NCBI GenBank assembly: GCA_005888595.1
Contig: VBAL01000112.1
Location: 24,353 to 88,352, forward strand
DNA length: 64,000 bases
DNA from: Candidatus Segetimicrobium genomatis
GTDB lineage: Bacteria > Sysuimicrobiota > Sysuimicrobiia > Sysuimicrobiales > Kaftiobacteriaceae
Reading direction: 5' to 3'
Made by a program: the position numbers and the translations under genes. Within the stretch, counting starts at the first letter, position 1, and the number at the start of each line of letters is the position of its first letter. Shown in pieces: positions 1 through 64,000 of the stretch. The notes beneath the pieces are model-generated. The model did no database searches and had not been told where the DNA came from. It was given only the letters and a program-made list of their open reading frames with translations.

Positions 1-773
1 CTGTAGCCTCCTCCTTCGTCGATTTCGCTTCCGGTGAAATGGATGAACACATCCTCGAGTGTCGCCCCGCCGCCGACCGTTTCCCGGAGCGTCTGCGGAC
101 TCCCGACAGCCGTGATCACACCGCGATGCATGATGGCTACCTCGTCGCACAACTCTTCGGCTTCCTCCATATAGTGGGTGGTCATCACGATCGTCGTACC
201 CTCGGAGCGCCGAACATCCCGGATGTGTTGCCATACGGCGTGGCGGGCCACCGGATCAAGGCCGACCGTGGGCTCGTCCAGAAACAGCACCGCGGGCCGG
301 TGGAGCATCGCCTGCGCGATCTCTAGGCGCCGGATCATGCCGCCGGAGTATGTCCGGACGAGCGTGTGCGCGGCATCGCTCAGGCCCATGAATTCCAACG
401 CGCCGGCGATCCGCTCCCGGCGCTGTCCGGATGGAATGCGGTAGAGCTTGGCCGAGATCAGCAGGTTCTCGTATCCGGTCAGCGTGCTGTCGGCCGACAG
501 CATTTGCGGCACGTAGCCGATCTTCGCGCGTACCCGCGCCGCCTCCCGCACGACGTCGGCTCCCGCTACGCGGGCTCCCCCGGAGGTCGGTGCCAGCAGG
601 GTCGTCAGGATCTTGATAGTCGTGCTCTTGCCGGCGCCGTTGGGACCCAGCAGGCCGAAGACCGAGGACGCCGGGACGGTGATCGACAGCGCGTCGACGG
701 CCACCAGCGAACCGAACCGGCGCGTCAGACGGTCTGTGATGACGGCAGGGGGAAGACTCTCGCGCTCAGCCAA
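1..773 (-). CDS. ABC transporter ATP-binding protein (ABC-2/DrrA-like); C-terminus lies beyond window edge
   Basis: Not in ORF track because it is open at the window edge. Manual reverse translation from TTG at 773 gives Walker A GLLGPNGAGKSTT, signature YSGGMIRRLEIA, Walker B VLFLDEPTVGLD and TTHYMEEA. The start overlaps the stop of the MarR gene by 8 nt. Confidence 0.8.
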   Translation of the reverse strand, partial: MAERESLPPAVITDRLTRRFGSLVAVDALSITVPASSVFGLLGPNGAGKSTTIKILTTLLAPTSGGARVAGADVVREAARVRAKIGYVPQMLSADSTLTGYENLLISAKLYRIPSGQRRERIAGALEFMGLSDAAHTLVRTYSGGMIRRLEIAQAMLHRPAVLFLDEPTVGLDPVARHAVWQHIRDVRRSEGTTIVMTTHYMEEAEELCDEVAIMHRGVITAVGSPQTLRETVGGGATLEDVFIHFTGSEIDEGGGY

Positions 774-1248
774 TGATCCCGGTCTCCTCTCGAAACAGGC
801 GGTCTAATACGGCGAGCGCGCCGGCAACCTTCCGCAGGTCCGCCGCGGACGCCCCGGCCAGCCGCATCGCGACATGCCGCCGCGCCTTGCTGCGCATCCG
901 GGCGAATAGCCGTCCACCGGCAGGCGTGAGGGTCAGCGCCACGCGGCGCCGCTCCGCCGGATCCGGCACGCGTCCCACCAGACGGCGGCGTACCAGCCGG
1001 TCGACGATGGTCGATGCCGTCGGCGCAGTGACTCCGAGATGTTCGGCGACGCCGGCCAGCGAAGCGCCCGGATGACGCTCGACGAACGCCAGCGCCCGGA
1101 ACTGCGGGACGGACACCACGAGCGCGCCCTGGCGCCGCATCTCCGCCCGCACAACGCGCATCACCAGCGGTACTGTCTCGAGAATCTCCCGCGCGCAGCG
1201 GTCCGCCGCGGTAGAAGGTTCGGATCTCGACACGACGCGCAGGGCCAT
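766..1248 (-). CDS. MarR family transcriptional regulator
   Basis: 160-aa ORF with a winged-helix core: SVPQFRALAFVERHPGASLAGVAEHLGVTAPTASTIVDRLVRRRLV...DRRRVALTLTPAG. ATG start. Confidence 0.85.
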   Translation of the reverse strand: MALRVVSRSEPSTAADRCAREILETVPLVMRVVRAEMRRQGALVVSVPQFRALAFVERHPGASLAGVAEHLGVTAPTASTIVDRLVRRRLVGRVPDPAERRRVALTLTPAGGRLFARMRSKARRHVAMRLAGASAADLRKVAGALAVLDRLFREETGIIG

Positions 1249-1279
1249 AAGATCGCCGTCCTAACTATTAGATGACCTA

Positions 1280-1309
1280 AGTATAAACCCCGACTCCGAG
1301 GGCGGTCAA
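1280..1309 (-). promoter_or_regulatory. Candidate sigma-70-type promoter of the marR-ABC operon, followed by an AT-rich operator-like inverted repeat
   Basis: Minus strand reads TTGACC (1309-1304), an 18-nt spacer, then TATACT (1285-1280). The short inverted repeat TTAGGTCATCTAA follows at 1279-1267, between the -10 and the ATG at 1248. This is the only AT-rich patch in the spacer. Confidence 0.4.
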
Positions 1310-1334
1310 GCGCGGGATCCGGCTGATCCAGGTC

Positions 1335-2321
1335 CTAGGTCCGGCGCCCCGGTATGGGTTCGGTGGGAGGAGTGATCCGGAGGAACAGCGTCTCCAACAG
1401 CAACCGCGGGTGGACGTTCATCTCCAGAGCATCTTTCGCGTCTTCGACCGCCTGAATGCGCGCATTGAGAAGCGCGAGGGACAGGGCGGTGGCCAGCGCA
1501 GCAATCCGGTCCCGGCGATCCAAGTTGATCAGCTGCTCCTCGTCACCGGTCTGCTGCCAGACTAGAAGGTCCCGGTACCAGAACAGTGCGATCTCCAGGA
1601 GTTCAGGCAGGTTATCCTTGTCTTGTGCGAATTCCTCGGCGGCATCCAGTCGTTCCAACGGATCGGCCTGCTCCAGCCGCTCGAGCAAATCCAGCATCTG
1701 CTCACGGCGTTGCTGCGTCTCCTCCGACGTGACCCAGCGCACCGCCCGGCCCAGTTCACCCCCGGCCAGCGCGGCGACGAACCGGGCCCGCCCTTTCGGC
1801 ACTCCATACCGCTCGACCAAGGCGCGCTCGATCGCGGGCGACGGAATCAGCGAGAACCTGACCAGCTGACAGCGTGAGACTACAGTCGGTTCCTCCAGGA
1901 CCTTGAGCAGGCTGTTGGCCGCCTCGTTGGTCATCGCATCGGCGTCGACGAGGACATAGACTTTCCACCGGCTTTGGTATGGAGGATAGACCACCTCTCG
2001 CCGCAGCGCGAGCACCTGCTTGATCCCGATTCCGGTCTTCGTGGTATCCTCGGGGTCGAGCAGCCGGCCCTGTGCGACGTCGACGACGCGGACGTCCGGA
2101 TGCTGACCCGACGCGATGAGGGTGCAGGTCCGGCACTGACCGCAGGCGTCGCCGTCAGCGCGCTCGCAGTTCAGGAGTTGCGCAAACGCGATCGCGGCGT
2201 TATGCCGGCCGACGCCCCGCGGGCCGACGAACAGGTAGGCGTGAGAAACCCGGTCGCTGCGGACAGCCGTCCGCAACAATAACACCGCGTGATCCTGGTT
2301 AACAAGCTCACGAAAGGGCAT
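1335..2321 (-). CDS. holB: DNA polymerase III subunit delta' (HolB)
   Basis: 328 aa. N-terminus LVNQDHAVLLLRTAVRSDRVSHAYLFVGPRGVGR, Cys cluster CERADGDACGQCRTC, and VYVLVDADAMTNEAANSLLKVLEEP. Lies downstream of tmk/darA, as in Bacillus. Confidence 0.9.
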   Translation of the reverse strand: MPFRELVNQDHAVLLLRTAVRSDRVSHAYLFVGPRGVGRHNAAIAFAQLLNCERADGDACGQCRTCTLIASGQHPDVRVVDVAQGRLLDPEDTTKTGIGIKQVLALRREVVYPPYQSRWKVYVLVDADAMTNEAANSLLKVLEEPTVVSRCQLVRFSLIPSPAIERALVERYGVPKGRARFVAALAGGELGRAVRWVTSEETQQRREQMLDLLERLEQADPLERLDAAEEFAQDKDNLPELLEIALFWYRDLLVWQQTGDEEQLINLDRRDRIAALATALSLALLNARIQAVEDAKDALEMNVHPRLLLETLFLRITPPTEPIPGRRT

Positions 2322-2327
2322 AATAAT

Positions 2328-2404
2328 GGAATTGTAAATTGTGGATTGTGAATTGTGAATTGAACATCAATGCCTCAAAATCCACAATTGACAATCCACA
2401 ATTT
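2328..2404. repeat. Tandem-heptamer hairpin, TGAATTG family
   Basis: Left arm 2328-2362: ggaattg taaattg tggattg tgaattg tgaattg. Right arm 2377-2404: aaaatcc acaattg acaatcc acaattt. Fills the darA-stop to holB-start spacer. Same word family as 59918-59986. Confidence 0.85.
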
Positions 2405-2742
2405 CAAAATCGTTCCATACGTTCAACCTGCAATACGAATACAATCGCCCCGCCCACCTCTACCTTGACGGGGTAGGTCACGTAGGAGTCGACCGGTTCT
2501 ACGGCGGGCGGCATTGGGCTGACGAACTGCTCGCGGCGGTGGGCGGAACGCTGAATGACCCCCAACACCTGGTCAATCTGTGCGTCTTCCACTCCGATCA
2601 GGATGGTAGAGTTGCCCTCGCGCAGGAAGCCTCCGGTGCTGGCCAGCATCGTCGCGTTGAACCCGTCCTCGGTGAGGGCATCGATCAGCCGCCCCACGTC
2701 CTTCTCCTGCACAATGGCTAGGACGAGTCTGATGCCCGCCAC
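2404..2742 (-). CDS. darA: Cyclic-di-AMP receptor DarA/PstA (PII-like, DUF970), if translated separately from the GTG at 2742
   Basis: (M)AGIRLVLAIVQEKDVGRLIDALTEDGFNATMLASTGGFLREGNSTILIGVEDAQIDQVLGVI...VEVGGAIVFVLQVERMERF. It matches B. subtilis YaaQ/DarA along its whole length (from memory). Gene order tmk-darA-holB is as in B. subtilis. Confidence 0.7.
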   Translation of the reverse strand: MAGIRLVLAIVQEKDVGRLIDALTEDGFNATMLASTGGFLREGNSTILIGVEDAQIDQVLGVIQRSAHRREQFVSPMPPAVEPVDSYVTYPVKVEVGGAIVFVLQVERMERF

Positions 2743-3387
2743 CCCCTCGCGCCCAGGAGCCCCTCCACCAGCCGGACGACCTCGTCGTGCACAACGCCCT
2801 GGGCGCGACTGCCGTCCACGACGCGGCGCGATTGCGAGGAATCCTGACCTCACGCGCGTGTGGAAACTCAGGCTTTCCTGCTCGAGACGATCGCCGTGGC
2901 CCGGCCGGCCCTCTTTGCCCGCGGTCTGGCGCGCGCGCCGGAGTCCCACGGCCGGATCGATGTCCAGCAGAATGGTCAGATCCGGCATCACGCCCCGAGT
3001 GGCCCCTTCGTTTACCCGGCGCACCAGCTCCACGTCCAGACCGCGGCCGAATCCCTGGTAGGCGATCGACGCATCAACATATCGCTCTGACAGCAACACC
3101 CGCCCGTCCCGCAGCGCCGGTTCCACCACTTCTGCGACAAACTGCGCACGTGAGGCGGCAAACAGCAGCATCTCCGTCACCGGAGTCATCGCGGTGTTGC
3201 TCGCGTCCAGGAGCATGGCCCGGATGCGCTCGCCGATTGCCGTGCCGCCGGGTTCACGCGTGTACACCACCTGGAACCGGTCGCGGAGACGTTCATGAAG
3301 GAGGCGCGCCTGCGTGGTTTTGCCGGCGCCTTCGGGGCCCTCAATTGTAATGAAAATTCCTCGTCTGGCCATTTGCCCTAACTCCAA
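2404..3387 (-). CDS. tmk: dTMP kinase (Tmk) ORF that runs in frame into a DarA/PstA-type c-di-AMP receptor domain (apparent fusion, or a frameshifted tmk plus a separate darA)
   Basis: N-terminal ~200 aa are thymidylate kinase (FITIEGPEGAGKTTQ, YTREPGGT, DRYVDASIAYQG). The C-terminal 112 aa are DarA-like. The ~40-aa junction (PRRGRQSRPGRCARRGRPAGGG...) is low-complexity. The canonical Tmk C-terminus RVVDGSRAQGVVHDEVVRLVEGLLG is readable only in another frame. The likely true start is the ATG at 3372; 3387 is TTG. Confidence 0.85.
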   Translation of the reverse strand: MELGQMARRGIFITIEGPEGAGKTTQARLLHERLRDRFQVVYTREPGGTAIGERIRAMLLDASNTAMTPVTEMLLFAASRAQFVAEVVEPALRDGRVLLSERYVDASIAYQGFGRGLDVELVRRVNEGATRGVMPDLTILLDIDPAVGLRRARQTAGKEGRPGHGDRLEQESLSFHTRVRSGFLAIAPRRGRQSRPGRCARRGRPAGGGAPGREGVAGIRLVLAIVQEKDVGRLIDALTEDGFNATMLASTGGFLREGNSTILIGVEDAQIDQVLGVIQRSAHRREQFVSPMPPAVEPVDSYVTYPVKVEVGGAIVFVLQVERMERF

Positions 3388-3391
3388 ATTG

Positions 3392-3500
3392 CAAATCTAT
3401 TGAATCTGTTCAATCTATTGGATCTATTGAATCAACTGCGGACATTCACCCGTGTGATAGATTCAATAGATTCAACGGATCCAATAGATTCAATAGATTC
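3392..3500. repeat. Tandem 9-mer hairpin, AATCTATTG family
   Basis: Left arm 3392-3433: aatctattg aatctgttc aatctattg gatctattg aatc. Right arm 3457-3500: gatagattc aatagattc aacggatcc aatagattc aatagattc. Lies between the R3H-ATPase stop and the tmk start. Confidence 0.85.
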
Positions 3501-3536
3501 GACATGGAAACGGGGGAGACTACCTCAATCGGCCAG

Positions 3537-5132
3537 CTACCTGGGAAAGATGACCACGCGTCTGAACGGTTCCTCGCCTCTGCTTTCGGAGGCCAGACCG
3601 TAGCGCTGGACCAGCTGATGCTGCAGCCGGCGGACATAGGAGTTCTGAGGAGACAGCTCGACAGGTTGCGTTGAACTGAGCACTTCGGAGATTGCTTCCT
3701 CGACTTCCCGCAGGGCCATCTCCTGCTCATCCGCGTCCTCTACATCGAAGACGCTGCGCAGAAACCCCTGAATCTGGCTGATGGTATTGCTCTTCAGGAC
3801 GTGCAGCATCTTGCCACGATCCACCGCTTCGCGCAGCTTGCGCGGCTGCCGCCGTTCCTGGGACTTCAGCGTCAGCACGACGTCGGCATCCTGCAGCGAG
3901 TCAGACACATAGGCCGGGACGCGCAGGTCGCGGATGGCTCGCTCCAGCCGGTTCCGGCTGACCGCGTAGGGGTAGATGCGCACCGCTTTGCGGCCGGGGC
4001 GCGTAACGTCCTCCCCCGCCGGCGGGGCCATCGGCCCGTGCGGCGCCCAGGTCTCTACTTTCGCGGTCGGGGCTTCGATCTGCACCTCGCCTCCCTCCGT
4101 GCGGACGCGGATTTCCGGCCGCGGGGGTGCGCCGCGCAGGTAGCGGTCCACCACGGTGGCGACGTCGTGGTGTACGGCTAGGCGGTCTTTGTCCTGGATC
4201 TCGATCACGACGTCGAAGGTCGGCGGCGCCTTGCGTTCCAGAACCGTCTTCTGCGTGCCGCGGCGGCGGGCTTCCTCATCGGACAGGGTCACGGCTTGAA
4301 TCCCGCCGACCAGGTCGGACAGGGTCGGGTTCTGCAGCAGGTTGTCCAGCGTATTGCCGTGGGCGGTGGCGATGAGCTGCACGCCCCGCTCGGCAATGGT
4401 CCGCGCCGCCAGCGCTTCGGCCTCGGTGCCGATCTCGTCGATGACGATCACCTGCGGCATGTGGTTCTCCACTGCTTCGATCATCACCGCATGCTGCAGT
4501 TCCGGATGCGGCACCTGCATGCGGCGGGCGCCGCCGATGCCGGGGTGCGGGATGTCCCCGTCGCCGGCGATCTCGTTGGAGGTATCCACGACGACCACAC
4601 GCTTGCTGAACTCATCGGCCATGACGCGGGCGGCCTCGCGCAGCAGCGTGGTCTTGCCGACCCCGGGCCGCCCCACGAGCAAAATACTCTTGCCGGACTC
4701 GATGACATCGCGCACAATGTCGACCGTCCCGACCACCGCCCGCCCGACGCGGCAGGTCAGACCGATGATCTCCCCCTGCCGGTTGCGGATCCCGGAGATG
4801 CGATGCAGCGTGCGCTCGATGCCTGCGCGGTTGTCTTTGCCGAACGCGCCGACACGGCTGGTGACGAAGCGGATGTCCTCGTGGGCGACGTACCCTTCGT
4901 CGAGATAGAGGACGCGGCCGGGGAAGCGGGCCTCGGGGCGGCGGCCCAGATCGAGCACGACTTCGAGCAGCGTCTCCAGATCAGACTGCTGCTGCAACGC
5001 CGTACCCACCTTGGACGGGAGGACTTCCAGCAGCAAGTCCAGGTTGTCGGTGATGTGAATCTGTCGGGGCGCCACGTCAACCCCGGCTCCGCGGAGATTC
5101 GCCGCGGGTTGTACGCTCACGCCGTCAGGCAT
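3537..5132 (-). CDS. R3H-domain AAA+ ATPase (Ycf45/SpoIIIAA-like nucleic-acid-binding protein)
   Basis: Walker [15 protein letters not shown] and Walker [14 protein letters not shown]-terminal R3H-like segment: [39 protein letters not shown]. The ORF track extends to 5183, but codons 5183-5133 have low GC3 and contain a hairpin, so the ATG at 5132 is preferred. Confidence 0.8.
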
Positions 5133-5170
5133 CGCAAATGAAACAAGGGGAACCCAAGCGGCTCCCCTTG
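5133..5170 (-). terminator. Terminator-like hairpin with a U-rich tail, immediately 5' of the R3H-ATPase start codon
   Basis: Minus strand: CAAGGGGA-gccgcttgggt-TCCCCTTG (5170-5144), followed by TTTCATTTGCG and then the ATG at 5132. 8-bp stem. Confidence 0.35.
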
Positions 5171-5250
5171 CGCGTCCCTCCATCTATGGAGACCCGGTAC
5201 GTGTTGTCGTCGTCAGCCACGTGCGAATTGGGTCTCACAACGTCACCCGT

Positions 5251-5259
5251 ATTATACCA
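5251..5259 (-). promoter_or_regulatory. Candidate extended -10 promoter (TGGTATAAT) for the R3H-ATPase/tmk/darA/holB transcription unit
   Basis: Minus strand reads ...gcgggtaTGGTATAATacggg. A perfect TATAAT with a TGn extension. No clear -35. Confidence 0.4.
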
Positions 5260-5312
5260 TACCCGCTCCTTCGATTTTTCCGGACCTCTCCCTATCGTCG
5301 AGGGCCGGTGCG

Positions 5313-6518
5313 TCACCGCGGACGGATTTCGAGGATGAGACACGTGAGATAGCGCGTCTCCGGCATCGCCGGGTGCACCGGATGGTCGCGGCTTTGACCG
5401 CGGCTCTCAATGAGACGGACAGCGCGCTGCGCGTCGGCGGACGCCGCCACCACCACCTCCAGCAGTTGTGCCTCGCCCACATGATGCGAGCAGGAGCACG
5501 TGATCAGGATTCCGCCCGGCCGGAGCAGCTTCATCGCCCGCAGATTGACTTCCTTATATCCCGCCAGCGCCCGTGGCACTGCCTCCCGGCCGCGAGCAAA
5601 CGGCGGTGGGTCCAGGATGACTACGTCGAACTGGGCGTGCACGGACACCAGGCGGCGCAGTTCGTCAAAGGCGTTGGCGACGGTGAACGCGCACCGATCC
5701 CCCACGCCGTTGAGGTCCGCGGTGCGCTTCGCCAGCGCCGCCGCCTCACCCGAGATCTCGATCCCGGTCACACGCGTGGCACCGGCCAGCGCGGCCTGGA
5801 CCCCAAACGCTCCTGTGTAACAAAATGCGTCCAAGACCGCGGCACCGTCGCACAGCGCCGCCACGGCCAGACGGTTCTCGCGCTGATCCAGGAAGCCACC
5901 CGTCTTCTGCCCGCGGGCCACATCCACCAGCAGACGGGCGCGCCCCTCCTCGATCTCGACCAGTGAGTCCGCCTCGCCTCGGAGCCCTGCACCGTCGGGC
6001 GCAGAGTGCAACCAGCCGGTCTGCGACGGCAGGCCTTCCAGCCGGCGAACGGGCGGGTCGTTACGCTCGTAGATGGCCACCGGCTGCAGCAGTTCTGACA
6101 GCAGTCCGGCCAGCAACAGTTTGCGCACTTCCATCCCCAGCGCCAGCGTCTGCATCACTACCACGTCGCCGTAGCGATCAACAATCAAAGACGGCAGCGC
6201 GTCGGCCTCGCCGTACACAGCGCGGAACGCCCGCGCCGTCCCCAGCACACGCTGCCGGTACGCGAGCGCCTGCTGCAGGCGTCGACGGAAGAACGCCTCA
6301 TCGATCTCCTCATGGCCGAAGGTCAGCAGGCGGACGGTCAGGGCGGAGTTGCGATTGAGGAACCCGCGGCCGATCCATTGGCCGCGGATCGCACGCACGT
6401 CGACGATCCCGCCGTCCTCGACCTGTCCTTCGATCCGCGCGATCTCACCGGCGAAAATCCAGAGGTAACCTGCGCTGGCACGCTGGTCTCGTCCTAGTTT
6501 GAGGAAGACGGTAGGCAC
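5313..6518 (-). CDS. Class I SAM-dependent rRNA methyltransferase, RlmI-like (PUA + MTase)
   Basis: 401 aa. N-terminal PUA-like region, GQKTGGFLDQREN, SAM-binding VLDAFCYTGAFGV, and VILDPPPFAR. Confidence 0.85.
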   Translation of the reverse strand: MPTVFLKLGRDQRASAGYLWIFAGEIARIEGQVEDGGIVDVRAIRGQWIGRGFLNRNSALTVRLLTFGHEEIDEAFFRRRLQQALAYRQRVLGTARAFRAVYGEADALPSLIVDRYGDVVVMQTLALGMEVRKLLLAGLLSELLQPVAIYERNDPPVRRLEGLPSQTGWLHSAPDGAGLRGEADSLVEIEEGRARLLVDVARGQKTGGFLDQRENRLAVAALCDGAAVLDAFCYTGAFGVQAALAGATRVTGIEISGEAAALAKRTADLNGVGDRCAFTVANAFDELRRLVSVHAQFDVVILDPPPFARGREAVPRALAGYKEVNLRAMKLLRPGGILITCSCSHHVGEAQLLEVVVAASADAQRAVRLIESRGQSRDHPVHPAMPETRYLTCLILEIRPR

Positions 6519-6544
6519 GAAACTACGGGACTACAGTCCCGTTG

Positions 6545-7807
6545 TCAAAATAGTGTCGTCTGCGCGGGTTCTTCTTCCTTCTCCGCTTCGGCCGGCGCAG
6601 CGGACCCTACCGTGGCGCCGAAGATCCGGATCTCGCCGTAGGTGCCGTCGTAGCCGGGCTTGATCTCGACCTGGCCCTCGCGGACGCGGCGCACGCCCTC
6701 GACGATGCGGGGCGTGGTATGCCTGGCAAGCTCGTCGGCCGGCACCTCGAGCAAGACCGCGAACTCCGACCCCAGCCGCGCGCAGAGCTTGAAGTACTCC
6801 TCGCGCACCCCGCTGGTGCCGACCTGTGCCCCCATTGCTTCTGCGATGATTTCTTCCAGCGGGATCAAGTTGCGGTAGGGGACGACGCTTGTTGGCACAT
6901 ACCCGGCCTCGCGATCGGCCAGGTCCTCCACACGATGCATCACGCCGACGGTGACGGGCCGCTTACAGACCGGGCAGCGGTTCGCGGCAGCCTTGGCCTC
7001 ATTCGGGGTCATGCGGGTGTTGCAGTTCCGGTGGCCATCGTAGTGATACTTGCCCTCCTCTGGGAAGAACTCCACCGTGTACAGAAACTTGCTGGTATCC
7101 TTCTCGCGGAGCACCCGCATCAGCTCGTAGTAGTCCGGCTCGGCCTCAAAGACATTAGCCTCGCGCCCCAGCTTGGCCGGCGAATGGGCGTCGGAGTTGC
7201 TGACCAGCATGACCCTGTCCAGCTGCGACAGCCGCCAGTTCATGGGCGGATCGCTGCTCAATCCGGTCTCGACCGCCGCGATATGCTTGGTCTGCGCGCC
7301 GAAGCACTCCTCCAGCGAGTCGAATCCGGAGTTGGACCCGAACAGGCTGAACCAGGGCGTCCAGGCGTGTGCGGGCACCACCATGCAGTCGGGCGAGATC
7401 TCCATGATGTACTCCACCATCTTGTCGGATGGCACCGTGAGCGTGGGCCGGCCATCGGCCATCAAGGATCCGAACCGCCCCAGGACCGCGTTGATGCGCT
7501 CCGCCAGCTCAAACGTCGGGCAGAAGATGATGTTGTGAATCTTGCGCAGCCGGCCGGCCCGAGGGTAGATGTTGGAGACCTCTACCGTGAGCATGAAGTA
7601 CACGCCGGCGTGCATGTAGAGGCCACGGTCGGTGGGTTTCAGCTTGACCTTGAGTTCGCGGAGCCAGACGGGGTGGGTGAAATCGCCGGTGCCGACGATG
7701 GTAATACCTTTGATCTTGCACCACCGGGCCATGTTCTCCACATCCATCTCCCGGCTCGTGGCCCGGCTGTACTTGGAGTGGAGGTGAAGATCGGCGATAA
7801 TGCGCAT
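6545..7807 (-). CDS. endoQ: Endonuclease Q family protein (PHP domain, TIGR00375-type)
   Basis: 420 aa. MRIIADLHLHSKYSRATSREMD...GITIVGTGDFTHPVWL (PHP metal ligands), internal Zn ribbon NRCPVCKRPVTVGVMHRVEDLAD. Length and layout match archaeal EndoQ. Confidence 0.75.
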   Translation of the reverse strand: MRIIADLHLHSKYSRATSREMDVENMARWCKIKGITIVGTGDFTHPVWLRELKVKLKPTDRGLYMHAGVYFMLTVEVSNIYPRAGRLRKIHNIIFCPTFELAERINAVLGRFGSLMADGRPTLTVPSDKMVEYIMEISPDCMVVPAHAWTPWFSLFGSNSGFDSLEECFGAQTKHIAAVETGLSSDPPMNWRLSQLDRVMLVSNSDAHSPAKLGREANVFEAEPDYYELMRVLREKDTSKFLYTVEFFPEEGKYHYDGHRNCNTRMTPNEAKAAANRCPVCKRPVTVGVMHRVEDLADREAGYVPTSVVPYRNLIPLEEIIAEAMGAQVGTSGVREEYFKLCARLGSEFAVLLEVPADELARHTTPRIVEGVRRVREGQVEIKPGYDGTYGEIRIFGATVGSAAPAEAEKEEEPAQTTLF

Positions 7808-7812
7808 GCTCC

Positions 7813-9141
7813 CTAAGTGTTCATTTCATCGGCACCGTTCTCCTCTGCGGGGATCTCATCATCCCACAGCGCGCGCAGGCCATACCGTATGATTTTCAGC
7901 ATCGGCCGCGCGAGTGTGGCCAGGTGACCCGGCCGCAGAGCATGCATGATGAACGGCGCCAGGAGGCGTGATTGGTACGCCGTGTCACCGAGCCGCTCGA
8001 GAGTGGCGCGGAACGGCTCGTCGGCGGCGATCGTCGCGACGATCGCATTGAGATCGGCATCGGTCATCCGGTTGAGCGCCAACCGGGCCATGGTCGTCGC
8101 GCGCAGTTCTCGCCCGAAACGCCGCCGCCACCGGCGATCGTAGCGGATCAGCGCGTCCCGATCTCCACCGACAAACGAGGCGGCACCCTCGGCAGCCAGG
8201 CGCGCGGCAATCAGGGAGAAATAGATCCCGCCGCCGCTGGTCGCCTTCACGTGCCCGGCGGCATCACCGACCAGGATCATCCCGTCCACCGCCGTGGGGC
8301 TTCGAGAGGCGAGCACCGGGATGGGCCCAGCCAGTTTCCGTTCGATCCGCGCGTAACGCAGGCGTCGGGCGACCACCGGATGCCTCCGCAGGAGGGACTC
8401 CAGGTAGTGCAGGGGGGCGCGGCCGGCCAACTGCGGGTCGACGCAGACCCCGACACGGGCGCGCCGGTCACCGATCGGCATCAACCAGCCGAAGAATCCC
8501 GGCGCGGCCGCAGTCCCCAGGTAGACCTCAGGACAGTCTGGCTCTTCCAGGTCGACATCCGTCATCTGGTATTGCAGACCCAGAATCAGGCGGCGCCGGA
8601 GCTGAAAACCGAGAGTCTTGGGCAGTACTGGGCGGGCCCCTTCAGCATCGACGATCATGGCTGCCGTCGCCGAGAACGCTTTGCCACTCCGTTCGCCGGT
8701 CACGCGCACGGCGCCGTTGACGCGTTCCGCCGTGCGCAGCCTGGTGTCGAGCAACAACTCCGCGCCGCGCTCCTGGGCCTGGTGGGCGAGCCACCGGTCG
8801 AAGACGGCGCGGTCGACGACGTGCGAATCGGGGACAGCCCGGCGCACCCGCGCCACCACGCCGTTGGGGGCGTAGAAGGCGCCGGCCTGCAGCGTGTTGA
8901 GAATGAGGCGCTCGGGCAGGTTGAATTCACGGAAGGCATGCAGTTGCAGCTTGCCCGAACAATGCGTCGGCGCCCCGATCTCCGGGTGTTCCTCGACGAG
9001 GGCAGTCCGCAGGCCCATCGCGGCCGCAGTACCCGCCGCCATCCCGCCCGCCGGCCCCGCGCCGACGACGATCACGTCGAAATCAGTTCGCGTGGCCACG
9101 GCACTCACGGTTCTGGAGCGGGGCGGAGCACTCCTGTGCAC
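7813..9141 (-). CDS. Geranylgeranyl reductase family FAD-dependent oxidoreductase
   Basis: FAD-binding motif DFDVIVVGAGPAGGMAAGTAAAMG, HCSGKL, and VGDAAGHVKATSGGGIYFS. Confidence 0.8.
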   Translation of the reverse strand: MHRSAPPRSRTVSAVATRTDFDVIVVGAGPAGGMAAGTAAAMGLRTALVEEHPEIGAPTHCSGKLQLHAFREFNLPERLILNTLQAGAFYAPNGVVARVRRAVPDSHVVDRAVFDRWLAHQAQERGAELLLDTRLRTAERVNGAVRVTGERSGKAFSATAAMIVDAEGARPVLPKTLGFQLRRRLILGLQYQMTDVDLEEPDCPEVYLGTAAAPGFFGWLMPIGDRRARVGVCVDPQLAGRAPLHYLESLLRRHPVVARRLRYARIERKLAGPIPVLASRSPTAVDGMILVGDAAGHVKATSGGGIYFSLIAARLAAEGAASFVGGDRDALIRYDRRWRRRFGRELRATTMARLALNRMTDADLNAIVATIAADEPFRATLERLGDTAYQSRLLAPFIMHALRPGHLATLARPMLKIIRYGLRALWDDEIPAEENGADEMNT

Positions 9142-9256
9142 TACATTGTTGCAGGTTGGCGCCCTTCGACTCGCTTCGCTCGCTCAGGGCACTCGACTCG
9201 CCGACCACGAAAACGGCCGAAGGCCACGAGCGAGCCGCGTAGCGGCGAGTCGAGTG
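9142..9256. repeat. Dispersed-type GC-rich repeat (reads PFDSLRSLRA in one frame) plus a perfect 14-bp inverted repeat
   Basis: cccttcgactcgcttcgctcgctcagggc at 9162-9190. CACTCGACTCGCCG (9190-9203) pairs perfectly with CGGCGAGTCGAGTG (9243-9256). The 39-nt loop contains a GGCC-GAA-GGCC mini-hairpin. Lies in a divergent promoter region. Confidence 0.7.
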
Positions 9257-9331
9257 GGAACGGGGGAACACGGGAACGCGTAGGGAAATAGGGGATTGAT
9301 ATGAGTCGCGAGTCACGAGACACGAGTCACG
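9256..9331. repeat. Two tandem-heptamer runs (GGGAACN, then GAGTCRC) spanning the DUF192 gene start
   Basis: 9256-9297: gggaacg ggggaac acgggaa cgcgtag ggaaata ggggatt. 9303-9331: gagtcgc gagtcac gagacac gagtcac. The second run encodes N-terminal residues SRESRDTSH. Confidence 0.7.
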
Positions 9332-9792
9332 CCCTCTCCCGGCTGGTCGGGATCTTGGTGATCACCGGGCTGCTGCTGGGAATCCCAGTCCACGCCGCCG
9401 TCACCTTCAAGCGCGGATTCCTCACGATCACCCAAGGCCGGGCACGGGTGTTCTTGAACGTCGAGGTCGCTGACACCCCCCAGAGCCGCGAGCAGGGATT
9501 GGGCAACCGCACCTCTCTCGCCAGTAACGCCGGTATGCTGTTCGTCTTCGAGACAACCAACCTGTGGAGCTTCTGGATGAAGGACACCCTGATCCCGTTG
9601 ACTGTCGCATTCATCAATGAGCAATGGGAGATTGTGGACCTCATAGACATGGCCGTGGAAACGAATCCGCAAAAGCCGTCCATGATCTACAAGGCGGCGA
9701 AGCCCGCCCTCTATGCGCTGGAGGTCAACCAAGGGTACCTCCGGCAGAAGAACATCACCGTCGGCGCCAAGGTCGTCTACACTCCCCGCTAA
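9301..9792 (+). CDS. DUF192 domain-containing protein (membrane-anchored/secreted)
   Basis: GLGNRTSLASNAGMLFVFETTNLWSFWMKDTLIPLTVAFIN...ALEVNQGY is typical of DUF192/COG1430. N-terminal hydrophobic segment LVGILVITGLLLGIPVHA. Shine-Dalgarno GGGGA lies 5 nt upstream of the ATG. Confidence 0.8.
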   Translation: MSRESRDTSHALSRLVGILVITGLLLGIPVHAAVTFKRGFLTITQGRARVFLNVEVADTPQSREQGLGNRTSLASNAGMLFVFETTNLWSFWMKDTLIPLTVAFINEQWEIVDLIDMAVETNPQKPSMIYKAAKPALYALEVNQGYLRQKNITVGAKVVYTPR

Positions 9793-9796
9793 ATCG

Positions 9797-9862
9797 GCAG
9801 TCGGGCGGTCGGGACAGAGCCAGAATCTTATCTTCCGCGACTGCCCGACTACGCGACCGCCC
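9797..9862. repeat. Octamer-word hairpin, CGACTGCC/GGCGGTCG family
   Basis: AGTCGGGCGGTCG (9799-9811) pairs with CGACTGCCCGACT (9838-9850), 12 of 13 bp. Same word family as 12578-12703. Confidence 0.7.
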
Positions 9863-9917
9863 AGATGCTGCACCGCTCGACCGCCTGACCGCCGTGCTAT
9901 CATGACTGCACACCCCG

Positions 9918-11579
9918 ATGGCGGACGTCACTCAAGATTTCCTTAGGCGCAAGACGGCAGAGATTTCTGCCCTGCGGGCGATCAGCCGGGCGATCGGCTC
10001 GGCACTGGATCTTGACACGACCCTCCATCTCATCACCAAAACGACCGCAGAGGTCATGGGCATGGACAGTTGCTCCATCTACCTCCTCGACCCTGCCGGC
10101 GAGTACCTGGTGCTGAAGGCGACGACCGGCCTGGCGCCCGACGCGGTGGGCCGGGCGCGGCTGCGGTTCGGCGAAGGCCTCACCGGGTGGGCGGCCGGGA
10201 AAGGCAAACCGGTCGCCAGCAGTGATGCGGCGAGCGATCCTCGCTTTGTCTATCTACCCGAGACCCATGAGTACAACTTCCGATCACTTGCCGCTGTGCC
10301 GCTGGTCACCGCTGGAAAGGTTATCGGCGCGATCAACGTGCAGACCACCGCCCAGCATGAATATCCCGACGATGAGCTCGAGCTGCTCGGCGTCATTGCA
10401 GACCTGGCTGCCGGGGCTATCGAAAAGGCGACGCTGTACGACAACATGCGCCGGCAGATCATGGAACTCTCCACCCTGGCGGAGGTCAGCCAGACTGTGA
10501 CCTCGCCGTTGTATCTGGAGGAGATCCTGCGCCTGATTCTGGAGATGGCCGCCCGCATGCTTGACGCCAAGATGTGTTCGTTGATGCTCATCGATGAGAC
10601 CACCGGTGAACTGGTGATCGCCGCCGCGCAGAGTGCCGGCCACGCCTATCTCAACCGGCCCAGATTGAAAGTGGGCGAGGGCATCACCGGCCTGGTCGCG
10701 CGCCAGGCCAGGGCGATCGCCGTTTTCGACGTCCTGGCCGAACCCCGCTTCCTGGCCAAAGAGATGGCCGAACAGGAAGGGTTGCGGGCGCTCCTGTCCG
10801 TGCCGCTGGTGGTCCGGGACAAAACCATCGGAGTTGTCAACTGCTACAAGGCCAGCCCCCATCGGTTCACCGAGGCCGAGACCACACTGCTCACCACGCT
10901 GGCCAACCAGACGGCGCTGGCGATCGAGAACGCCAACCTGGTCGTGCGCTCGGCGGTCCACCACCGCGTCAAAAACAATCTGCAGACGATCGCCATGCTC
11001 CTCCGGTTGCAGCTGCGAGACGGACGCGAGGTATCCGGCCGCGAGGTGCTCACCGAGACGATCAACCGTGTGCTCAGCATCGCGGCGGTGCACGAAATCC
11101 TCTCGGTCGAAGGATTCCGTCTCATCAACCTGCGTCAGCTCTTAGAGCGTGTGGCCGACAGCGTCACACACGGTATGACCCGGCCGGGCGTGAGCATTGA
11201 TGTCTCCGTGCGCGGCGATGACATCTTCCTGGCATCGCAGCAGGCGACATCTCTGGCTCTGGCGGTGAACGAATTGCTGCAGAATGCATTCGAGCACGCG
11301 TTTCCTCAACGGACGACGGGGCGCATCGAGATTCGCGTAACGCAGCAGGAGACAGGCCTGATGCTGGAAGTCGAGGATGACGGGCGGGGATTGCCCCAGA
11401 AGTTCGACCCTACCACCGGCGCCGACCTCGGGTTGAAGATCGTCCACGCGCTGGTGACGGAGGACCTGGGAGGGACACTCGTCTTCTCCGGCGGCGCCCC
11501 GCACCGCACCGTGCCCGGCGGCGGGGGGACGCACGCCGTGATCACCATTCCCCGGATCTCCGGCAATGCCCGCGAGTGA
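9918..11579 (+). CDS. GAF-GAF sensor histidine kinase (HisKA_2 type, PdtaS-like)
   Basis: 553 aa. Two GAF domains, H-box AVHHRVKNNLQTIAMLLRLQ, and an HATPase_c domain (NELLQNAFEHAF, DDGRGLP, LGLKIV). Confidence 0.85.
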   Translation: MADVTQDFLRRKTAEISALRAISRAIGSALDLDTTLHLITKTTAEVMGMDSCSIYLLDPAGEYLVLKATTGLAPDAVGRARLRFGEGLTGWAAGKGKPVASSDAASDPRFVYLPETHEYNFRSLAAVPLVTAGKVIGAINVQTTAQHEYPDDELELLGVIADLAAGAIEKATLYDNMRRQIMELSTLAEVSQTVTSPLYLEEILRLILEMAARMLDAKMCSLMLIDETTGELVIAAAQSAGHAYLNRPRLKVGEGITGLVARQARAIAVFDVLAEPRFLAKEMAEQEGLRALLSVPLVVRDKTIGVVNCYKASPHRFTEAETTLLTTLANQTALAIENANLVVRSAVHHRVKNNLQTIAMLLRLQLRDGREVSGREVLTETINRVLSIAAVHEILSVEGFRLINLRQLLERVADSVTHGMTRPGVSIDVSVRGDDIFLASQQATSLALAVNELLQNAFEHAFPQRTTGRIEIRVTQQETGLMLEVEDDGRGLPQKFDPTTGADLGLKIVHALVTEDLGGTLVFSGGAPHRTVPGGGGTHAVITIPRISGNARE

Positions 11580-11607
11580 TCTAAGGGATCCGGGGTAGAT
11601 CAGCGCC

Positions 11608-12183
11608 ATGCCTGAACCGCTGCGGATCCTCATTGCCGATGACGAGGCGGTCATCCGCCTGGGCCTTCGTTCCATGCTTGAGGATCAGGGGTATCGCGTG
11701 GTGGGGGAGGCGGCGGATGGAGATCGCGCCTTAGCCCTGGTGCGCCGGCTGCGCCCGGACCTGGTCTTCCTCGACATCAAGATGCCTGGAATCGACGGCC
11801 TGCAGGCGGCACGGGCCCTGTTGGCCGAGCCCCCCGTGCCGGTGATCGTCCTGACGGCGTACGCCGACCGTGAGTTCGTGGACAGGGCCAAGGAAGCCGG
11901 CGTCCTCGCCTATCTGGTCAAGCCGGTGCGGGAGAGCGACCTCCGTCCGGCGATTGAAGTCGCCCTGGCACGGTTTCGCGAAATCCGTGCGCTGCATGAA
12001 GACATCGGGAGCCTCGAGGATGCGCTGGCTACCCGCAAACTGGTTGAGCGCGCCAAGGGGGTCCTGATGAGCCGGCATGGGCTCGACGAAGCTGCCGCAT
12101 TTGCCCAGATCCAGCGTCAGGCACGCAGCACCCGCAAGACGATGAAAGAAATCGCCGAAGAGATCCTTGCCCAGCAGGGCTAA
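11608..12183 (+). CDS. ANTAR-domain response regulator (PdtaR-like RNA-binding antiterminator)
   Basis: REC domain (ILIADDEAVIR...DLVFLDIKMPGIDG) plus a C-terminal ANTAR domain (LEDALATRKLVERAKGVLMSRHGLDEAAAFAQIQRQARSTRKTMKEIAEEI). Confidence 0.9.
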   Translation: MPEPLRILIADDEAVIRLGLRSMLEDQGYRVVGEAADGDRALALVRRLRPDLVFLDIKMPGIDGLQAARALLAEPPVPVIVLTAYADREFVDRAKEAGVLAYLVKPVRESDLRPAIEVALARFREIRALHEDIGSLEDALATRKLVERAKGVLMSRHGLDEAAAFAQIQRQARSTRKTMKEIAEEILAQQG

Positions 12184-12193
12184 TTGCCTCACA

Positions 12194-12268
12194 GTCATTG
12201 CGAGCCCGAAGGGCGAAGCAATCTCCGTAACGGGGATCGCCACGGCCCTGCGGGCCTCGCGATGACAG
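12194..12268. repeat. Composite palindromic element (GTCATTGCGAG...CTCGCGATGAC), copy 1
   Basis: gtcattgcgagcccgaagggcgaagcaatctcc-gtaacg-gggatcgccacggccctgcgggcctcgcgatgacag. The outer arms and two inner mini-hairpins are complementary. The same element occurs at 35015-35095 and 54959-55137. Confidence 0.85.
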
Positions 12269-12292
12269 CACAGCCTAGTTTCCGATATCATT

Positions 12293-12338
12293 GTCACGAC
12301 TTGTCGCGTTACCGCGTTCCCGCGATTCCGCGTTCCCG
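12293..12338. repeat. Tandem-heptamer run, CGCGTTC family (single arm)
   Basis: gtcacgacttgtcgcgttaccgcgttcccgcgattccgcgttcccg. A shorter run of the same word follows element copy 2 at 35101-35125. Confidence 0.65.
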
Positions 12339-12391
12339 TTAGTTGTCCGTCTTATCCCCATTGTCCACAACGGCGGAACGAAAGTTCCGAA

Positions 12392-12421
12392 TTGACCCCT
12401 TTCCCCGTGGCATGGTAGAAA
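12392..12421 (+). promoter_or_regulatory. Candidate promoter inside the 527-bp spacer upstream of nadE
   Basis: TTGACC (12392-12397), an 18-nt spacer, then TGg-TAGAAA (12413-12421). It would produce a leader of about 300 nt before nadE. Confidence 0.3.
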
Positions 12422-12577
12422 CGTATTCGCCAGCGGAAAGCGGCTGTTCGAGGTGGGAGTGAGGTACCGCTCGTTCCGCAGTGCCTCCGGCGCTGCGCGG
12501 TCGACGGCAACCCGGCCTAACTCAGCGAAGCGCACCCGCTGGCCTAATACTTTGAGGCGCCGGAGGCGCCACCTACC

Positions 12578-12703
12578 GCTGTCGCGCGGTCGCGCTGTCG
12601 GGCGGTCGCGTGACAACCTCCGGACGAACATCCGGCCGATACCCTTGTCCCAGGCCCCCTGAGACCGTCCCGCGACTGCGCGATTCCGCGACTGCCCGAC
12701 TGC
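12578..12703. repeat. Octamer-word hairpin, GCTGTCG/GGCGGTCG versus CGCGACTG family
   Basis: The left arm (12578-12613) is built of cgctgtcg/cgcggtcg units. The right arm (12671-12703) is cgcgactg cgcgattc cgcgactg cccgactg. GCTGTCGGGCGGTCGCG (12593-12609) pairs with 12687-12703 at 15 of 17 positions. It ends 8 nt before the longest-ORF TTG (12711) and 26 nt before the preferred nadE ATG (12729). Confidence 0.75.
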
Positions 12704-12728
12704 TGTATAATTGGTTGCTGGAGCCAGG

Positions 12729-14477
12729 ATGCTGCGCGTCTGCTTGGCCCAGATCAATACGACGGTGGGAGACCTAGAGGGCAACACCCGCCGTATTTGC
12801 GAGGCCATCGACCGCTCGCGCGATCTGGGCACGGATATCATCTGCTTCCCCGAACTGGCAATTTCCGGTTATCCCCCTGAAGACCTACTGCTCAAAGCCG
12901 ACTTTGTGCGGGGAAATCTGGACTCGCTGGAGGAAGTCACCCGCCGTACCAAGGGCATCGCCGCGGTCGTGGGATTCGTCGATCAAGGCACGCACCTCTA
13001 CAACGCGGCGGCGATGTGCGTAGATGGCGAGCGGGTGGGGATCTACCACAAGCAGCGCCTGCCGAACTATGGGGTGTTTGACGAAAAGCGATACTTCCAC
13101 CCCGGACGCCGGGCGCCGGTCTTCATCATCGAAGGCGTCCCGGTCGGCGTCACGATCTGCGAGGATATCTGGGCTCCAGGCGGCTCTTGCCAGGCGGAGG
13201 CGGCCGCCGGGGCGCTCGTGATTATCAACATCAACGGCTCCCCGTACCACGCTGGGAAGTGGCGCGAACGGGCACAGATGCTGGCTACGCGGGCCCGCGA
13301 TTACAGCGTCGTCCTCTGCTACGACAACCTGGTCGGGGGTCAGGACGAGCTGGTCTTTGACGGCATGAGCATGATCTTCGACCACACCGGCGCGTGGTTG
13401 GCCCGCGGGAAGCAGTTCGAAGATGATTTCGTCTACTGCGATGTCGACCCCGAAGCCGTCCGCCGTCACCGGCTGTTTGCGCCGGTGCGGGCGGCGGAGG
13501 ACGACGAGGGGCCGATCGAAACGTACACCCTGCATGTCTCGGCGGCGCGATCACGGCAGCGGCCATCGATCCCCCCGGCCATCGCCGAACCGATGGATCC
13601 CCACGAGGAGATCTACCGCGCGCTCGCCCTGGGAACACGAGACTACGTGCGCAAGAATGGATTCACCGACGTCGTGGTGGGGCTCTCCGGTGGCATCGAT
13701 TCTGCGCTGGTGGCTACGATTGCGACGGACGCGCTGGGCCCGCAGCACGTGCACACGGCGTGGATGCCGTCCCGGTACAGCTCGCAGGAGAGCCGCCGCT
13801 ATGCCCGCGAGGTCGCGGCGAACCTCGGTTCCAGCCTCATCGATCTGGAGATCGACCGCACCTTTGAAGCGTTCCTGCAGACGCTTCAGCCGCTTTTCGC
13901 CGGGCGGCCGGCCGACGCCGCAGAGGAAAACGTCCAGGCCCGCATCCGCGGGACGCTGCTCATGGCGCTGTCGAACAAATTCGGATGGCTGGTGCTCACC
14001 ACCGGCAACAAGAGCGAGTTGAGCGTCGGTTATGCGACCCTGTACGGCGACATGGCCGGCGGGTTCGCGGTCATCAAGGATGTCCCCAAGACGCTGGTCT
14101 ACGACCTGGCCCGGTGGCGGAACGGCAGACGGAGCGTCATCCCCGAGGGTGTGCTCACCCGCGCTCCAACCGCGGAGTTGCGCGCCGGACAAAAAGACAC
14201 CGATACGCTCCCGCCCTACGAGATCCTCGATCCGATACTCAAGCTCTACGTCGAGGAGGACACACCGCCGGCGGACATCGTGGCGGCCGGGTATCCGGCC
14301 GAGGTGGTGCGCCGCGTGATCGCGATGGTGGATCGAAACGAATATAAACGCCGCCAGGCGCCGCCGGGCGTAAAGATTACGCCCAAGGCATTCGGCAAAG
14401 ATCGCCGCCTGCCGATCACGAACTGGTACCGGAGCGCTCTCACCGAAAACACGGAGTCCCGCCTCGACGGTCAATGA
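12729..14477 (+). CDS. nadE: Glutamine-dependent NAD+ synthetase (NadE, nitrilase-like glutaminase + synthetase domains)
   Basis: MLRVCLAQINTTVGDLEGN..., FPELAISGYPPEDL, CEDIW, and the SGGIDSA PP-loop. The longest ORF starts at TTG 12711; the ATG at 12729 has GGAG 6 nt upstream. Confidence 0.92.
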   Translation: MLRVCLAQINTTVGDLEGNTRRICEAIDRSRDLGTDIICFPELAISGYPPEDLLLKADFVRGNLDSLEEVTRRTKGIAAVVGFVDQGTHLYNAAAMCVDGERVGIYHKQRLPNYGVFDEKRYFHPGRRAPVFIIEGVPVGVTICEDIWAPGGSCQAEAAAGALVIININGSPYHAGKWRERAQMLATRARDYSVVLCYDNLVGGQDELVFDGMSMIFDHTGAWLARGKQFEDDFVYCDVDPEAVRRHRLFAPVRAAEDDEGPIETYTLHVSAARSRQRPSIPPAIAEPMDPHEEIYRALALGTRDYVRKNGFTDVVVGLSGGIDSALVATIATDALGPQHVHTAWMPSRYSSQESRRYAREVAANLGSSLIDLEIDRTFEAFLQTLQPLFAGRPADAAEENVQARIRGTLLMALSNKFGWLVLTTGNKSELSVGYATLYGDMAGGFAVIKDVPKTLVYDLARWRNGRRSVIPEGVLTRAPTAELRAGQKDTDTLPPYEILDPILKLYVEEDTPPADIVAAGYPAEVVRRVIAMVDRNEYKRRQAPPGVKITPKAFGKDRRLPITNWYRSALTENTESRLDGQ

Positions 14478-16945
14478 GCATCGGGACGCGCTCGCGCTAC
14501 CACATCACCGTAGCGCCGGCGCCCCTCCCCTTTTCGCCACCTGTTCGCTTCCATCTCCAAGAAAACGACGAGTACGTCAAGTACGGGCATCCCCCGTTTC
14601 CCACCCCGGGGCGGGGCGATCCCTACTGGACGCCCGAGATTATCTCGCAGACCTGGTTCATGGCGGAAAAAGGCAAGATCCCCATCTCGGGAGCAGGCTA
14701 TGGCGGACCGTTTGCCGGACCGGGATTCGATGCCATCTGGCTGGATATGTCAGAGATCGTACGGCCCACACGCGACGGCATTCATGGACGCGAGTACATC
14801 TCGACCAGTGTGGATCTGGGGCGCAAGCTCCCGTTTCTCACCGTCGGGGCGGGCGGTGTCGAGGACGCGCTACCGGCGCTGCTCGAGCTTCCGATCCCCA
14901 TCCTCTTCAATCCGTTTCCGTTTCCCACCACGCAACGCGCGCCGGTCCTTGCCGTGGCGCACGCCGCCCAAACGCTGCGGACCCTGGCCATCCTCACACC
15001 GGATCAGTGGAGCGAGGACTTGCGCGACGACGCGGTCATCGCGCCACGACTGGCGGCGCGCGATCTGGACCGCTACGAATCGCTCTGGCAGCGTGCCCGG
15101 TACGTGGAGCTGGACGGCGGAGATGCATTCGCCGCCGCGCGCCTCAAAGCCGCTCGTCCGGACACCGTGATTGGGTGGTACGTTCCGCTTGGCTCCACCG
15201 ACGGCGCAGCGGTGGAGCAGATGGTGCGGGCGGGAGCGGAGGTCATCCACTTGTACGCCGACGAGTACGGGCAGAGCGGCCGAGGCTTTCTCGCGGATGG
15301 GCTGCGCGCCATTCACCGCTATCTGGTCGAGCGCGGGATCCGCGACGAAGTCACGCTGATCACGAGCGGCGGCATCGCCGCCGCCGAGCATGTCCCCAAA
15401 GCCATCGTGTGCGGCGCGGATGCGGTGGCGATTGACTTCACGCTGGTCGTCGCCTTCGGGTGCGGCCTGTGGGCCGACAAGTCGTACTGCCCTGCCGAAA
15501 ACGGCGAGTTCGACCCGGGATGGGGCGCGCAGCGCCTGGTGAATTTGATGGCGGCCTGGCGCGATCAGCTCCTGGAGTGTCTGGGGGCGATGGGCATGCG
15601 CGAGGTGCGCCGGCTGCGCGGAGAAGCCGGCCGCGCGATCTTTCAGCCGCAGGAGGAAGAGGCCTTCCGCTCGCTCTTCAGGCAGACCCGGCCCCTAGCG
15701 CCCCCGCCCGAGGAGACCGAGGTTCCCACGATGGGGGATCTGCGCTGGACGCCGGACCTCTTACAGGCCACCTGGACGCAGGCAGACAGCGGCCAGTTGC
15801 CGGCGCGAGGGGAGTATCGCGTGGGGAAGTCGGGCGGCGGATTCGACATCCTGCGGTTCACCTGTGAAGAGGACGGCTACCGCGCGGTTGCGCAGATCCC
15901 GGACCGCGAGATCGATCTCGCCCTCGATCTGAACCGGCGCCGCAATGAACCACAGATTGCGATCTCGGTGCCATGGTACGGCGGCGGGATGTCGTTCGGC
16001 TCGGTCAGCCTGCAGACGATGCTGGCCCGCGCCATCGCGGCCGTGGAGATAAACACCTTCACCTCTACGGGTGAGGGCGGATACCCCGACGAACTCGCGC
16101 CGTACGCCGATCACGTGATCACACAGGTGGCCACGGGTCTGTTCGGTGTGCGCGAGGAGACCGTGCAGCGCGCCCGGTTCGTGGAGTTCAAATACGCGCA
16201 GGGTGCCAAGCCCGGGCTGGGCGGGCATCTGCTCGGCGGCAAAACGACCGAGGTGGTGGCCCTGATGCGCGAGGCCGTGGCGTGGACGTCGTTGTTTTCG
16301 CCGTTTCCATTCCACAGCGTGTACTCGGTCGAGGATCATAAGAAGCATGTGGATTGGATCCGGACCATCAATCCTGACGCGCTGGTCGCGGTAAAAGTCT
16401 CCACACCTACGGACGTGGACATGGTCGCGGTGGGGATCTACCATGCCGGTGCGCACATTGTGCACCTCGATGGTGGCTACGGTGGCACCGGCGCGGCGCC
16501 TGAGATCGCCAAGAAGAATATCGCGATGCCGATCGAGTACGCCATCCCGAAGGTACACAACTTCCTGCTCAACGAGGGCATCCGCGACGAAATCGTGCTG
16601 GTGGCATCTGGAGGGATCCGCACCGCCTATGACATCGCCAAATGCGTGGCGTTGGGCGCAGACGGCGCTGTGATCGGAATGGCCGACCTAGTCGCCATCG
16701 GGTGCACACGCCTGGCGGACTGTGAAAAAGGCCAGGGATGCCCGTTTGGCATCACGACGACGGATCCTGAGCTATCCAAACTCATCGACCCGGCCTGGGG
16801 CGCCATCCGCATTGCCAACCTGTACCGGGCTTGGGCCCGGCAGTTGCGTGATCTCCTGAAATCGCTCGGTCTGCGGTCGATCCGTGAGCTGCGCGGCCGC
16901 ACCGACTTGCTTGTGTATCTTGAGGCCGGACATGGCACACGCTAG
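14474..16945 (+). CDS. Glutamate-synthase-family protein with two TIM-barrel (FMN/GltB central domain-like) modules
   Basis: 823 aa. The C-terminal half is a canonical GltB FMN domain (WYGGGMSFGSVS, KYAQGAKPGLGGHLLG, HLDGGYGGTGAAP, ASGGIRTAYDIAKCVALGADGAVIG). The N-terminal half is a degenerate copy (TSGGIAAAEHVPKAIVCGADAVAIDF). Its ATG overlaps the nadE TGA (ATGA). Confidence 0.8.
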   Translation: MSIGTRSRYHITVAPAPLPFSPPVRFHLQENDEYVKYGHPPFPTPGRGDPYWTPEIISQTWFMAEKGKIPISGAGYGGPFAGPGFDAIWLDMSEIVRPTRDGIHGREYISTSVDLGRKLPFLTVGAGGVEDALPALLELPIPILFNPFPFPTTQRAPVLAVAHAAQTLRTLAILTPDQWSEDLRDDAVIAPRLAARDLDRYESLWQRARYVELDGGDAFAAARLKAARPDTVIGWYVPLGSTDGAAVEQMVRAGAEVIHLYADEYGQSGRGFLADGLRAIHRYLVERGIRDEVTLITSGGIAAAEHVPKAIVCGADAVAIDFTLVVAFGCGLWADKSYCPAENGEFDPGWGAQRLVNLMAAWRDQLLECLGAMGMREVRRLRGEAGRAIFQPQEEEAFRSLFRQTRPLAPPPEETEVPTMGDLRWTPDLLQATWTQADSGQLPARGEYRVGKSGGGFDILRFTCEEDGYRAVAQIPDREIDLALDLNRRRNEPQIAISVPWYGGGMSFGSVSLQTMLARAIAAVEINTFTSTGEGGYPDELAPYADHVITQVATGLFGVREETVQRARFVEFKYAQGAKPGLGGHLLGGKTTEVVALMREAVAWTSLFSPFPFHSVYSVEDHKKHVDWIRTINPDALVAVKVSTPTDVDMVAVGIYHAGAHIVHLDGGYGGTGAAPEIAKKNIAMPIEYAIPKVHNFLLNEGIRDEIVLVASGGIRTAYDIAKCVALGADGAVIGMADLVAIGCTRLADCEKGQGCPFGITTTDPELSKLIDPAWGAIRIANLYRAWARQLRDLLKSLGLRSIRELRGRTDLLVYLEAGHGTR

Positions 16946-17040
16946 TGAAGTTGGAAAGTTGAAGAGTTGGAGAGTTGGAGAGTCTCAAGCCAATCCGGCG
17001 GTCAACCCTTCAACTTTCCAACTTTCCAACTTCCCAACTC
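16946..17040. repeat. Tandem-octamer hairpin, AGTTGGAG family
   Basis: Left arm 16946-16984: tgaagttg gaaagttg aagagttg gagagttg gagagtc. Right arm 17007-17040: ccttcaac tttccaac tttccaac ttcccaac tc. It starts 1 nt after the TAG and ends 12 nt before the next ATG. Confidence 0.9.
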
Positions 17041-17052
17041 AGGTAGTGAGAC

Positions 17053-19764
17053 ATGTCGCCTGAGGCCATCGCCCAACTCATCGCGTCCCGCAGGAGTCTT
17101 GCCCCGACTGCGCGACCGCCCGACAGCGCCACCGCGCGTTTCGTAAAAGCTGAAGCCGAAGGCGGCTGCGGCGTCGTCGGCCTGGTCTGCACGGTCCCCG
17201 TCGCCGGCCGGCATATTCTGGCACCCTGCGGCCAGATGCACAACCGCGGCAACGGTAAAGGCGGCGGGCTTGCGGTAGCAGGTCTCGTCGCGGAGCAGAT
17301 GGGTGTGGACGAGCACGCACTGCGCACGGATTACCTTATCCAGATCGCGTTGCTCGAGGACGGTACCCGCGGGCGCATCGTCTCGGAGTTCATCGAGCCT
17401 GTGTTGGATGTCCGTACGGGCTACCGCATTCCCACCCTCGATGACTACCGGAATATCGACGGGCTGCAGGTGCGTCCGCCCGACGTCTGGCGGTACTTCG
17501 CCCGGGTCAAGCCCGATGTCCTGGATCGGGTCATAGCCGACAAGCACCTCACCGCCCTGGATCGTCAGGCCGCCGAAGATGAGTTCATCTCCCAGTGGGC
17601 ATTCCGGCTCAATAAGACGTTCTACGCAGACCAGAGGATGCAGGCGTTTGTGATCTCGTACGGCCGGGACATGCTGGTGCTGAAACTCGTCGGCTACGCG
17701 GAGCACGCGTTGCGCTACTACCAAATGGAGAATATCCAGGCCCGGGTGTGGATCGGCCACCAGCGCTATCCGACCAAGGGCCGCGTCTGGCATCCCGGCG
17801 GTGCTCACCCGTTCACCGCGCTCGACACCGCACTGGTGCACAACGGCGACTTCGCCAACTACCACGCCGTCAGCGAGTATCTGGCGCAGCGGAATCTGTT
17901 CCCGTTGTTCCTAACGGATACCGAAGTCTCCGTCCTGCTCGTTGACCTGTGGGCACGGATCTATGGCTATCCGGTGGAGTATGTGATCGAGGCCATGGCG
18001 CCCATGCTGCCGCCGGAGCGGCAGCGGGCCTACCGCGCTATCCAGACCGCGCACATGCACGGCTCCCCCGATGGCCCCTGGTTTTTCATCATCGCCCGCA
18101 CGATCGCAGACTCGCGGTCAAGCGGTCACGCAGTCGCGCCGTCGCGGCCGGACGTTGCCACTACCTCGCTCCACAACCCGATAGCGCGACCGCGCGACGG
18201 CGCGACCGCCTGGCAGTTGATCGGCATCACGGACACTTCGATGCTACGGCCCCAGGTGTTCGCATTGCAGGAGGGAGCGATCTCCGCCGGTATCATCGCG
18301 TCGGAGAAGCAGGCCATCGACGCGACGCTGGCCAGCCTTCACCACGAAGATCCGCGGGTGTGTCCCGTGGCCGACCGCTACTGGAATGCGCGAGGCGGTT
18401 CCTACACCGATGGCGGCGCGTTCATCTTCACGGTCACGGCGGATGAGAAGTTGATCTGCACGGACAAATTCGGGAACCGGGTATCCACTCCGCCCGGACA
18501 GCTGCATTACGTGCCGACCATCCCCATGGCGCCGGCCGCCCGGGCGGGAGGAGCTCCATCCCACGCGCGACGCGGTGGAGCGTCGCACACACCGGCGGCG
18601 GACATCAGCGATGAGGCGGCATTATTCGCGCAGGGGCGCGACGGTCTGCTCGACTGGCCCTACGACATTCTGGTGGCCTGGCTGAACGCGGTCCACCAGG
18701 AGGCGCGGGCCGGCGATCAGGTGCGGAAGATGGTGTTGGGAGCGCTGACCAGCCTTGCGGACCGCCGCCTGCCGACCGGGGCGAAGAAACGCGGTTCAAT
18801 TCTGGCGCTGCTGCACACTGCCATATACAACACGCTGAGGGACGTCCCACTCCTTGAGGGCGTTCCCCCGCATCATGCGACGCGCGGCGCGGCGAGCCGG
18901 ATGCACCGCGTGGACTGGGCGAATCGCGACCGGCTGGGCGGGCCGCCCGCACCGGACCACATCCTTGTCGTTGACGCCGATGGGTTCCCGTCCGAAGGCG
19001 ACCAGAGCCTGGCGCGTGAACTCGTGCACGCGTATCGTGCAGGGTGGCGCTCGTTGATCGTGTTCAACGTGCGCGGCCAGCGGTTCATGGGGAGCGGGTT
19101 TGGACCCGAGTCGACAGGGGTGCGCGTTGACGTGTACGGCAGTGCGGGCGATTACCTGGGTTCAGGGATGGACGGAATAGAGATACACGTGCACAACGAT
19201 GCGCAGGACCAGGTCGGCCAGATCTTGAAGGCCGGCAAACTCGCCGTCTACGGCAACGCGGGGCAGACGCTCCTGTATGGGGCCAAAGGCGGTGAGATCT
19301 ACATCCTGGGGCACGCAGCCGGGCGGCCCCTCATCAATGCGGTGGGGCGGCCACGTGTGGTCATCAACGGCACAGCCCTGGACTATCTGGCGGAGTCGTT
19401 CATGGCCGGCGATCCGCTCGAGGGCGGCGGGTTCGTGGTCCTCAACGGGATCGACTTCGACGTCGACGGTCGCATCGTCGACCTCGACACCCAGTATCCA
19501 GGCAGCAACCTGTTCTCGCTGGCCAGTGGCGGCGCCATTTATGTCCGGGACCCCTTTCAACGGCTGGACGAGGAGCAACTGAACGGCGGGCACTTCACGG
19601 ATATGAGCGAAGCGGACTGGACCACGATCCTGCCGCAACTGCAGGAGAACGAACGGCTGTTCAACATCCCTGTTGACCGGTTGCTCACCGTTGACCACAC
19701 ACTCACTCCCCCCCAGAAAGTGTACAGGAAGGTCGAACCGATGGAGCTTAGCGTCCTAAAGTGA
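17053..19764 (+). CDS. Class-II (Ntn) glutamine amidotransferase fused to a GXGXG (GltB C-terminal/FwdC-like) domain
   Basis: 903 aa. N-terminal GGCGVVGL...NRGNGKGGG...HQRYPTKG...VHNGDFANY matches GltB domain 1. The C-terminus GQRFMGSGFG...VDVYGSAGDYLGSGMDGIEIHVHNDAQDQVG...VYGNAGQTLLYGAKGGEIYILGHAAGRP is the GXGXG beta-helix. A linker of about 250 aa lies between them. Confidence 0.8.
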   Translation: MSPEAIAQLIASRRSLAPTARPPDSATARFVKAEAEGGCGVVGLVCTVPVAGRHILAPCGQMHNRGNGKGGGLAVAGLVAEQMGVDEHALRTDYLIQIALLEDGTRGRIVSEFIEPVLDVRTGYRIPTLDDYRNIDGLQVRPPDVWRYFARVKPDVLDRVIADKHLTALDRQAAEDEFISQWAFRLNKTFYADQRMQAFVISYGRDMLVLKLVGYAEHALRYYQMENIQARVWIGHQRYPTKGRVWHPGGAHPFTALDTALVHNGDFANYHAVSEYLAQRNLFPLFLTDTEVSVLLVDLWARIYGYPVEYVIEAMAPMLPPERQRAYRAIQTAHMHGSPDGPWFFIIARTIADSRSSGHAVAPSRPDVATTSLHNPIARPRDGATAWQLIGITDTSMLRPQVFALQEGAISAGIIASEKQAIDATLASLHHEDPRVCPVADRYWNARGGSYTDGGAFIFTVTADEKLICTDKFGNRVSTPPGQLHYVPTIPMAPAARAGGAPSHARRGGASHTPAADISDEAALFAQGRDGLLDWPYDILVAWLNAVHQEARAGDQVRKMVLGALTSLADRRLPTGAKKRGSILALLHTAIYNTLRDVPLLEGVPPHHATRGAASRMHRVDWANRDRLGGPPAPDHILVVDADGFPSEGDQSLARELVHAYRAGWRSLIVFNVRGQRFMGSGFGPESTGVRVDVYGSAGDYLGSGMDGIEIHVHNDAQDQVGQILKAGKLAVYGNAGQTLLYGAKGGEIYILGHAAGRPLINAVGRPRVVINGTALDYLAESFMAGDPLEGGGFVVLNGIDFDVDGRIVDLDTQYPGSNLFSLASGGAIYVRDPFQRLDEEQLNGGHFTDMSEADWTTILPQLQENERLFNIPVDRLLTVDHTLTPPQKVYRKVEPMELSVLK

Positions 19765-19874
19765 TTTGTGATTAGTGATTCGTGATTAGTGATTCGTTAA
19801 ATACCACCTCCGCGTAGCGAATTTACAGGTTTCCAAACATCGTGGCGAATCACGAATCACAAATCACGAATCAC
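19761..19874. repeat. Tandem-heptamer hairpin, GTGATTC family
   Basis: Left arm 19761-19796: gtgattt gtgatta gtgattc gtgatta gtgattc, overlapping the TGA stop at 19762-19764. Right arm 19846-19874: cgaatca cgaatca caaatca cgaatca c, overlapping the MFS start. Same word as the solo arm at 47735-47763. Confidence 0.9.
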
Positions 19875-21029
19875 TGGAGGTGGTTGCTCCTTCTCTCCGC
19901 CGCCGAAATCCTCACCATGCTCACTTTCGGCAACTACTCAGCGGCGCTGCCTGTGCTGCGCCAGCAGTGGTCGCTTTCCGCGGCGCAGGCCGGTGCCATT
20001 TTCGCCGGCCAGCAGATCGGGTACACAGCCGCCGTGCTTGTGCTCGCGACCCTCACCGACGTTGCCGGCGTCCGGATCATCTACCTGCTCAGCGCGATCT
20101 GGAATGCTGTGTTCGGCGCCCTCTTCGCGACGTTCGCCGATGGCTTTGGCTCGGCCCTCGTGTTGCGAACGCTCGGCGGCATGGGGCTGGCCGGCACCTA
20201 TGTACCGGGAATGCGCCTGGTGGTGGAAACCTTCCCCCCGCAACGCCGCGGTGCCGCGATGGGCGTCTACATTGCCTGCTTCAGCCTCGGCATCAGCCTC
20301 TCGCTGCTGCTGACCGGTATCATCCTGCCTTACAGCTGGCGCGCCGCATTTGCGGTGACCTCAGCCGGTCCGCTGGCAGCGGCCCTCGTTGCCTGGGGGA
20401 CCGTCCGGGACATCGCGCGGCCGGCGGCCCGGCTGCGCTCGGCGATCAGAGAGGCGCTCCGCAACCGCCGCGCCTTGCGCATCATTGTCGCCTACGCGGC
20501 CCATAACTGGGAGTTGTTTGGGATGCGCGCCTGGCTCCCGGCATTCTTGACCACGCTGTGGGTCCAGCAGGGGATGCCATTGACGGCTGCTACGGCGCGC
20601 GGCGCCACGTTCGCATCACTCGTGCTGGTCGGTAGCGCCCTGAGCAACGCGGCCGGAGGCTGGCTGTCCGATCACCTGGGGCGGCGCCGGACGATCCTCA
20701 TGTTCCTGACCGCCTCGGCCCTGTGTTCTGCTTTGATCGGATGGACGCCGCGGCTGGGGATGGCCGCCGTGCTGATCCTTGCCCTCGTCTACGGGCTGCT
20801 GGTCACGGCTGATTCGTCGACCATCTCAACTGCCGTCGCCGAGTCGGCCACGGCTGACACGCTGGGCGCCACCCTGGCCGTGCAGTCCGGGCTGGGATTC
20901 CTGGTCACCGCAATCTCTCCGTCTCTGTTCGGGGCAATCCTCGACGGCACCGGCGGCACCTGGGGGTGGGCCTTTGCATCATTGGGCGCGGCGGCTTTGT
21001 TGGGCATCACCGCCATCTTAAAGCGCTGA
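19842..21029 (+). CDS. MFS transporter
   Basis: 395 aa with about 12 predicted hydrophobic helices. MFS loop motif-like GRRRTILM. The N-terminal residues ANHESQITNH are encoded by the heptamer repeat (GTG start at 19842). Confidence 0.85.
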   Translation: MANHESQITNHWRWLLLLSAAEILTMLTFGNYSAALPVLRQQWSLSAAQAGAIFAGQQIGYTAAVLVLATLTDVAGVRIIYLLSAIWNAVFGALFATFADGFGSALVLRTLGGMGLAGTYVPGMRLVVETFPPQRRGAAMGVYIACFSLGISLSLLLTGIILPYSWRAAFAVTSAGPLAAALVAWGTVRDIARPAARLRSAIREALRNRRALRIIVAYAAHNWELFGMRAWLPAFLTTLWVQQGMPLTAATARGATFASLVLVGSALSNAAGGWLSDHLGRRRTILMFLTASALCSALIGWTPRLGMAAVLILALVYGLLVTADSSTISTAVAESATADTLGATLAVQSGLGFLVTAISPSLFGAILDGTGGTWGWAFASLGAAALLGITAILKR

Positions 21030-21067
21030 TTGTGCCGGTTTGACTGGGACGGGTACAATTATATGTT

Positions 21068-24000
21068 ATGACCCTCCACGATCTGCTGCCGCTCCTGCGC
21101 CAGCAGGAACCGTACACCCGGCTGCTCGACGCCGTTCGGCGCCGCAGCCATCCCTGGCTGGTCGGTCCTGCCGGGGCAGAAAAGGCATATCTCCTGGCGG
21201 CGCTGGCTGATGACCTTGCCGTCCCTGGACCAGGAGCCGCGGGCCCCGAGCCACGACGAGGGGTCGCAGACGTCGAGGAACATCGAGGCGTCGTTCTGCT
21301 GGCCACGCCATCACACGACGCAGCAGAACGGCTGCACGATGATTTGCTGACGTTTGCTCCGACATTAGAGGGCAGTGTCACGGTGTTTCCTCAGTGGGAC
21401 GTGCGGGGGGACGGTGAACGCCCGGCTCCTCAAATCGTCGGGGACCGGGTGGCGGTGCTCTTGCGGTTGCTGGACGGTCCGCCGCCGTGGATCGTCGTGC
21501 CGGTCTCGGCGCTGCTGCGGGTCGTTCCATCACCAGATGAGTTTCGCGGTTCCACGAGACGCCTTCGGCAGGGCGATCGCGGCGACCGGGAAGCGATCGT
21601 CACTTTCCTGGCTGAGAGCGGCTACGAACGGGTCGAACTGGTCGAAGCCAAAGGACAGTTTGCGGTGCGGGGCGGGATCCTGGACGTGTTCCCCGGACAC
21701 CTGGACACTCCCGTCCGCGCAGAATGGTTTGGCGATGAGATCGAATCCCTGCGGGCATTCGACCCAACCACGCAACGCAGCACCCAGCCTCTACCGGTGG
21801 CGCTGCTCACGCCCGTAACCGAACGCGGCGGGAGCGCGACGCTGCTCGACTACTTGCCGCGTTCGTCGCTGCTGATCCTGGACGAACCCGACGAACTGCA
21901 ACGCCAGGCGCGCACGCTGCTGGAGCGCGCAGCCCCGGGGACGCTGGTCCCGTGGGAGGACGTGGCGCACCGGACCAACGACATGGTCCGTCTGAGCCTC
22001 TCGACGCTGCATGCCGCCGAAGGCACCGCGGTCGAGATCTCGATGCGCTTCGCCGGGGTCGAAGCGTTCGGAGGGCAGATGAAACTGCTGGCCCGCGCAA
22101 TGGAAGAGTGGCAGGCGCAGGGTCACCGTATCGTCGTCGCCACCACACAAGCGCAGCGGATGCGGGAAATTCTCGCCGACCACGGCGTAGGCGCACTGGC
22201 CACCGGCGAATCTACCACCCTGCCGGACCCCGGTCACGTCGCTGTGATCAACGCGCCGCTGTCTCGCGGGTTTGAGCTGGAGGCGGCGTCCCTGGTGGTG
22301 GTCAGCGATAGCGAAATCGTCGGCTGGCGGCGGAGAAGGCGCAAGCTGCGGTTCCGCGAGGGCGTCCGGCTCTACTCCTGGACCGATCTATCCGCCGGCG
22401 ACCTCGTCGTGCACATCCACCACGGCATCGGCATCTACCGCGGCATGGTCCGGCTGTTGCTGCACAGCGCGGAACGCGACTATCTCCATCTGGAGTACGC
22501 GCAGGGCGACCGGCTGTACGTACCGACAGACCAGATCAATCTCGTGCAGCGCTACATCGGCGTGGAGGGCCAGCAGCCGAAGATCCACCGCCTGGGCGGC
22601 GCGGAGTGGGAACGCGAGAAGAAGCGTGTCAAGGAAGCGGCACAGGAGATGGCGCGGGAGTTACTGCAGCTGTACGCGGTGCGGGAGACCGTCCCCGGCC
22701 ACGCGTTCTCGGCAGACACGCCGTGGCAGCAAGAGTTGGAGGCGACGTTCGAATTTGAGGAGACGCCCGACCAGTGGCTGGCCATCCAGGACGTCAAGCG
22801 TGACATGGAGGCACCCAAGCCGATGGACCGGCTGATCGCGGGGGACGTCGGCTACGGCAAGACCGAGGTCGCGCTCCGCGCGGCGTTCAAGGCGGTGATG
22901 GACGGCAAGCAGGTCGCCGTACTGGTACCCACCACCATCCTGGCGCAACAGCATTACAACGTCTTCCTCAAACGGCTGGCCGCCTATCCAATGAAGGTGG
23001 AGGTGCTCAGCCGGTTTCGCAGCCGTGTCGAGCAGCGCCGGGTGATCGACGGGATCGCTGCCGGCACCGTCGATATCGTCATCGGCACCCACCGGCTGCT
23101 TCAAAAGGACGTGCGGTTCGCCAAGCTCGGCCTCGTGATCATCGACGAGGAGCAGCGATTCGGGGTCAAGCACAAGGAACAACTCAAACAGTTGCGCAGA
23201 AGCGTCGACGTGCTGACCCTCACGGCCACCCCGATCCCACGCACGCTGCATATGTCCCTGGTGGGACTGCGGGACATGTCGGTGATGGAAACGCCGCCCG
23301 ATGCCCGGCTGCCGATCATCACGGAGATCCGCCCCTACGAAGGGGAGGCCATCCGGGAGATGATCCAGCGGGAACTGGACCGTGGAGGGCAGGTGTACGT
23401 TGTGCACAACCGTGTCGAGACCATCGAACGGGCGGCCCGCCGCATCCGCTCGGCCGTGCCGGAGGCCAGGGTGGCCGTGGCGCACGGGCAGATGCCGGAG
23501 GAACGGCTGGAACAGGTGATGATGGATTTCCTCGGCGGCCGGTCCGACGTGCTCGTGTGCACGACGATCGTGGAGATCGGGCTCGACATTCCCCGTGTGA
23601 ATACGATTCTGGTGGAGGACGCGCACGTGATGGGCCTGTCCCAGCTCTACCAGCTGCGCGGCCGCGTCGGCCGGTCCGACGTCCAGGCGTACTGCTACCT
23701 GCTGTACCCCAGGGGCGTACCGTTGACCGACGAAGCCCGCCAGCGGCTGCAGGCGATGCAGGAATTCGTTGAGCTGGGCTCGGGCTTCAAGCTGGCCATG
23801 AGAGACCTGGAGATCCGCGGCGCCGGCAATCTCCTCGGACCTGAGCAGCACGGTCACCTTGCCGCCGTGGGGTTCGAGCTGTATAGCCGGCTGCTGGATG
23901 AATCCATTCGTGAGTTGCGCGGCCAGATCGTGGAGGAGGTGCCCGACGCCACGGTCGATCTCGGCGTGGACGCCTACCTCCCCGAACCATACATCCCCGA

Positions 24001-24424
24001 CGAAGGACAGCGCATGGCCATGTATCGCAAGATGGCGGCGGTCCGGACGCCGGAAGAAGCGGGCGAGGTGGCCGAGGAGATCACCGACCGCTATGGCCCG
24101 CCACCCAGTCAGGCAGCCAACCTCCTCCAGATCGTGCGGCTGCGCGCGCTGGCGCGCGATGCCGGCGTGGCGGCCATCGCGCGGGAGCAGGATCGCATCG
24201 TGCTGAAAGCGGCCGCCGGCTGGTCGCTGGGCGCCGAAGAGGAAGCGGCCCTCGTGCGGCAGTTCGGAGGGCGGCTCACCGTGGCGGCGGGGATCCTTCG
24301 CCTGCGACCAGGCGGCCCTGGCCTGGCCGACGTCGAGACGATGACGCAGGTGCTGCAGGCCCTGGCGCACCACGCCCGCCGGCGAGAACCCGCCGGGATT
24401 GCGCCTGGCCACGGCGACAGTTAG
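21068..24424 (+). CDS. mfd: Transcription-repair coupling factor Mfd
   Basis: 1118 aa. UvrB-homology N-terminus, CarD/RID-like segment (DLVVHIHHGIGIYRG), SF2 helicase motifs (GDVGYGKTEVALRAAF, IIDEEQRFGV, TATPIPRTL) and a TRG motif region. Confidence 0.95.
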   Translation: MTLHDLLPLLRQQEPYTRLLDAVRRRSHPWLVGPAGAEKAYLLAALADDLAVPGPGAAGPEPRRGVADVEEHRGVVLLATPSHDAAERLHDDLLTFAPTLEGSVTVFPQWDVRGDGERPAPQIVGDRVAVLLRLLDGPPPWIVVPVSALLRVVPSPDEFRGSTRRLRQGDRGDREAIVTFLAESGYERVELVEAKGQFAVRGGILDVFPGHLDTPVRAEWFGDEIESLRAFDPTTQRSTQPLPVALLTPVTERGGSATLLDYLPRSSLLILDEPDELQRQARTLLERAAPGTLVPWEDVAHRTNDMVRLSLSTLHAAEGTAVEISMRFAGVEAFGGQMKLLARAMEEWQAQGHRIVVATTQAQRMREILADHGVGALATGESTTLPDPGHVAVINAPLSRGFELEAASLVVVSDSEIVGWRRRRRKLRFREGVRLYSWTDLSAGDLVVHIHHGIGIYRGMVRLLLHSAERDYLHLEYAQGDRLYVPTDQINLVQRYIGVEGQQPKIHRLGGAEWEREKKRVKEAAQEMARELLQLYAVRETVPGHAFSADTPWQQELEATFEFEETPDQWLAIQDVKRDMEAPKPMDRLIAGDVGYGKTEVALRAAFKAVMDGKQVAVLVPTTILAQQHYNVFLKRLAAYPMKVEVLSRFRSRVEQRRVIDGIAAGTVDIVIGTHRLLQKDVRFAKLGLVIIDEEQRFGVKHKEQLKQLRRSVDVLTLTATPIPRTLHMSLVGLRDMSVMETPPDARLPIITEIRPYEGEAIREMIQRELDRGGQVYVVHNRVETIERAARRIRSAVPEARVAVAHGQMPEERLEQVMMDFLGGRSDVLVCTTIVEIGLDIPRVNTILVEDAHVMGLSQLYQLRGRVGRSDVQAYCYLLYPRGVPLTDEARQRLQAMQEFVELGSGFKLAMRDLEIRGAGNLLGPEQHGHLAAVGFELYSRLLDESIRELRGQIVEEVPDATVDLGVDAYLPEPYIPDEGQRMAMYRKMAAVRTPEEAGEVAEEITDRYGPPPSQAANLLQIVRLRALARDAGVAAIAREQDRIVLKAAAGWSLGAEEEAALVRQFGGRLTVAAGILRLRPGGPGLADVETMTQVLQALAHHARRREPAGIAPGHGDS

Positions 24425-24447
24425 GATGGAACGGCGTGCAGACAACT

Positions 24448-24530
24448 GCGGGACTAGGGACTCGGGACTAGGGAATGGAACCTCCTGGGGAATTTCCCCA
24501 GTCCCCAGTCCCCAGTCCCCAGTCCCGTAG
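24448..24530. repeat. Tandem-heptamer hairpin, GGGACTA/CCCCAGT family
   Basis: Left arm 24448-24478: gcgggacta gggactc gggacta gggaatgg. Apex: ggggaatttcccc. Right arm 24496-24527: (ccccagt) x4, then cccgtag. Same word as 53712-53733. Confidence 0.9.
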
Positions 24531-24547
24531 TATCGGAGGTTTCAAGA

Positions 24548-25504
24548 GTGAATGGCCAAGCCCGGATCGTGATCCTGGGACTCGTCGCTGCGCTCCTCGC
24601 CGGGGGCGCCGTGACAGCAGTCACCATCGGGATGCAACGGGGTACGGCGGTCGCCGCCACCGTCAACGGTGAAGTGATTTACGTCAACGAACTAAACGGA
24701 CAGGTCGACACCCTCGCCAAACAGTACGGACTCGATATGGGAACTGCGGACGGCGCCCGGCAGCGAGCGGAAATCTCCCGCGTGGTCCTCGACCAGCTCA
24801 TCGAGCAGCGGCTGGTGCTCCAGGAGGCTCGCCGAAACAGCGCCATGCCCACGGAAACGCAGGTCGAGTCACAGCTCCAAGAGATCAAGCGCAACTTCCC
24901 CGCCGAAAGCGACTTCGAGATGGCGCTGTCGCAGCGCAACCTCTCGCTCACCGAGCTCAAGGATCGCCTGCGGACCAATCTGGCCGTGCGGAATCTCATG
25001 GTGAAGGTGGCGCCGGCCACGGTGAGCGACCTCGAGATCGAGCAATACTTCCGCGAGCACCGCAACGAGTTCGACCGGTCCGAGCAGGTCCACGTCAAAC
25101 ACATCCTCCTGGACGACGAGAATCAGGCCCGGCTGGTGCTGGCCAAGCTGCGGCGTGGCGAGTCGTTTGATGATCTGGCGCGTCAGTACTCCAAGGATCC
25201 CGGCAGTCGCGAGCAGGGCGGCGACCTCGGGTTCGTCAGCCGTGGGCAGCTGGTGCCCGAATTTGAGCAGGTGGCCTTCGCGCTGCAGCCCAAGCAGATC
25301 TCGGACATTGTCAAGACGCAATACGGCTATCATCTCATCCAGGTCCTCGAACGCCGGCCTCCGCAACCGGCTACGCTCGAGCAGGCACGTGACCAGATCC
25401 GCGGGGTCCTGTTGTCCGGCAGGCAAGAAGCGTCCTTCCAGGAGTGGTTGAAAAAGATCAAGACTCAGGCAAAGATCACGCGGACGGACCAACCCACAAA
25501 GTAA
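24548..25504 (+). CDS. Peptidylprolyl isomerase (SurA-N + parvulin/PpiC domain, PrsA-like)
   Basis: N-terminal membrane anchor IVILGLVAALLAGGAV. Parvulin core VHVKHILL...FDDLARQYSKDPGSREQGGDLGFVSRGQLVPEFEQVAF...GYHLIQV. GTG start with GGAGG 8 nt upstream. Confidence 0.88.
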   Translation: MNGQARIVILGLVAALLAGGAVTAVTIGMQRGTAVAATVNGEVIYVNELNGQVDTLAKQYGLDMGTADGARQRAEISRVVLDQLIEQRLVLQEARRNSAMPTETQVESQLQEIKRNFPAESDFEMALSQRNLSLTELKDRLRTNLAVRNLMVKVAPATVSDLEIEQYFREHRNEFDRSEQVHVKHILLDDENQARLVLAKLRRGESFDDLARQYSKDPGSREQGGDLGFVSRGQLVPEFEQVAFALQPKQISDIVKTQYGYHLIQVLERRPPQPATLEQARDQIRGVLLSGRQEASFQEWLKKIKTQAKITRTDQPTK

Positions 25505-25511
25505 ACGTGCC

Positions 25512-25584
25512 GATGTTGGATCTTCGATCCTGGATGTTGGGTGCGCGGATTTGACCCAGGATCCAGCATCCAGGATCCCGGATC
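25512..25584. repeat. Tandem-heptamer hairpin, GATCCTG/CCAGGAT family
   Basis: Left arm 25512-25541: gatgttg gatcttc gatcctg gatgttg gg. Right arm 25556-25584: cccagga tccagca tccagga tcccgga tc. Same word as 56941-56980. Confidence 0.88.
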
Positions 25585-25590
25585 GTCATT

Positions 25591-25860
25591 ATGCGGTTAG
25601 ATAAGTTTCTCCAGGTCAGCCGCCTCGTGAAGCGGCGCACGCTGGCGCACACCCTGTGCGAGGCCGGCCGGGTGCGGATCAACGGCGCCGCGGCAAAGCC
25701 TGCGGCATCCGTCAGGCTGGGAGATGTGATCACCATCTCACGGGGCGACCGCCGGCTCGTGGCAAAAGTCGTCGCCGTCCCCGATCGACCACAACCCGCA
25801 GGGGATCTGGTAGAAATCCTCGGTCGTATCAGCATGAAAGACCTCACCATAGGGACCTAG
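25591..25860 (+). CDS. S4-domain RNA-binding protein (YabO/Hsp15-like)
   Basis: MRLDKFLQVSRLVKRRTLAHTLCEAGRVRINGAAAKPAASVRLGDVITI. Confidence 0.85.
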   Translation: MRLDKFLQVSRLVKRRTLAHTLCEAGRVRINGAAAKPAASVRLGDVITISRGDRRLVAKVVAVPDRPQPAGDLVEILGRISMKDLTIGT

Positions 25861-27270
<1,410 letters not shown>

Positions 27271-27385
27271 AGGAACCCTTCATCACGCGCGAAATATACT
27301 ACGCCTTGAAGTCCCGGGCTATCGAACACTCGATCCCGGTTGTCGTCGCACCTTCTACGTCGCAGCGTCTGGAGCGGACATCGCC

Positions 27386-27877
27386 GTGGGCCTGGGAGCT
27401 GTCACATACCATCGCGGGCGGTCGCGTGGGCGGGGCCGGCGCGCTCCGCGGTGGGCGGTCATCGGGGCCACCGCAGTTGCCGGGGTCGCTCTGGTCGTTG
27501 TGTTCGGCACAAGCTTCCTCCAAGTCTACCGCCTCGAACGTGAAGCAGCCAGGCTGGAACAGCGAAAGCGTGCCCTGGAAGCTCAGAACGACCAGTTGCG
27601 CGACGAGATCCGGCTGCTCCACACCCCCCAGTACATCGAGAAGTTGGCCCGCGAGCAACTGGGCCTGGTCAAACCGGGCGAGATCGCTTTGCTCATCGTG
27701 CAACCGCCCACCGGCTCTTCAGTCCGGCGCCCTACGTCAGATGATAGAGGCATCCGGACTACGTCCGATGGTGCGGGGGAGCGTCCCGCACCATACGACG
27801 TGGGGCAACGCGCACCCGCGTCCCGCCTGGGGTGGGCAAGACGGGTGTGGAACGCCTTCCGCAGCCTGTTCCCCTGA
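27386..27877 (+). CDS. Septum formation initiator family protein (FtsB/DivIC-like)
   Basis: Basic tail, then a TM segment (WAVIGATAVAGVALVVVFG), then a coiled coil (LEREAARLEQRKRALEAQNDQLRDEIRLLHTPQYIEKLAREQLGLVKPGE). The longest ORF (from 26981) overlaps eno, so the in-frame GTG at 27386 is proposed as the start. Confidence 0.7.
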   Translation: MGLGAVTYHRGRSRGRGRRAPRWAVIGATAVAGVALVVVFGTSFLQVYRLEREAARLEQRKRALEAQNDQLRDEIRLLHTPQYIEKLAREQLGLVKPGEIALLIVQPPTGSSVRRPTSDDRGIRTTSDGAGERPAPYDVGQRAPASRLGWARRVWNAFRSLFP

Positions 27878-27907
27878 TTGACACTCCCCGCAGAGGGGCC
27901 GTATAAT
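27878..27907 (+). promoter_or_regulatory. Consensus sigma-70/sigmaA-type promoter for the S1-domain gene
   Basis: TTGACA (27878-27883), an 18-nt spacer, then TATAAT (27902-27907). GAGGAGG follows at 27928-27934. Confidence 0.5.
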
Positions 27908-27949
27908 GCCCACGCACATCTCCGTTCGAGGAGGCGCACCGGGCGCAGC

Positions 27950-28327
27950 ATGAGCGTGGACGTCGGCACCATCGTGGAAGGAACGGTCGTCAAGATCACC
28001 AATTACGGCGCGTTCGTCGAGCTCCCGGACGGCAGAAGCGGACTCGTTCACATCCGGGAAATTGCCGATACCTACGTCAAGGACGTCCGGGATTATCTGA
28101 AGGAGCAAGAGAAGGTTAAGGTCAAGGTTCTGGGTCTCAACGAACGTGGCAAGTTGGACCTCTCCGTCAAACAGGCACTGTCCCCAGAAGAACGCGCCAT
28201 CCGCGCCCGCGCCAAGACCTCGTTCGAAGACAAGCTGAAGGCCTTCATGAAGGAGAGCGAGGAGCGTCTCCTCGACCTGAAACGCAACACCGAAGCCAAG
28301 CGCGGCGGCGGCAAGAAACGCAAATAA
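27950..28327 (+). CDS. S1 RNA-binding domain protein (YabR-like)
   Basis: MSVDVGTIVEGTVVKITNYGAFVELPDGRSGLVHIREIADTYVKDVRDYLKEQEKVKVKVLGLNERGKLDLSVKQA. The longest ORF starts at 27878, but that region holds the promoter. Confidence 0.85.
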   Translation: MSVDVGTIVEGTVVKITNYGAFVELPDGRSGLVHIREIADTYVKDVRDYLKEQEKVKVKVLGLNERGKLDLSVKQALSPEERAIRARAKTSFEDKLKAFMKESEERLLDLKRNTEAKRGGGKKRK

Positions 28328-28332
28328 CTACA

Positions 28333-28453
28333 AGTCTACCCGGTCTTCCCGGTCTCCCCAGTCTACCCTGTCTCATGCAGATCTCTGCAAAACTCTGGTA
28401 TCTTTCTCTTTGACCGTGAAGACCGGGCGGACCGGGTAGACCGGGAAGACTAG
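28333..28453. repeat. Tandem 9-mer hairpin, GTCTNCCCN/AGACCGGGN family, between convergent genes
   Basis: In the left arm (28333-28374), gtct recurs every 9 nt (28334, 28343, 28352, 28361, 28370). Right arm 28412-28453: gaccgtgaa gaccgggcg gaccgggta gaccgggaa gactag, overlapping the stop of the minus-strand gene. Same family as 58671-58800. Confidence 0.88.
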
Positions 28454-28791
28454 GGTTCCTCGAGCAGCCAGGAGATATCTTCAAACGCCCGCCAGGTGAT
28501 GTCGTCGCGCTCCAGGGCGCGCGACCGGTCGTGAATATCCTGTCGTCCGGCCAGCGCCTGTAGGGCCTCGTCCATCCGGTCCAACCGTGTCTTCACCTGT
28601 TGTAACCGCTGGCCTTGCGATGTCGCGGGTAGCAGTTTCCGGACCTGCTCGAGTGCCTCCCGCTCCACGGCGCGCGCCCGTTGATCCATCTCCAGCGCCT
28701 CCAGGCGGCTGAAGGCGACCAGCCCACGCCGGTTGTCCAGCGCCAGCAGCACCGCGGATTTTACGTCTTCAAGGACCTTCTGCTCATCCAT
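28450..28791 (-). CDS. Hypothetical coiled-coil protein (113 aa), last gene of the six-gene operon
   Basis: ORF with high GC3. Heptad-like sequence EALEMDQRARAVEREALEQVRKLL...RLDRMDEALQALAG. No family recognised. Confidence 0.55.
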   Translation of the reverse strand: MDEQKVLEDVKSAVLLALDNRRGLVAFSRLEALEMDQRARAVEREALEQVRKLLPATSQGQRLQQVKTRLDRMDEALQALAGRQDIHDRSRALERDDITWRAFEDISWLLEEP

Positions 28792-28804
28792 AGGCTAGTG
28801 CGGA

Positions 28805-28834
28805 CCCTTTATCCCCTTATCCCATTATCCCTCG
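28805..28834. repeat. Tandem-heptamer run, GGGATAA/TTATCCC family (single arm)
   Basis: ccctttatccccttatcccattatccctcg. On the minus strand it encodes the last 8 codons and the TAA stop of the ABC gene (SRDNGIRG*). Same word as 34321-34375. Confidence 0.7.
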
Positions 28835-30740
28835 ATGCTCCTTCAGCGGCCGGGGCGGGTGGCAGGCGCACCTCCTGATCCCGATACTGCAGCTGGTACA
28901 GTTTCGTGTAAATGCCGCCGCGGGCCAGCAGCTCGCGGTGCGTACCTTCCTCCACGATACGCCCCTTGTGCAGGACCAGGATCCGGTCCACATTCTGGAT
29001 CGTGGAGAGCCTGTGCGCGATGATGATGGAGGTCCGACCGCGTAGAACCTTCCGCAACGCCTCCTGGATCAGCAACTCGGTCTCCGTGTCCACGCTGCTG
29101 GTGGCCTCGTCGAGAACCAGGAGGATCTCGGGATTGTGGGAAACCGCCCGCGCAAACGCGATGAGCTGCCGCTGGCCGCTGGACAGTGTCGCGCCGCGTT
29201 CCACAACACCTGTGGCGTAACCGCCGGGCAGCGCCTCGATGAAGCGGTTTGCGTTGACGAACTCCGCAGCCCTCCGGATCTCGTCGTCGGTAATTTCCTT
29301 GTTCCCCAACCGGATATTCGACGCGACCGTCCCCGAAAACAGGAACACGTCCTGCAGCACCAGCCCGATGTGCCGGCGCAGCTCGCGTTGTGCATAGTGG
29401 CGGATGTCCACGCCGTCCACCAGCACCTGCCCGCGCTGCGGATCGTAGAACCGGGTGATCAGGTTGATGATCGATGTCTTCCCCGCTCCGGTATGCCCGA
29501 CGAACGCCACGCTCTCCCCCGGCCGGATCGCGAACGACACGCCGCGCAGCACCCAGCCGTCCGTGCCCTCCGGGGGCGGTGGCTCACCCCGCGCCGTCGC
29601 ACCGCGATGCTCACCCGGCTCCCCGCGGCGCCCGCCGCCGCCCGCGGGCTCGGTCGCGGGGTAGGCAAACCAGACGCTCTGGAACTCAATCTGTCCACGC
29701 ACCCGCGGGAGGGGCACGGGATCGGGCGGATCCTGCACGGTCACCGGCTCGTCCAGCACACGAAAGATACGCTCGGAGCTGGCCATCGCCGCCTGGAGGA
29801 TGTTGTACTTCTCGGCGAGGTCCTGGATCGGCCGGAAGAATCGCTCGGTATATTGGATGAATGCGACCAGCACGCCGAGTGTGACCGCCTGCTGCACCAC
29901 CCGCCCTCCGCCGTACCAGATCAGCAACGCCGTCGCTACCGCGCCGAGGAATCCGACGAACGGATAGAACAGGGCAAACGAGCGAATGGCCTGCAGGTTG
30001 GCCGTGAGGTGGTCGCGGTTTAGGTCATCGAACTGCGCAGCATTCGCTCGTTCCCGGTTGAACAACTGCACGATGGACATGCCCATGATGTTCTCGTTCA
30101 GGTCGGCGTTGATGCGGGCGATGCGGATCCGAATGGCGCGATACGATTCCCGAGAGCGGGCCTGAAACCACAACGTCATCGCCACGAGCGCCGGCACGAC
30201 CGAGAAGGCCAGCAAGGCCAGGCGCCAGTCCAACCAGACCATCGCCGCCACCACGCCGACCAGCAGGAAGACGTCGCCGAAGACGGTGACCACCCCCGAC
30301 GTGACCATCTCGTACAGCGTGTCCACGTCGTTGGTGATCCGCGTCATCAGCCGGCCCACGGGATTTCGGGCGAAAAACGCGACCGCCAGCCGCTGCAGGT
30401 GGCTGAACACCTCCATCCGCAGTTCATACATGACCTGCTGCCCCACGAGTTGCGTGATATAGTTCTGCCCGTAGCGCACGGCGGCGCCGACCACCAGGGT
30501 GCCCAGATACAGCGCCGAGAGCACCGACACCCCGCTCATGTCCTGGATCCGGATGTATCGGTCGATCGCGACTTTCACAAAGTACGGACCGGCCAGATCG
30601 GCGGCCGCGGCCACCAGCAGCAGAACGATGGACGCCGTCACGGCGCGCCGGTACGGTCGCACATAGCGCAACAGCCGGCGCATCAACCGCGCATCATAGG
30701 CTTTGCCGAGGATCTCGTCTTCCTGGAAATGTGTACTCAT
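28809..30740 (-). CDS. ABC transporter permease/ATP-binding protein (type I exporter half-transporter)
   Basis: 643 aa. Six-helix TMD plus an NBD (GHTGAGKTSI, LSSGQRQLIAFARA, ILVLDEATSSVD). It carries an unusual low-complexity insert of about 32 aa in the NBD (TEPAGGGGRRGEPGEHRGATARGEPPPPEGTD). Confidence 0.9.
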   Translation of the reverse strand: MSTHFQEDEILGKAYDARLMRRLLRYVRPYRRAVTASIVLLLVAAAADLAGPYFVKVAIDRYIRIQDMSGVSVLSALYLGTLVVGAAVRYGQNYITQLVGQQVMYELRMEVFSHLQRLAVAFFARNPVGRLMTRITNDVDTLYEMVTSGVVTVFGDVFLLVGVVAAMVWLDWRLALLAFSVVPALVAMTLWFQARSRESYRAIRIRIARINADLNENIMGMSIVQLFNRERANAAQFDDLNRDHLTANLQAIRSFALFYPFVGFLGAVATALLIWYGGGRVVQQAVTLGVLVAFIQYTERFFRPIQDLAEKYNILQAAMASSERIFRVLDEPVTVQDPPDPVPLPRVRGQIEFQSVWFAYPATEPAGGGGRRGEPGEHRGATARGEPPPPEGTDGWVLRGVSFAIRPGESVAFVGHTGAGKTSIINLITRFYDPQRGQVLVDGVDIRHYAQRELRRHIGLVLQDVFLFSGTVASNIRLGNKEITDDEIRRAAEFVNANRFIEALPGGYATGVVERGATLSSGQRQLIAFARAVSHNPEILLVLDEATSSVDTETELLIQEALRKVLRGRTSIIIAHRLSTIQNVDRILVLHKGRIVEEGTHRELLARGGIYTKLYQLQYRDQEVRLPPAPAAEGASRDNGIRG

Positions 30741-32488
30741 CGGACCGGTGCGTCCAGATCGGTGGCTTCGAGTTCCTCCTCCAGCAACTGCTTCTGGTAC
30801 AGGTCGGCATAGAGTCCGCCGCCGGCCAGCAGGGTCTCGTGGGTCCCGCGCTGGACGATCTTCCCATTGTCCAGAACAATGATTTGGTCGGCGTGGCGCA
30901 CGGTGGAGATGCGGTGCGAGATGATGATCGCGGTCCGCGTGGCCATGACGCCGCGCAACTGCCGCAGGATCTCCTCTTCCGTGTCGGTGTCCACGCTGCT
31001 CAGCGCGTCGTCCAGGATGAGGATGGATGGATCCCGCGCCACGGCCCGCGCGATCGCGGCGCGCTGCTTCTGGCCACCCGAGAGCGTGACGCCCCGTTCG
31101 CCGACCACGGTGTCGTAGCCGTGTGGAAAGTCGGCCACGTCTGGGGCCAGGCGGGCAATTTCCGCCGCTTTTTGGATGCGCGGGGCGTCGGGCGCCTCGA
31201 GACCGTAGGCAATGTTCTCACCCAGGGACGCCGAGAACATGAATGTATCCTGTGGGACCATCCCGATGCACCGGCGCAGGTCGGTAATCCGGTACCGCCG
31301 CACGTCTACGCCGTCGACCAACACGCTTCCCTCGGTGGGTTCAAACAGCCTCGGGATGAGATTGACCAGCGTACTCTTCCCTGACCCGGTGGGACCGACA
31401 ATCGCCACCGTCGTACCCGCCGGAACATGCAGATCAATCCCAGACAACACCTGGCTGCCGTTGTATGAGAATCCTACCCGGCGAAACTCGACCTCCCCGC
31501 GCGGGGCCGGAAGAGCCTGAGCACCGGCCGGGTCGACGATCCTCGGCCGCTGCATGAAAATCTCATCCAGACGCTTCATCGACGCGAGCCCGCGCTGCAT
31601 GAGGTTGACAACCCACCCCAAGGCGACCATCGGCCAGGCCAGCTGGCCCAGGTAACCGATGAACTGCACAAACTGACCGAGCGTGATGCGGCCGGCGATC
31701 ACCGCCTGTCCACCCTGCCACAACAACACCACAGCCGCCAGACCGAGGAAGAACGACATCAGTGGCCACAGCGCGCCGTCCGTCTTGATCACCGCCAGGT
31801 TCCGCCGGATGTACTCGCGGTTCAGGACGGCAAACGCCTCGGTTTCATGTGGCTCCTGCGCGAACGCCTTGACCACTCGGATCCCGGAGAAATTCTCCTG
31901 CGCTTGGGCAGAGATGACGCTGAATTGCTCCTGCACCGACTCGTACTGCCGGTGGATCAGCGGGCCCAGGACGATGAACGTCAGGCTCACCAGTGGGAGG
32001 ACCACCAGGATGTACAGGGTGAGGGTGAGATCGATGGCGAGCATGAAGCCAGCCGCGATCGCCGTCAGGACCAACGTGCTGGTGAAGTGCATGATACCGG
32101 GCCCGATGAACCGCTGGACGGTGGAAAGGTCGCTCACGGCGCGCGTCATCAAGTCGCCGGTGCGAGTGTGCTGGAAGAATCCCACGTGCAGGCGCTGCAG
32201 GTGGGCGAAATAGTCGTTGCGGATCTCGTACTCGATGACGCGGGAAACGCCGAGGATGTGCATCCGCCAATAGTACCGCAAGATCCAGACGGCGAGGTTC
32301 AGGGCGACCAGCACCGCCGCGTATCGCAGCAGGGAGGACAGCGCCGCTCCGGCGGCAATGGCGTCGACGGCCAGACGAAGCACCAGCGGACCGAGCATCA
32401 GCAGCACGGCGCTGGCCGTGCCGAGCAGGAAGCCGATCACGTAGGAGCGCGCGTGGCGCCGAAGGTACTTGCGGAGTCGAGGGCTCAT
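30737..32488 (-). CDS. ABC transporter permease/ATP-binding protein (heterodimer partner)
   Basis: 583 aa. TMD plus NBD (GPTGSGKSTL, LSGGQKQRAAIARA, ILILDDALSSVD). 4-nt ATGA overlaps with both neighbouring genes. Confidence 0.9.
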   Translation of the reverse strand: MSPRLRKYLRRHARSYVIGFLLGTASAVLLMLGPLVLRLAVDAIAAGAALSSLLRYAAVLVALNLAVWILRYYWRMHILGVSRVIEYEIRNDYFAHLQRLHVGFFQHTRTGDLMTRAVSDLSTVQRFIGPGIMHFTSTLVLTAIAAGFMLAIDLTLTLYILVVLPLVSLTFIVLGPLIHRQYESVQEQFSVISAQAQENFSGIRVVKAFAQEPHETEAFAVLNREYIRRNLAVIKTDGALWPLMSFFLGLAAVVLLWQGGQAVIAGRITLGQFVQFIGYLGQLAWPMVALGWVVNLMQRGLASMKRLDEIFMQRPRIVDPAGAQALPAPRGEVEFRRVGFSYNGSQVLSGIDLHVPAGTTVAIVGPTGSGKSTLVNLIPRLFEPTEGSVLVDGVDVRRYRITDLRRCIGMVPQDTFMFSASLGENIAYGLEAPDAPRIQKAAEIARLAPDVADFPHGYDTVVGERGVTLSGGQKQRAAIARAVARDPSILILDDALSSVDTDTEEEILRQLRGVMATRTAIIISHRISTVRHADQIIVLDNGKIVQRGTHETLLAGGGLYADLYQKQLLEEELEATDLDAPVR

Positions 32489-33309
32489 CGGAGCAGCGTC
32501 GCGACACCGTAGGCAAGCAGCACACCGGTCGCACGCAGCGAGAGGTCCACGTCCCGATCTGCGCCGTCGTCGCTGCTCCAGCCCCCATCAATGCGCTGAA
32601 GTGCCAGGAGCCGAGCCAATCCTGCGGCGACGAACGGATCGTCTGCAGGAAGGCCCGCCAGGTACAGGGCATTGAGCGAGTCGGCCAGACGGTCGGCCGT
32701 CCACACCTCCGGCGACAGGCGCCGCAGCGCATCGAGTCCCGCGGACGTAGCCGCCGAGGAGGGACCATCAACCATCAACAACGCCGCGGCAACCTGTGCC
32801 GTCACATGCGCAGGCTCCTCGGCCGGCCAGCCCCCATCGCGTGAGGCGCGAAGGCATATCGCCGCCCGCATCACAGCATCGTGGCGCGAGCCGAGCAGCC
32901 GGGCCATCCATGAAGCGGCGAGTGCCGTGCAGTATGTGCGGGCCAGGGGAACTCCGGGGCGGACCAGCGCCGGTGGATCGAACCGCAGCACCGCGGGGCT
33001 TTCCTCCCACGCCCCATCCGGCCGCTGCACCGTGAGCAGATACCCGGTGGCACGCTCCACATACGACGATGGCAGGAGCCGGAGGTCGTGCATCCACTGC
33101 ATCGCTGTGGCGGTCGCCGTGATCGCGGATGGCCGGCCGTGGATCAACCCGTAGGGAAACCCACCATCTTCGTTCTGCCGGGCCAGCAGCGACCGCGCCA
33201 CCTTCGGCTCGGCCCGTGAGCGCCCGAGCAGGCCCGCCAGCCGTGCGCGCTCCAGTTCATCGCCGTTCTCCTGCACATAGGCGATCGCGGCTGTGAGGTA
33301 CGTGCGCAT
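32485..33309 (-). CDS. Prenyltransferase/squalene-oxidase repeat (alpha/alpha-toroid) protein
   Basis: Four QW-like repeats: NEDGGFPYG, RPDGAWEE, SRDGGWPAE, RIDGGWSSD. Confidence 0.7.
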   Translation of the reverse strand: MRTYLTAAIAYVQENGDELERARLAGLLGRSRAEPKVARSLLARQNEDGGFPYGLIHGRPSAITATATAMQWMHDLRLLPSSYVERATGYLLTVQRPDGAWEESPAVLRFDPPALVRPGVPLARTYCTALAASWMARLLGSRHDAVMRAAICLRASRDGGWPAEEPAHVTAQVAAALLMVDGPSSAATSAGLDALRRLSPEVWTADRLADSLNALYLAGLPADDPFVAAGLARLLALQRIDGGWSSDDGADRDVDLSLRATGVLLAYGVATLLR

Positions 33310-33321
33310 CAGTTCATCCGC

Positions 33322-34058
33322 TCACAAGAAGGAGTCCAAGCGGCTCACACCAACGCCGGCCTGGTCGAGCGCCTGGCGCACGGCCTTGGCCAGCGCCGCA
33401 GCCCGCGGCGTATCTCCATGGATACACAGGGTGTCGGCTTCCACCGTAATCGTTTCTCCGCTCTCCGTGGAGACGACGTGTTCTGTCGCGAGGAGCACCG
33501 CCCGCTCCGCGGCCGTGGCCGGGTCGGTAATGAGAGCCCCGGACTGGCTCCGGGGCATTAGGGTTCCCCCAGAGGAGTATCCACGGTCGATGAACGCTTC
33601 CTGCGCAACACGCAGTCCCAGGTTCAGCAATACAGTTACCAGCGGGGAACCAGCCAGCGCCACCACGATGAGTGCGCGGTCCACCAGCCGCACCGCTTCG
33701 CCGATCGCAGCGGCGAGGGCGTGATCGGCGACCGCTTGATTGTAGAGCGCGCCATGGGGCTTGACGTGCTGCAGCCGTACGCCGGCGTCCCGCGCCACCC
33801 CGGCCACGACCTCAATTTGGCCTGCAACCGTCGCCACGACGTCGCCTGCCCGCAGCGCCATGGCGCGTCGCCCGAATCCCTCGCGGTCCGGAAAGGAGGG
33901 ATGGGCGCCGATACCCACGCCATGGGTCTGGGCGAGCTCAACCGTGCGCCGGATGGTCTCCAGATCACCAGCGTGCGCCCCGCAGGCCACGTTGACTGAG
34001 GTGATGTACGGCAGGAGGTCTCCATCTGTCCCGACTCCCTCGCCGAGATCTGCATTGA
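33322..34058 (-). CDS. pxpA: 5-oxoprolinase subunit A / LamB-YcsF family protein
   Basis: IDLNADLGEG...VNVACGAHAGD...IGAHPSFPDREGFGRR...KPHGALYN. The longest ORF reaches 34107 but overlaps the upstream gene. The GTG at 34058 lies 2 nt after that gene's stop. Confidence 0.85.
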
Positions 34059-34060
34059 GA

Positions 34061-34324
34061 TCAATCACGGCGAGGAAAACCTTCGAGATAGCGCTTGGCC
34101 GCCTCAAAGCGTGTGCGCAACCGGTCCTGCCAGTCAGGCGCAGTCAGATCAGCTTCCGGCATGAACAGCAACGCGCCGGCCTTGCCGAGGCGCAGCCCGT
34201 ACTCCACGCCGGCATACGGCTCGGTCACGTACCGGACGTCGCCCCGATCCAACACGAGGCGGGGATCCACGCGCGAAATTATTTGCCGGAACTTCTCGAT
34301 GGCGTCGTCTTCGCGAATGGCCAT
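34061..34324 (-). CDS. Hypothetical protein (87 aa), first gene of the six-gene operon
   Basis: ATG start, high GC3, tight coupling to pxpA. No family recognised. Confidence 0.5.
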   Translation of the reverse strand: MAIREDDAIEKFRQIISRVDPRLVLDRGDVRYVTEPYAGVEYGLRLGKAGALLFMPEADLTAPDWQDRLRTRFEAAKRYLEGFPRRD

Positions 34325-34375
34325 ATCCTTATTCTAAATGAAACAATGGGATGAGGGATAATGGGATAAATGGAC
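34321..34375. repeat. Short hairpin of the GGGATAA/TTATCCC heptamer family
   Basis: ccatatccttattc - taaatgaaaca - atgggatgagggataatgggataaatgg. Confidence 0.6.
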
Positions 34376-34413
34376 AAAAGAGCCGCCCTTCCGGGGCGCC
34401 TAAGGAGTGCAAC

Positions 34414-34974
34414 ATGAATTGGCAGGAGCATTACGACAAAGGACTACCCTATCACGAGTTTCTCAGCAAGTTCGGTACGTCCCAGCACCTTCAGCGGTGG
34501 CAGGCCGTCTACGACCGCATACGGCTGACCGATACCCACCAAGCGTTGCTGCAGGGGTTCGTGCGAGAGATGCACCTGCTCTGCGTCGCCGGCGCCTGGT
34601 GCGGCGACTGCGTGCGGGAGGGCCCGATCCTCCAGCACATCGCCGAATCGTCGTCGAAGATCTCGCTGCGGTTTCTCGACCGCGACGACCACGCCGACTT
34701 GGCTGCGCAACTGGCGATCAACGATGGATTGCGCATCCCCATGGTGCTCTTCTTGAGCGAGGATGACTTCGAGTGCGCCCGCTTCGGTGAGCGGACGCTG
34801 GCCACCTACCGGAAGATGACCACCGAGCAACTCGGACCGGCCTGCCCGACCGGGATTGTCCCGCCCGGAGAAGACTACCTCGGAGTGGTCACGCAGGAGT
34901 GGATGAACGAGGTGGAGCGGGTGCAGCTGCTGCTGCGGCTATCAGCGAGATTGCGGCACAAACACGGAGATTGA
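34414..34974 (+). CDS. Thioredoxin-fold protein with a WCGDC active site
   Basis: LLCVAGAWCGDCVREGPILQHIAE. The ATG at 34414 is preferred; the longest ORF starts at 34351, inside the repeat region. Confidence 0.7.
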   Translation: MNWQEHYDKGLPYHEFLSKFGTSQHLQRWQAVYDRIRLTDTHQALLQGFVREMHLLCVAGAWCGDCVREGPILQHIAESSSKISLRFLDRDDHADLAAQLAINDGLRIPMVLFLSEDDFECARFGERTLATYRKMTTEQLGPACPTGIVPPGEDYLGVVTQEWMNEVERVQLLLRLSARLRHKHGD

Positions 34975-35014
34975 CGACCATACTAACGGGCTTCGGGCAT
35001 CGGCTTTGGTGGTG

Positions 35015-35095
35015 GTCATTGCGAGGCCTAGCAGAGGCCGAAGCAATCTCCTCACAAGAGAGATCGCCACGGCCCTGCGGGCCTCGCGATGACAG
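35015..35095. repeat. Composite palindromic element (GTCATTGCGAG...CTCGCGATGAC), copy 2
   Basis: gtcattgcgaggcctagcagaggccgaagcaatctcc-tcacaaga-gagatcgccacggccctgcgggcctcgcgatgacag. A CGCGTTC-type heptamer run follows at 35101-35125. Confidence 0.85.
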
Positions 35096-35140
35096 ACATG
35101 TGTCCCCGCGTTCCCGCGATCCCGTTATAATGTGGCAGGC

Positions 35141-35218
35141 GGCCCCATCGTCTAGCCTGGTCTAGGACGCGGCCCTCTCAAGGCCGAGACAGGGGTTCGA
35201 ATCCCCTTGGGGCTACCA
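35141..35218 (+). tRNA. tRNA-Glu (anticodon CUC), CCA encoded
   Basis: Hand-folded cloverleaf. Acceptor stem GGCCCCA/TGGGGCT. D arm GTCT...AGGAC. Anticodon stem CGGCC/GGCCG with loop CT-CTC-AA. T arm AGGGG-TTCGAAT-CCCCT. Discriminator A plus CCA. Collinear with E. coli tRNA-Glu. TATAAT at 35126-35131 is a possible -10. Confidence 0.9.
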
Positions 35219-35294
35219 AATGGCAGCACCCGGGCGGCAAGAGCTGCCTACGTTGGCCAAAAGCCGCCAAAACTTAGGACGGTGACCAAATAAT

Positions 35295-35867
35295 ATGACC
35301 CCGGAACAGATCAAAGAATTCATCCAAGGCGGCGAATGGGTCAGCATCACCCCCGAGGTGCGTCCGAGCGCGAACAAAACGGCGACGGGAGAGCCCCAGC
35401 CGTTTTACTGTTCGCGAATCTTCAGGTATTCCGCCCCCGATCGGTTCGAGTGCACCATCATGAACTACGCGGACCCCAACGGGAGAGTGCCCTTGGCGAG
35501 AATCGCGATCAAAGGGCACAACGTCTGGCAAGGGGAACACCCCCTCGCGAAGGGCGCCTACAAACTCGACTACGTCGCCGACGAAGCGTACGAAGTGACG
35601 CCGTTGCACCAAGGGTTTGCCGATGCTGCGAACAAATTCCCGGCCACAGGATTAAGCAAGTGGGAAGTCAATGTCACGCAAGATGTGAAGGGTAAAGCGT
35701 TTCGGTTATTCGGCCTCACGGAAGGACGAACGTATGTCGACTACGATCTCATCTATATCCACGATGGCATGCTGTTCAACGGCAGCAAGAACGTGGACGG
35801 ACGCCCCTTTGACAAACCCGAAAACAGGCCGACGAATCTCCAGATCCCCCTTATACGGAAGAGGTGA
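35295..35867 (+). CDS. Hypothetical protein (190 aa) in the lower-GC islet
   Basis: ATG with GGACGGTGA upstream. Mixed beta-rich sequence. No family recognised from sequence alone. Confidence 0.6.
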   Translation: MTPEQIKEFIQGGEWVSITPEVRPSANKTATGEPQPFYCSRIFRYSAPDRFECTIMNYADPNGRVPLARIAIKGHNVWQGEHPLAKGAYKLDYVADEAYEVTPLHQGFADAANKFPATGLSKWEVNVTQDVKGKAFRLFGLTEGRTYVDYDLIYIHDGMLFNGSKNVDGRPFDKPENRPTNLQIPLIRKR

Positions 35868-36035
35868 ATGGGAATCAGCGCCGGAAGCTTTGCCCAAAGT
35901 TCGCTCGCCCTTCACCTGCTGTTGACATCTGGGGGATAGAGTAGTCGCGGATGATAAGAACGGGGATCCGAAGGAGGAACATCATCCACCCGGAGGGCCC
36001 TAGGCCCCTCCGGGTTGGAGCGATCGACGACAGAA

Positions 36036-36241
36036 TGAGTCAGCGCGGCAGGCTCCAGCGGATCACGATGCCATCCCGCAGCGATCTGCGCCGCGCCGAG
36101 GTTTCCCTGCGCAGCTCCGGGGAGCTGCCTCCGGCGGTTATCCTGCAGGCAGCGGAGCAACTGTGCAGGGTCATGGCGGCGCCGAGCGTCACCGACATCC
36201 GCATCACTGTTTGCCCCGACTCCGAGCGGCCCGAGAGTTAG
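36036..36241 (+). CDS. Possible small protein (68 aa from the ATG; the ORF is open from 35951)
   Basis: Strong GC3 bias in this frame (about 85 percent). It ends 13 nt before the HAD gene. No homology recognised. Confidence 0.3.
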
Positions 36242-36254
36242 CGGGTCGAATCAC

Positions 36255-36920
36255 GTGGAACAGGTCTACGATTTCATCACCTTTGACTGCTACGGGACAC
36301 TGATGGACTGGGAGAGCGGCATCGCTGAAGCGTTTGCGCAATCATCGGCGGTCGATGGAGTTACGCTGGGCACCGCCGCCGTGCTGGCCGCGTATGCCGA
36401 CATAGAACCAGAGGTTGAAGCGGAGACCTATCGCACCTACCGCGCGGTCCTCACAGAGACAGCACGGCGCGTGGCAAGACGGTTTGGATGGCCATTGTCG
36501 GAGGAGCGGGCATCGTTCCTCGCCGATAGCCTTCCCAATTGGCGGCCCTTCACGGATACGAACAGTGCGCTGAGAAGGCTAGGTGCCGCAGGCTATCGGC
36601 TCGGCATCCTTTCGAACGTGGACGACGATCTGCTCGCTGGAACGCTTCGCCACTTCAGTGTCAAGTTCGACCTTCTGGTCACCGCGCAGCAGGTTCGAGC
36701 GTACAAACCGGCCCACAAACACTTCCTTGCGGCCCGCGAGCGCATCGGCACGAGGCGCTGGCTGCATGCCGCTCAGAGTTACTTCCATGATGTGATCCCT
36801 GCGCGGGCACTAGGCATTCCTGTCGCCTGGATCAATCGTAAGAGAAGCGCAGCGCCTGATGGAGGTCACGCCGACCGCGAGTTCCGCACGCTAGCGGACC
36901 TGGCGGACTGGTTAGCGTAA
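36255..36920 (+). CDS. HAD-superfamily hydrolase (haloacid dehalogenase type II-like)
   Basis: Motif I FDCYGTLMDW. SNVDDD. KPAHKHF. GTG start. Confidence 0.8.
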   Translation: MEQVYDFITFDCYGTLMDWESGIAEAFAQSSAVDGVTLGTAAVLAAYADIEPEVEAETYRTYRAVLTETARRVARRFGWPLSEERASFLADSLPNWRPFTDTNSALRRLGAAGYRLGILSNVDDDLLAGTLRHFSVKFDLLVTAQQVRAYKPAHKHFLAARERIGTRRWLHAAQSYFHDVIPARALGIPVAWINRKRSAAPDGGHADREFRTLADLADWLA

Positions 36921-36928
36921 CGCGCCCT

Positions 36929-36953
36929 GTTCACGGTGCCTGTCACCGTGAAC
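36929..36953 (+). terminator. Perfect 10-bp stem hairpin after the HAD gene (no U tract)
   Basis: GTTCACGGTG-cctgt-CACCGTGAAC. Confidence 0.35.
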
Positions 36954-37071
36954 CCTGGCATGTCTCCGAGAACTCGTGCGCAAGCAATGATAGTGTCAAT
37001 GACCCAATCGAGTCATTTCCACCGACCAAATTAAGGCATTTCCACTAACAACTCATTGCTCAGCACGCGCA

Positions 37072-37123
37072 TTAGTGGGTGGCTTCTGCCGCCGTGTTAA
37101 TCAAGCCGACGACTGCTTCGGGG
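37072..37123 (-). pseudogene. Orphan 3'-end fragment of an alpha/beta-hydrolase gene; direct repeat of 37895-37946
   Basis: 48 of 52 nt are identical to the 3' end of the intact hydrolase gene. It encodes PEAVVGLINTAAEATH*, against PEAVVGLINSAAEASH* in the intact gene. Confidence 0.7.
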
Positions 37124-37135
37124 GCCGTTTCCAGC

Positions 37136-37771
37136 TCAGCGGGTCGAGAAATTTTCGGAACCGGAACTTCCCTGTTGAATAGCGCGCTCGATTCGCTCAA
37201 CGAGCTCCCATTCGATGCGTAATAACTTCTCTTGTCTCCACATCCACAACTTGCTCTGAAACTCCTCCCGTGAACCAGCCGTCTCAAGTTCCTCATCCCA
37301 CTCTTCCGATCTTCGAATCTCAGCCCTTATGTCGGAGATATCCTGGTCAACACTTCCGGGAGACCACACTTCGCGTAGCGCACTGTACGCTGCTTCTCGC
37401 ACGAGAGGATGCTCACGTCGATCCCGTACCTTGTCGATAAGCGCCTGAGAGACAATTGGATCGCGCGCGTTCTGAAATACGAAGCCCAGCCCAGCTGCGG
37501 TGAACGACTTGACCTCATCGTCAGGATCATCACGTAGGAGGCGGATCAACCTATCCCAATGCCTACTAATATTCCAGTGAAATGTGAGCACCCTGACCGC
37601 GATGCATCGGATCTGCGCGTCTGAGTGATCCAACAACGCGACTACGTCGGGCTCCGCCTCGAGGAGCATCGCATGCCCGAAGTCGTGAATCAGACCGTAC
37701 AACTCCTCAGGCGGAATCTCGCCATTTCTAAGTGCTGTCAACTTGGCCCGGATAAGTGCGTCATCCCGCAT
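37136..37771 (-). CDS. HEAT-repeat protein
   Basis: 211 aa. Repeats of the type LLDHSDAQIRCIAVRVL / LLRDDPDDEVKSFTAAGL / DRREHPLVREAAYSAL. Clearly lower GC than the flanking DNA. Confidence 0.7.
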   Translation of the reverse strand: MRDDALIRAKLTALRNGEIPPEELYGLIHDFGHAMLLEAEPDVVALLDHSDAQIRCIAVRVLTFHWNISRHWDRLIRLLRDDPDDEVKSFTAAGLGFVFQNARDPIVSQALIDKVRDRREHPLVREAAYSALREVWSPGSVDQDISDIRAEIRRSEEWDEELETAGSREEFQSKLWMWRQEKLLRIEWELVERIERAIQQGSSGSENFSTR

Positions 37772-37894
37772 GACTGCAAGTTAAGGTGCTGCCTCCGTGT
37801 TTTCTGCCTCTGCTTGATCTATGGCACTCACATATGCGTCACGCAGCTGTTTGGCAGCTTCAAGGGCTCTCTCCAGCTCTCGCTCCTGTTCTAA

Positions 37895-38710
37895 TCAGTG
37901 GCTGGCTTCTGCCGCCGAGTTGATCAAGCCGACGACTGCTTCGGGGCGGGAGAGCATGGAGAGGTGTGATGCCCTGACCTGGACAACCGTGGCCCCCGCG
38001 CGTTGGGCCATGAAGAGTTGCGCCCACGGCGGGATGACCCTGTCAATCGTCCCGACCAGGTACCAGGATGGAATTGTCTTCCATGCAGGCACTCCCGATG
38101 GCTGCGGTAGTGCGCTGAGCGCTACTGGACGCTGGGAAGATGCCAGGACGGCGGCTTGAGCAAGTGGCTGATCGTTGGCGAAGCACGACGGGAAGAGGCT
38201 CGGTTTTACGTACAGGTCGACATCTCCGCCTGTCAATGGCACGAAGTTGAAAACCTGAGTGGGATCTCCGGCGACGCAGGACGCTGATTGGCCAGGCGGA
38301 GGCGGGGTACTAGCGAGATCCCCTATTGACTCTCCCTCGTCAGGCGCGAACGCGTCTACATAGACGAGCGCTTTGACATTGGGATTTCCAACGGCCGCGT
38401 TTGTAATGACGGCGCCTCCATAGGAGTGTCCTACTAGGACTATGGATCCGCTGATGCTAGCCAGGAAGCTGGCCACGTAAGCTGGGTCGGAGGCCAGACC
38501 CCGCAGTGGGTTGGGCGGCACAAAGACCGTATACCCTGCCGCTTGGAGATGGGCTACGACGCGGCTCCAGCTTGAGCCATCTGCCCAGGCACCGTGGACA
38601 AGTACGACGGACGGTTTGACCGCAGCGCTTGCTCCATAAGATTCCGAGATTCCCACAAACACCGGAACAATGATCAGAGCGACTATCAACAATAGAATGA
38701 TCGCTTTCAT
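37895..38710 (-). CDS. Secreted alpha/beta-fold hydrolase
   Basis: Signal peptide MKAIILLLIVALIIVPVFVGISESYGASA. VVLVHGAWADGSSW. Nucleophile elbow GHSYGG. Shine-Dalgarno GGGAGGT upstream of the ATG. Confidence 0.85.
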   Translation of the reverse strand: MKAIILLLIVALIIVPVFVGISESYGASAAVKPSVVLVHGAWADGSSWSRVVAHLQAAGYTVFVPPNPLRGLASDPAYVASFLASISGSIVLVGHSYGGAVITNAAVGNPNVKALVYVDAFAPDEGESIGDLASTPPPPGQSASCVAGDPTQVFNFVPLTGGDVDLYVKPSLFPSCFANDQPLAQAAVLASSQRPVALSALPQPSGVPAWKTIPSWYLVGTIDRVIPPWAQLFMAQRAGATVVQVRASHLSMLSRPEAVVGLINSAAEASH

Positions 38711-38845
38711 ATCTGTCTATTACCTCCCTTTGGTGAAGTTTCGATCCGCGGTCCGCTCGCGTCAACTCATTATGTCCTCTTTTTTCGCATCTGTCAGTTG
38801 CGGAGGGTCATGGCGGAGAGGGCGCAGGGTGAGGGGTTCTTTGCT

Positions 38846-39589
38846 TTAAGCCCTGCTCGTGGCGCGGACAAGCGCAGCCGAGTGCGCGGCGAGCTCGAGA
38901 CTGTCATCGAGCGATGCCAGTGCTACGGGGCCGTGGCGCGACCGCAACGCCAGCGTTAGCAGATAATCGGTTAGGGCAGGATTTTTCGGCAGCAGCGGGC
39001 CATGCAGGTAGGTCCCGTACACGTTGCGGCTGACCGCTCCTTCGTTCCGATCCGCACCGTTGTTCCCAAAACCGGTGACCACGGTCCCCAGGGGCCGCGC
39101 GCTCGGCCCGAGCCGCGTGCGGCCTCCGTGATTCTCAAACCCGACCAGGGTCCGTCCGCCCAGCCACGGGCTGCGAACGATGATGTTGCCGATCAGGCGC
39201 CTGGTCTGTGGGCCGGGATGTTCCGTCGTCACGTCGAGGAGCCCCAGTCCAATCAACTCCTCACCCTCGGCGGATCGATAGTAGTGGCCGAGGAGTTGGT
39301 AACCGCCGCAAACGGCCAGCACGACCGCGCCGCGACCCGCGGCATCCAGGAGGGCCTCACGCTTCCGCTCCCGGAGGTCAGCCGCCGCCAGATGCTGCTG
39401 GCGGTCCTCCCCGCCGCCCATGAAATAGAGGTCATGTGCACCCGGGACCGGCGACGCGCCCAGCCGGGACTCCTCGACGCGCACGTCGATGCCCCGCCAC
39501 TGGGCCCGGTGCACCAGCGCCATAAGGTTCCCGCGATCTCCGTACAAGTTAAGGAGGTCGGGGTAGAGGTGGCAGATTCGAAGCTCCAT
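38846..39589 (-). CDS. gatD: Lipid II isoglutaminyl synthase, glutaminase subunit GatD (CobQ-type GATase)
   Basis: MELRICHLYPDLLNLYGDRGN..., VCGGYQLLG, YLHGPLLPKNP. Adjacent to murT. The ATG at 39589 is preferred over the longest-ORF start at 39646, which lies in the repeat. Confidence 0.85.
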   Translation of the reverse strand: MELRICHLYPDLLNLYGDRGNLMALVHRAQWRGIDVRVEESRLGASPVPGAHDLYFMGGGEDRQQHLAAADLRERKREALLDAAGRGAVVLAVCGGYQLLGHYYRSAEGEELIGLGLLDVTTEHPGPQTRRLIGNIIVRSPWLGGRTLVGFENHGGRTRLGPSARPLGTVVTGFGNNGADRNEGAVSRNVYGTYLHGPLLPKNPALTDYLLTLALRSRHGPVALASLDDSLELAAHSAALVRATSRA

Positions 39590-39605
39590 GGACTCTACCT
39601 CGCTA

Positions 39606-39703
39606 CCAGAGAACGCAGAACGCACAGCGCAGAACGCAGACGGCAATGACAGAACATTTCTTCATCTTTCTGCGTTCTGCGTGCTGCATTCTGCGTTCTA
39701 CAG
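39606..39703. repeat. Tandem-heptamer hairpin, ACGCAGA/TCTGCGT family, between murT and gatD
   Basis: Left arm 39606-39643: ccagaga acgcaga acgcaca gcgcaga acgcaga cgg. Right arm 39669-39703: tctgcgt tctgcgt gctgcat tctgcgt tctacag. Confidence 0.9.
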
Positions 39704-39715
39704 ATGCCATCACAT

Positions 39716-41146
39716 TTACTCTTCCCAAAACCCCCTCACCAGTCCCCGCTGCTGCAGGATCTTCCTCAACTGCAGCATCGCCGTATAGGTCGGCAGCACA
39801 TACACAGGCTCGCCGTTGCGCGCCGCGTGCAGTGCGGCATCCCAGGCGTGTCCGAGGTCGCCATCGATAGTCATCGCGCTGCCAGACATTCCGGCATGTT
39901 TGAGACGCAGGGCCATGTCATCCGCCCGGGTACCGCTCACCACCAGGCTCCTGACATGACCGGCCAGCATTTCGAAGTCCACGTCCCACAACCAGGAGAT
40001 GTCGCGGCCGTCTGCGGTAAGATCGTTGATGGCAATCAGCACCACGCCGGCGGCGGGCGCAGTGGCGCGCACAACGGTGCGCAACACCTCATTGAATCCT
40101 GCCGGGTTTTTGGTCAGCAGCAGGACGGCCTCACGCCCATCCACCCGGACCCGCTCCGCGCGGCCGAACGCCGGCGCGAATGTCTCCACCCCGCGCGCCA
40201 CCGTCTGCAGCGGTACCCCGAGCTGCAGGCAGCACGCCGCGGCCGCCAGTATGTTGTGAATATTATAGATGCCGGGCAGGACCGTCCGCACCTGCGCTGT
40301 GCCCGCAGGCGTTCGCAGGGTGAAGCCGCTGCCCTGGATCCCCGCCAGCTGAACACCCTCTGCGGCGACCAGTAGCGCCGGGCGGCGTGTGCCGCATTGC
40401 GGACACCGGTAGTCGCCCATGTGCCCAAAGTACACCACAGTGTACTCGTAGGGGACGCCACAACGATAGCAGTACCGCGAATCGGCGGCGTGCTCCAGCG
40501 TGCCGGTGCCGCACGAGACATCGTCAATCCCGAACGGCACCGTGGTACCGGCGAACCTTCCCCCAACCTCCGACACCAGCGGATCATCGGCGTTGAACAC
40601 CACCGCGGTATCACCGGGCGGCCGCCCGTCGAGGACTGCGCGCCAACGTCCGGCAACGAGATCGATCTCACCATACCGATCCAGTTGGTCGCGAAACAGG
40701 TTGGTCAGGACGACGGCGCAGGGCTGGAGCGGATCCCATACCGCCGGCAACGTGGCTTCGTCCACTTCAAAGATGCCGATCTTACCATGCGGCCGTCCGC
40801 GCCAGTCCGTATGCTGCACCAGCGCCGTCACGATACCGGCCGCCAAGTTCGCACCGGCGCGATTGTGCACGGAGCTCACCCCTGCCAGCCGCAGGATGTG
40901 GTGAATCAGCCGGGAGGTGGTCGTTTTGCCGTTTGTTCCGGTGACCACGACGCATCCCTCCGGCAGGCGCGCCGCCAGCCGGTGCATGATGTCCGGCGCG
41001 ATCGCCCGAGCAACGCGGCCGGGCATCGTCGTGCCGCCCCCCAGCCGCAGAGCCCGGCTGGCCACGGCGGTCGCTTTGCCCAGGATGACGGCAGGCGCGA
41101 GACGAAGAGTGGACGGCATCACACTTGTGCTATTCCGCCGTTTCAC
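39716..41146 (-). CDS. murT: Lipid II isoglutaminyl synthase, ligase subunit MurT (Mur-ligase family + DUF1727)
   Basis: VVTGTNGKTTT P-loop. Cys4 ribbon CYRCGVPYEY...YRCPQCG. C-terminal DUF1727-like DISWLWDVDFE. Confidence 0.9.
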   Translation of the reverse strand: MKRRNSTSVMPSTLRLAPAVILGKATAVASRALRLGGGTTMPGRVARAIAPDIMHRLAARLPEGCVVVTGTNGKTTTSRLIHHILRLAGVSSVHNRAGANLAAGIVTALVQHTDWRGRPHGKIGIFEVDEATLPAVWDPLQPCAVVLTNLFRDQLDRYGEIDLVAGRWRAVLDGRPPGDTAVVFNADDPLVSEVGGRFAGTTVPFGIDDVSCGTGTLEHAADSRYCYRCGVPYEYTVVYFGHMGDYRCPQCGTRRPALLVAAEGVQLAGIQGSGFTLRTPAGTAQVRTVLPGIYNIHNILAAAACCLQLGVPLQTVARGVETFAPAFGRAERVRVDGREAVLLLTKNPAGFNEVLRTVVRATAPAAGVVLIAINDLTADGRDISWLWDVDFEMLAGHVRSLVVSGTRADDMALRLKHAGMSGSAMTIDGDLGHAWDAALHAARNGEPVYVLPTYTAMLQLRKILQQRGLVRGFWEE

Positions 41147-41267
41147 GCGCAGCCCCTGGTGAAGATATGGAGTACCTGGTGTGACACAATCGTTGCATGC
41201 CCATTAGCGGCGAGGTCCGGCTATCGCGCACCCGGAGTGGGTATAGGTGTAGTATCGGCCGCGCCTT

Positions 41268-41296
41268 TTGACGGAATACGCGATTGTGACTATAAT
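41268..41296 (+). promoter_or_regulatory. Consensus promoter for the bifunctional-nuclease gene
   Basis: TTGACG (41268-41273), a 17-nt spacer, then TATAAT (41291-41296). GGAGGG lies at 41311-41316, before the GTG at 41322. Confidence 0.5.
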
Positions 41297-41321
41297 AAGG
41301 CGGCGACGAGGAGGGTGATCC

Positions 41322-41798
41322 GTGGTTCACATGAAGGTCCGCGGAGTCGCGCTCGATCAGCAAATGAACCCGGTTGTCCTGCTGGTCGATCAGGCCGAGA
41401 CGATGGCGCTGCCCATCTGGATCGGACAGGCCGAAGCCACGGCGATCGCGATGCAGCTCCAGGGTGTGAAACCTCCGCGGCCGATGACCCATGATCTGTT
41501 GCGTTCGGTGCTCAAGTCGCTCTCGGCGAGCGTGACCCGGATCGTGGTGACAGACGTCAAAGACAGCACCTACTTCGCCGAGATTCATATTGCTACTAAC
41601 GGGACGCCACTGGTAATCGATTCCCGGCCCAGCGACGCCATCGCGCTGGCCCTGCGGTCGGAGGCCCCGATTTTCGTCACCCCACAGGTCGCCGAACAAG
41701 CCATCACGCTGAAGAAGCCGCTGGACGAAGAGATGGAAGAGTTCAAGAAGTTCCTCGAAAAGGTCAAACCGTCAGACTTTAAAGGAACCGTGCACTGA
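41322..41798 (+). CDS. Bifunctional nuclease family protein (BFN/DUF151)
   Basis: MKVRGVALDQQMNPVVLLVDQAETMALPIWIGQAEATAIAMQLQGVKPPRPMTHDLL...IDSRPSDAIALALR. Confidence 0.85.
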   Translation: MVHMKVRGVALDQQMNPVVLLVDQAETMALPIWIGQAEATAIAMQLQGVKPPRPMTHDLLRSVLKSLSASVTRIVVTDVKDSTYFAEIHIATNGTPLVIDSRPSDAIALALRSEAPIFVTPQVAEQAITLKKPLDEEMEEFKKFLEKVKPSDFKGTVH

Positions 41799-41805
41799 CG
41801 AAACC

Positions 41806-41942
41806 CCTGGGACCAGGCGGCGAAGGCACCGAGGGACCAAGCAAGCTATAGAAACGGCGCAAAACGACGGGAAGGGGAGCCCCGCAGCACGAATGCGGGT
41901 TTCTTTTTTTGCCTGGTACCCAGGTCCCCTGGTCACCTGGTC
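41806..41942. repeat. GGGACCA/GGTCCC-family repeat arms flanking a canonical terminator
   Basis: Left arm 41806-41842: cctgggaccaggcggcgaaggcaccgagggaccaagc. Right arm 41911-41942: gcctggtacccaggtcccctggtcacctggtc. Confidence 0.75.
41879..41910 (+). terminator. Rho-independent terminator of the BFN gene
   Basis: CCCGCA-gcacgaa-TGCGGG, followed by TTTCTTTTTTT (41900-41910). Confidence 0.7.
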
Positions 41943-41957
41943 GCGAATTTTTCTTGC

Positions 41958-42695
41958 GTGGAATTCATCAACAAAGTGGTCCTCATCACCGGCGGCAGCC
42001 GTGGAATCGGGAAAGCCATCGCCGGAGTTTTCGCTGTGGAAGGCGCCGCGGTGGCGATTGCCTACGCCGCAGGGGCCCAGGACGCCGAAACCGTCGCTGC
42101 GGCCATCCGGCGAGCGGGACGGCGGGCGGTGGCGATCCAGGCCGATGTCAGCAGGGCAAACGACGTCGCGGCCCTGCTCGAGAAAATCCTGCAGCCCTGG
42201 GGCCGGCTCGACGTACTGGTGAACAACGCCGGCACCAACGTGCGCACTCCGCCCGACCAGCTGACCCTGCGGGAGTGGGACGAGGTCCTCGGCGTCAACT
42301 TGACGGGTGCGTTCCTGTGCAGCCAGGCCGCCACGCCGGCGCTGCGGGCCGCCGCCGGGTCGATCGTAAACATCACCAGCATCCGCGCCCTGATCGGCGG
42401 CAGTTCCCTCCCCTACGCGTCAAGCAAAGGTGGACTCATGGCGTTTACAAAAACGCTGGCCGCGACCCTCGCCCCTGAGGTGCGCGTCAACGCGGTCGCG
42501 CCCGGCTACACGGATACGCCGATGCTCGCCCACCTGACGCTGGAGGAGCGTACGCGCATCGCAGCGCGAATTCCGTTGGGACGGTTCGCCGAGCCGGAGG
42601 AGATCGCGAAAACCGTGCTCTTCCTGGCCAGTAAGCGGGCGAGCTACATGACGGGACAGACTCTGGTGGCGGATGGAGGGCTGACCATGTGGTAA
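41958..42695 (+). CDS. SDR-family oxidoreductase (FabG-like)
   Basis: [20 protein letters not shown], and a catalytic YxxxK (YASSKGG). Confidence 0.85.
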
Positions 42696-42702
42696 CTGGC
42701 CG

Positions 42703-43857
42703 TTATGCCGTACTCAGCCCTCTGCGATCGTAGGTGTATACTTTTCCATTCGCGCGCAGCCGCACGGGATTCCGCCACAGGGAGTGCACGGACTTCAAGA
42801 ACAGCCCTACGCGTTTGGAATCGAGTTTCCGGTCTTCCTCCAGGTGCCCCAGCACCAACTCCTTGGGACTGCTGCCGGACTCCACTTCGATGTGGGGCTC
42901 GCCTTTGTGCAACTTCTGCGTGATGAGCATCTCCTTAACCTGCTGCAGATCGTAGGATTTCTGCTTTTCTTTGGGATCATACACAAAGATATCCAGACGG
43001 CGGACCATCTCGTCGGTAAGCATCTCGTCGATCAGGCGAATGTCCTCGTAGTAGGTACGAACCTCCAGCGCCGCGTCGAAGCCGCGCTCCCGCTTGACCC
43101 GCTGAAACAGAGCGTAGCCGATGGTGTATGGGGCGGGCCGGTTGGACAGCTGGACGCTGAGGCTGGCCCACGACGGCGTGTCCAGGATATCCCGCAGTAA
43201 TTCCGCCTCCACGAACGTCGCCCAGCCCTCATTGATGATGTGCGTACGCTGGATGAGGTCAAAGTACTCCGACTCCTCGCGGAGCATCTGCATCATATGG
43301 TGCTCCCACGATTCCAGAGGGGCCTTGTCCTCCAGATAATACATCAGCCGCTTGCGGCGCTCCGTGGGATTGCGCTCAAAAGCGTTGACGGTGCCGGCGA
43401 CCGTGAGCAGCGCATCCAGCAGTGTTTCGACTTTCTCGCGGCCGTGCACGCCCTCATACTTGCGAATCTGCCGGGCGTGGCGTTCGGCCTCGTTGAGCAT
43501 GTTCTTGTTCGACTTGGCAAACCAGTGGTTGTTGCGGAAGAAGTCGACGTGGCCGAAGACGTGCGCGATGACCAGGACGTTTTGTAGATACGTGTTGGCC
43601 CGGCGCAGGAAAGCGTGCGACGGCTTGGTGTTCAGCACCAGCTCCAGGATGCTGAACAACTCCTTGTTCTGTTGTACCACCAGTTCCTTGTAGGCGCCGC
43701 CCCAGTGCCAGTGGATGAACCGGTTGGGCAAACCCATGCTGGCCACTTCCGCGATCTCATCACTGTCGGTGAGCCGGAAGTAGACCGGGTCGAAGGAGAG
43801 GCCGCGCTGACGCGCTAGCGCTTCGATGCGGTCGATGATTTCGCGATACGAGTCCAC
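42703..43857 (-). CDS. spoVR: SpoVR family protein
   Basis: 384 aa. IHWHWGGAYKE, HVFGHVDFFRNN, INEGWATF. It follows prkA-yhbH, completing the conserved PrkA/YhbH/SpoVR triad. Confidence 0.88.
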   Translation of the reverse strand: MDSYREIIDRIEALARQRGLSFDPVYFRLTDSDEIAEVASMGLPNRFIHWHWGGAYKELVVQQNKELFSILELVLNTKPSHAFLRRANTYLQNVLVIAHVFGHVDFFRNNHWFAKSNKNMLNEAERHARQIRKYEGVHGREKVETLLDALLTVAGTVNAFERNPTERRKRLMYYLEDKAPLESWEHHMMQMLREESEYFDLIQRTHIINEGWATFVEAELLRDILDTPSWASLSVQLSNRPAPYTIGYALFQRVKRERGFDAALEVRTYYEDIRLIDEMLTDEMVRRLDIFVYDPKEKQKSYDLQQVKEMLITQKLHKGEPHIEVESGSSPKELVLGHLEEDRKLDSKRVGLFLKSVHSLWRNPVRLRANGKVYTYDRRGLSTA

Positions 43858-46676
43858 CGTCTGCCTCCGGACCGTTCACGCGCGAAGAACTCGAGAAACT
43901 CGCCCATCGTCTTGCGGATCGCCTCGATGTCAGTAAGGTTGGCGAATGTAGCGTTTGGGTAACGCCGGGCGCCATCCTGGACGTACTCCGAGAAACCTCC
44001 CACGCCGCGGCCACCAGGATTGACGTGGCCGTAGCAGACCATATCGAACCGGCTCAGGGCCTCTTCGTACCGGCGCTTGGCGAGGTCGAAGTCGCCTGAG
44101 GACGTTTCACCATCGGTGAAGACGAACAGAAACTTGTCGTGCTCGGTGACCCCGTGGAGCAACTCCATGGCCCTTTCGAAGCCCGCCGAGATGTGGGTGC
44201 CCCCGGACGACTCTACGCAGAAAAACTCGTCACGGGTCTTCTCTTCGGCCACGTCCTGGAATACGACGTAACGCCGAAGGTTCGTTGGGTAGCGGCGCTC
44301 CAGATAGTACCAGAGCACGAAGATGGTCTTGCGCACCAGGGCGAGATATTCTCCCCGCATCGACCCGGAGATGTCCAGCACGTAGACCTCCAGGGAGCGG
44401 TGGTTCTCATAGGCGGCCGGATCTTCCACAAAGTACCAGCCGTCCTGGGCCAGCTCCACGTCGTACTCGGCCGTCCCCCGCTCCCGGATGTTCCGGAGCA
44501 AGGACTGCACCATCGTCTCCTCCAGGTTCAGGTCCGGCCGCAGGCCGATCCGGTCGAGGTCGTCCAGATCCGGCAGGGCGTCGGTCTGAACCTCTCCGCT
44601 GCGCGACGGCTCGTGGAACACCGGCAGCTCAATTTCCTGCAGCAGCACTTCCTGCGCCAAACGGACAAACTCGTCAAAATCCAATTCGACCTTGATCTCG
44701 CGGCCGTGGTGGTCCCCGCCGAGCAGTCCACCCAACACCTGGATCTCCTCATCGCCGGTCTGGCCGGACCCGCCTGCACCGCCCTTGCCGCCCCGGCCGG
44801 TGCCGCGGGCCAGCACCGGGGCATCCTCCCCATACTTGAGGGTGGGTAGGTCCAGCGTGGCAATCTGCGTCTTGACCTTGCCGTCGATGATCAGTTCTTT
44901 CTGCTGGATGAGCTCATTGAGGTGCTGCTTCAAATACTCGCGCAGCAGCTGGTCGTGCTTGTGTTGGGCGATATGGCCCCGATGGATTCTCATGCTCTCG
45001 CCTTTTAGCTCCACCAACGTCAAGGCCCGTCTATCGCGTCTATTGCGTCTGTCGCGACTTCTGCTGTGGGACGCGAAAGACGCGATGATGGCGCTGCGGT
45101 ATAGCACCTTCAGCAGCTCCTGACTCTTCGTATCGAGCTCCTCGCTCTTCTCGTATAGCCGCAGCAAATTCTTGATCTTGTTGAACACGATCTCGTTGAT
45201 GACCGGGCGCAGGTGCTCGTTGTCCTTGTAACTCATGCGCAGCATCTCGTCCTTGCGCTCCAGCAGCACGTTCTCGAACGCCACCCGGCCCTGGCGGCTG
45301 ATCTGCCGCTTGGCCACCATGATCCCCTCCACCTCATCCACCAGTTCCTTCTCCGTGCTCGAGAGCGGCTCTCCGGCCACGTTGCGGGAGGCCGCTTCCA
45401 GGTAGTTGAGATACAGGTTCTGGCCGTAATCGTAGAAGTGGGTCGGCACGATCTCCTCAACGATGAGGTCGATCTTCTTGTTGATGAACTCCACCTTGGT
45501 CTCCTCAAATTGCTTGAGGAGCTCCTTGAGGTTGAGATCCTTCATGGACTGGTGCTCGAATGTACGCTCCACGGCCGCGGAGATGATGTCCAGGTCCACG
45601 CACTTCCCCGCCAGGGTGTAGGCGTACGAGAAGGCGTCTTCGAAGAACCGCGGCGACAGCCCCCGCAGCCCCTGCGACTCCTCGCGCGTCTTCAACGCAT
45701 AGCGGGCGGCGAGTTCGTACACATCCCCGGGGACGTGCTTCTCCTCGTCGCGGATGCGGTTGGCCCGCTCCACCAGCGTCTTGTAGATCTTCTTTTCCCC
45801 CTCCGCGTCGACGTTGTAGGGGAAGTCGATCTTGTGGATGCGGCCGCGCAGCGGCTCCATGATGTCCTCAGAGACGAACACCAGGTACTCGGGATAGTTA
45901 GTGTGGCCGATAACCACCTCGTCGACGTGCACCGTCGGGAAGTTGGCCAGGTCGATGCGCTTGGACTGAATGAGCTCCAGCAACAACGACAGCAGCTGGC
46001 GGCGGCTCTTGAAAACCTCCGTCCAATCCAGAATGCCGCGGTTGCCCCAGATGATCTTCCCCTCGAAGTCGTATGCCTCCGGATCGTAGGTGGAACCGCG
46101 CTCCTTCAGCATCGCGAAGTTGATGTTGCCCACGAAGTTGGTGATGTCTTCGCGGCGCAGGTCGGTGGGCGTGTGCTTGGCGACCCCGATCTTGTCCCTC
46201 GCGGAGATGTAGATGCGTTCCACCGGGAGGCGCTTCCACCCGCCCTCCCGGGCCGACAGCCGGTCGCAGACCGGACAGGGCACCGCTTCCTCGTGCCAGT
46301 GCAATCCGTGCTCCTCCCGTGCGTCCGGCGGGACGAGGTCGAAGGGATGCTGGTGGAAGGGGCATCCCTGAATCGCATACACCGCGCCGTCGGCCGTATG
46401 AGAGTACTCCTCCAGCTTGCGCTTGAGATGATCCACGGTCATCGACTTGCCGGATCCCTGCGGACCCACCAGCAGCAGGAGGCGCCGCTCCATGGACATG
46501 GAGTGCGCACGGAAGAAGGCCATGATCGCCTCCAGTTGCTTCTCCATACCGTAGATGCCTTCGAAAACGCGATCGCGGCCGTAGAACTCAATCATGTCGG
46601 AGATGTAGTGGTGGGTGGTGCGCCGCAGCCGCCGGTCGTGGCGCGCCTCCTGGAGAAATTCCTGCACCGTATTCAT
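43815..46676 (-). CDS. prkA: PrkA-type AAA+ Ser protein kinase fused in frame to a YhbH/YeaH (DUF444, vWA-like) protein
   Basis: Single 953-aa ORF. Residues 1 to about 535 are PrkA-like (LLLVGPQGSGKSM Walker A). Residues 562-953 begin MRIHRGHIAQHK (ATG at 44993), are collinear with B. subtilis YhbH, and match its length (392 aa). The 26-aa linker is encoded by a 9-mer repeat hairpin. Confidence 0.8.
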   Translation of the reverse strand: MNTVQEFLQEARHDRRLRRTTHHYISDMIEFYGRDRVFEGIYGMEKQLEAIMAFFRAHSMSMERRLLLLVGPQGSGKSMTVDHLKRKLEEYSHTADGAVYAIQGCPFHQHPFDLVPPDAREEHGLHWHEEAVPCPVCDRLSAREGGWKRLPVERIYISARDKIGVAKHTPTDLRREDITNFVGNINFAMLKERGSTYDPEAYDFEGKIIWGNRGILDWTEVFKSRRQLLSLLLELIQSKRIDLANFPTVHVDEVVIGHTNYPEYLVFVSEDIMEPLRGRIHKIDFPYNVDAEGEKKIYKTLVERANRIRDEEKHVPGDVYELAARYALKTREESQGLRGLSPRFFEDAFSYAYTLAGKCVDLDIISAAVERTFEHQSMKDLNLKELLKQFEETKVEFINKKIDLIVEEIVPTHFYDYGQNLYLNYLEAASRNVAGEPLSSTEKELVDEVEGIMVAKRQISRQGRVAFENVLLERKDEMLRMSYKDNEHLRPVINEIVFNKIKNLLRLYEKSEELDTKSQELLKVLYRSAIIASFASHSRSRDRRNRRDRRALTLVELKGESMRIHRGHIAQHKHDQLLREYLKQHLNELIQQKELIIDGKVKTQIATLDLPTLKYGEDAPVLARGTGRGGKGGAGGSGQTGDEEIQVLGGLLGGDHHGREIKVELDFDEFVRLAQEVLLQEIELPVFHEPSRSGEVQTDALPDLDDLDRIGLRPDLNLEETMVQSLLRNIRERGTAEYDVELAQDGWYFVEDPAAYENHRSLEVYVLDISGSMRGEYLALVRKTIFVLWYYLERRYPTNLRRYVVFQDVAEEKTRDEFFCVESSGGTHISAGFERAMELLHGVTEHDKFLFVFTDGETSSGDFDLAKRRYEEALSRFDMVCYGHVNPGGRGVGGFSEYVQDGARRYPNATFANLTDIEAIRKTMGEFLEFFARERSGGRRWTRIAKSSTASKR
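45028..45091. repeat. Tandem 9-mer hairpin (CGTCTATYG family) inside the prkA-yhbH junction
   Basis: cgtctatcg cgtctattg cgtctgtcg at 45028-45054. ATCGCGTCT at 45033-45041 is complementary to AGACGCGAT at 45079-45087. Read through in frame as SRSRDRRNRRDRR. Confidence 0.75.
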
Positions 46677-46791
46677 GACCGCCTCGCTCCCCTCGCCGTC
46701 GCCCTCAGCAGGCCGGCGCCTGTGAAGACGTACCGCAACCCGATGCCTGTTCTCATGCCCGTCTCCTGCAACCCTCAGTCACTCGCGGCAG

Positions 46792-46843
46792 CCCAAAACG
46801 CAAGGACCCAGCCGCAGGAATCTGGCGGTGCTGGGTCCCTTGC
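46792..46843 (-). terminator. Rho-independent terminator between the metal-regulator operon and prkA
   Basis: Minus strand: GCAAGGGACCCAGC-accgccagattcctgcg-GCTGGGTCCTTGC, followed by GTTTTGGG. Confidence 0.6.
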
Positions 46844-47055
46844 CACTACGTTTACAACTGGGTGACTGCCGGCGGCGCCGCATGGTCGCATCGAATACGC
46901 TGCGTCCCCTCCTGCGAAGTCGGGTGCGATGTCAGGTGCGTCGTGTATTTGTTATCGCGGCCGTCAAGCGCCGCTGCCAGCCGTGTGACACGACGACAGC
47001 GACCGGTCCAGTGACTTGGTGGGAAGTATACTGGCCTCTGCGGGGGGCTGTCAAA

Positions 47056-47733
47056 TCATACCGCCGAGCGGTGCACCGTCGCCGGTTCGAGCGCAACATA
47101 CACGGCGTGAGCCTGATCGAACGAGACCTCTCGGGATGCCTGTTCGGTCCGTACCCGCATCGAACCATCGGCGGCCACATCGATCACTTCCACCAGCGCG
47201 CCCGGCAGCAGCCGCGCCTCCGACAGCCCACGCAGTACCGAAGGAACGCTGTCCCTCAGGCGCACAACCACGCCACGCTCGCCTTGGTGCATGTCCGAGA
47301 GCAGCGGATGATGCATCGCTTCGACGGCGCCTTCGCGGGTGGGGATGGGATCGCCGTGCGGGTCGTAGGTCGGATCGCCCAGCGACTGCGCAATACGCTC
47401 CTCGAGTTCTTCCGAGATGACGTGCTCTAACCGTTCGGCCTCCGCGTCGACACGGTCCAGGCCGACGCCCAGGTGGCGGGCCAGGTAGAGCTCGATCAGC
47501 CGGTGATGGCGGATCACCTCCAGAGCGATCTTCTCGCCACCCGAGGTGAGCTGCACCGCGTGGTACGGCGTATGATCCACCAGCTGCAATCGCGCCAGCT
47601 TTTTGATCATGTTCGACGCCGAGGCAGGCGCTACGTTCAGGCGCGCCGCGACGGCGTTCGTCGTCACCACCTCACCGGCCTGGCGGAGCTTGTAAATCAC
47701 CTTCAAATAATCTTCGATGGCTTGCGTTAACAT
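47056..47733 (-). CDS. DtxR/MntR-family metal-dependent transcriptional regulator with a FeoA/SH3-like C-terminal domain
   Basis: IEDYLKVIYKL...TTNAVAARLNVAPASASNMIKKLARLQLV...GGEKIALEVIRHHRLIELYL...DAEAERLEHVIS. Confidence 0.88.
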   Translation of the reverse strand: MLTQAIEDYLKVIYKLRQAGEVVTTNAVAARLNVAPASASNMIKKLARLQLVDHTPYHAVQLTSGGEKIALEVIRHHRLIELYLARHLGVGLDRVDAEAERLEHVISEELEERIAQSLGDPTYDPHGDPIPTREGAVEAMHHPLLSDMHQGERGVVVRLRDSVPSVLRGLSEARLLPGALVEVIDVAADGSMRVRTEQASREVSFDQAHAVYVALEPATVHRSAV

Positions 47734-47734
47734 C

Positions 47735-47763
47735 GTGATTCGTGACTCGTGATTCGTGATTCG
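47735..47763. repeat. Solo arm of the GTGATTC heptamer family
   Basis: gtgattc gtgactc gtgattc gtgattc g, between the ZIP stop and the regulator start. No complementary arm nearby. Confidence 0.7.
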
Positions 47764-47776
47764 ACCCAGACGGACA

Positions 47777-48946
47777 TCAGGCAGCTACAAACAACCCCGT
47801 CACATACATCACCAAGAGTCCGGCCGTAAATCCGGCCACTTGATAGCCGAGGGGCGGCCGTTCCCCGAGCATGAGCTTCAGCAGTTCGTAGACCACCTGG
47901 AAGATGGCGCCGGCGCCGACGGCGAGAAACAGCGTGGCCAGGACCGGTGAGTAGTTGAGACCGCCGATCCAGCTCCCCAGGATTGTTGGGACGCCGGCGA
48001 GAACGCCGAGTAGGGCCAGCGTGCGCACGGCCGGCCGGTCGCGCGCAATCGGCGCCACGATCCCCAGTCCCTCGGTGGTGTTGTGGATCGTAAACCCCAG
48101 CACCAGGAATGTTCCCAGGGCAATCTTTCCCAGGCTGTACGCAGCGCCGATGGCCAGCCCCTCGCCCAGATTGTGCAGCCCGATGCCCAGCGCGATCAGG
48201 AAGGCGATCGCCAGTCTGCGCTGGGCCGCGTCTGCGCCCGACGTCACTCGGCGGCTGACCGCAACCAGGATGAGCACCGTGACCACCAGGCCGACGAGTA
48301 CCAGCCCCACGCCTTGAAAAGCGGGGGGCAGCGTGCCGGCCGCCTCGAGCGCATCGTGGACGGCCTCAACTCCCAGGAAGAGCAGCAGCCCCGCGGTCAG
48401 GCTGAGGAAGAAGGCGATCCATCGTTGATCCAGTTGGCGCAAGAACGGGAACCACAGCAGCCCCAACAGCACGGGGATGACTCCCACATAAATACCGAGC
48501 AGGGTAAACGTCGCCAGGTACCGGGCATCTACGGTCGGGGTTGCCGTGGCGACCTCGATGGTGTGCTCAAACGTAAGCCCGGTCGACGAAACCAGCTTGA
48601 GGTGGTGCGTCTCCCCCTCTACCCACGGATAGGGCAACGTGATGATGGCCTGCCCGAGCCGCGGCACCGTGTGGCCCGGCTGCATCGAGAACTCCCAGTA
48701 CGCCTGGTCGACCATGACCTGCGCCACTGTCACCGGCTGGGGCCCGCCGTTGGTGACGTGGATGGCCATCTTCCCCGGGGCCAGCGAGACCCGATCGATA
48801 GTCAGCTCTTCTACCGGCGGGAACGCTTTAATGAAGACTCCCAACGGGCCGAAGCGCACCAGCACCGCCACCAGCACGATCAGCAGCAGGAGCGGCACCA
48901 GCGCCCACAGCCACCGGCGGGCGAGCGAAGGTTTAGACGTCGTCAT
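47777..48946 (-). CDS. ZIP-family metal transporter with an N-terminal extension of about 130 aa
   Basis: ZIP core GIGLHNLGEGLAIGAAY and FTIHNTTEGLGIVAP. The N-terminal TM segment plus soluble domain is not typical of ZupT-size proteins. Confidence 0.8.
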   Translation of the reverse strand: MTTSKPSLARRWLWALVPLLLLIVLVAVLVRFGPLGVFIKAFPPVEELTIDRVSLAPGKMAIHVTNGGPQPVTVAQVMVDQAYWEFSMQPGHTVPRLGQAIITLPYPWVEGETHHLKLVSSTGLTFEHTIEVATATPTVDARYLATFTLLGIYVGVIPVLLGLLWFPFLRQLDQRWIAFFLSLTAGLLLFLGVEAVHDALEAAGTLPPAFQGVGLVLVGLVVTVLILVAVSRRVTSGADAAQRRLAIAFLIALGIGLHNLGEGLAIGAAYSLGKIALGTFLVLGFTIHNTTEGLGIVAPIARDRPAVRTLALLGVLAGVPTILGSWIGGLNYSPVLATLFLAVGAGAIFQVVYELLKLMLGERPPLGYQVAGFTAGLLVMYVTGLFVAA

Positions 48947-50132
48947 CGCCGGTCACCTCAAACACACCCATCCACCCCAACTCGGTAAACTCACTCTGGT
49001 GGGCGTGGAACATGAAGCGCCCCGCGTATGGGAATCGCACCTCCAGAATTGCCCGCTCCGCCTGACACAGCATGATCGTGTCCGTATACTCCGAGGGAAC
49101 GAGCGACGTGCCCGTGCGATATACATGGAAGAAGTTCCCGTGGATATGTATGGAGTTGATGGGATCGAACTCTGTCATGTTGACCACGTAGATGCGCACG
49201 AGCTCGTTGCGTTTTACCCGGATAGGATGCTTTGCGTAGTGGAAGGCCACGGTATTGACGGCATAGACTTCGTTCTCACCGTCGAAGTTGGTATCGAACG
49301 CGTTCATCACCATAACCAGCTCCCGTGCCGGCGGCCGGCCCTGCCGGGGGTCGATGATGAACATCCCGTACAGCCCTTTGTGGATATGGCGCTTCAGCGG
49401 CAGAGTATGACAATGGTACTGGTGCAGCCCGAACGGGATCGCGTCGAACTCGTAGGTGAACGACCCGCCCGGGGGAATTTCGCCTGGGCCGACCCCCGGC
49501 ACCCCATCCATCTCCGCCCTGTGGATCCCGTGGAAGTGCATGGTGTGGGGGTGGGTCCCGGCATTGACGAACTGAATCCTCACGCGGTCGCCCTCGCGGA
49601 CACGCAGCGTCGTCCCCGGGACCGTCCCGTTGAAGGTCCAGGCCGGGAAGAAGATGCCCGGGGCGATCTCAATCTCCCGATCGTGGGCCACGACTTGGAA
49701 CTTGCGAAGCGTCCGGCCGTTAGGGAGCTGGCTGACCTTGCCCCGATCGAACTGCGTCAAAAAGGGCACCGGGTCATAGGCCATGCGTTTTGTGTCTACC
49801 TCGCCGACGGCGATGTTGCCTGAATGCCCCAACCCATGCTGGCCGCTGTGACCCGGGGACGTAATAAGCGGGGCGGCGGCCGCCAGCCCCGTACCACTCG
49901 GCGTGGTTCCGTCGCGCAGCCCACGAGCCAAGTTCGCCAATGGGTACGGGGCCAGCCTGGGCGCCACGGCGGCCACAGCCAAACCCCCCACAACCCCGAC
50001 ACCCGCGCGGATGAACTCGCGCCGGCTCGGGTCGGGGACATCTGGAACAGCGGCTACATCCGTGCGCAGACCCCGCCGGCGACCTATGCGGGCTATCCTC
50101 GCGGCCAGCCTCTCCAGAAATGTCACGCCCAT
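48933..50132 (-). CDS. Multicopper oxidase family protein with a Tat signal
   Basis: Twin-arginine motif SRREFIRAG. Copper ligand motifs HPHTMHFHGIH, YHCHTLPLKRHIHKGLYG and FMFHAHQSEF. Confidence 0.8.
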   Translation of the reverse strand: MGVTFLERLAARIARIGRRRGLRTDVAAVPDVPDPSRREFIRAGVGVVGGLAVAAVAPRLAPYPLANLARGLRDGTTPSGTGLAAAAPLITSPGHSGQHGLGHSGNIAVGEVDTKRMAYDPVPFLTQFDRGKVSQLPNGRTLRKFQVVAHDREIEIAPGIFFPAWTFNGTVPGTTLRVREGDRVRIQFVNAGTHPHTMHFHGIHRAEMDGVPGVGPGEIPPGGSFTYEFDAIPFGLHQYHCHTLPLKRHIHKGLYGMFIIDPRQGRPPARELVMVMNAFDTNFDGENEVYAVNTVAFHYAKHPIRVKRNELVRIYVVNMTEFDPINSIHIHGNFFHVYRTGTSLVPSEYTDTIMLCQAERAILEVRFPYAGRFMFHAHQSEFTELGWMGVFEVTGDDDV

Positions 50133-50163
50133 ACTTGGGAGCCCCCCTGGCTGACTTAGCCGA

Positions 50164-50213
50164 GACTAATTTAGTCTAGACTAAAATACTATCAGTCTTT
50201 GGAGGCACGTCAA
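50164..50213 (-). promoter_or_regulatory. Candidate promoter with an overlapping palindromic operator upstream of the MCO-ZIP-regulator operon
   Basis: Minus strand: TTGACG (50213-50208), a 16-nt spacer, then TAGTAT (50191-50186). A perfect 16-bp palindrome TTTAGTCTAGACTAAA (50170-50185) follows immediately, with a third half-site AGACTAA at 50164-50170. Confidence 0.5.
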
Positions 50214-50220
50214 GGGGTTT

Positions 50221-51141
50221 CTAGCGTTTGGTCGAGCAGCGGGGACAATTCGGGCCGCATGGCTCCACGTGAATCGTGATGTCAGCGCCCGGCAGGTCCG
50301 AGCGGATATGTTCTTCAAGATGGTCGCACAATGCGTGCGCCTGGCCCACAGACAATGTCCGGTGGAGCACGAGGTGAAGGTCTAGGAAACGCTGGACGCC
50401 GGTCTTGCGGGCGCGCAGCGCATGGTACTCCACAATGTCCTCGCGGTGAGCATCGAGGATCTGCCGGATCCGTTCTACCTCGTCGGCCGGCAGGCTGGGA
50501 TCCATCAGTCCACCGATGGCGCGGCGGGAGACGTCGACCCCGATCTGCAGGATATGGAGCGACACGACCGCGCCGACCAGCGGATCAAACCGTTGGAACC
50601 CCGTGAGACGAACCAGCGCAACACCCACGAAGACCGCCACCGAAGTAAGCACGTCGGCTTGCAGATGCCGCGCATCGGCCTCCAGGGCAATGGAGTGCGC
50701 GTCCCGTGAGACCCGCATCAGCAGGCGGGCGGTAAGATAGTTGGCCACGGTGGCTGCCGCAAGGACGATGAGCCCGGCGTCCAGTGACCGCAGCGGAACT
50801 GGATTGAGCAGCCGCTGAATGGCCGTCGTTAAGATCCACGCGCCGGCGATGAAAATAAGCGCCCCTTCCGTGGCGCTGCTGATGTATTCAGCTTTGCCGT
50901 GGCCGTACTGATGGGTGGCGTCGGGCGGTTGCACGGCAACGAGCAGGCTGGTCAAGGCCACGTTCGCGGCAACAACGTTGACCACAGACTCCACCGTATC
51001 GGAGAGAATTGCCACCGAGCCGGTGATCAGGTACGCGGCGTACTTGCACGCCAGGATGCCGAGGCTGGCCGCGACCGATATCGCCGCGGCACGCACCTTG
51101 GGAGTCCGCAGTGCCGTAAGCCTCGTGAATACCTGCTTCAT
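50221..51141 (-). CDS. Cation diffusion facilitator (CDF) family transporter
   Basis: Six TM helices. SDTVESVVNVV and HLQADVLTSVAV motifs. Cytoplasmic C-terminal domain. The ATG at 51141 (MKQVF...) is preferred; the longest ORF extends to 51219, into a repeat arm. Confidence 0.85.
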   Translation of the reverse strand: MKQVFTRLTALRTPKVRAAAISVAASLGILACKYAAYLITGSVAILSDTVESVVNVVAANVALTSLLVAVQPPDATHQYGHGKAEYISSATEGALIFIAGAWILTTAIQRLLNPVPLRSLDAGLIVLAAATVANYLTARLLMRVSRDAHSIALEADARHLQADVLTSVAVFVGVALVRLTGFQRFDPLVGAVVSLHILQIGVDVSRRAIGGLMDPSLPADEVERIRQILDAHREDIVEYHALRARKTGVQRFLDLHLVLHRTLSVGQAHALCDHLEEHIRSDLPGADITIHVEPCGPNCPRCSTKR

Positions 51142-51168
51142 CGTTGTGAGTCTATCACACGGCCCAAG

Positions 51169-51203
51169 TGACCAGGGAACCGGGGGAACCAGGGACCAGG
51201 AAT
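51169..51203. repeat. Solo arm of the GGGAACCA family
   Basis: gtgaccagggaaccgggggaaccagggaccaggaa. Confidence 0.65.
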
Positions 51204-51313
51204 CGCTTATTCGTGTCATCCTCTATGTCAACGCGTCACTTGATACGCTCCGGGGGCAGACGATACAGTGAGAGCAACTGCTATGAACGCAGCGTGAACG
51301 CTGAGATGATGAT

Positions 51314-53707
51314 GTGATTCCCCGCCTCCGGCGTGCGGCGGTGTTAGGCGCCGGCGTCATGGGCAGCGCCATCGCCGCCCACCTCGCCAACGCGGGTATC
51401 CCAGTCCTGCTGCTCGACGTGCGGCCATCCGAGCTGCTCGACGAGGAACGGGGCCGGAGCCTGACGCTTGAGCACCCGCAGGTCCGCAACCGGCTCGCCG
51501 CTACGGGCACGCAGCGGGCGCTGCATTCGCAGCCGGCGGCGTTCTTCATCCCAGCGCGGGCCCAACTGGTCGAGATCGGGAACTTCGACGACCACCTCCT
51601 CAAGATCGCCGAGGCGGACTGGGTCATCGAGGCCGTCGTCGAAGACCTGCCAATCAAGCAGCAGCTGCTCGCGCGCGTGGAGCGGCATTGGAAGCCGGGC
51701 ACCGTCATTAGCACCAACACGTCGGGTCTGCCGGTGCATCAGATCTCGGCTGGGCGCTCGGACGCATTTCGACGCCACTTTCTCGGGGCGCATTTCTTCA
51801 ACCCGCCGCGTTATTTGAAGCTGCTGGAGCTCATCCCGCTGGCCGGCACCGACCCCGAGATCGTCGCCACGGTCGGTCACTGGGGCGACCGGCTGTTGGG
51901 CAAGGGCATCGTCTTTGCACACGACCGGCCGAACTTCATCGCCAACCGAATCGGCTCATTTGGATTTCGCAAAGCCGTGCAGCTGATGCTGGATTTGGGT
52001 CTCTCCGTGGAAGAGGTCGACGAACTGACGGGACCGGTGCTGGGCCGACCCCGCAGCGCAACGTTCCGCACTACCGACCTGGTCGGACTGGACACCGTCA
52101 TCCACGTCTCAGAAAATGCGTACCGCAACCTGCCCGACGACGAGGAGCGCGACGTGTTTGTCGTGCCTCCGCTGTTCCGGGAGATGGCCGCTCGAGGCTG
52201 GCTCGGCGAAAAAACCGGCGCCGGCTTCTACAAGCGCGTCGACGGAGAGATCTACACCCTGGACTATTCGGCGATGGAGTACCGACCCCGGCGGAAGGTC
52301 ACGCTGCCTGTGATAGAGACGGCACAGGTCATCGCAGATCCTGCGAAGCGCCTGCGAGCGCTGGTCAGCGATTCCAGTCCTGCCGGCGAGTTCGTCTGGC
52401 GGCTGCTCAGCAGCGTGCTGGTCTATGCGGCCAGGCGCGTCCCCGAGATCGCCGACGACATCGTGAACGTCGACCGCGCGATGCGCTGGGGCTATGCGTG
52501 GGACCTCGGGCCGTTTGAGACCTGGGATCTGTTGGGCCTTACGGAAACGGCGAAACGGCTGGAGGCGGAAGATCGGGCGCTGCCGCCGCCGGTACGCGCG
52601 GTGCTGGAGCGCGGCGAGAAGACATTCTATCGCTCGGCGGACGGACAGCGTCAGTATTTCGATCTCGCCGCAGCGGGATATCGCCCGGCCGGAGAACCGG
52701 CTGGGGTCTTGGTGCTGTCCACCATCAAATCGCAGAGCCGCGTGGTCGCCGCCAACCCCGGAGCCAGCCTGATCGATCTGGCTGATGGGATCGCCTGCCT
52801 GGAGTTCCACTCCAAGCTCAACACGATTGGAGAAGACACCATCCAGATGATGGCCCTGAGCGTGGAAGAACTCCAGCGCAACTTTGATGGCCTGGTGATC
52901 GGCAATCAGGCCCGGGACTTTTCTGCCGGCGCCAACCTGATGCTGATTTTGCTCGAGGCGCAGGAAGGGAACTGGGAAGAGTTGGACCTTGCCCTGCGGC
53001 AATTCCAGCGCGCCAACGCCGCCCTGCGCTACAGCCCGAGGCCGGTCGTGGCCGCACCGTTCGGCCGGACGCTTGGTGGAGGATGCGAGATCTGCCTAGC
53101 CTCTTCGCGTATTCACGCCGCCGCGGAGACGTACATGGGGCTGGTGGAGACAGGCGCGGGCCTGATCCCGGCGGGCGGCGGCGCAGCAGAGATGGTACGC
53201 CGGACCACGGCCCGGCTGCCCGATGGAGTGGAGGCCGATCCGTTCCCGCTGGTCCGGTGGGCATTCGAGACGATCGCGACGGCCAGGGTGTCGACGTCCG
53301 CAGAGGAAGCCCGCGCGCTGGGGTTCCTGCGGGAGGGGGATGGCATTTCGATGAACAGCGATCGCTTGATCCAGGACGCAAAAGACTCTTGCCTGGCGCT
53401 GGTCCGGGCAGGATACCAGCCTCCGCTGCACCAGCCCATCCGCGTCGTCGGTGAGCGGGGGCTGCCTGCGATCGAAGCCTACCTGTACCTCACGCGGACC
53501 GCGGGATACATCTCAGACCACGATGCGTTTGTGGCCGGGAAGCTGGCCCACGTGATGTGCGGCGGGCGTGTGCCGTACGGGACGTCAGTCACCGAAGAGT
53601 ATCTGCACGAACTCGAACGCGAGGCCTTTCTCAGCCTGGCGGGGCAACCGAAAACGCAAGAACGGATGAGATACATTCTGCAGACGGGCAAACCACTGCG
53701 GAACTAA
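51314..53707 (+). CDS. fadN: 3-hydroxyacyl-CoA dehydrogenase / enoyl-CoA hydratase family protein (FadN-like)
   Basis: 797 aa. NAD-binding VLGAGVMGSAIAAHLA. HFFNPP. C-terminal crotonase-like region. Gene order fadN-fadA-fadE is as in B. subtilis. Confidence 0.88.
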   Translation: MIPRLRRAAVLGAGVMGSAIAAHLANAGIPVLLLDVRPSELLDEERGRSLTLEHPQVRNRLAATGTQRALHSQPAAFFIPARAQLVEIGNFDDHLLKIAEADWVIEAVVEDLPIKQQLLARVERHWKPGTVISTNTSGLPVHQISAGRSDAFRRHFLGAHFFNPPRYLKLLELIPLAGTDPEIVATVGHWGDRLLGKGIVFAHDRPNFIANRIGSFGFRKAVQLMLDLGLSVEEVDELTGPVLGRPRSATFRTTDLVGLDTVIHVSENAYRNLPDDEERDVFVVPPLFREMAARGWLGEKTGAGFYKRVDGEIYTLDYSAMEYRPRRKVTLPVIETAQVIADPAKRLRALVSDSSPAGEFVWRLLSSVLVYAARRVPEIADDIVNVDRAMRWGYAWDLGPFETWDLLGLTETAKRLEAEDRALPPPVRAVLERGEKTFYRSADGQRQYFDLAAAGYRPAGEPAGVLVLSTIKSQSRVVAANPGASLIDLADGIACLEFHSKLNTIGEDTIQMMALSVEELQRNFDGLVIGNQARDFSAGANLMLILLEAQEGNWEELDLALRQFQRANAALRYSPRPVVAAPFGRTLGGGCEICLASSRIHAAAETYMGLVETGAGLIPAGGGAAEMVRRTTARLPDGVEADPFPLVRWAFETIATARVSTSAEEARALGFLREGDGISMNSDRLIQDAKDSCLALVRAGYQPPLHQPIRVVGERGLPAIEAYLYLTRTAGYISDHDAFVAGKLAHVMCGGRVPYGTSVTEEYLHELEREAFLSLAGQPKTQERMRYILQTGKPLRN

Positions 53708-53711
53708 GAGC

Positions 53712-53759
53712 GGGACTGGGGACTGGGGACTGGAACAAAACGGTAGTAACTAGTCCAGG
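53712..53759. repeat. GGGACTG heptamer run with a short complementary arm
   Basis: gggactg gggactg gggactg g (53712-53733) ... ctagtccagg (53750-53759). Lies between fadN and fadA. Confidence 0.7.
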
Positions 53760-53770
53760 GAGAGACTCCA

Positions 53771-54952
53771 TTGAGAGAAGCTGTGATCGTTAGCGCGGTC
53801 CGGACTGCCGTCGGCAAAGCACCTCGCGGTACGCTGAAGGACACGCGGCCCGATGAGATGGCGGCGGCGGTCATTGCCGAAGCGGTGCGGCGCGTGCCTG
53901 GGCTGGATCCCCGTGAGGTCGAGGACGTGGTGCTCGGCTGCGCGTTGCCGGAGGCCGAGCAAGGTCTCAACGTGGCGCGGATCGCCGCCCTGCGGGCCGG
54001 GCTCCCGCACACCGTCTCCGGCCAGACCATCAACCGGTTCTGCTCATCCGGGCTGCAGGCCATCGCCATCGCGGCCGAGCACATCATGAGCGGGTTCGCG
54101 GACGTGATCGTCGCTGGTGGAACCGAGAGCATGAGCCTGCTGCCGGGACAAGCCGGACACCAGTTCCGGCCTAATCCGGATCTGGTCGCTCACTGGCCGG
54201 AGGTGTACATCTCGATGGGTCTCACCGCCGAAAACGTGGCCCGTAAATACGGCGTCTCGCGCGAGGACCAGGACGGGTTCGCGTACCGCAGCCATCGTCG
54301 CGCGGCGGAGGCCATCGGGCGCGGAAAATTTGCCGATGAGACCATGCCCCTTATGGTGAAACGCTGGGAGCACAACGGAGGCAACGGGCCCAAGGCCAGC
54401 GAGGTGGTGTTTTCGATCGATGAGGGGGTGCGCTACGACACATCCCTGGAGTCGCTGGCGAGCTTGAAGCCGGCCTTCGCCAAGGGCGGGGCCGTCACCG
54501 CGGGCAACTCGTCCCAAACAAGCGATGGCGCTGCCGCCGTCGTGGTCATGTCGGGGGAAAAAGCGGGGCGGTTGAAGGCGCAGCCGCTGGCGGTCTTCCG
54601 TTCGTTCGCCACGGCCGGCGTGCCGCCCGAGATCATGGGAATCGGACCTGTGGAAGCCGTCCCCAAGGCCGCGCGGCTGGCGGGGCTGACGCTTTCCAAG
54701 ATCGATCTCATCGAACTGAACGAGGCGTTCGCAGCCCAGACGCTTGCGGTGATGCGGCAACTGGACCTCAACCCTGAGATCGTCAACGTCAATGGCGGAG
54801 CCATCGCACTCGGCCACCCTCTGGGATGTACCGGTGCAAAGCTCACCGCCACCCTGCTGCACGAGATGCGCCGCCGCAACGCCCGCTACGGACTGGTCAC
54901 AATGTGTGTCGGCGGCGGCATGGGTGCGGCGGGCGTCTTTGAACGGGCGTAG
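53771..54952 (+). CDS. fadA: Acetyl-CoA C-acyltransferase (thiolase)
   Basis: [14 protein letters not shown]. Active-site Cys in [35 protein letters not shown]. Confidence 0.93.
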
Positions 54953-54958
54953 GGTATT

Positions 54959-55137
54959 GTCATTGCGAGCCCGTAAGGCCGAAGCAATCTCCCCTGTTGC
55001 GAGGCCCTGCAGGGGCCGAAGCAATCTCCTTTCCAGAGGAGATCGCTTCGCTCCGCTCGCGATGACAGAATGGGGCAGAGATCGCCACGGCCCTTCGGGC
55101 CTCGCGATGACAGACGGGTCCGACCGCTCGCAATGAC
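54959..55137. repeat. Composite palindromic element, expanded copy 3 (about 2.5 units)
   Basis: It fills the fadA-fadE spacer with units gtcattgcgag..gaagcaatctcc (x2), gagatcgc..ctcgcgatgacag (x2) and a terminal ctcgcaatgac. Spurious ORFs here read ...LLRPYGLAMT / ..RERSEAISS. Confidence 0.85.
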
Positions 55138-55159
55138 GGAAGAAGAATCAGGAGCCCAA

Positions 55160-56935
55160 GTGAACGATAAGGAAGTCGCAGCACCGGTCGCAGGCGGCAG
55201 CTTCCTCATCCGCGAGACGAACCCGGGCGATACGTTCACACCGGAAACGTTTACTGAAGAGCACCGCTTAATCGTTCAGACGGCGCGCGACTTCGCGGAG
55301 CGGGAAATCGTCCCGCACCTCGACAGGATCGAACAGAAGGACTGGGCCCTCACCCGGCAGCTCATCCGCCGACTGGGCGAGCTTGGCTTCCTGGGCGCCG
55401 GCGTGCCCGCCGCCTATGGCGGCTCCGAGCTGGACATGATCACGTCGCTCATCGTGGCCGAGGAACTGGCCGTCGGATCGTTCAGCGTCTCGTTCGGCGC
55501 GCATGTCGGCATCGGGATGGAACCGATCGTGTTCTTCGGCACCGAGGCACAGCGCCGGCAGTACCTGCCGCCCATGGTGCGCGGCGAGCTGATCGGCGCG
55601 TATGCGCTCACCGAGCCCACGGCCGGATCGGACGCGATGGCGATCCGGACCAAGGCGACGCGTTCGCCGGATGGCGGCCACTATCTGCTCACGGGGGCGA
55701 AGCAGTTCATCTCGAACGCCTCCTTCGCCGATCTGTTCAACGTCTTCGCCAAGGTCGACGGGGATCAGCATACCTGCTTCCTGGTGGAGCGGACGACGCC
55801 GGGCGTGTCCGTGGGCGAAGAAGAGCACAAGATGGGCATCCGCGGCTCCTCGACGGCGTCGGTCTTCCTGGAGAACGCCAGGGTGCCGGTCGAGAACGTC
55901 CTCGGAGAGATCGGGCAGGGTTTCAAGGTGGCCGTCAACATCCTGAACATGGGACGGTTCCGGCTGGCCGCCGGATGCGTGGGCGCCTCGAAACAGATGC
56001 TGCATCAAGCCATCGCGTATGCGAGCGAACGGCAGCAGTTCGGCCGGGCACTGGCCGAGTTCGGGCTCATCAAGCACAAACTATCGGAGATGGCGGTGCG
56101 GGTGTATGTGGCGGAAAGCATGGTGTACCGCACCGGCGGGCTGGTCGAAGGCGCGCTGCATGGAATCCATGGCGACCCGAATGAGGCGATGCGGGCGCTC
56201 GAAGAGTACGCGATCGAGTGCGCCGTCAACAAAGTGTTTGCGTCGGAAGTACTCGACTATGTCGCCGACGAAGCCGTGCAGGTCTACGGTGGGTATGGCT
56301 TTATCGAGGACTACCCCGCGGCGCGCGCGTATCGCGACAGCCGCATCAATCGCCTGTTCGAGGGCACGAACGAGATCAACCGGTTGCTGGTCACCGGCAT
56401 GCTGCTGCGCCGCGCCCAGCGCGGCCGGCTGCCGCTGCTCCCCGCAGCGCTGCGGGTCATCCAGGAGCTCACCGCACCGCCGTCGGGCGAGGAACCGCCG
56501 ACCGGCACCCTGGACGAGGAGCGGCGCCTGGTATCCATGGTGAAAAAAGTGGTGCTGTTCACCGCCGGCCTGGCCGTCCAGAAGTTCCTGGATGCCATTG
56601 AAGAACAGCAAGAGATTCTGGCGGGGATCGCCGACCTGGTCGTCGAGGCATTCGCCATGGAAAGCGCGCTGCTGCGCACGCTGCGGGCGGTGGAGCACGA
56701 TGGTCGCGAACACGCGGCGGTGAAGACGGCAATGGTTCAGAGTTACATGCACGACGCCGTTCCGCGGATCGACGCCACCGCCCGGACGGTCCTGGGGGCG
56801 GTTGAAGAAGGGGACGGGCTGCGCACGCAGCTGGCCGGACTGCGCCGCTTCCTACGCTACACGCCCAGGAACACCATCGCTCTGAGAAGGATGATTGCGG
56901 AGAGGCTGATACAACAAGGGAGATACACGAGCTAA
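55160..56935 (+). CDS. fadE: Acyl-CoA dehydrogenase (FadE-like, long form)
   Basis: The GTG at 55160 has GGAG 5 nt upstream and gives VNDKEVAAPVAGGSFLIRE. YALTEPTAGSD. A long C-terminal helical extension. The longest ORF (from 55070) begins inside the repeat element. Confidence 0.88.
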   Translation: MNDKEVAAPVAGGSFLIRETNPGDTFTPETFTEEHRLIVQTARDFAEREIVPHLDRIEQKDWALTRQLIRRLGELGFLGAGVPAAYGGSELDMITSLIVAEELAVGSFSVSFGAHVGIGMEPIVFFGTEAQRRQYLPPMVRGELIGAYALTEPTAGSDAMAIRTKATRSPDGGHYLLTGAKQFISNASFADLFNVFAKVDGDQHTCFLVERTTPGVSVGEEEHKMGIRGSSTASVFLENARVPVENVLGEIGQGFKVAVNILNMGRFRLAAGCVGASKQMLHQAIAYASERQQFGRALAEFGLIKHKLSEMAVRVYVAESMVYRTGGLVEGALHGIHGDPNEAMRALEEYAIECAVNKVFASEVLDYVADEAVQVYGGYGFIEDYPAARAYRDSRINRLFEGTNEINRLLVTGMLLRRAQRGRLPLLPAALRVIQELTAPPSGEEPPTGTLDEERRLVSMVKKVVLFTAGLAVQKFLDAIEEQQEILAGIADLVVEAFAMESALLRTLRAVEHDGREHAAVKTAMVQSYMHDAVPRIDATARTVLGAVEEGDGLRTQLAGLRRFLRYTPRNTIALRRMIAERLIQQGRYTS

Positions 56936-56940
56936 ACGCC

Positions 56941-56980
56941 GATCCTGGATCTAGGATCTAGGATCCAGCATCCAGGATCC
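56941..56980. repeat. Near-loopless palindrome of the GATCCTG heptamer family
   Basis: gatcctg gatctag gatctag gatccag catccag gatcc. Lies between fadE and the acyl-CoA ligase gene. Confidence 0.85.
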
Positions 56981-56986
56981 GTTGGA

Positions 56987-58672
56987 GTGACCTTGATGTC
57001 TGAAGTCGCCACCAACCGGCCGTGGCTTCGCTTCTACGAGCCCGGCGTGCCCCACACGCTGAGCTACCCGCGCGCCACCGTCCAATCACTGCTGGACGAT
57101 AGTGCGGCGCAATTCGGCGACAGGAGCGCCGCCGTGTTCTTCGGCGCCGCCCTTTCCTACCGCGCCCTGCGAATCCTGGTAGACCGCTTTGCCGGCGCGT
57201 TGCACCGGTTGGGCGTGCAACCGGGCGACCGCGTCTCGCTGCACCTGCCCAACTGCCCGCAGTTTCTCGTCGCCTATTATGGCGCGCTCCGGGCCGGCGC
57301 GGTCGTCGTGCCGTTCAACCCTCTCTACGTGGAACGGGAGATCGAACACCAGTTGATCGACAGCGGCGCGGACGTGGCGGTGACGCTCGATGTGATCTAT
57401 CCCCGGCTGGCCGACGCGCGGCCGCGAACCCGTCTGCGGGAGGTCATCGTCACCTCTATCAACGCGTACTTTCCCCCACTCTTGCGGTGGTTGTACCCAC
57501 TCCGGGCGTGGCGGGAGGGTCATCTCGTACGCGTGCCCCGCGGACGGGGGGTGCACCGGTTTAGTGACTTGCTCGACGCGGCCGTGCCTGCGCCACAGGT
57601 CGCCATCGAACCGGAGCGGACCGCGATGTTGCTCTACACCGGCGGCACGACCGGGATCCCCAAGGGGGCAATGCTCTCGCATCGCAACGTGGTCTGTAAT
57701 GTGCTCCAGGCGCGCGCCTGGTTTACCGGGCTGCGCCCGGGCCAAGACTCCACCCTGGCCGTGATTCCCTTCTTCCACTCCTATGGGATGACTGCGGCGA
57801 TGAATCTTTCCATCTCCGCGGGGGCGCGGCTGATTCTGTTGCCGCGGTTTCAGGTGGAGATCGTCCTGGGGGCGATCGCGAAATACCGGCCACAGCTCTT
57901 CCCCGGAGTGCCGACCCTCTACACCGCCATCATCTCGCATCCTCACGTGGCAGCGTACAGCCTCCGCTCCGGGATGGCATGCATCTCGGGCGCGGCCCCG
58001 CTGCCGGCGGAGGTACAAACGCGCTTTGAGCATCTCACCGGCGGGAAGCTGGTGGAAGGCTACGGCCTGACCGAAGCCTCTCCCGTCACCCACGCCAATC
58101 CGATCTCCGGACTCCGGAAGATCGGCAGCATCGGCGTTCCGTTTCCCGACACCGATGCGCGGATCATGGATGGCTCCGGCGGGCGGGTCCTACCGCCCGG
58201 AGAGGTGGGTGAACTTGTCATTCGCGGCCCGCAGGTGATGCAGGAGTACTGGAACCAGCCGGCGGAAACGGCACAGATACTCCGCGACGGCTGGCTTTTT
58301 ACCGGGGATCTCGCGAGGATGGACGCCGACGGCTTCTTCTACATCGTCGACCGAAAAAAGGAGATGATCATCACCGGCGGCCTCAACGTCTTCCCGCGAG
58401 AGGTGGAAGAAGTCCTCTACGCGCACCCCGGCGTACTGGAAGCGGCAGCCATCGGCGTGCGGGACCCTTACCGGGGCGAAGCGGTGAAAGCGTTCGTCGT
58501 GCTCCGAGAGGGGGCGCACGCCACCGCGGACGAGATCACTGAGCACTGCCGCCGGAATCTCGCGCCATACAAGGTACCCCGCGCGGTCGAATTCCGGACT
58601 CAGTTGCCCAAGTCCGTCGTGGGAAAGATCCTACGCCGCGTACTGATGGAAGAAGAACGTGGCAAATACTAG
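56987..58672 (+). CDS. Long-chain fatty acid-CoA ligase
   Basis: AMP-binding motif LLYTGGTTGIPKGAMLSH. GYGLTE. TGDLARMDADGFFYIVDRKK. The start may instead be the ATG at 56996. Confidence 0.9.
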   Translation: MTLMSEVATNRPWLRFYEPGVPHTLSYPRATVQSLLDDSAAQFGDRSAAVFFGAALSYRALRILVDRFAGALHRLGVQPGDRVSLHLPNCPQFLVAYYGALRAGAVVVPFNPLYVEREIEHQLIDSGADVAVTLDVIYPRLADARPRTRLREVIVTSINAYFPPLLRWLYPLRAWREGHLVRVPRGRGVHRFSDLLDAAVPAPQVAIEPERTAMLLYTGGTTGIPKGAMLSHRNVVCNVLQARAWFTGLRPGQDSTLAVIPFFHSYGMTAAMNLSISAGARLILLPRFQVEIVLGAIAKYRPQLFPGVPTLYTAIISHPHVAAYSLRSGMACISGAAPLPAEVQTRFEHLTGGKLVEGYGLTEASPVTHANPISGLRKIGSIGVPFPDTDARIMDGSGGRVLPPGEVGELVIRGPQVMQEYWNQPAETAQILRDGWLFTGDLARMDADGFFYIVDRKKEMIITGGLNVFPREVEEVLYAHPGVLEAAAIGVRDPYRGEAVKAFVVLREGAHATADEITEHCRRNLAPYKVPRAVEFRTQLPKSVVGKILRRVLMEEERGKY

Positions 58673-58800
58673 TCTACCCAGTCTTCCTAGTCTCCCCGGT
58701 CTTCCCAGTCTAATTGCATCTCGATCAATGTTGGGCCATTGGACCAAGAAGACTAAGGAGACCAGGTAGACCAAGTAGACCAGGTAGACCAAGTAGACCG
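58671..58800. repeat. Tandem 9-mer hairpin, AGTCTNCCN/AGACCARGT family, between convergent genes
   Basis: Left arm 58671-58710: agtctaccc agtcttcct agtctcccc ggtcttccc agtc, overlapping the TAG stop. Right arm 58741-58800: ggaccaaga agactaagg agaccaggt agaccaagt agaccaggt agaccaagt agaccg. Confidence 0.9.
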
Positions 58801-58804
58801 TTAG

Positions 58805-58954
58805 TTAGCGGCCGAGAAAAAGGAAAACCCCAGCCGCCAGCGCGATTACGCCCATTACAACATCGCGAGAAGAAAAAGAAATGTTTGTGACTGCCGTCAG
58901 ACCCGTGAGGACCAACCAAATAGCCAGTAGCAGATTCCCGAGTTTCATCCGCAT
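58805..58954 (-). CDS. Small hydrophobic protein (49 aa), not in the ORF track
   Basis: MRMKLGNLLLAIWLVLTGLTAVTNISFSSRDVVMGVIALAAGVFLFLGR*. Two predicted TM helices. Strong Shine-Dalgarno GGGGGTGAGGTG about 8 nt upstream. The listed ORF 58725..58964 is in a different frame and reads through the repeat. Confidence 0.5.
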   Translation of the reverse strand: MRMKLGNLLLAIWLVLTGLTAVTNISFSSRDVVMGVIALAAGVFLFLGR

Positions 58955-59022
58955 CACTGTTCACCTCACCCCCTCGGAGTTGTAGCGCATCCGCGACTGC
59001 CAGACCGCGCGACGGCGCCTGC

Positions 59023-59898
59023 TTAGCGGAACATTTCCAGGAGCGGCCGTACGTCGGTCTCTTGGAGCTCCTCAGGCCACATCGGCAGCCTGGCGTGGGC
59101 TTTCTTCTGGCGCGGGTTGCGATAGATGACGCCCAGCGGCAGCCGGCCCCGGCGGTCGAAGTCGTTCAGCAGGTCCCACGCGGCATTCGGGTCACCCGGA
59201 TTGTGGCCGGCGGGGATCTCTTCCACGTGGGCTTTGTACCAATCATAGGTGTTGAACTTGTTGTATGTCACGCACGGAGAGAAATCGTTCACCATCGCAA
59301 AGCCTTTGTGCTGCATCGCCTCGGCGTAGATGCCGGCCGCGTGCTTGGGATCGCCGCTGAATGATTGCGCCACGAGCGTCGCGCCGGCGGTCAGAGCCAG
59401 CCGCAGCGGAGAAAACGGGGGCGGCGATTCCTCCGACCACTCCTTGATGTCCATGCCGCGGCCGTGAGTCGGCGAGTGCTGTCCCTTGGTGAGGCCATAG
59501 ACCCCGTTGTCCATGATGACCAGCAGCACTTCAGGATCACGCCGGCAGACATGGACAAAGTTTTCCACCCCGATGGCGAAGGTGTCCCCGTCGCCGGCCA
59601 GCGTGATCACCTTCAACTGCGGGTTGGCCATCTTGGCGCCCAGCGCGTACGCCAGGGCCCCGCCGTGCGTGCCGTGGAACGCGTTCCCGTTGAGGTAGTT
59701 GCGGATCTGCCCGGAGCAGCCGATCCCGCCCACCATCAGGACCTCGTACGGGGTGATCTCCAGCTTGGTCAGCGCCATCTTCAGAGCGGCCAGCACTCCG
59801 AAGTCGCCGCACCCCGGACACCATTGAATGCGGTGGCGGGCGACGGCGTTTTCGTCCCAGACTTTTGCAGAAACCTTTTGGGGCTTAACCTCTGCCAA
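59023..59898 (-). CDS. korB: 2-oxoacid:ferredoxin oxidoreductase subunit beta
   Basis: WCPGCGDFGVLAAL. GGIGCSGQ. TPP-binding GDGDTFAIG. Confidence 0.9.
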   Translation of the reverse strand: MAEVKPQKVSAKVWDENAVARHRIQWCPGCGDFGVLAALKMALTKLEITPYEVLMVGGIGCSGQIRNYLNGNAFHGTHGGALAYALGAKMANPQLKVITLAGDGDTFAIGVENFVHVCRRDPEVLLVIMDNGVYGLTKGQHSPTHGRGMDIKEWSEESPPPFSPLRLALTAGATLVAQSFSGDPKHAAGIYAEAMQHKGFAMVNDFSPCVTYNKFNTYDWYKAHVEEIPAGHNPGDPNAAWDLLNDFDRRGRLPLGVIYRNPRQKKAHARLPMWPEELQETDVRPLLEMFR

Positions 59899-59917
59899 CT
59901 AACTCACCCCTACACTA

Positions 59918-59986
59918 CATTGTGGATTGAAAATTGTGAATTGAACTACCCGTTTGGCAAATTAACAATTCACAATTCCGCAATCG
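59918..59986. repeat. Tandem-heptamer hairpin, TGAATTG family, between korA and korB
   Basis: Left arm 59918-59943: cattgtg gattgaa aattgtg aattg. Right arm 59958-59986: caaatta acaattc acaattc cgcaatc g. It abuts the korA stop. Confidence 0.85.
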
Positions 59987-61891
59987 TCAATCTCCCTCGC
60001 TCACCTTCACTGGGGCCGGCGCTTCCACGCCCACGCGCACGCGCTGTGCGCCGCTGCGGAGGATCTGCTCCACCCCGCCCACCACGTCCGACGGGTAGAT
60101 CGGCAATCCATTGTACTTCACGATCCGGCGCACCGGGACCAGGCAGTAGGTCTGGATCACGTCGGCAAACTGCCCGCTGAAGTTCTGCTCCACGGCGATG
60201 ACGGCCGATGCCTTCTCCAGCAGCGGTTTCGCGGCCGCCGTGTGGAACGGCCACAGGTGGGTAAAGTGCACCACGGCCGTTTCGACACCGCGCCCGCGCA
60301 GCCGCTGCTGCGCCTCCTGCAGCAGGGGCCGGGTGCTCCCCCACCCCACCAGGACCGGCTTGCCCTCAGGCTTGCCGAACACCTGCGGCGGCTTTACGTC
60401 CTCGTCCAGGTAGACCTCCATCTTGCGCGCGCGCTTCTCCATCATCGCTTTGCGGATGGCAGGATCGGTGCTGACAAACCCCCGCTCGTCGTGCTCGGAT
60501 CCCGTCACCTTGATGACGCCGCCGACCGTGCCCGGCACCAGGCGCGGGGAGATCCCTGACGGGGTCAACGCGAAGCGTTTGTAACTCCCGTCGCGGCGAA
60601 GATCACTCTCGCGCACCAGCGTGCTGCGGTCGATGCGCACCGCCTGCTGCCCGAAGAATGATTCGGGCACCACCTTGCGGCCCTCGGACAGATTGAGATC
60701 CGTAAGGAAGAACACGGGACACTGATATTTGTCTGCAAGGTGATGGGCCTCGATCATCAGCGTGTAGCACTCTTCTTGCGTCGCCGGCGCCAGCACGATC
60801 CGAGGGATCTCCCCATGGCCACCGTAGGCCACCAGGAACAGGTCGCCCTGCTCGCTCTTGGTCGGCATGCCGGTGGAAGGCCCCGCACGCTGGGTGTCCA
60901 CGATCACCATCGGCACCTCGGACATGCCCGACACCCCGAACTCTTCAACCTTGAGCGACAGGCCCGGACCAGAGGTGCCCACCATCGAGCGCACGCCGGT
61001 GATCGCCGCGCCAATCGCGGCGCGAATCGACTCGCGCTCGTTTTGCCCCTGCATGGCGCGGCCTCCGAACTTGGGCAGGTGCTCCTCCATAAATTCCAGG
61101 ATGGCGGACGCCGGGGTGATGGGGTACCCGGCGTAGAACCGGCAGCCCGCGCGAATCGCGCCGATTGACAGGGCGTCATTGCCGGACAGCAGCAGCATCG
61201 GGCCCTTGGTCGGCCGCGGCTCCAACCGGTACCCCGCGTCCGTCCAGGTCTTCGCCTTCAACACAGACTCCACGACTTCCAGACCGCGCTGCGCGGCCCG
61301 CAGGTTCAGTTCGACGATCTCGCGCCCCTTGCGCAGGAACCGCTCTTCCAGCAGTGCCCGCAGATGTGTGGCGTCCCGGTCGAACTCCAGCAGGCGAAAG
61401 AGCCCGCCCACGGTGACGACGTTCTTGACCACGTCACGCTTCAACTCATCCCGGGCGATGTTGCGGGCGGGAATGGGGAAGATCTTGATGCCGCGGCGTT
61501 CCAGTGTGTCGGTGGCGATGTCGCCGGTGCTGCTATCGTACACCAGGAGCCCGCCGTCCTTCAGGTACTTGCTGTGCCGCAGGATTGTGTCGCGGTTCGG
61601 CTGCTCTTTCGCGTCTGGGTTACTGTCGTAGTCAAGGGCAACGAGAATATCGATCTCGGGGTCGCCCCAGGACACCGGCGGCTCCTCCGCCACCACCATC
61701 GGGTCATACTGGTGTGCGCCGTAGATGGTCGACGCGTACCCGCGCTCCATGGCCAGGACGTGCAGCCCAGCCCGGGTGAAGATACGGCCGAGGATATCGC
61801 TCACCGTCACCACGCCGTCGCGGAGCTGGACACCGCCGACGAGGAGCTTCAAGTGGTTGACGATCACGCTCGTGATCCCTTCCCTTCCCAC
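59987..61891 (-). CDS. korA: 2-oxoacid:acceptor oxidoreductase subunit alpha (gamma domain fused)
   Basis: 634 aa. N-terminal gamma-like domain, then the alpha domain (GNDALSIGAIRAGCRFYAGYPITPAS; TSGPGLSLK). Confidence 0.9.
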   Translation of the reverse strand: MGREGITSVIVNHLKLLVGGVQLRDGVVTVSDILGRIFTRAGLHVLAMERGYASTIYGAHQYDPMVVAEEPPVSWGDPEIDILVALDYDSNPDAKEQPNRDTILRHSKYLKDGGLLVYDSSTGDIATDTLERRGIKIFPIPARNIARDELKRDVVKNVVTVGGLFRLLEFDRDATHLRALLEERFLRKGREIVELNLRAAQRGLEVVESVLKAKTWTDAGYRLEPRPTKGPMLLLSGNDALSIGAIRAGCRFYAGYPITPASAILEFMEEHLPKFGGRAMQGQNERESIRAAIGAAITGVRSMVGTSGPGLSLKVEEFGVSGMSEVPMVIVDTQRAGPSTGMPTKSEQGDLFLVAYGGHGEIPRIVLAPATQEECYTLMIEAHHLADKYQCPVFFLTDLNLSEGRKVVPESFFGQQAVRIDRSTLVRESDLRRDGSYKRFALTPSGISPRLVPGTVGGVIKVTGSEHDERGFVSTDPAIRKAMMEKRARKMEVYLDEDVKPPQVFGKPEGKPVLVGWGSTRPLLQEAQQRLRGRGVETAVVHFTHLWPFHTAAAKPLLEKASAVIAVEQNFSGQFADVIQTYCLVPVRRIVKYNGLPIYPSDVVGGVEQILRSGAQRVRVGVEAPAPVKVSEGD

Positions 61892-62015
61892 CCCAGGAAT
61901 TCACCCACTACGCGAATCCCGGGAACCCTGGTGACGAGGGTGCAGGCCCCCGGTCGAAACCCCAGAGGCCTGCACCATCGCCGCAGTCTCGAACCTCATC
62001 ACGTATCATACCACA

Positions 62016-62113
62016 CTAGTGCCGTACCAACTTGATAGTTAGGCCTACCTTCCGAGCGATTGCAAGGTTACTAAGAAGAGCATGTGCGGCAAATCAAGTT
62101 GGTACGGCACTAG
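62016..62113. repeat. Perfect 21-bp inverted repeat with a 56-nt spacer, overlapping the bioY stop codon
   Basis: CTAGTGCCGTACCAACTTGAT (62016-62036) and ATCAAGTTGGTACGGCACTAG (62093-62113). The bioY stop is at 62110-62112. Confidence 0.8.
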
Positions 62114-62655
62114 CGGACCACCCCGTACAGGCGCATCGCGACCAGCCCGGCCGCCAGCGCCTTGAAGAGATCGAACCACAGGAAGGGCAGGATCCCCACG
62201 CGGACGGCAGTTCTCAAGTTCGGCACGGCTCCGGTGACGGATAACCCAATGACTCCGCAGAGATAGATCACGACGAGGCCGGCCAGCATACCCGCATACA
62301 GCGTTGTGAGCACGGCGACGCCGCGCGCTCTTCGCCCGGTCCGGTCGGCCGCGAGGCCGGCGAGCCAGGCCGCCAGAGGGAACGACCAGAGGTATCCGGC
62401 CGTTGGCCCAACCAGCGCTGCCGGACCTCCGGTGAAACCCGCAAATACCGGCAGGCCTACAAATCCCAGCAGGAGATACAGGAGCTGGCTGAGGAACCCG
62501 CGGCGAGCCCCAAGGATCGCGCCGGCTATGAGCACTCCCAGGACCTGCAGCGTGAAGGGCACGCTCGTCAGTACCGGTAGTGTCAGGCTCAACTGTGCGC
62601 ACGCCGTTGTGAGGACGGCGAACAGCGCTACCAGCGTGAGGTCTCGTGTCGCCAC
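62110..62655 (-). CDS. bioY: Biotin transporter BioY (ECF S-component)
   Basis: 181 aa, six hydrophobic helices. VPFTLQVLGVLIAGAILG and GPTAGYLWSFPLAAWLAG are typical of BioY. Confidence 0.85.
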   Translation of the reverse strand: MATRDLTLVALFAVLTTACAQLSLTLPVLTSVPFTLQVLGVLIAGAILGARRGFLSQLLYLLLGFVGLPVFAGFTGGPAALVGPTAGYLWSFPLAAWLAGLAADRTGRRARGVAVLTTLYAGMLAGLVVIYLCGVIGLSVTGAVPNLRTAVRVGILPFLWFDLFKALAAGLVAMRLYGVVR

Positions 62656-62724
62656 GGTATGATAATCCTACGGGAGGCAGGGAAAGACTCCTTCGAAGAC
62701 AACCGGGATAAAGGGATATCTGAG

Positions 62725-63663
62725 ATGCGCCTCCACCGTCTGGAGCTTCCTACGCCCTTCCCGGTTGGCCCGGTCAACGCCTACCTGCTGGCGGGCGATC
62801 CGTTGACGCTGGTCGACACTGGCCCAAAGACAGTAGAGGCTCAGACTGCGCTGGAGCGCGGGGTGGCGGCGGCCGGCGCTCGTCTCGGAAACATCCGCCG
62901 CATCCTGCTGACCCACGGTCACACCGATCACGCTGGGAACGCGGCCTGGGTGGCGCAGCGCAGCGGGGCGGCAGTGTACCTGCATGGGGGCGACCGCGCG
63001 AAGGTCGCGGGTCAGCGTGGGGAACTGGAACATTTGAAGACCTTTGTGACACAGGCCGGTCTGCAAAACAACTTCGTTGAGTCGATCACCTCGCAAATCC
63101 GGTCGGTCCGCCAGTACCTCGATCCGCTGTCAAAGGTGTCCCCCCTCACCGACGGGGAGTACCTGCCCCTGGCCGGCGAACGGCTGCGTGCCCTCCATAC
63201 TCCCGGGCACTCCAACGGGCATGTCTCCTTCTATCACGAGGACGGCGTGTTGGTCTCCGGCGACCTGCTGCTGGAGGGTATCAGTCCAAACCCCATCGTG
63301 GAGTTCTCGCCGGACGGGAAACGCATCCCCACCCTTCCCCAGTACCTCCAGTCGCTCCGCCGGGTGCTGCTCCTCAATTGCGAGGTGGCGCACCCGGGAC
63401 ACGGGGGGCCGATCGCCAACCCCAGCGCCCGTGCCCGAGAGTCGATTACCCTTCATGAGCAGCGGAAGGAAGAGGTCGCCGCGGCGATCCGCCGCATCCC
63501 GAAGCCGCTGGCGGGGATCTGCGAAGAACTGTATCAGAACCTGGACGATCTCAACCGGATGCTGGCCCTCTCGGAGGTCATCGGCCATCTGGACCTCCTG
63601 GCCGAAGAAAAACGGCTCGCCATCACCCGCAAGAAAGGCGTACTGCAGTACAAAGTGAAATAG
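62725..63663 (+). CDS. MBL-fold metallo-hydrolase
   Basis: LLTHGHTDHAGN and HTPGHSNGH motifs. The ATG at 62725 is preferred over the longest-ORF start at 62659. Confidence 0.85.
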   Translation: MRLHRLELPTPFPVGPVNAYLLAGDPLTLVDTGPKTVEAQTALERGVAAAGARLGNIRRILLTHGHTDHAGNAAWVAQRSGAAVYLHGGDRAKVAGQRGELEHLKTFVTQAGLQNNFVESITSQIRSVRQYLDPLSKVSPLTDGEYLPLAGERLRALHTPGHSNGHVSFYHEDGVLVSGDLLLEGISPNPIVEFSPDGKRIPTLPQYLQSLRRVLLLNCEVAHPGHGGPIANPSARARESITLHEQRKEEVAAAIRRIPKPLAGICEELYQNLDDLNRMLALSEVIGHLDLLAEEKRLAITRKKGVLQYKVK

Positions 63664-63800
63664 GCACCATAAGGAGAAACAGCCGGTCGAAATACGGAAT
63701 ATCCCTCCAGCTCTCTGACTCACCGCGGGAAAAATCTGAGCATCCAGCCGAGATATTCGGCACGAATGTTGCTTCATTCTATTGGTGGGGGTGGCAGGCA

Positions 63801-63983
63801 GTGGTGCAGGTGCAGGACCCGATCAGGATTGAGGATCTGTTCCCATCAGCCGCAGGGCTGTTCCGCAGGCGGCCGGGGCGTGGGCGCTCCAAAGGACTCC
63901 GGCTGTTCGCGTGGGTTGTGGCCGGCGCTCTGGCAACACTGGCGGGTCGCCAGCTGATGTTCTGGGCAGACCGCAACATCTGA
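63801..63983 (+). CDS. Possible small membrane-anchored protein (60 aa)
   Basis: High GC3 in frame. Hydrophobic segment LFAWVVAGALATLAG. No homology recognised. Confidence 0.25.
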   Translation: MVQVQDPIRIEDLFPSAAGLFRRRPGRGRSKGLRLFAWVVAGALATLAGRQLMFWADRNI

Positions 63984-64000
63984 GGTTCTACCAGGGAAGG

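Follow-up and report, generated by a model that had tools for sequence, protein, structure and literature searches.

The gene boundaries of this 64-kb stretch of DNA (the window) raise the question of what the long hairpins that fill many of them are, and where they have come from.

Hairpins and arrays in the window

That hairpins with tandem-word arms exist at these boundaries is agreed on by a tandem-repeat finder (TRF), an inverted-repeat finder, folding and simulations. TRF reports arrays in pairs, with periods of 7, 8 or 9, nearly everywhere they had been predicted. The arms are 20–40 nt long and 82–100% complementary, and the predicted folds are long imperfect hairpins with 1x1 mismatches at periodic spacing. 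By a 5-mer-in-register detector the window contains 29 arrays, compared with 0.73 in Markov-1 simulations, and 14 arrays with an inverted partner, compared with none. Together with MFE z-scores of -2.0 to -9.5 against dinucleotide shuffles, this places the complementarity of the arms beyond chance. Arrays are also enriched outside genes. Intergenic DNA makes up 8.6% of the window, yet it holds 36 of the 46 arrays of period 7–9 (p=7.5e-30) on the corrected ORF map, and 28 of 46 (p=7e-18) on the uncorrected one.

The census comprises 17 paired hairpins with arms of tandem 7-, 8- or 9-nt words. To these come a further hairpin in a coding region (18114–18212), a single-word hairpin (6525–6542) and ~7 unpaired arrays (Table 1). 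The coding-region and single-word examples add to the original prediction, which had counted more than 20 hairpins; six of its sites, one of which it had already given as a solo arm (47735–47763), are unpaired arrays, and two families that it gave as heptamers, GGGATAA and CGCGTTC, have a period of 8 according to TRF. At least 13 word families (periods 7, 8 and 9) occur in this one genome, with an element roughly every 3 kb. The paired elements total 1707 nt, which is 2.7% of the window and about one-third of its spacer DNA. They are not assembly artefacts: contigs of independent origin in four further samples match the window at 99–100% identity across 5–6 elements (12190–12262, 12305–12338, 12577–12704, 16946–17040, 18114–18212 and 19755–19880).

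The elements are sited directly after or over stop codons, and sometimes within coding loops. The predicted distance of 0–7 nt between stop codon and arm is close to that seen in 10 of the 17 paired elements (≤8 nt or overlapping), while most of the others begin 12–36 nt away. Words that contain TGA or TAG provide the stop codon of the upstream gene. Paired hairpins occupy 16 of ~29 non-divergent spacers of at least 40 nt and 0 of 4 divergent ones, a distribution that a 3'-end function would also predict and for which the numbers are too small for significance. The sense strand has 37 G.U pairs and the antisense strand 32, and neither strand folds consistently better; the hairpins are symmetric at the DNA level, without sense-strand bias.

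CRISPR arrays are ruled out, as had been argued, by the absence of spacers, and Rfam reports just one tRNA. Canonical terminators are likewise ruled out, the stems being of 14–45 pairs and lacking a U tract. The sole canonical terminator among the elements, a GC stem followed by T7, is nested in the loop of the hairpin at 41806–41942 (~41874–41910).

Table 1. Tandem-word hairpins and arrays of the window, with copy numbers of the words; L005, L006 and L007 are relatives
Position	Strand	Type	Words	MFE z	Context and counterparts
2329–2404	.	hairpin	GAATTGT ×4.9 (2329–2362), AATCCAC ×3.4 (2379–2402)	-5.2	abuts stop of gene 2404–3387(-)
3392–3502	.	hairpin	AATCTATTG ×4.4 (3394–3433), ATAGATTCA ×4.9 (3457–3500)	-9.5	
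6525–6542	.	one-word minimal hairpin	GGGACT family, ACGGGAC-TACA-GTCCCGT		GGGAACGC hairpin in L005; GGGATCN hairpins in L006, L007
9256–9280	+	unpaired array	GGGAACGC ×3.1		divergent spacer
9796–9865	.	hairpin	CGCGACTG/GGCGGTCG family		3 nt past stop of 9301–9792; GCGAACA heptamer hairpin in L005
12305–12338	-	unpaired array	CGCGTTCC ×4.2 (reverse complement of GGGAACGC)		GGGATTA hairpin in L005
12577–12704	.	hairpin	CGCGGTCG ×4.2 (16-nt higher-order unit), CGCGACTG ×4.1	-6.1	degenerate in L005
16946–17041	.	hairpin	AGTTGGAG ×4.4, CAACTTTC ×3.6	-7.3	
18114–18212	.	hairpin	CGCGACNG words		inside ORF 17053–19764
19755–19880	.	hairpin	GTGATTN ×5 (14-nt higher-order unit), GAATCAC ×4	-6.8	upstream stop TGA within first word; absent from L005
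24446–24533	.	hairpin	GGGACTN ×3.6, CCCCAGT ×4.6	-8.2	
25512–25590	.	hairpin	GATCCTG/CCAGGAT family		unpaired TCCCCNGT array in L005
27142–27262	.	hairpin	ACCAGGGN ×9, CCTGGTNN ×3.6		convergent spacer
28333–28453	.	hairpin	GTCTNCCCN ×4.4, GACCGGGNA ×4.3		between convergent genes; contacts both stop codons
28805–28831	-	unpaired array	CCCNTTAT ×3.4, period 8		
34345–34369	+	unpaired array	GGGATNAN ×3, period ~8		
35105–35124	-	short unpaired array	CCCGCGNT ×2.5		upstream of tRNA-Glu
39606–39703	.	hairpin	AGAACGC ×4.4, TTCTGCG ×4.6	-9.3	
41806–41942	.	hairpin	GGGACCAGG/CCTGGTNN family		
45028–45091	.	hairpin	CGTCTATYG words (period 9, without stop codons)		
47733–47763	+	unpaired array	TCGTGAT ×4.4 (GTGATTC family)		
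51171–51200	+	unpaired array	ACCAGGGA-like		divergent spacer
53709–53759	.	array with short partner	GGGACTG ×3.1, CTAGTCC		
56939–56982	.	hairpin	GATCCTG words		
58669–58800	.	hairpin	AGTCTNCCC ×4.6, GACCAAGTA ×6.4		stop TAG within first word
59918–59986	.	hairpin	TGAATTG family		

Insertion, turnover and shared descent

The hairpins are inserted DNA that close relatives have gained, lost or exchanged, because filled and empty sites, exchanges of word family, an in-frame insert of 25 aa, ORFs that enter arms and a gene fusion are all observed and sense-strand bias is not. BLAST blocks against L005 (~95% identical) are interrupted at the element spacers, and in four shared spacers the word families of the two differ. 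The element at 24446–24533 is cleanly missing from L005, L006 and L007, without target duplication. The hairpin at 16946–17041 is longer in L005 and absent from L006, L007, L009, L010 and L014; among the relatives compared, L005 alone shares it and the in-gene hairpin at 18114–18212 with the window. Since the former is unchanged across four strain-level contigs, slippage is not fast.

Insertion is blind to coding. The in-gene hairpin encodes an in-frame insert of ~25 aa that is missing from six more distant orthologues, and the enolase ORF extends ~60 nt into the left arm of the hairpin at 27142–27262. The element at 45028–45091, originally placed at a gene boundary, is read through in frame and lies where a PrkA domain meets a DUF444 domain in a continuous ORF of 953 aa.

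Copies within a family share descent, having variant-word patterns and arm/loop junctions in common, but not loops. The 21-nt variant pattern AGGATCCAGCATCCAGGATCC is common to the hairpins at 25512–25590 and 56939–56982, and those at 2329–2404 and 59918–59986 have the same arm pattern and arm/loop junction (GAATTGAAC). The recurrence of word families at unlinked loci is seen as predicted: at least eight pairs share words together with their variant patterns, against ~0.3 expected if the elements were independent (our own estimate, from 25 elements and ~1170 word classes). No transposase, target-site duplication or defined ends were found, which counts against reading the hairpins as insertion elements.

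It is possible, but in our view unlikely, that the hairpins were instead generated locally, by expansion of a short terminator-like stem through replication slippage and copying to the other arm through template switching (quasipalindrome correction), and then retained as a terminator without a U tract, a 3'-end stabiliser or a translational coupler, roles that have been suggested for STRR and REP repeats. The non-coding paired elements all lie downstream of a stop or beside a start, none of them in divergent spacers, their stems are very stable, and the GGGACT family includes a one-word hairpin (6525–6542). The two-word higher-order periodicities are consistent with slippage, terminator-like sites are not enriched between 1 and 20 kb (14 compared with 10.4 expected), and the literature on STRR repeats suggests a role in transcript stability or translational coupling (PMC2670836). 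However, a local origin does not readily explain the patterns shared between unlinked loci, or the presence of an 88-nt element where the corresponding spacer of three relatives lacks any seed. Elements also occur between co-directional genes, such as the two glutamate-synthase-like genes separated by the hairpin at 16946–17041, 11–13 nt from the next start, and one is in a coding region. Elements are not retained at orthologous spacers, they decay, and a sense-strand bias in G.U pairs is absent.

PF05635 genes between tandem-word arms

No mobile-element ORF is present in the window, as originally stated. Beyond it, however, arrays of this kind bracket a ~125-aa gene of the PF05635 family (23S rRNA intervening-sequence protein, S23p, Avd-like), an association that is new. 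Inverted arrays spaced by 300–700 nt have ORFs between them that match the family with E=1e-18 to 1e-35. In 11 of 11 loci selected by protein homology alone, inverted tandem words with a period of 7, 8 or 9 flank the gene. When 600 random segments serve as controls, 14 of 18 distinct PF05635 genes score above their 95th percentile, and under a strict score that also demands periodicity 13 do so, compared with 1 of the controls (Mann-Whitney p=2.6e-10). Such bracketing is left unexplained by a local origin of the hairpins.

Three or four word families of the window recur around these genes. The family of the hairpin at 28333–28453 (GTCTNCCCN) flanks the gene in contigs L127 and L205, and GTGATTN does so in L091 and L197. 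In L206–L210 the gene is bracketed by the CGTCTATYG family of 45028–45091, with CGTCTATTG at its flanks. A gene-bearing element in L205 is flanked by CTACGGGACT...AGTCCCGTAG, and its termini match those of the hairpin at 24446–24533 (CGGGACT...AGTCCCGTAG). Furthermore, the loop of the hairpin at 58669–58800 retains a leader motif (GTTGGGCCATTG) that in L127, L205 and L206 is located between the left arm and the start of the gene, at which point copies with the gene carry TTGGGTCAT(T/A)G. This is the only loop in the window with a recognisable leader motif, which counts against the association, and a looser search for the motif is at chance level. Because the window itself contains no PF05635 gene, the link depends on the other contigs, assigned to the same lineage solely by their ~64% GC, the shared word families and the shared motif, and the reading that fits the hairpins best is one of ORF-less relatives of selfish elements of the intervening-sequence (IVS) type.

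Somewhat more doubtful than a local origin is the idea that gene and hairpins are separate entities, the gene being a homing cassette that prefers the loops of existing long hairpins, whether rRNA helices or tandem-word hairpins, and the hairpins of the window having another origin and means of spread. This could account for the occurrence of PF05635 genes within arrays whose words are many and unrelated, and in either orientation with respect to their neighbours, and for the association of one word, GTGATTN, with two protein subfamilies. It would also agree with CPR rRNA genes, where the ORFs are spread among insertion sites that otherwise host different elements (PMC11270868). In rRNA IVSs, however, the stem belongs to the inserted element, and the heptamers of Coxiella lie within the IVS (PMC4990558). 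The persistence of the leader motif in an ORF-less element of the window argues in the same direction, as do the two closest proteins sampled (71% identity, from L127 and L205), which share a word family; the family is a different one for a protein with 57% identity.

Proposed origin and known systems

It seems likely that the hairpins are ORF-less, MITE-like copies belonging to a selfish class of insertion element. The full-length form would be a cassette of 0.45–0.75 kb, in the order tandem 7–9-nt-word arm, short leader, four-helix-bundle gene of ~120–130 aa and inverted arm, a layout equivalent to that of the IVSs in 23S rRNA genes. After insertion, the arms may grow or shrink by replication slippage, as suggested by two-word higher-order units and differences in copy number between strains, and loss of the gene through internal deletion would leave a bare hairpin. 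In a transcript the arms would pair to form a long imperfect duplex, a predicted target of RNase III by analogy with rRNA IVSs, for which cutting by this enzyme is established. Such a cut would make insertions between cistrons tolerable, and might yield processed or stabilised 3' ends as a by-product. The least certain step is that ORF-less copies may spread in trans by way of a function linked to the PF05635 protein, for which we know of no activity.

IVSs with an S23p/PF05635 ORF occur in Leptospira, Coxiella and Brucella, ORF-less variants occur in Salmonella and Yersinia, and there is a structure of the Xanthomonas S23p protein (2GSC). They share with the proposed elements inverted termini that form a long stem around a loop, a four-helix-bundle ORF of ~120 aa in the loop of full-length copies, a sporadic distribution and a selfish character. 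The Coxiella IVS, described as a selfish element with the S23p ORF in its loop, contains tandem heptamers (GACAGAT) in its stem/5' region whose copy number varies by strain; RNase III cuts at the first repeat, and the protein is probably not even produced (PMC4990558). In contrast, the window elements are found in mRNA spacers, on stop codons and in a coding loop rather than in rRNA helices 25/45, they are dense and belong to many word families, their copies lack the ORF, and any RNase III processing of them is a prediction.

The array at 24495–24526 consists of CCCCAGT, which we take to be the STRR1 word, and the comparisons originally drawn with STRR and REP/BIME repeats are reasonable ones. 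STRR repeats of filamentous cyanobacteria are tandem heptamers dispersed in non-coding DNA, and hairpins of unknown function have been reported between the operon genes hupS and hupL (PMC2670836). Unlike these, the window derives from a host that is not a cyanobacterium (best matches are to ANGP1/Candidatus Sysuimicrobiota MAGs), it also has periods 8 and 9, and hairpin pairing is the rule.

REP sequences, which in E. coli have effects on mRNA 3'-end stability, are also extragenic hairpin repeats. It is very improbable that the window elements are of REP/REPIN type, mobilised by a RAYT (an IS200/IS605-like Y1 transposase) whose gene lies at another place in the genome: inverted doublets and singlets, several families per genome, sites after stops and within operons, the lack of target duplication at the single clean filled/empty site and GTAG or CTAC at the border of 8 of 19 elements would all fit, but a single arm is built of tandem words and is no palindromic REP unit, element-free genes show the same enrichment of GTAG ahead of their start codons (11 of 51) so that the border signal is confounded, no Y1 transposase is found in the window or in the insertions inspected in L006 and L009 (ORFs by eye in those two), and the ORF between such arms is PF05635, which encodes a four-helix-bundle protein instead of an HUH/Y1 enzyme. 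MITEs and Rickettsia palindromic elements (RPE), the latter inserting in frame into protein-coding genes, are similar in being non-autonomous hairpin insertions that far outnumber ORF-bearing copies. They differ from the window elements, which lack target-site duplications and a known transposase and whose arms consist of tandem words in place of unique terminal inverted repeats.

The design, which the original prediction could not assign to a described family, has precedents in hairpin-forming STRR arrays (PMC2670836), the GGGAATC arrays of Xanthomonas (PMC4692102) and the IVS heptamers of Coxiella (PMC4990558). The Xanthomonas arrays (Rehm et al. 2015) are ~90% intergenic and nearer to the upstream than to the downstream ORF, form 70–75 convergent pairs with stem-loop potential and differ in length between related species; a four-helix-bundle gene goes unmentioned in that paper (PMC4692102). 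They are built from just one word, which is G-rich and has been investigated for G-quadruplex formation, whereas the words of the window are many and mostly not G-rich. One convergent pair in X. campestris brackets a PF05635 gene, located between a Biotin_lipoyl gene (read as accB) and the biotin carboxylase gene (accC). GGGAATCGGGAGTGGAGAATCGGGAATCGG stands on one side and its complement on the other (30 nt with 87% complementarity), and the flanking word is the published GGGAATC heptamer.

Arrays, hairpins and their position

At almost all positions of the original prediction, Tandem Repeats Finder places an array with a period of 7, 8 or 9, and the usual layout is two arrays separated by 20–60 nt. 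The proposed pairing of the arms is confirmed by an inverted-repeat finder (20–40-nt arms, complementarity 82–100%). On folding, the elements form long imperfect hairpins with one recurring mismatch per word. Their stems of 14–45 pairs form around a loop, and the arms are terminal inverted sequences as in the intervening sequences (IVSs) of 23S rRNA. Folding energies are 2.0–9.5 SD lower than those of dinucleotide shuffles. A detector requiring the same 5-mer at least three times at a constant spacing of 6–10 nt finds 29 arrays, 14 with an inverted partner, compared with 0.73 and 0 in Markov-1 simulations. Two stricter detectors (ungapped inverted repeat plus periodicity) recovered 7 and 18 elements. 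An assembly artefact is ruled out by six elements that are 99–100% identical in contigs from four other samples. The predicted period of 7 is wrong for two families (GGGATAA and CGCGTTC, both period 8), and approximately seven loci described as hairpins are unpaired arrays.

The gene map was built from third-position GC and then checked with Pfam. The non-coding 8.6% of the window contains 36 of the 46 period 7–9 arrays (p=7.5e-30); with an uncorrected longest-ORF map the count is 28 of 46 (p=7e-18). Paired elements account for 2.7% of the window's length and for about one third of the total spacer DNA. Those outside coding DNA all lie either after a stop codon or shortly before a start codon. 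Position at gene boundaries, as predicted, holds for most elements, but the predicted element at 45028–45091 sits within an ORF, as does one that had been missed (18114–18212). Arms were also described as typically starting 0–7 nt from the upstream stop codon, or overlapping it; in 10 of the 17 paired elements the first array base is at most 8 nt from the stop or overlaps it. Divergent spacers contain no paired element, a non-significant result with four such spacers. Several elements lie between co-directional genes with 11–13 nt left before the next start, for example at 16946–17041 between two glutamate-synthase-like genes, which argues against strong terminators. Intrinsic terminators were rejected as an identity: U tracts are lacking, as noted originally, the stems are long, and the elements lie between close co-directional genes and inside a gene.

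Several elements affect coding sequence. The one at 18114–18212 encodes 25 aa that are inserted, in frame, into a variable loop of the host protein. The enolase ORF extends ~60 nt into an arm, the arm words having no stop triplets. PrkA and DUF444 are usually encoded by separate, adjacent genes; here they share one ORF because the period-9 element between them (45028–45091) has no in-frame stop. In elements whose words include TGA or TAG, the stop codon falls within the first word (19762–19764, 58670–58672) or directly adjoins the first array base (16943–16945, 2404–2406). If the tandem-word elements are of one kind, as suggested below, annotators should reckon with ORFs that are lengthened, cut short or fused by them, as in enolase and PrkA-DUF444, and with breaks in metagenome assemblies. 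Selection on a sense-strand RNA was considered and rejected, as neither G.U pairs (37 sense, 32 antisense) nor MFE differ between strands, folding being not consistently better on either.

A minus-strand ORF of the window that joins a thymidylate kinase and a cyclic-di-AMP receptor domain could be a true fusion or two genes. The spacer 61891–62110 contains an inverted repeat that is not built of tandem words (CTAGTGCCGTACCAACTTGAT); its two 21-nt arms match perfectly and are separated by 56 nt.

Positions of individual features (window coordinates unless another contig is named)
Feature	Contig	Position	Strand	Description
One-word hairpin	window	6525–6542		GGGACT family
PrkA-DUF444	window	43815–46676	(-)	one 953-aa ORF: AAA_PrkA, PrkA C-terminal domain, DUF444 (YeaH/YhbH-like)
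Joined ORF	window	2404–3387	(-)	thymidylate kinase (residues 15–187), cyclic-di-AMP receptor domain (220–326)
Inverted repeat	window	62016–62036 / 62093–62113		21 nt, perfect
Second palindromic family	window	12190–12262; 35010–35100; 54957–55068		possible fourth copy ~55095–55135
Conserved non-coding stretch	window	12341–12526		186 nt
Lower-GC region	window	35141–39000		GC 0.59
Tandem repeat in lower-GC region	window	37001–37045		23-nt unit
Leader-motif-like sequence	window	~36999–37014	(-)	ATTGGGTCATTG
GTAG upstream of starts, examples	window	9301; 11608; 17053; 24548; 59987; 62110		
Leader before PF05635 start	L127	6248–6258		(A)ATAGCTCAGTTGGGTCAT
Leader before PF05635 start	L205	2930–2940		(A)ATAGCTCAGTTGGGTCAT
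Leader before PF05635 start	L206–L210	2939–2949		(A)ATAGCTCAGTTGGGTCAT
Four-helix-bundle gene with GGGAATC arms	L224 (Xanthomonas campestris JAYIKR010000006.1)	1124–1572		within the accB-accC operon, which is otherwise conserved
Heptamer-array mosaic	L020	2931–3037		
Heptamer-array mosaic	L101	2034–2962		
Heptamer-array mosaic	L139	3298–3524		
Heptamer-array mosaic	L073	4952–5095		

Insertion, replacement and turnover

By the 96% aa identity of a glutamate-synthase-like protein, the window is closest to 'Bacillati bacterium ANGP1', a MAG from soil; MAGs of Candidatus Sysuimicrobiota (formerly CSP1-3) follow at 78–80%. Synteny extends over 22 kb with three relative contigs, L005 (~95% nt identity), L006 and L007 (both ~75%), and the genes neighbouring the elements are syntenic housekeeping genes on both strands. 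Comparison with these contigs shows that the elements are insertions with rapid turnover that are indifferent to reading frame. BLAST blocks between the window and L005 are interrupted at the element spacers. The 88-nt GGGACT hairpin at 24446–24533 is cleanly missing in L005, L006 and L007; the empty site in L005 reads CAATTG/GGAGG, where the window has CAACTG, the element and GGAGG. This filled/empty site shows no seed sequence and no target duplication, the latter a difference from MITEs, and among 19 elements the only target-site duplications are two trivial 3-mers. The 16946 hairpin and the 18114–18212 element are confined to the window and L005 and are missing in five or six remoter relatives, and are thus gains. 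Other spacers carry different elements in the two contigs. At 6518 the window has a one-word GGGACT hairpin and L005 a GGGAACGC hairpin; at 9792 the words are CGCGACTG and GCGAACA, respectively; at 12190–12340 a palindromic element of another kind plus an unpaired CGCGTTCC array corresponds to a GGGATTA hairpin in L005; and at 25504 a GATCCTG hairpin corresponds to an unpaired TCCCCNGT array. The orthologous L005 copy of the 12577 element has decayed.

Within a family, the copies have the same variant-word pattern and the same junction between arm and loop, while their loops are unlike; AGGATCCAGCATCCAGGATCC is common to both GATCCTG copies and GAATTGAAC to both TGAATTG copies. This sharing indicates common descent and not independent slippage. 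Tandem Repeats Finder also reports higher-order periods of 14, 16 and 18, which fit later growth through duplication of two-word blocks. Fast slippage at strain level was rejected, as the 16946 hairpin is identical across four contigs of 99–100% identity. The copy number of the right arm does vary between samples in the element shared by the metagenome contigs L206, L207 and L208.

A purely local origin, by slippage and template switching with the products selected as terminators or stabilisers, accounts for the position and stability of the elements. However, it leaves unexplained the identical variant patterns at unlinked loci, the one-step gains, the insertion into a gene and the decay, as well as the association with PF05635 genes described below, and is considered unlikely.

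The palindromic element at 12190 belongs to a second, unrelated dispersed family (GTCATTGCGAG...GAAGCAATCTCC...CTCGCGATGAC, 75–115 nt, MFE -50 to -64 kcal/mol). Its copies begin between a few and ~40 nt past a stop codon, and the 12190 copy is missing in L005. The conserved non-coding stretch at 12341–12526, upstream of an NAD-synthase-like gene, is 80–82% identical to L006 and L007, compared with ~75% in the flanking genes. Promoter-like hexamers and the palindrome GGAACGAAAGTTCC lie within it, with no convincing ORF, no Rfam match and a single compensatory pair among four sequences. The stretch may be a promoter or leader that has been conserved, or an RNA that is as yet undescribed. At 18003, 21 nt (ACGGCCGAGCGCGACTTCCTG) that are present in the strain-level contigs L001 and L003 are missing in the window. 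The residues TTERDFL or a close variant occur there in L005 and the remoter orthologues examined (TTERDLA in L022, TTERDFE in L027), and the gap reflects either genuine deletion or a fault of the assembly.

PF05635 genes between tandem-word arms

In other contigs, arms of the window's word families enclose genes of PF05635, a family of four-helix-bundle proteins (S23p, Avd-like). In a metagenome scan, GTGATTNGTGATTNGTGATT was found in more than 120 contigs, whose GC ranges between 0.33 and 0.71. The word forms a hairpin in at least 10 of the first 80, each time with a different loop. A small word vocabulary shared across phyla was rejected, with 270 canonical words in ~2 Mb and few shared beyond the scan word. 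A further search for inverted arrays of the same word 0.3–6 kb apart gave a recurrent spacing of 370–500 nt with an ORF of ~125 aa inside, and the protein from one such contig, L127, is a 'four helix bundle protein' (TIGR02436, NCBIfam).

Sampling was then made blind to arrays, with the L127 protein as query and the surroundings of eight homologues retrieved. At all 11 distinct loci chosen by homology, inverted tandem-word arrays with a period of 7, 8 or 9 lie on either side of the gene. The retrieved DNA as a whole holds 18 distinct PF05635 genes, 14 with bracket scores that exceed the 95th percentile for a set of 600 random segments; 13 of these 14 are periodic as well, and among the 600 controls 1 has both properties (Mann-Whitney p=2.6e-10). 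No PF05635 gene occurs in 1.15 Mb of loci chosen via an unrelated protein, and the window itself contains no PF05635 ORF.

The connection with the window is through the words. In L127 and L205 the gene is flanked by GTCTNCCCN and its complement, the family of 28333–28453 and 58669–58800; both contigs have a GC of ~64% and carry further word families of the window. L205 has a second PF05635 gene, flanked by CTACGGGACTGGGGACTAGGGACTGGGGACTT and AAGTCCCCAGTCCCCAGTCCCTAGTCCCGTAG, with the termini of 24446–24533 and of the one-word hairpin. In L206–L210 the flanking arrays are of CGTCTATTG, the word family of 45028–45091, and in two other contigs, L091 and L197, the gene is bracketed by GTGATTN arrays. 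Judged by GC, shared word families and one motif, L127, L205 and L206–L210 probably belong to the lineage of the window.

The motif TTGGGTCAT(T/A)G, which follows the left arm and precedes the start codon, is common to gene-bearing copies, even those of different word families. The ORF-less window element at 58669–58800 has GTTGGGCCATTG at the corresponding place and is the only one in the window with the motif in its loop; a loose search of the window for the leader motif AGYTCANTTGGGYCAT gave matches at chance level. The leader resembles a tRNA D-arm, and the hexamer TATG(C/T)T follows it at a fixed distance of 26 nt in gene-bearing copies. A leader-like sequence also lies, in minus-strand orientation, within the lower-GC region downstream of tRNA-Glu(CTC), which has small ORFs without Pfam matches and could be an island or an element in decay.

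Known systems and a proposed origin

Among solved structures, the L127 protein matches only XCC0516 of Xanthomonas campestris (2GSC). In X. campestris genomes the gene for its homologue has a Biotin_lipoyl gene (read as accB) on one side and accC, for biotin carboxylase, on the other. The arms around it, GGGAATCGGGAGTGGAGAATCGGGAATCGG and the complement, are 30 nt long and 87% complementary, with 383 nt separating them. The heptamer GGGAATC is strongly enriched in Xanthomonas, where its arrays are 89–93% intergenic, near the upstream ORF, and form 70–75 convergent pairs; no four-helix-bundle gene is mentioned (Rehm et al., PMC4692102). The window pairs are likewise convergent, intergenic and nearer the upstream ORF. 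However, no canonical GGGAATC array is found in the window or in L005–L204, although related G3 words are present.

Cyanobacterial STRR arrays are reported to form hairpins between hupS and hupL, for which stabilisation or translational coupling has been suggested, and the window arrays are similarly dispersed in non-coding DNA with hairpins between genes (cf. PMC2670836). The heptanucleotide unit is shared by the period-7 families and not by those of period 8 and 9, and STRR hosts are filamentous or heterocystous cyanobacteria, whereas the window is closest to ANGP1 and Candidatus Sysuimicrobiota. A literature search for CCCCAGT, which we take to be the STRR1 word, returned primers only.

ORF-less IVSs occur in Salmonella and Yersinia. 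The 23S rRNA IVS of Coxiella has been described as a selfish element with a stem around an S23p ORF; its 5' region has GACAGAT tandem heptamers in strain-variable number, RNase III cuts at the first repeat, and an older idea is quoted in which the ORF serves mobility (PMC4990558). The window elements also have inverted termini forming a long stem around a loop, but they lie outside rRNA helices, in mRNA spacers or coding DNA, with no rRNA in the window according to Rfam. The PF05635 ORF is in the loop at L127, L205, L206–L210 and all of the homology-chosen loci, and in none of the window loops. Beyond the Coxiella paper (PMC4990558), none of the papers searched links four-helix-bundle or S23p genes with heptamer arrays, and none generalises the association of PF05635 with tandem-word arrays.

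Taken together, the window hairpins are on balance probably ORF-less relatives of PF05635 cassettes whose spread is tolerated through RNase III. Confidence is higher for the family relationship by itself than for this whole, and lower for RNase III processing and for the direction of descent. The hairpins would have arisen from the cassettes by internal deletion, and the arms would alter through slippage. In a transcript, the arms would form a long imperfect duplex that RNase III could cut as it does in rRNA. Such cutting would allow insertions between cistrons to be tolerated and would leave processed 3' ends. Spread may rely on a function linked to PF05635, the weakest step of the scheme. 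Alternatively, the gene may be a secondary invader of hairpin loops that were already present, which is thought improbable, a little more so than local slippage.

An origin as REP/RAYT elements is very improbable. A REP unit is an imperfect palindrome of 20–40 nt, and REP elements affect mRNA 3'-end stability in E. coli; the unpaired window arms (28805, 12293, 47735, 51169) fold weakly, at 0 to -10 kcal/mol, and so lack the defining palindromic unit. GTAG adjoins the hairpin in 8 of 19 elements (p=1e-3 to 4e-5). However, this signal is confounded: GTAG, often CGTAG, lies within 30 nt upstream of 11 of 51 start codons (~6% expected), element-free genes included, and with just as much enrichment at the starts of element-free genes it is unusable as a REP-type signature. 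The window contains no RAYT (Y1 transposase) gene. Rickettsia palindromic elements (RPE) insert in frame into protein-coding genes. Integron attC sites were rejected, with R''/R' cores (RYYYAAC ... GTTRRRY) in 0 of 19 elements and housekeeping genes on both strands. Two exclusions of the original prediction stand: the elements are not CRISPR arrays, the words being contiguous, without spacers and without an Rfam CRISPR match at gathering score, and the window holds no mobile-element ORF, no transposase having been found. Lineage-specific insertions in two relatives contain ORFs that by eye are Panacea/SocA-type antitoxin-like (1.1 kb, L006) and FAD-linked oxidase-like (1.5 kb, L009).

Returning to the PF05635 cassettes, three puzzles have long been separate: STRR-type heptamers, the function of the rRNA-IVS ORF, and the convergent GGGAATC arrays of Xanthomonas. 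The data suggest that these are aspects of one kind of element, a tandem-word stem with or without a four-helix-bundle gene in its loop. It is a more tentative proposal, and a rather doubtful one, that a single widespread selfish family, with an autonomous form encoding PF05635, includes STRR (by published description), Xanthomonas GGGAATC, the Sysuimicrobiota-like and Chloroflexota arrays and the rRNA IVSs, its protein recognising its own array and promoting spread without a known transposase or target duplication. Such spread could possibly use a hairpin RNA or ssDNA intermediate, by comparison with Avd-reverse-transcriptase complexes. If the three puzzles are indeed aspects of one kind of element, there would be a concrete candidate protein for binding and mobility, filled and empty sites in nature from which the mechanism of insertion could be reconstructed, and RNase III processing sites to be expected between cistrons in many uncultured lineages.

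Mosaics of heptamer arrays set end to end also occur in Chloroflexota/Anaerolineae and other contigs, which indicates that the phenomenon is much wider than the lineage of the window. The same contigs carry long paired arrays, such as nine copies of GTTTCGA with AACTCGA.

Follow-up and report, generated by a model that had tools for sequence, protein, structure and literature searches.

A private prkA–yhbH fusion allele in an uncultured soil bacterium, probably formed by replacement of the prkA end with a hairpin-bearing tract

Results

We describe a 953-aa open reading frame (ORF) with an ATG start (43815..46676) that joins prkA to yhbH in an uncultured soil bacterium of the candidate phylum CSP1-3 (Sysuimicrobiota) that shares its genus with the ‘ANGP1’ MAGs. 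It is probably a real, private and rare allele of an ordinary prkA–yhbH–spoVR operon, produced by replacement of the end of prkA and the adjoining spacer with an unrelated tract. Coordinates refer to the window, the whole stretch of 64,000 nucleotides that was analysed, and all the features given below lie on its minus strand.

The ORF list and searches with Pfam and NCBIfam bore out the original prediction that a single ORF contains a PrkA part, a linker encoded by a hairpin and a complete YhbH that has its own methionine. The PrkA part, codons 1–530 (45087..46676), comprises the AAA+ domain and most of the C-terminal domain. It is followed by an unrelated replacement tract of 93 nt (44994..45086; codons 531–561, IASFASHSRSRDRRNRRDRRALTLVELKGES) and then by yhbH (DUF444), which is complete with 392 aa from its native ATG (43815..44993). 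AAA_PrkA (PF08298) matched residues 26–332 (E = 3.8e-58), and the Walker A motif GPQGSGKS is present. PrkA_C (PF06798) matched residues 323–523 (model positions 25–232 of 255; 34.8 bits); in an intact relative (P0002) it matched model positions 20–252 of 255 (56.6 bits). Since PrkA homology ends at residue 530, rather than at about residue 535 as had been proposed, the PrkA part is incomplete and lacks its last 21 residues; the non-homologous tract accordingly has 31 residues, where a linker of 26 had been given.

On the YhbH side, DUF444 (PF04285) extends to residue 924, and the YhbH model NF003711 matched residues 572–928 (model positions 10–365 of 369). The ATG at 44993 starts MRIHRGHIAQHK, the native YhbH N-terminus in all relatives compared, and the conserved N-terminal pattern MRIHRG..IAQ.KHD is present within the fused ORF and aligns with all of them. 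As predicted, spoVR (42703..43857; PF04293, E = 2.9e-60) completes the triad with a 43-nt overlap with yhbH. This arrangement is conserved in relatives: in most related loci the overlap is 43 nt or 26 nt, with the start codon in the same place.

We compared the window with nine independent contigs of its own species, from JGI and ENA metagenome samples, which share its synteny and are 98.6–99.95% identical to it in DNA. In all nine, PrkA has 551 aa, and its stop codon is separated from yhbH by a 50-nt spacer. In this common allele, the last part of prkA encodes the C-terminal helix found throughout the family (EQYGYCDVCARSLFKVIGRSF), the stop is TAG, and the spacer ends in a GAATCAC ×4 array adjoining the yhbH ATG. 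The window has lost all of this from prkA codon 531 up to, but not including, the yhbH ATG: the last 21 codons, the stop and the spacer. Thus, 116 nt of the common allele (66 nt of prkA tail and stop plus the 50-nt spacer) correspond to 93 nt in the window. The linker had been read as an intergenic element that simply lacks a stop; we found instead that the prkA stop and last 21 codons were replaced along with the ancestral spacer.

The limits of this replacement are sharp. Ungapped alignments of the window with contig L082 stop exactly at 45087 (prkA side; 98.6% identity, 2,884 nt) and at 44993 (yhbH side; 99.57% identity, 4,179 nt). In prkA the match is complete as far as the joint, except for one polymorphic site 15 nt away. 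At the left joint, GCCATC/ATCGCG, both ATC triplets are kept and there is no microhomology. At the right end, the first 24 nt of yhbH differ from those of all nine contigs of the species at four synonymous sites (yhbH nt 9, 12, 15 and 24; 44970..44985), beyond which contig L090 has just one more mismatch in 1,835 nt. The two halves of the fused ORF contain neither a frameshift nor a stop, and the PrkA part differs from same-species alleles by 2–4 residues. The 93-nt tract is stop-free in frame 0 only; because it is also a multiple of three, prkA reads straight into yhbH.

The GAATCAC array of the common allele is 33 nt long, and the copy at the yhbH ATG, lost in the window, is the second of its kind. 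The other is retained at 47731..47763, where GAATCAC ×4 adjoins the ATG of an Fe-dependent repressor gene (L082:2971-3003 = window 47763..47731, 33 nt at 100%; TRF row 47733-47763). Two candidate sources were rejected. Local alignments of the linker with the prkA tail and with the congeners' spacer scored no higher than those of shuffled sequences, so that it is not a copy of either, whether diverged or inverted, and the missing prkA tail does not occur as a strain-variant fragment elsewhere in the MAG, being absent from all its other contigs.

We then asked how widespread the fusion is. At about 60 related loci, prkA and yhbH are separate genes and PrkA ends in the conserved ...GYCxxCArsLFkviGRSF* helix. 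The identical 392-aa YhbH is encoded by a stand-alone gene on at least 11 other contigs, and in the cluster table the 953-aa protein is recorded on one contig alone, the window's own (89,534 bp). An exact look-up of the 953-aa protein returned no record, and two scans of the JGI metagenome contigs, with the left joint and the right part of the tract as their respective targets, gave 0 hits. The 93-nt tract was also absent from every other fetched locus and from 94 genomes of the order, where matches were limited to its hairpin words at other loci. No PrkA+DUF444 fusion was present among the best 150 of 1,306 matches in 1.84 billion representatives; the long matches, of 1,000–1,570 aa, were PrkA proteins that contain inteins and LAGLIDADG domains. 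The absence of the fused protein elsewhere is weaker than it appears, as the records closest to the window's genome may lie outside the searched set. As judged from this comparison of orthologous loci, in which a stop separates the genes in all nine same-species contigs and two genes are present in the ~60 relatives, the fusion characterises neither the lineage nor the species itself. It would also not qualify as an evolutionarily maintained fusion, as there was no second case in the ~60 loci, in ten contigs with the identical YhbH or in the best matches among the 1.84 billion representatives, and the PrkA partner lacks its end.

The linker carries a hairpin (45028..45086) built from tandem 9-nt words, with two arms that are reverse-complementary to each other. 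The repeat search (TRF) found tandem 9-mers CGTCTATCG ×3.2 at 45028-45056, and the inverted arms lie at 45033-45049 and 45070-45086 (17 nt, 88% complementary). Its coding-strand sequence is ATC GCGTCTTTC GCGTCC, loop, GACA GACGCAATA GACGCGATA GACGG. The predicted fold of the linker RNA is -33.6 kcal/mol (z = -3.9), and 0 of 200 shuffles folded as well. The words of the hairpin (GACGCAATAGACGCGATAGAC) are found again at ~11 further loci in the window's genome (G000), and the GCGTC/GACGC 9-mer word family also occurs in the congeners G001, G002 and G004. At the other inspected loci of G000, the family lies in spacers between genes. On these repeats, fold and shared words, the linker hairpin is of the same class as the intergenic tandem-word hairpins of the genome, as had been suggested, with a shorter left arm (~2 words versus 3–5 at other loci). 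Such elements would be expected in spacers, often from a few nucleotides past a stop codon; the linker copy instead lies within an ORF, as the upstream stop has been lost. The hairpin had no Rfam match, and the coding strand of the linker showed neither a known RNA nor a promoter or terminator, T-run terminators included.

A second in-frame hairpin was found in the window, in a GATase/GXGXG gene, where it adds ~28 residues to a loop. Since this in-frame hairpin occurs in a real gene common to two species, such elements can sit within coding sequence. They rarely do so: among 290 paired elements, only two were convincingly in frame in real genes and nearly all the others were intergenic. The census had given 26 candidate hairpins in open frames, most of which look like spurious GC-rich frames or upstream leaders that are open by chance. 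Words such as CCCCAGT are also present in the window (TRF).

The helix missing from the fused ORF is a conserved feature of PrkA. The sequence of 9xip (PDB) and the majority of 116 diverse representatives have the tail pattern GY(C/x)xx(C/S)A...G, and conservation of the deleted helix thus reaches from this phylum as far as the only PrkA structure solved. Given that conservation across the whole PrkA family, loss of the helix probably impairs PrkA. For an allele without it to be the majority form would be surprising in a soil population of large size if loss of function were not tolerated, and this counts against a real allele.

Discussion

How did the fused allele arise? Of the three options put forward earlier, a fusion created by the repeat system fits best, but as a private, accidental allele. 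Because a tract was replaced and four synonymous changes adjoin it, we infer one homologous and one illegitimate end: the tract would have come from a diverged relative by recombination, with the homologous end of the exchange in the 5′ end of yhbH and the illegitimate end inside prkA. The four synonymous changes would then mark its right-hand end, where the incoming sequence was homologous but diverged. An alternative to recombination would be deletion after element turnover. The prkA–yhbH spacer is a hotspot of hairpin-element exchange: four different, unrelated element alleles occur there within the genus, and G001 (GTCTACCAG) and G002 (GTCTACTTA) have other hairpins in it. The chance that such a tract is in frame and stop-free is 1/3 × 0.29–0.38, roughly 10–13% (about 1 in 8–10 events), and selection is thus not needed as an explanation.

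Homology-facilitated illegitimate recombination is an established mechanism (PMC3240628), and the sequence pattern in the window would fit it, with a putative homologous end in a diverged yhbH 5′ end, an abrupt non-homologous joint and the loss of recipient DNA. It differs in that the illegitimate joint has no visible microhomology and no donor was found. The absence of microhomology at the left joint is unusual for illegitimate joints and counts against the proposed origin, as does the failure of our searches to find a donor of the 93-nt tract.

The strongest rival explanation, although an unlikely one, is an assembly or curation artefact. In the true genome, prkA would then be intact, with either the common two-gene arrangement or a hairpin spacer after it, and co-occurring strains would have been misassembled at the repeat hairpin, giving the 93-nt tract with its abrupt left joint. 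The fused allele rests on one short-read metagenome contig of a MAG that is 87.8% complete in 325 contigs, and short reads handle tandem-word hairpins poorly. The fusion is also a singleton against ten contigs in which the identical YhbH accompanies separate genes, its junction and tract are missing from the JGI metagenome contigs, and the change removes a universally conserved segment. On the other hand, a k-mer assembler requires shared k-mers at both joints, whereas the longest junction stretch common to another locus of the genome is ~18 nt (ATCGCGTCTTTCGCGTCC at C176) and the whole tract copies no other locus of G000. Repeat collapse alters the number of words and would not remove 66 nt of unique coding sequence. 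Moreover, the four synonymous changes at the right end resemble a real diverged homologue rather than noise, and in-frame hairpins occur in a gene common to two separately assembled species.

Far less probable is a selected, functional (‘Rosetta stone’) fusion, in which the hairpin supplies a flexible Arg-rich linker that tethers YhbH 1:1 to PrkA: a physical complex is plausible from the cofitness of yeaG, yeaH and ycgB, each of which ranks the others highest by cofitness across six bacteria, and from the operon that they usually share (bioRxiv 10.1101/072470), the halves are free of frameshifts and stops with PrkA so close to its same-species alleles, the linker is low-complexity over its 31 residues and another hairpin is tolerated in frame within a conserved gene, but there is no second case in the species, the genus, the phylum or the best matches among the representatives, PrkA loses its conserved terminal helix, an open in-frame tract is expected by chance at the rate given above, and the event is very recent, with flanks 99–99.95% identical to unfused alleles, so that selection has had no time to leave a trace.

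We favour a real replacement allele, private and probably accidental, which establishes no PrkA–YhbH fusion protein family and should not be used as a Rosetta stone unless read support and expression data are available. The expected product from the prkA start would be PrkA(ΔC21)–Arg-rich linker–YhbH of ~108 kDa. Some free YhbH might also be made from the internal ATG, 5–12 nt upstream of which lies a weak Shine-Dalgarno-like AAGGCGAG. The allele would represent a case of tandem-word hairpin elements remodelling gene ends, with a conserved end clipped and two genes joined. A broader idea, to which we give little credence, is that tandem-word hairpins are exchanged between strains and donate linkers or loops when they land in frame, and that PrkA(ΔC)–linker–YhbH is made and works. 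If true, the GATase/GXGXG insert and the prkA–yhbH fusion would be the window's two examples of hairpins donating protein parts, and the fusion would be natural evidence for PrkA and YhbH as one physical machine.

Rickettsia palindromic elements (RPEs) and MITE-like repeats likewise include a dispersed palindrome translated within a host protein (reviewed in PMC10969869). RPEs are ~150 bp long and encode a conserved peptide in many genes, whereas the hairpins of the window consist of tandem 7–9-nt words that vary by locus. The hairpins do not behave as RPE-like elements, as their encoded peptides differ between loci, because the words differ, and the convincing in-frame cases are 2/290. Also, in contrast to the clean insertion of an RPE, the element between prkA and yhbH came with a deletion that fused two genes. 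STRR-type elements of cyanobacteria are intergenic hairpins with arms of tandem heptamer-to-nonamer words. Hairpins in the window, which comes from another phylum, have similar-looking arms, and words such as CCCCAGT add to the likeness. STRR elements are not known to have a coding role.

The PrkA/YeaG module is being actively investigated, and the allele draws attention to the C-terminal helix and to a 1:1 YhbH tether. YeaG is required for starvation-induced protein degradation in E. coli (PMC13684143), and PrkA of B. subtilis has been reported to be an ATP-dependent protease (PMC9512850). The gene order, the domains and the yhbH–spoVR coupling of the prkA–yhbH–spoVR (yeaG–yeaH–ycgB) module, whose three genes work jointly in many bacteria (bioRxiv 10.1101/072470), are the same here as elsewhere. 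Here, the first two genes form one ORF whose PrkA lacks the last 21 residues. Intact PrkA is itself short in this phylum, at 551 aa compared with ~630–690 aa in characterised PrkA proteins.

Fusion of prkA and yhbH in the window

In the deposited sequence, prkA and yhbH form one real open reading frame of 953 aa (43815..46676, minus strand, in the ORF listing). Pfam assigned the PrkA AAA domain to residues 26-332, the PrkA C-terminal domain to residues 323-523 and DUF444 to the second half of the protein, and the NCBIfam YhbH model matched nearly full length at residues 572-928. Comparison with related loci showed that the ATG at 44993, inside the ORF, starts MRIHRGHIAQHK, the YhbH N-terminus of all relatives. 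The ORF, both domain databases and the relatives' N-terminus thus agree with the original prediction that a PrkA part, a hairpin-encoded linker and a YhbH with its own ATG are joined in a single frame. The tract between the halves (93 nt, 44994..45086, minus strand) contains tandem 9-mers at 45028-45056 and 17-nt inverted arms at 45033-45049 and 45070-45086, and its fold was calculated at -33.6 kcal/mol (z = -3.9). The linker is indeed encoded by this hairpin, but its length had been put at 26 aa; PrkA homology stops at residue 530 (...YRSAI), and the unrelated linker, IASFASHSRSRDRRNRRDRRALTLVELKGES, comprises the 31 residues that follow. It had no match in Rfam, and no promoter-like or terminator-like site was found on its coding strand.

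As predicted, spoVR (42703..43857, minus strand) follows with a 43-nt overlap with yhbH (43815-43857). Most related loci, about 50 across the phylum, have this overlap, or one of 26 nt in some genera, with ATG, GTG or TTG as the spoVR start at the equivalent position. The fixed overlap is normal for the lineage and suggests conserved translational coupling.

The two genes are separate in the same species and in relatives

The window's MAG (2.94 Mb, 325 contigs, 87.8% complete) was placed by its relatives in candidate phylum CSP1-3 (Candidatus Sysuimicrobiota), with the soil MAGs 'Bacillati bacterium ANGP1' NP_1 and NP_8 as congeners. The 953-aa protein is recorded on one contig only, of 89,534 bp, which is how long the window's own contig is; at least 11 contigs carry the exact 392-aa YhbH as a protein of its own. 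We compared ten YhbH-bearing contigs from JGI and ENA samples, nine of which belong to the window's species. All ten share the order Zip, Fe-dependent repressor, PrkA (551 aa), YhbH (392 aa), SpoVR (384 aa) and short-chain dehydrogenase. In the common allele of the species, found in nine of nine contigs, the prkA end leads to the yhbH start as ...CGCAGCGCCATC GAGCAATACGGCTATTGCGACGTGTGCGCCCGGTCACTCTTCAAGGTGATCGGCCGAAGTTTCTAG CTGAGAGCGTTGATGTCGAGC (GAATCAC)x4 G ATG. The 551-aa PrkA, stop and spacer in all nine show that the fusion is not a property of the species. The common allele also carries the 33-nt GAATCACGAATCACGAGTCACGAATCACGATG twice in direct orientation, each copy adjoining an ATG (of the Fe-dependent repressor gene and of yhbH), and the two copies flank about 2.8 kb consisting of the repressor gene plus prkA. 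The window has kept only the repressor-gene copy (47731-47763); in L082, a fetched same-species locus, the yhbH copy lies at 2971-3003.

Nor is the fusion a trait of related loci: 41 genomes of relatives and 51 named loci all have prkA and yhbH as two genes, with a spacer of -1 to 301 nt and in any relative frame. No PrkA+DUF444 fusion was seen among the best 150 of 1,306 matches in 1.84 billion representative proteins. Long matches were rejected as such fusions, being PrkA proteins with inteins; in the 1,000-1,570-aa homologues P0114, P0122, P0130, P0168, P0189 and P0195, the AAA domain is interrupted by at least one intein with LAGLIDADG domains.

At about 60 loci with both genes readable, the PrkA C-terminus is ...YRSAI-(3-4 aa)-GYCxxCArsLFkviGRSF*. 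The segment lost from the window belongs to the Pfam PrkA_C model, which covers an intact relative at model positions 20-252 of 255 (56.6 bits) and the window protein only at 25-232 of 255 (34.8 bits). The only solved PrkA relative (PDB 9xip, 9xiq, 9xir) ends likewise, ...DYGYCEHCASGVLE. A CxxC lies within the last 45 residues of 70 of 116 diverse full-length PrkA representatives, and most of the remainder have an equivalent GYxxxSA helix without it. The missing tail was not found on any other contig of the window's MAG. Another odd prkA allele of the genus, P0001 (source SRR3989442_642097), has an intact tail; it lacks 64 residues of the AAA region through an in-frame internal deletion and has a 69-codon upstream read-through, and its last 220 aligned residues match the window PrkA except for three substitutions near the deletion edge. 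It is another lesion allele, or else the product of misassembly.

Replacement of the prkA tail and spacer

Alignments of the window with the same-species contigs stop exactly at 45087 and start again at 44993. Between these points the common allele has 116 nt (66 nt of tail plus stop, and a 50-nt spacer) and the window has 93 unrelated nt; this is a replacement, and neither point loss of the stop nor a simple deletion. On the prkA side, the ungapped alignment with L082 spans 2,884 nt at 98.6% identity, and on the yhbH side 4,179 nt at 99.57%; the fetched locus L090 differs at 5 bases in the 1,835 nt downstream of the yhbH ATG. PrkA residues 1-530 differ from same-species alleles by 2-4 residues. 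Since the flanks match unfused alleles at 99-99.95% identity, the event is very recent.

The two joints differ in character. On the prkA side, the window equals the common allele up to the joint, except at one position, 15 nt from it, where the contigs themselves vary. The yhbH side has a cluster of four synonymous third-position changes (nt 9, 12, 15 and 24), and the sequence is essentially identical beyond. This pattern is what would be expected of a tract copied from a diverged homologous locus, with one crossover in the yhbH 5' end and a non-homologous joint inside prkA. The event, whose mechanism we infer, would resemble homology-facilitated illegitimate recombination (PMC3240628). We saw no microhomology at the left joint (GCCATC|ATCGCG), and no donor of the 93-nt tract was found among JGI metagenome contigs, other fetched loci and 94 genomes of the order.

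An assembly artefact at the junction would also yield a fused frame. In favour of it, the allele is known from a single short-read MAG, a repeat hairpin occupies the site, and a universally conserved segment has been removed. Against this, there is no shared k-mer path to make the left joint (no other locus has more than about 18 nt in common with it), no other locus in the genome holds a copy of the tract, and the right end has a coherent set of synonymous changes. We consider an artefact unlikely. A second case in the window makes this reading less probable without removing it. The conserved glutamate-synthase-like GATase/GXGXG gene (17053..19764, plus strand, 903 aa) contains, in frame at 18125-18209, a hairpin of tandem 8-mer words, in which GCGGTCAN... 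pairs with GCGCGACC. Between FFIIAR and WQLIGITDTSML, a loop that has 7-9 residues in most relatives is thereby stretched to about 37; the insert is shared by the congener G001, and the related genomes G012 and G011 have shorter, different ones in that loop. Hairpin elements can thus apparently be translated, which makes a translated hairpin linker biologically credible.

Hairpin elements and turnover of the spacer

The linker hairpin had been assigned to the same class as the intergenic elements, and the assignment holds. Its words form a 9-mer family, GCGTC[TC]NNN paired with GACGC[AG]ANA, that recurs at about 11 further loci of the MAG, in spacers and often beginning a few bases past a stop codon, and also in the related genomes G001, G002 and G004. 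On contig C176 of the MAG, the left arm GCGTCCATCGCGTCTTTCGCGTCC is nearly identical to the linker's CCATCATCGCGTCTTTCGCGTCC. We counted 290 paired tandem-word hairpins in the 2.94-Mb MAG, or roughly one every 10 kb; 148 have a period of 7 nt, 69 of 8 nt and 73 of 9 nt. Twenty-six of the 290 are flanked on each side by 80 or more codons of open frame; when inspected, the majority of these frames look spurious or like incidentally open gene leaders.

The prkA-yhbH spacer is a hotspot of turnover, with four different fillings within the genus: a GTCTACCAG hairpin in G001 and the fetched locus L087, a GTCTACTTA hairpin in G002, the solo GAATCAC array of the common allele and the GCGTC hairpin of the window. 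The spacer hairpins of G001 and G002 (loci L007 and L008) are homologous, with a common GTCT skeleton and loop ends TTTTGA; five variable bases of the word (ACCAG versus ACTTA/ACTTG) have altered in concert on both arms. Their flanking genes have 88-96% DNA identity to the window.

Frame 0 alone of the tract is stop-free. Shuffled tracts were stop-free in 29% of trials, as were 38% of all element-frames genome-wide. With a one-in-three frame chance, about 10-13% of such events should leave the tract open and in frame, and selection is therefore not required. Of the options in the original prediction, a genuine fusion created by the repeat system survives in part: the fused ORF is most likely a real but private allele of accidental origin, in which a hairpin element was exchanged at the hotspot spacer, and it is not a conserved fusion protein. 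Gene fusions of this kind, where a stop and spacer disappear and a repeat element becomes part of the translated frame, are already known; new here are the pairing of PrkA with YhbH and the element type.

Expected products and functional context

In many bacteria the prkA-yhbH-spoVR trio behaves as a single functional unit (10.1101/072470). E. coli needs YeaG for the protein degradation that starvation induces (PMC13684143), and B. subtilis PrkA has been reported to be an ATP-dependent protease (PMC9512850). Mutations in these genes improve the growth of E. coli with arginine as nitrogen source (10.1101/072470), and an evolved Pseudomonas putida clone carries a yeaG nonsense mutation without the ycgB mutation common to other clones (10.64898/2026.07.20.739708). 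Loss-of-function mutations in the module can thus be advantageous under some conditions, and a strain with impaired PrkA is not implausible.

The expected product of the window allele is a PrkA(delta-C21)-linker-YhbH polypeptide. Some free YhbH may also be made from the internal ATG, as AAGGCGAG lies upstream of it. The common-allele yhbH is without any Shine-Dalgarno-like motif because the 33-nt GAATCAC array adjoins its ATG and leaves no space for one.
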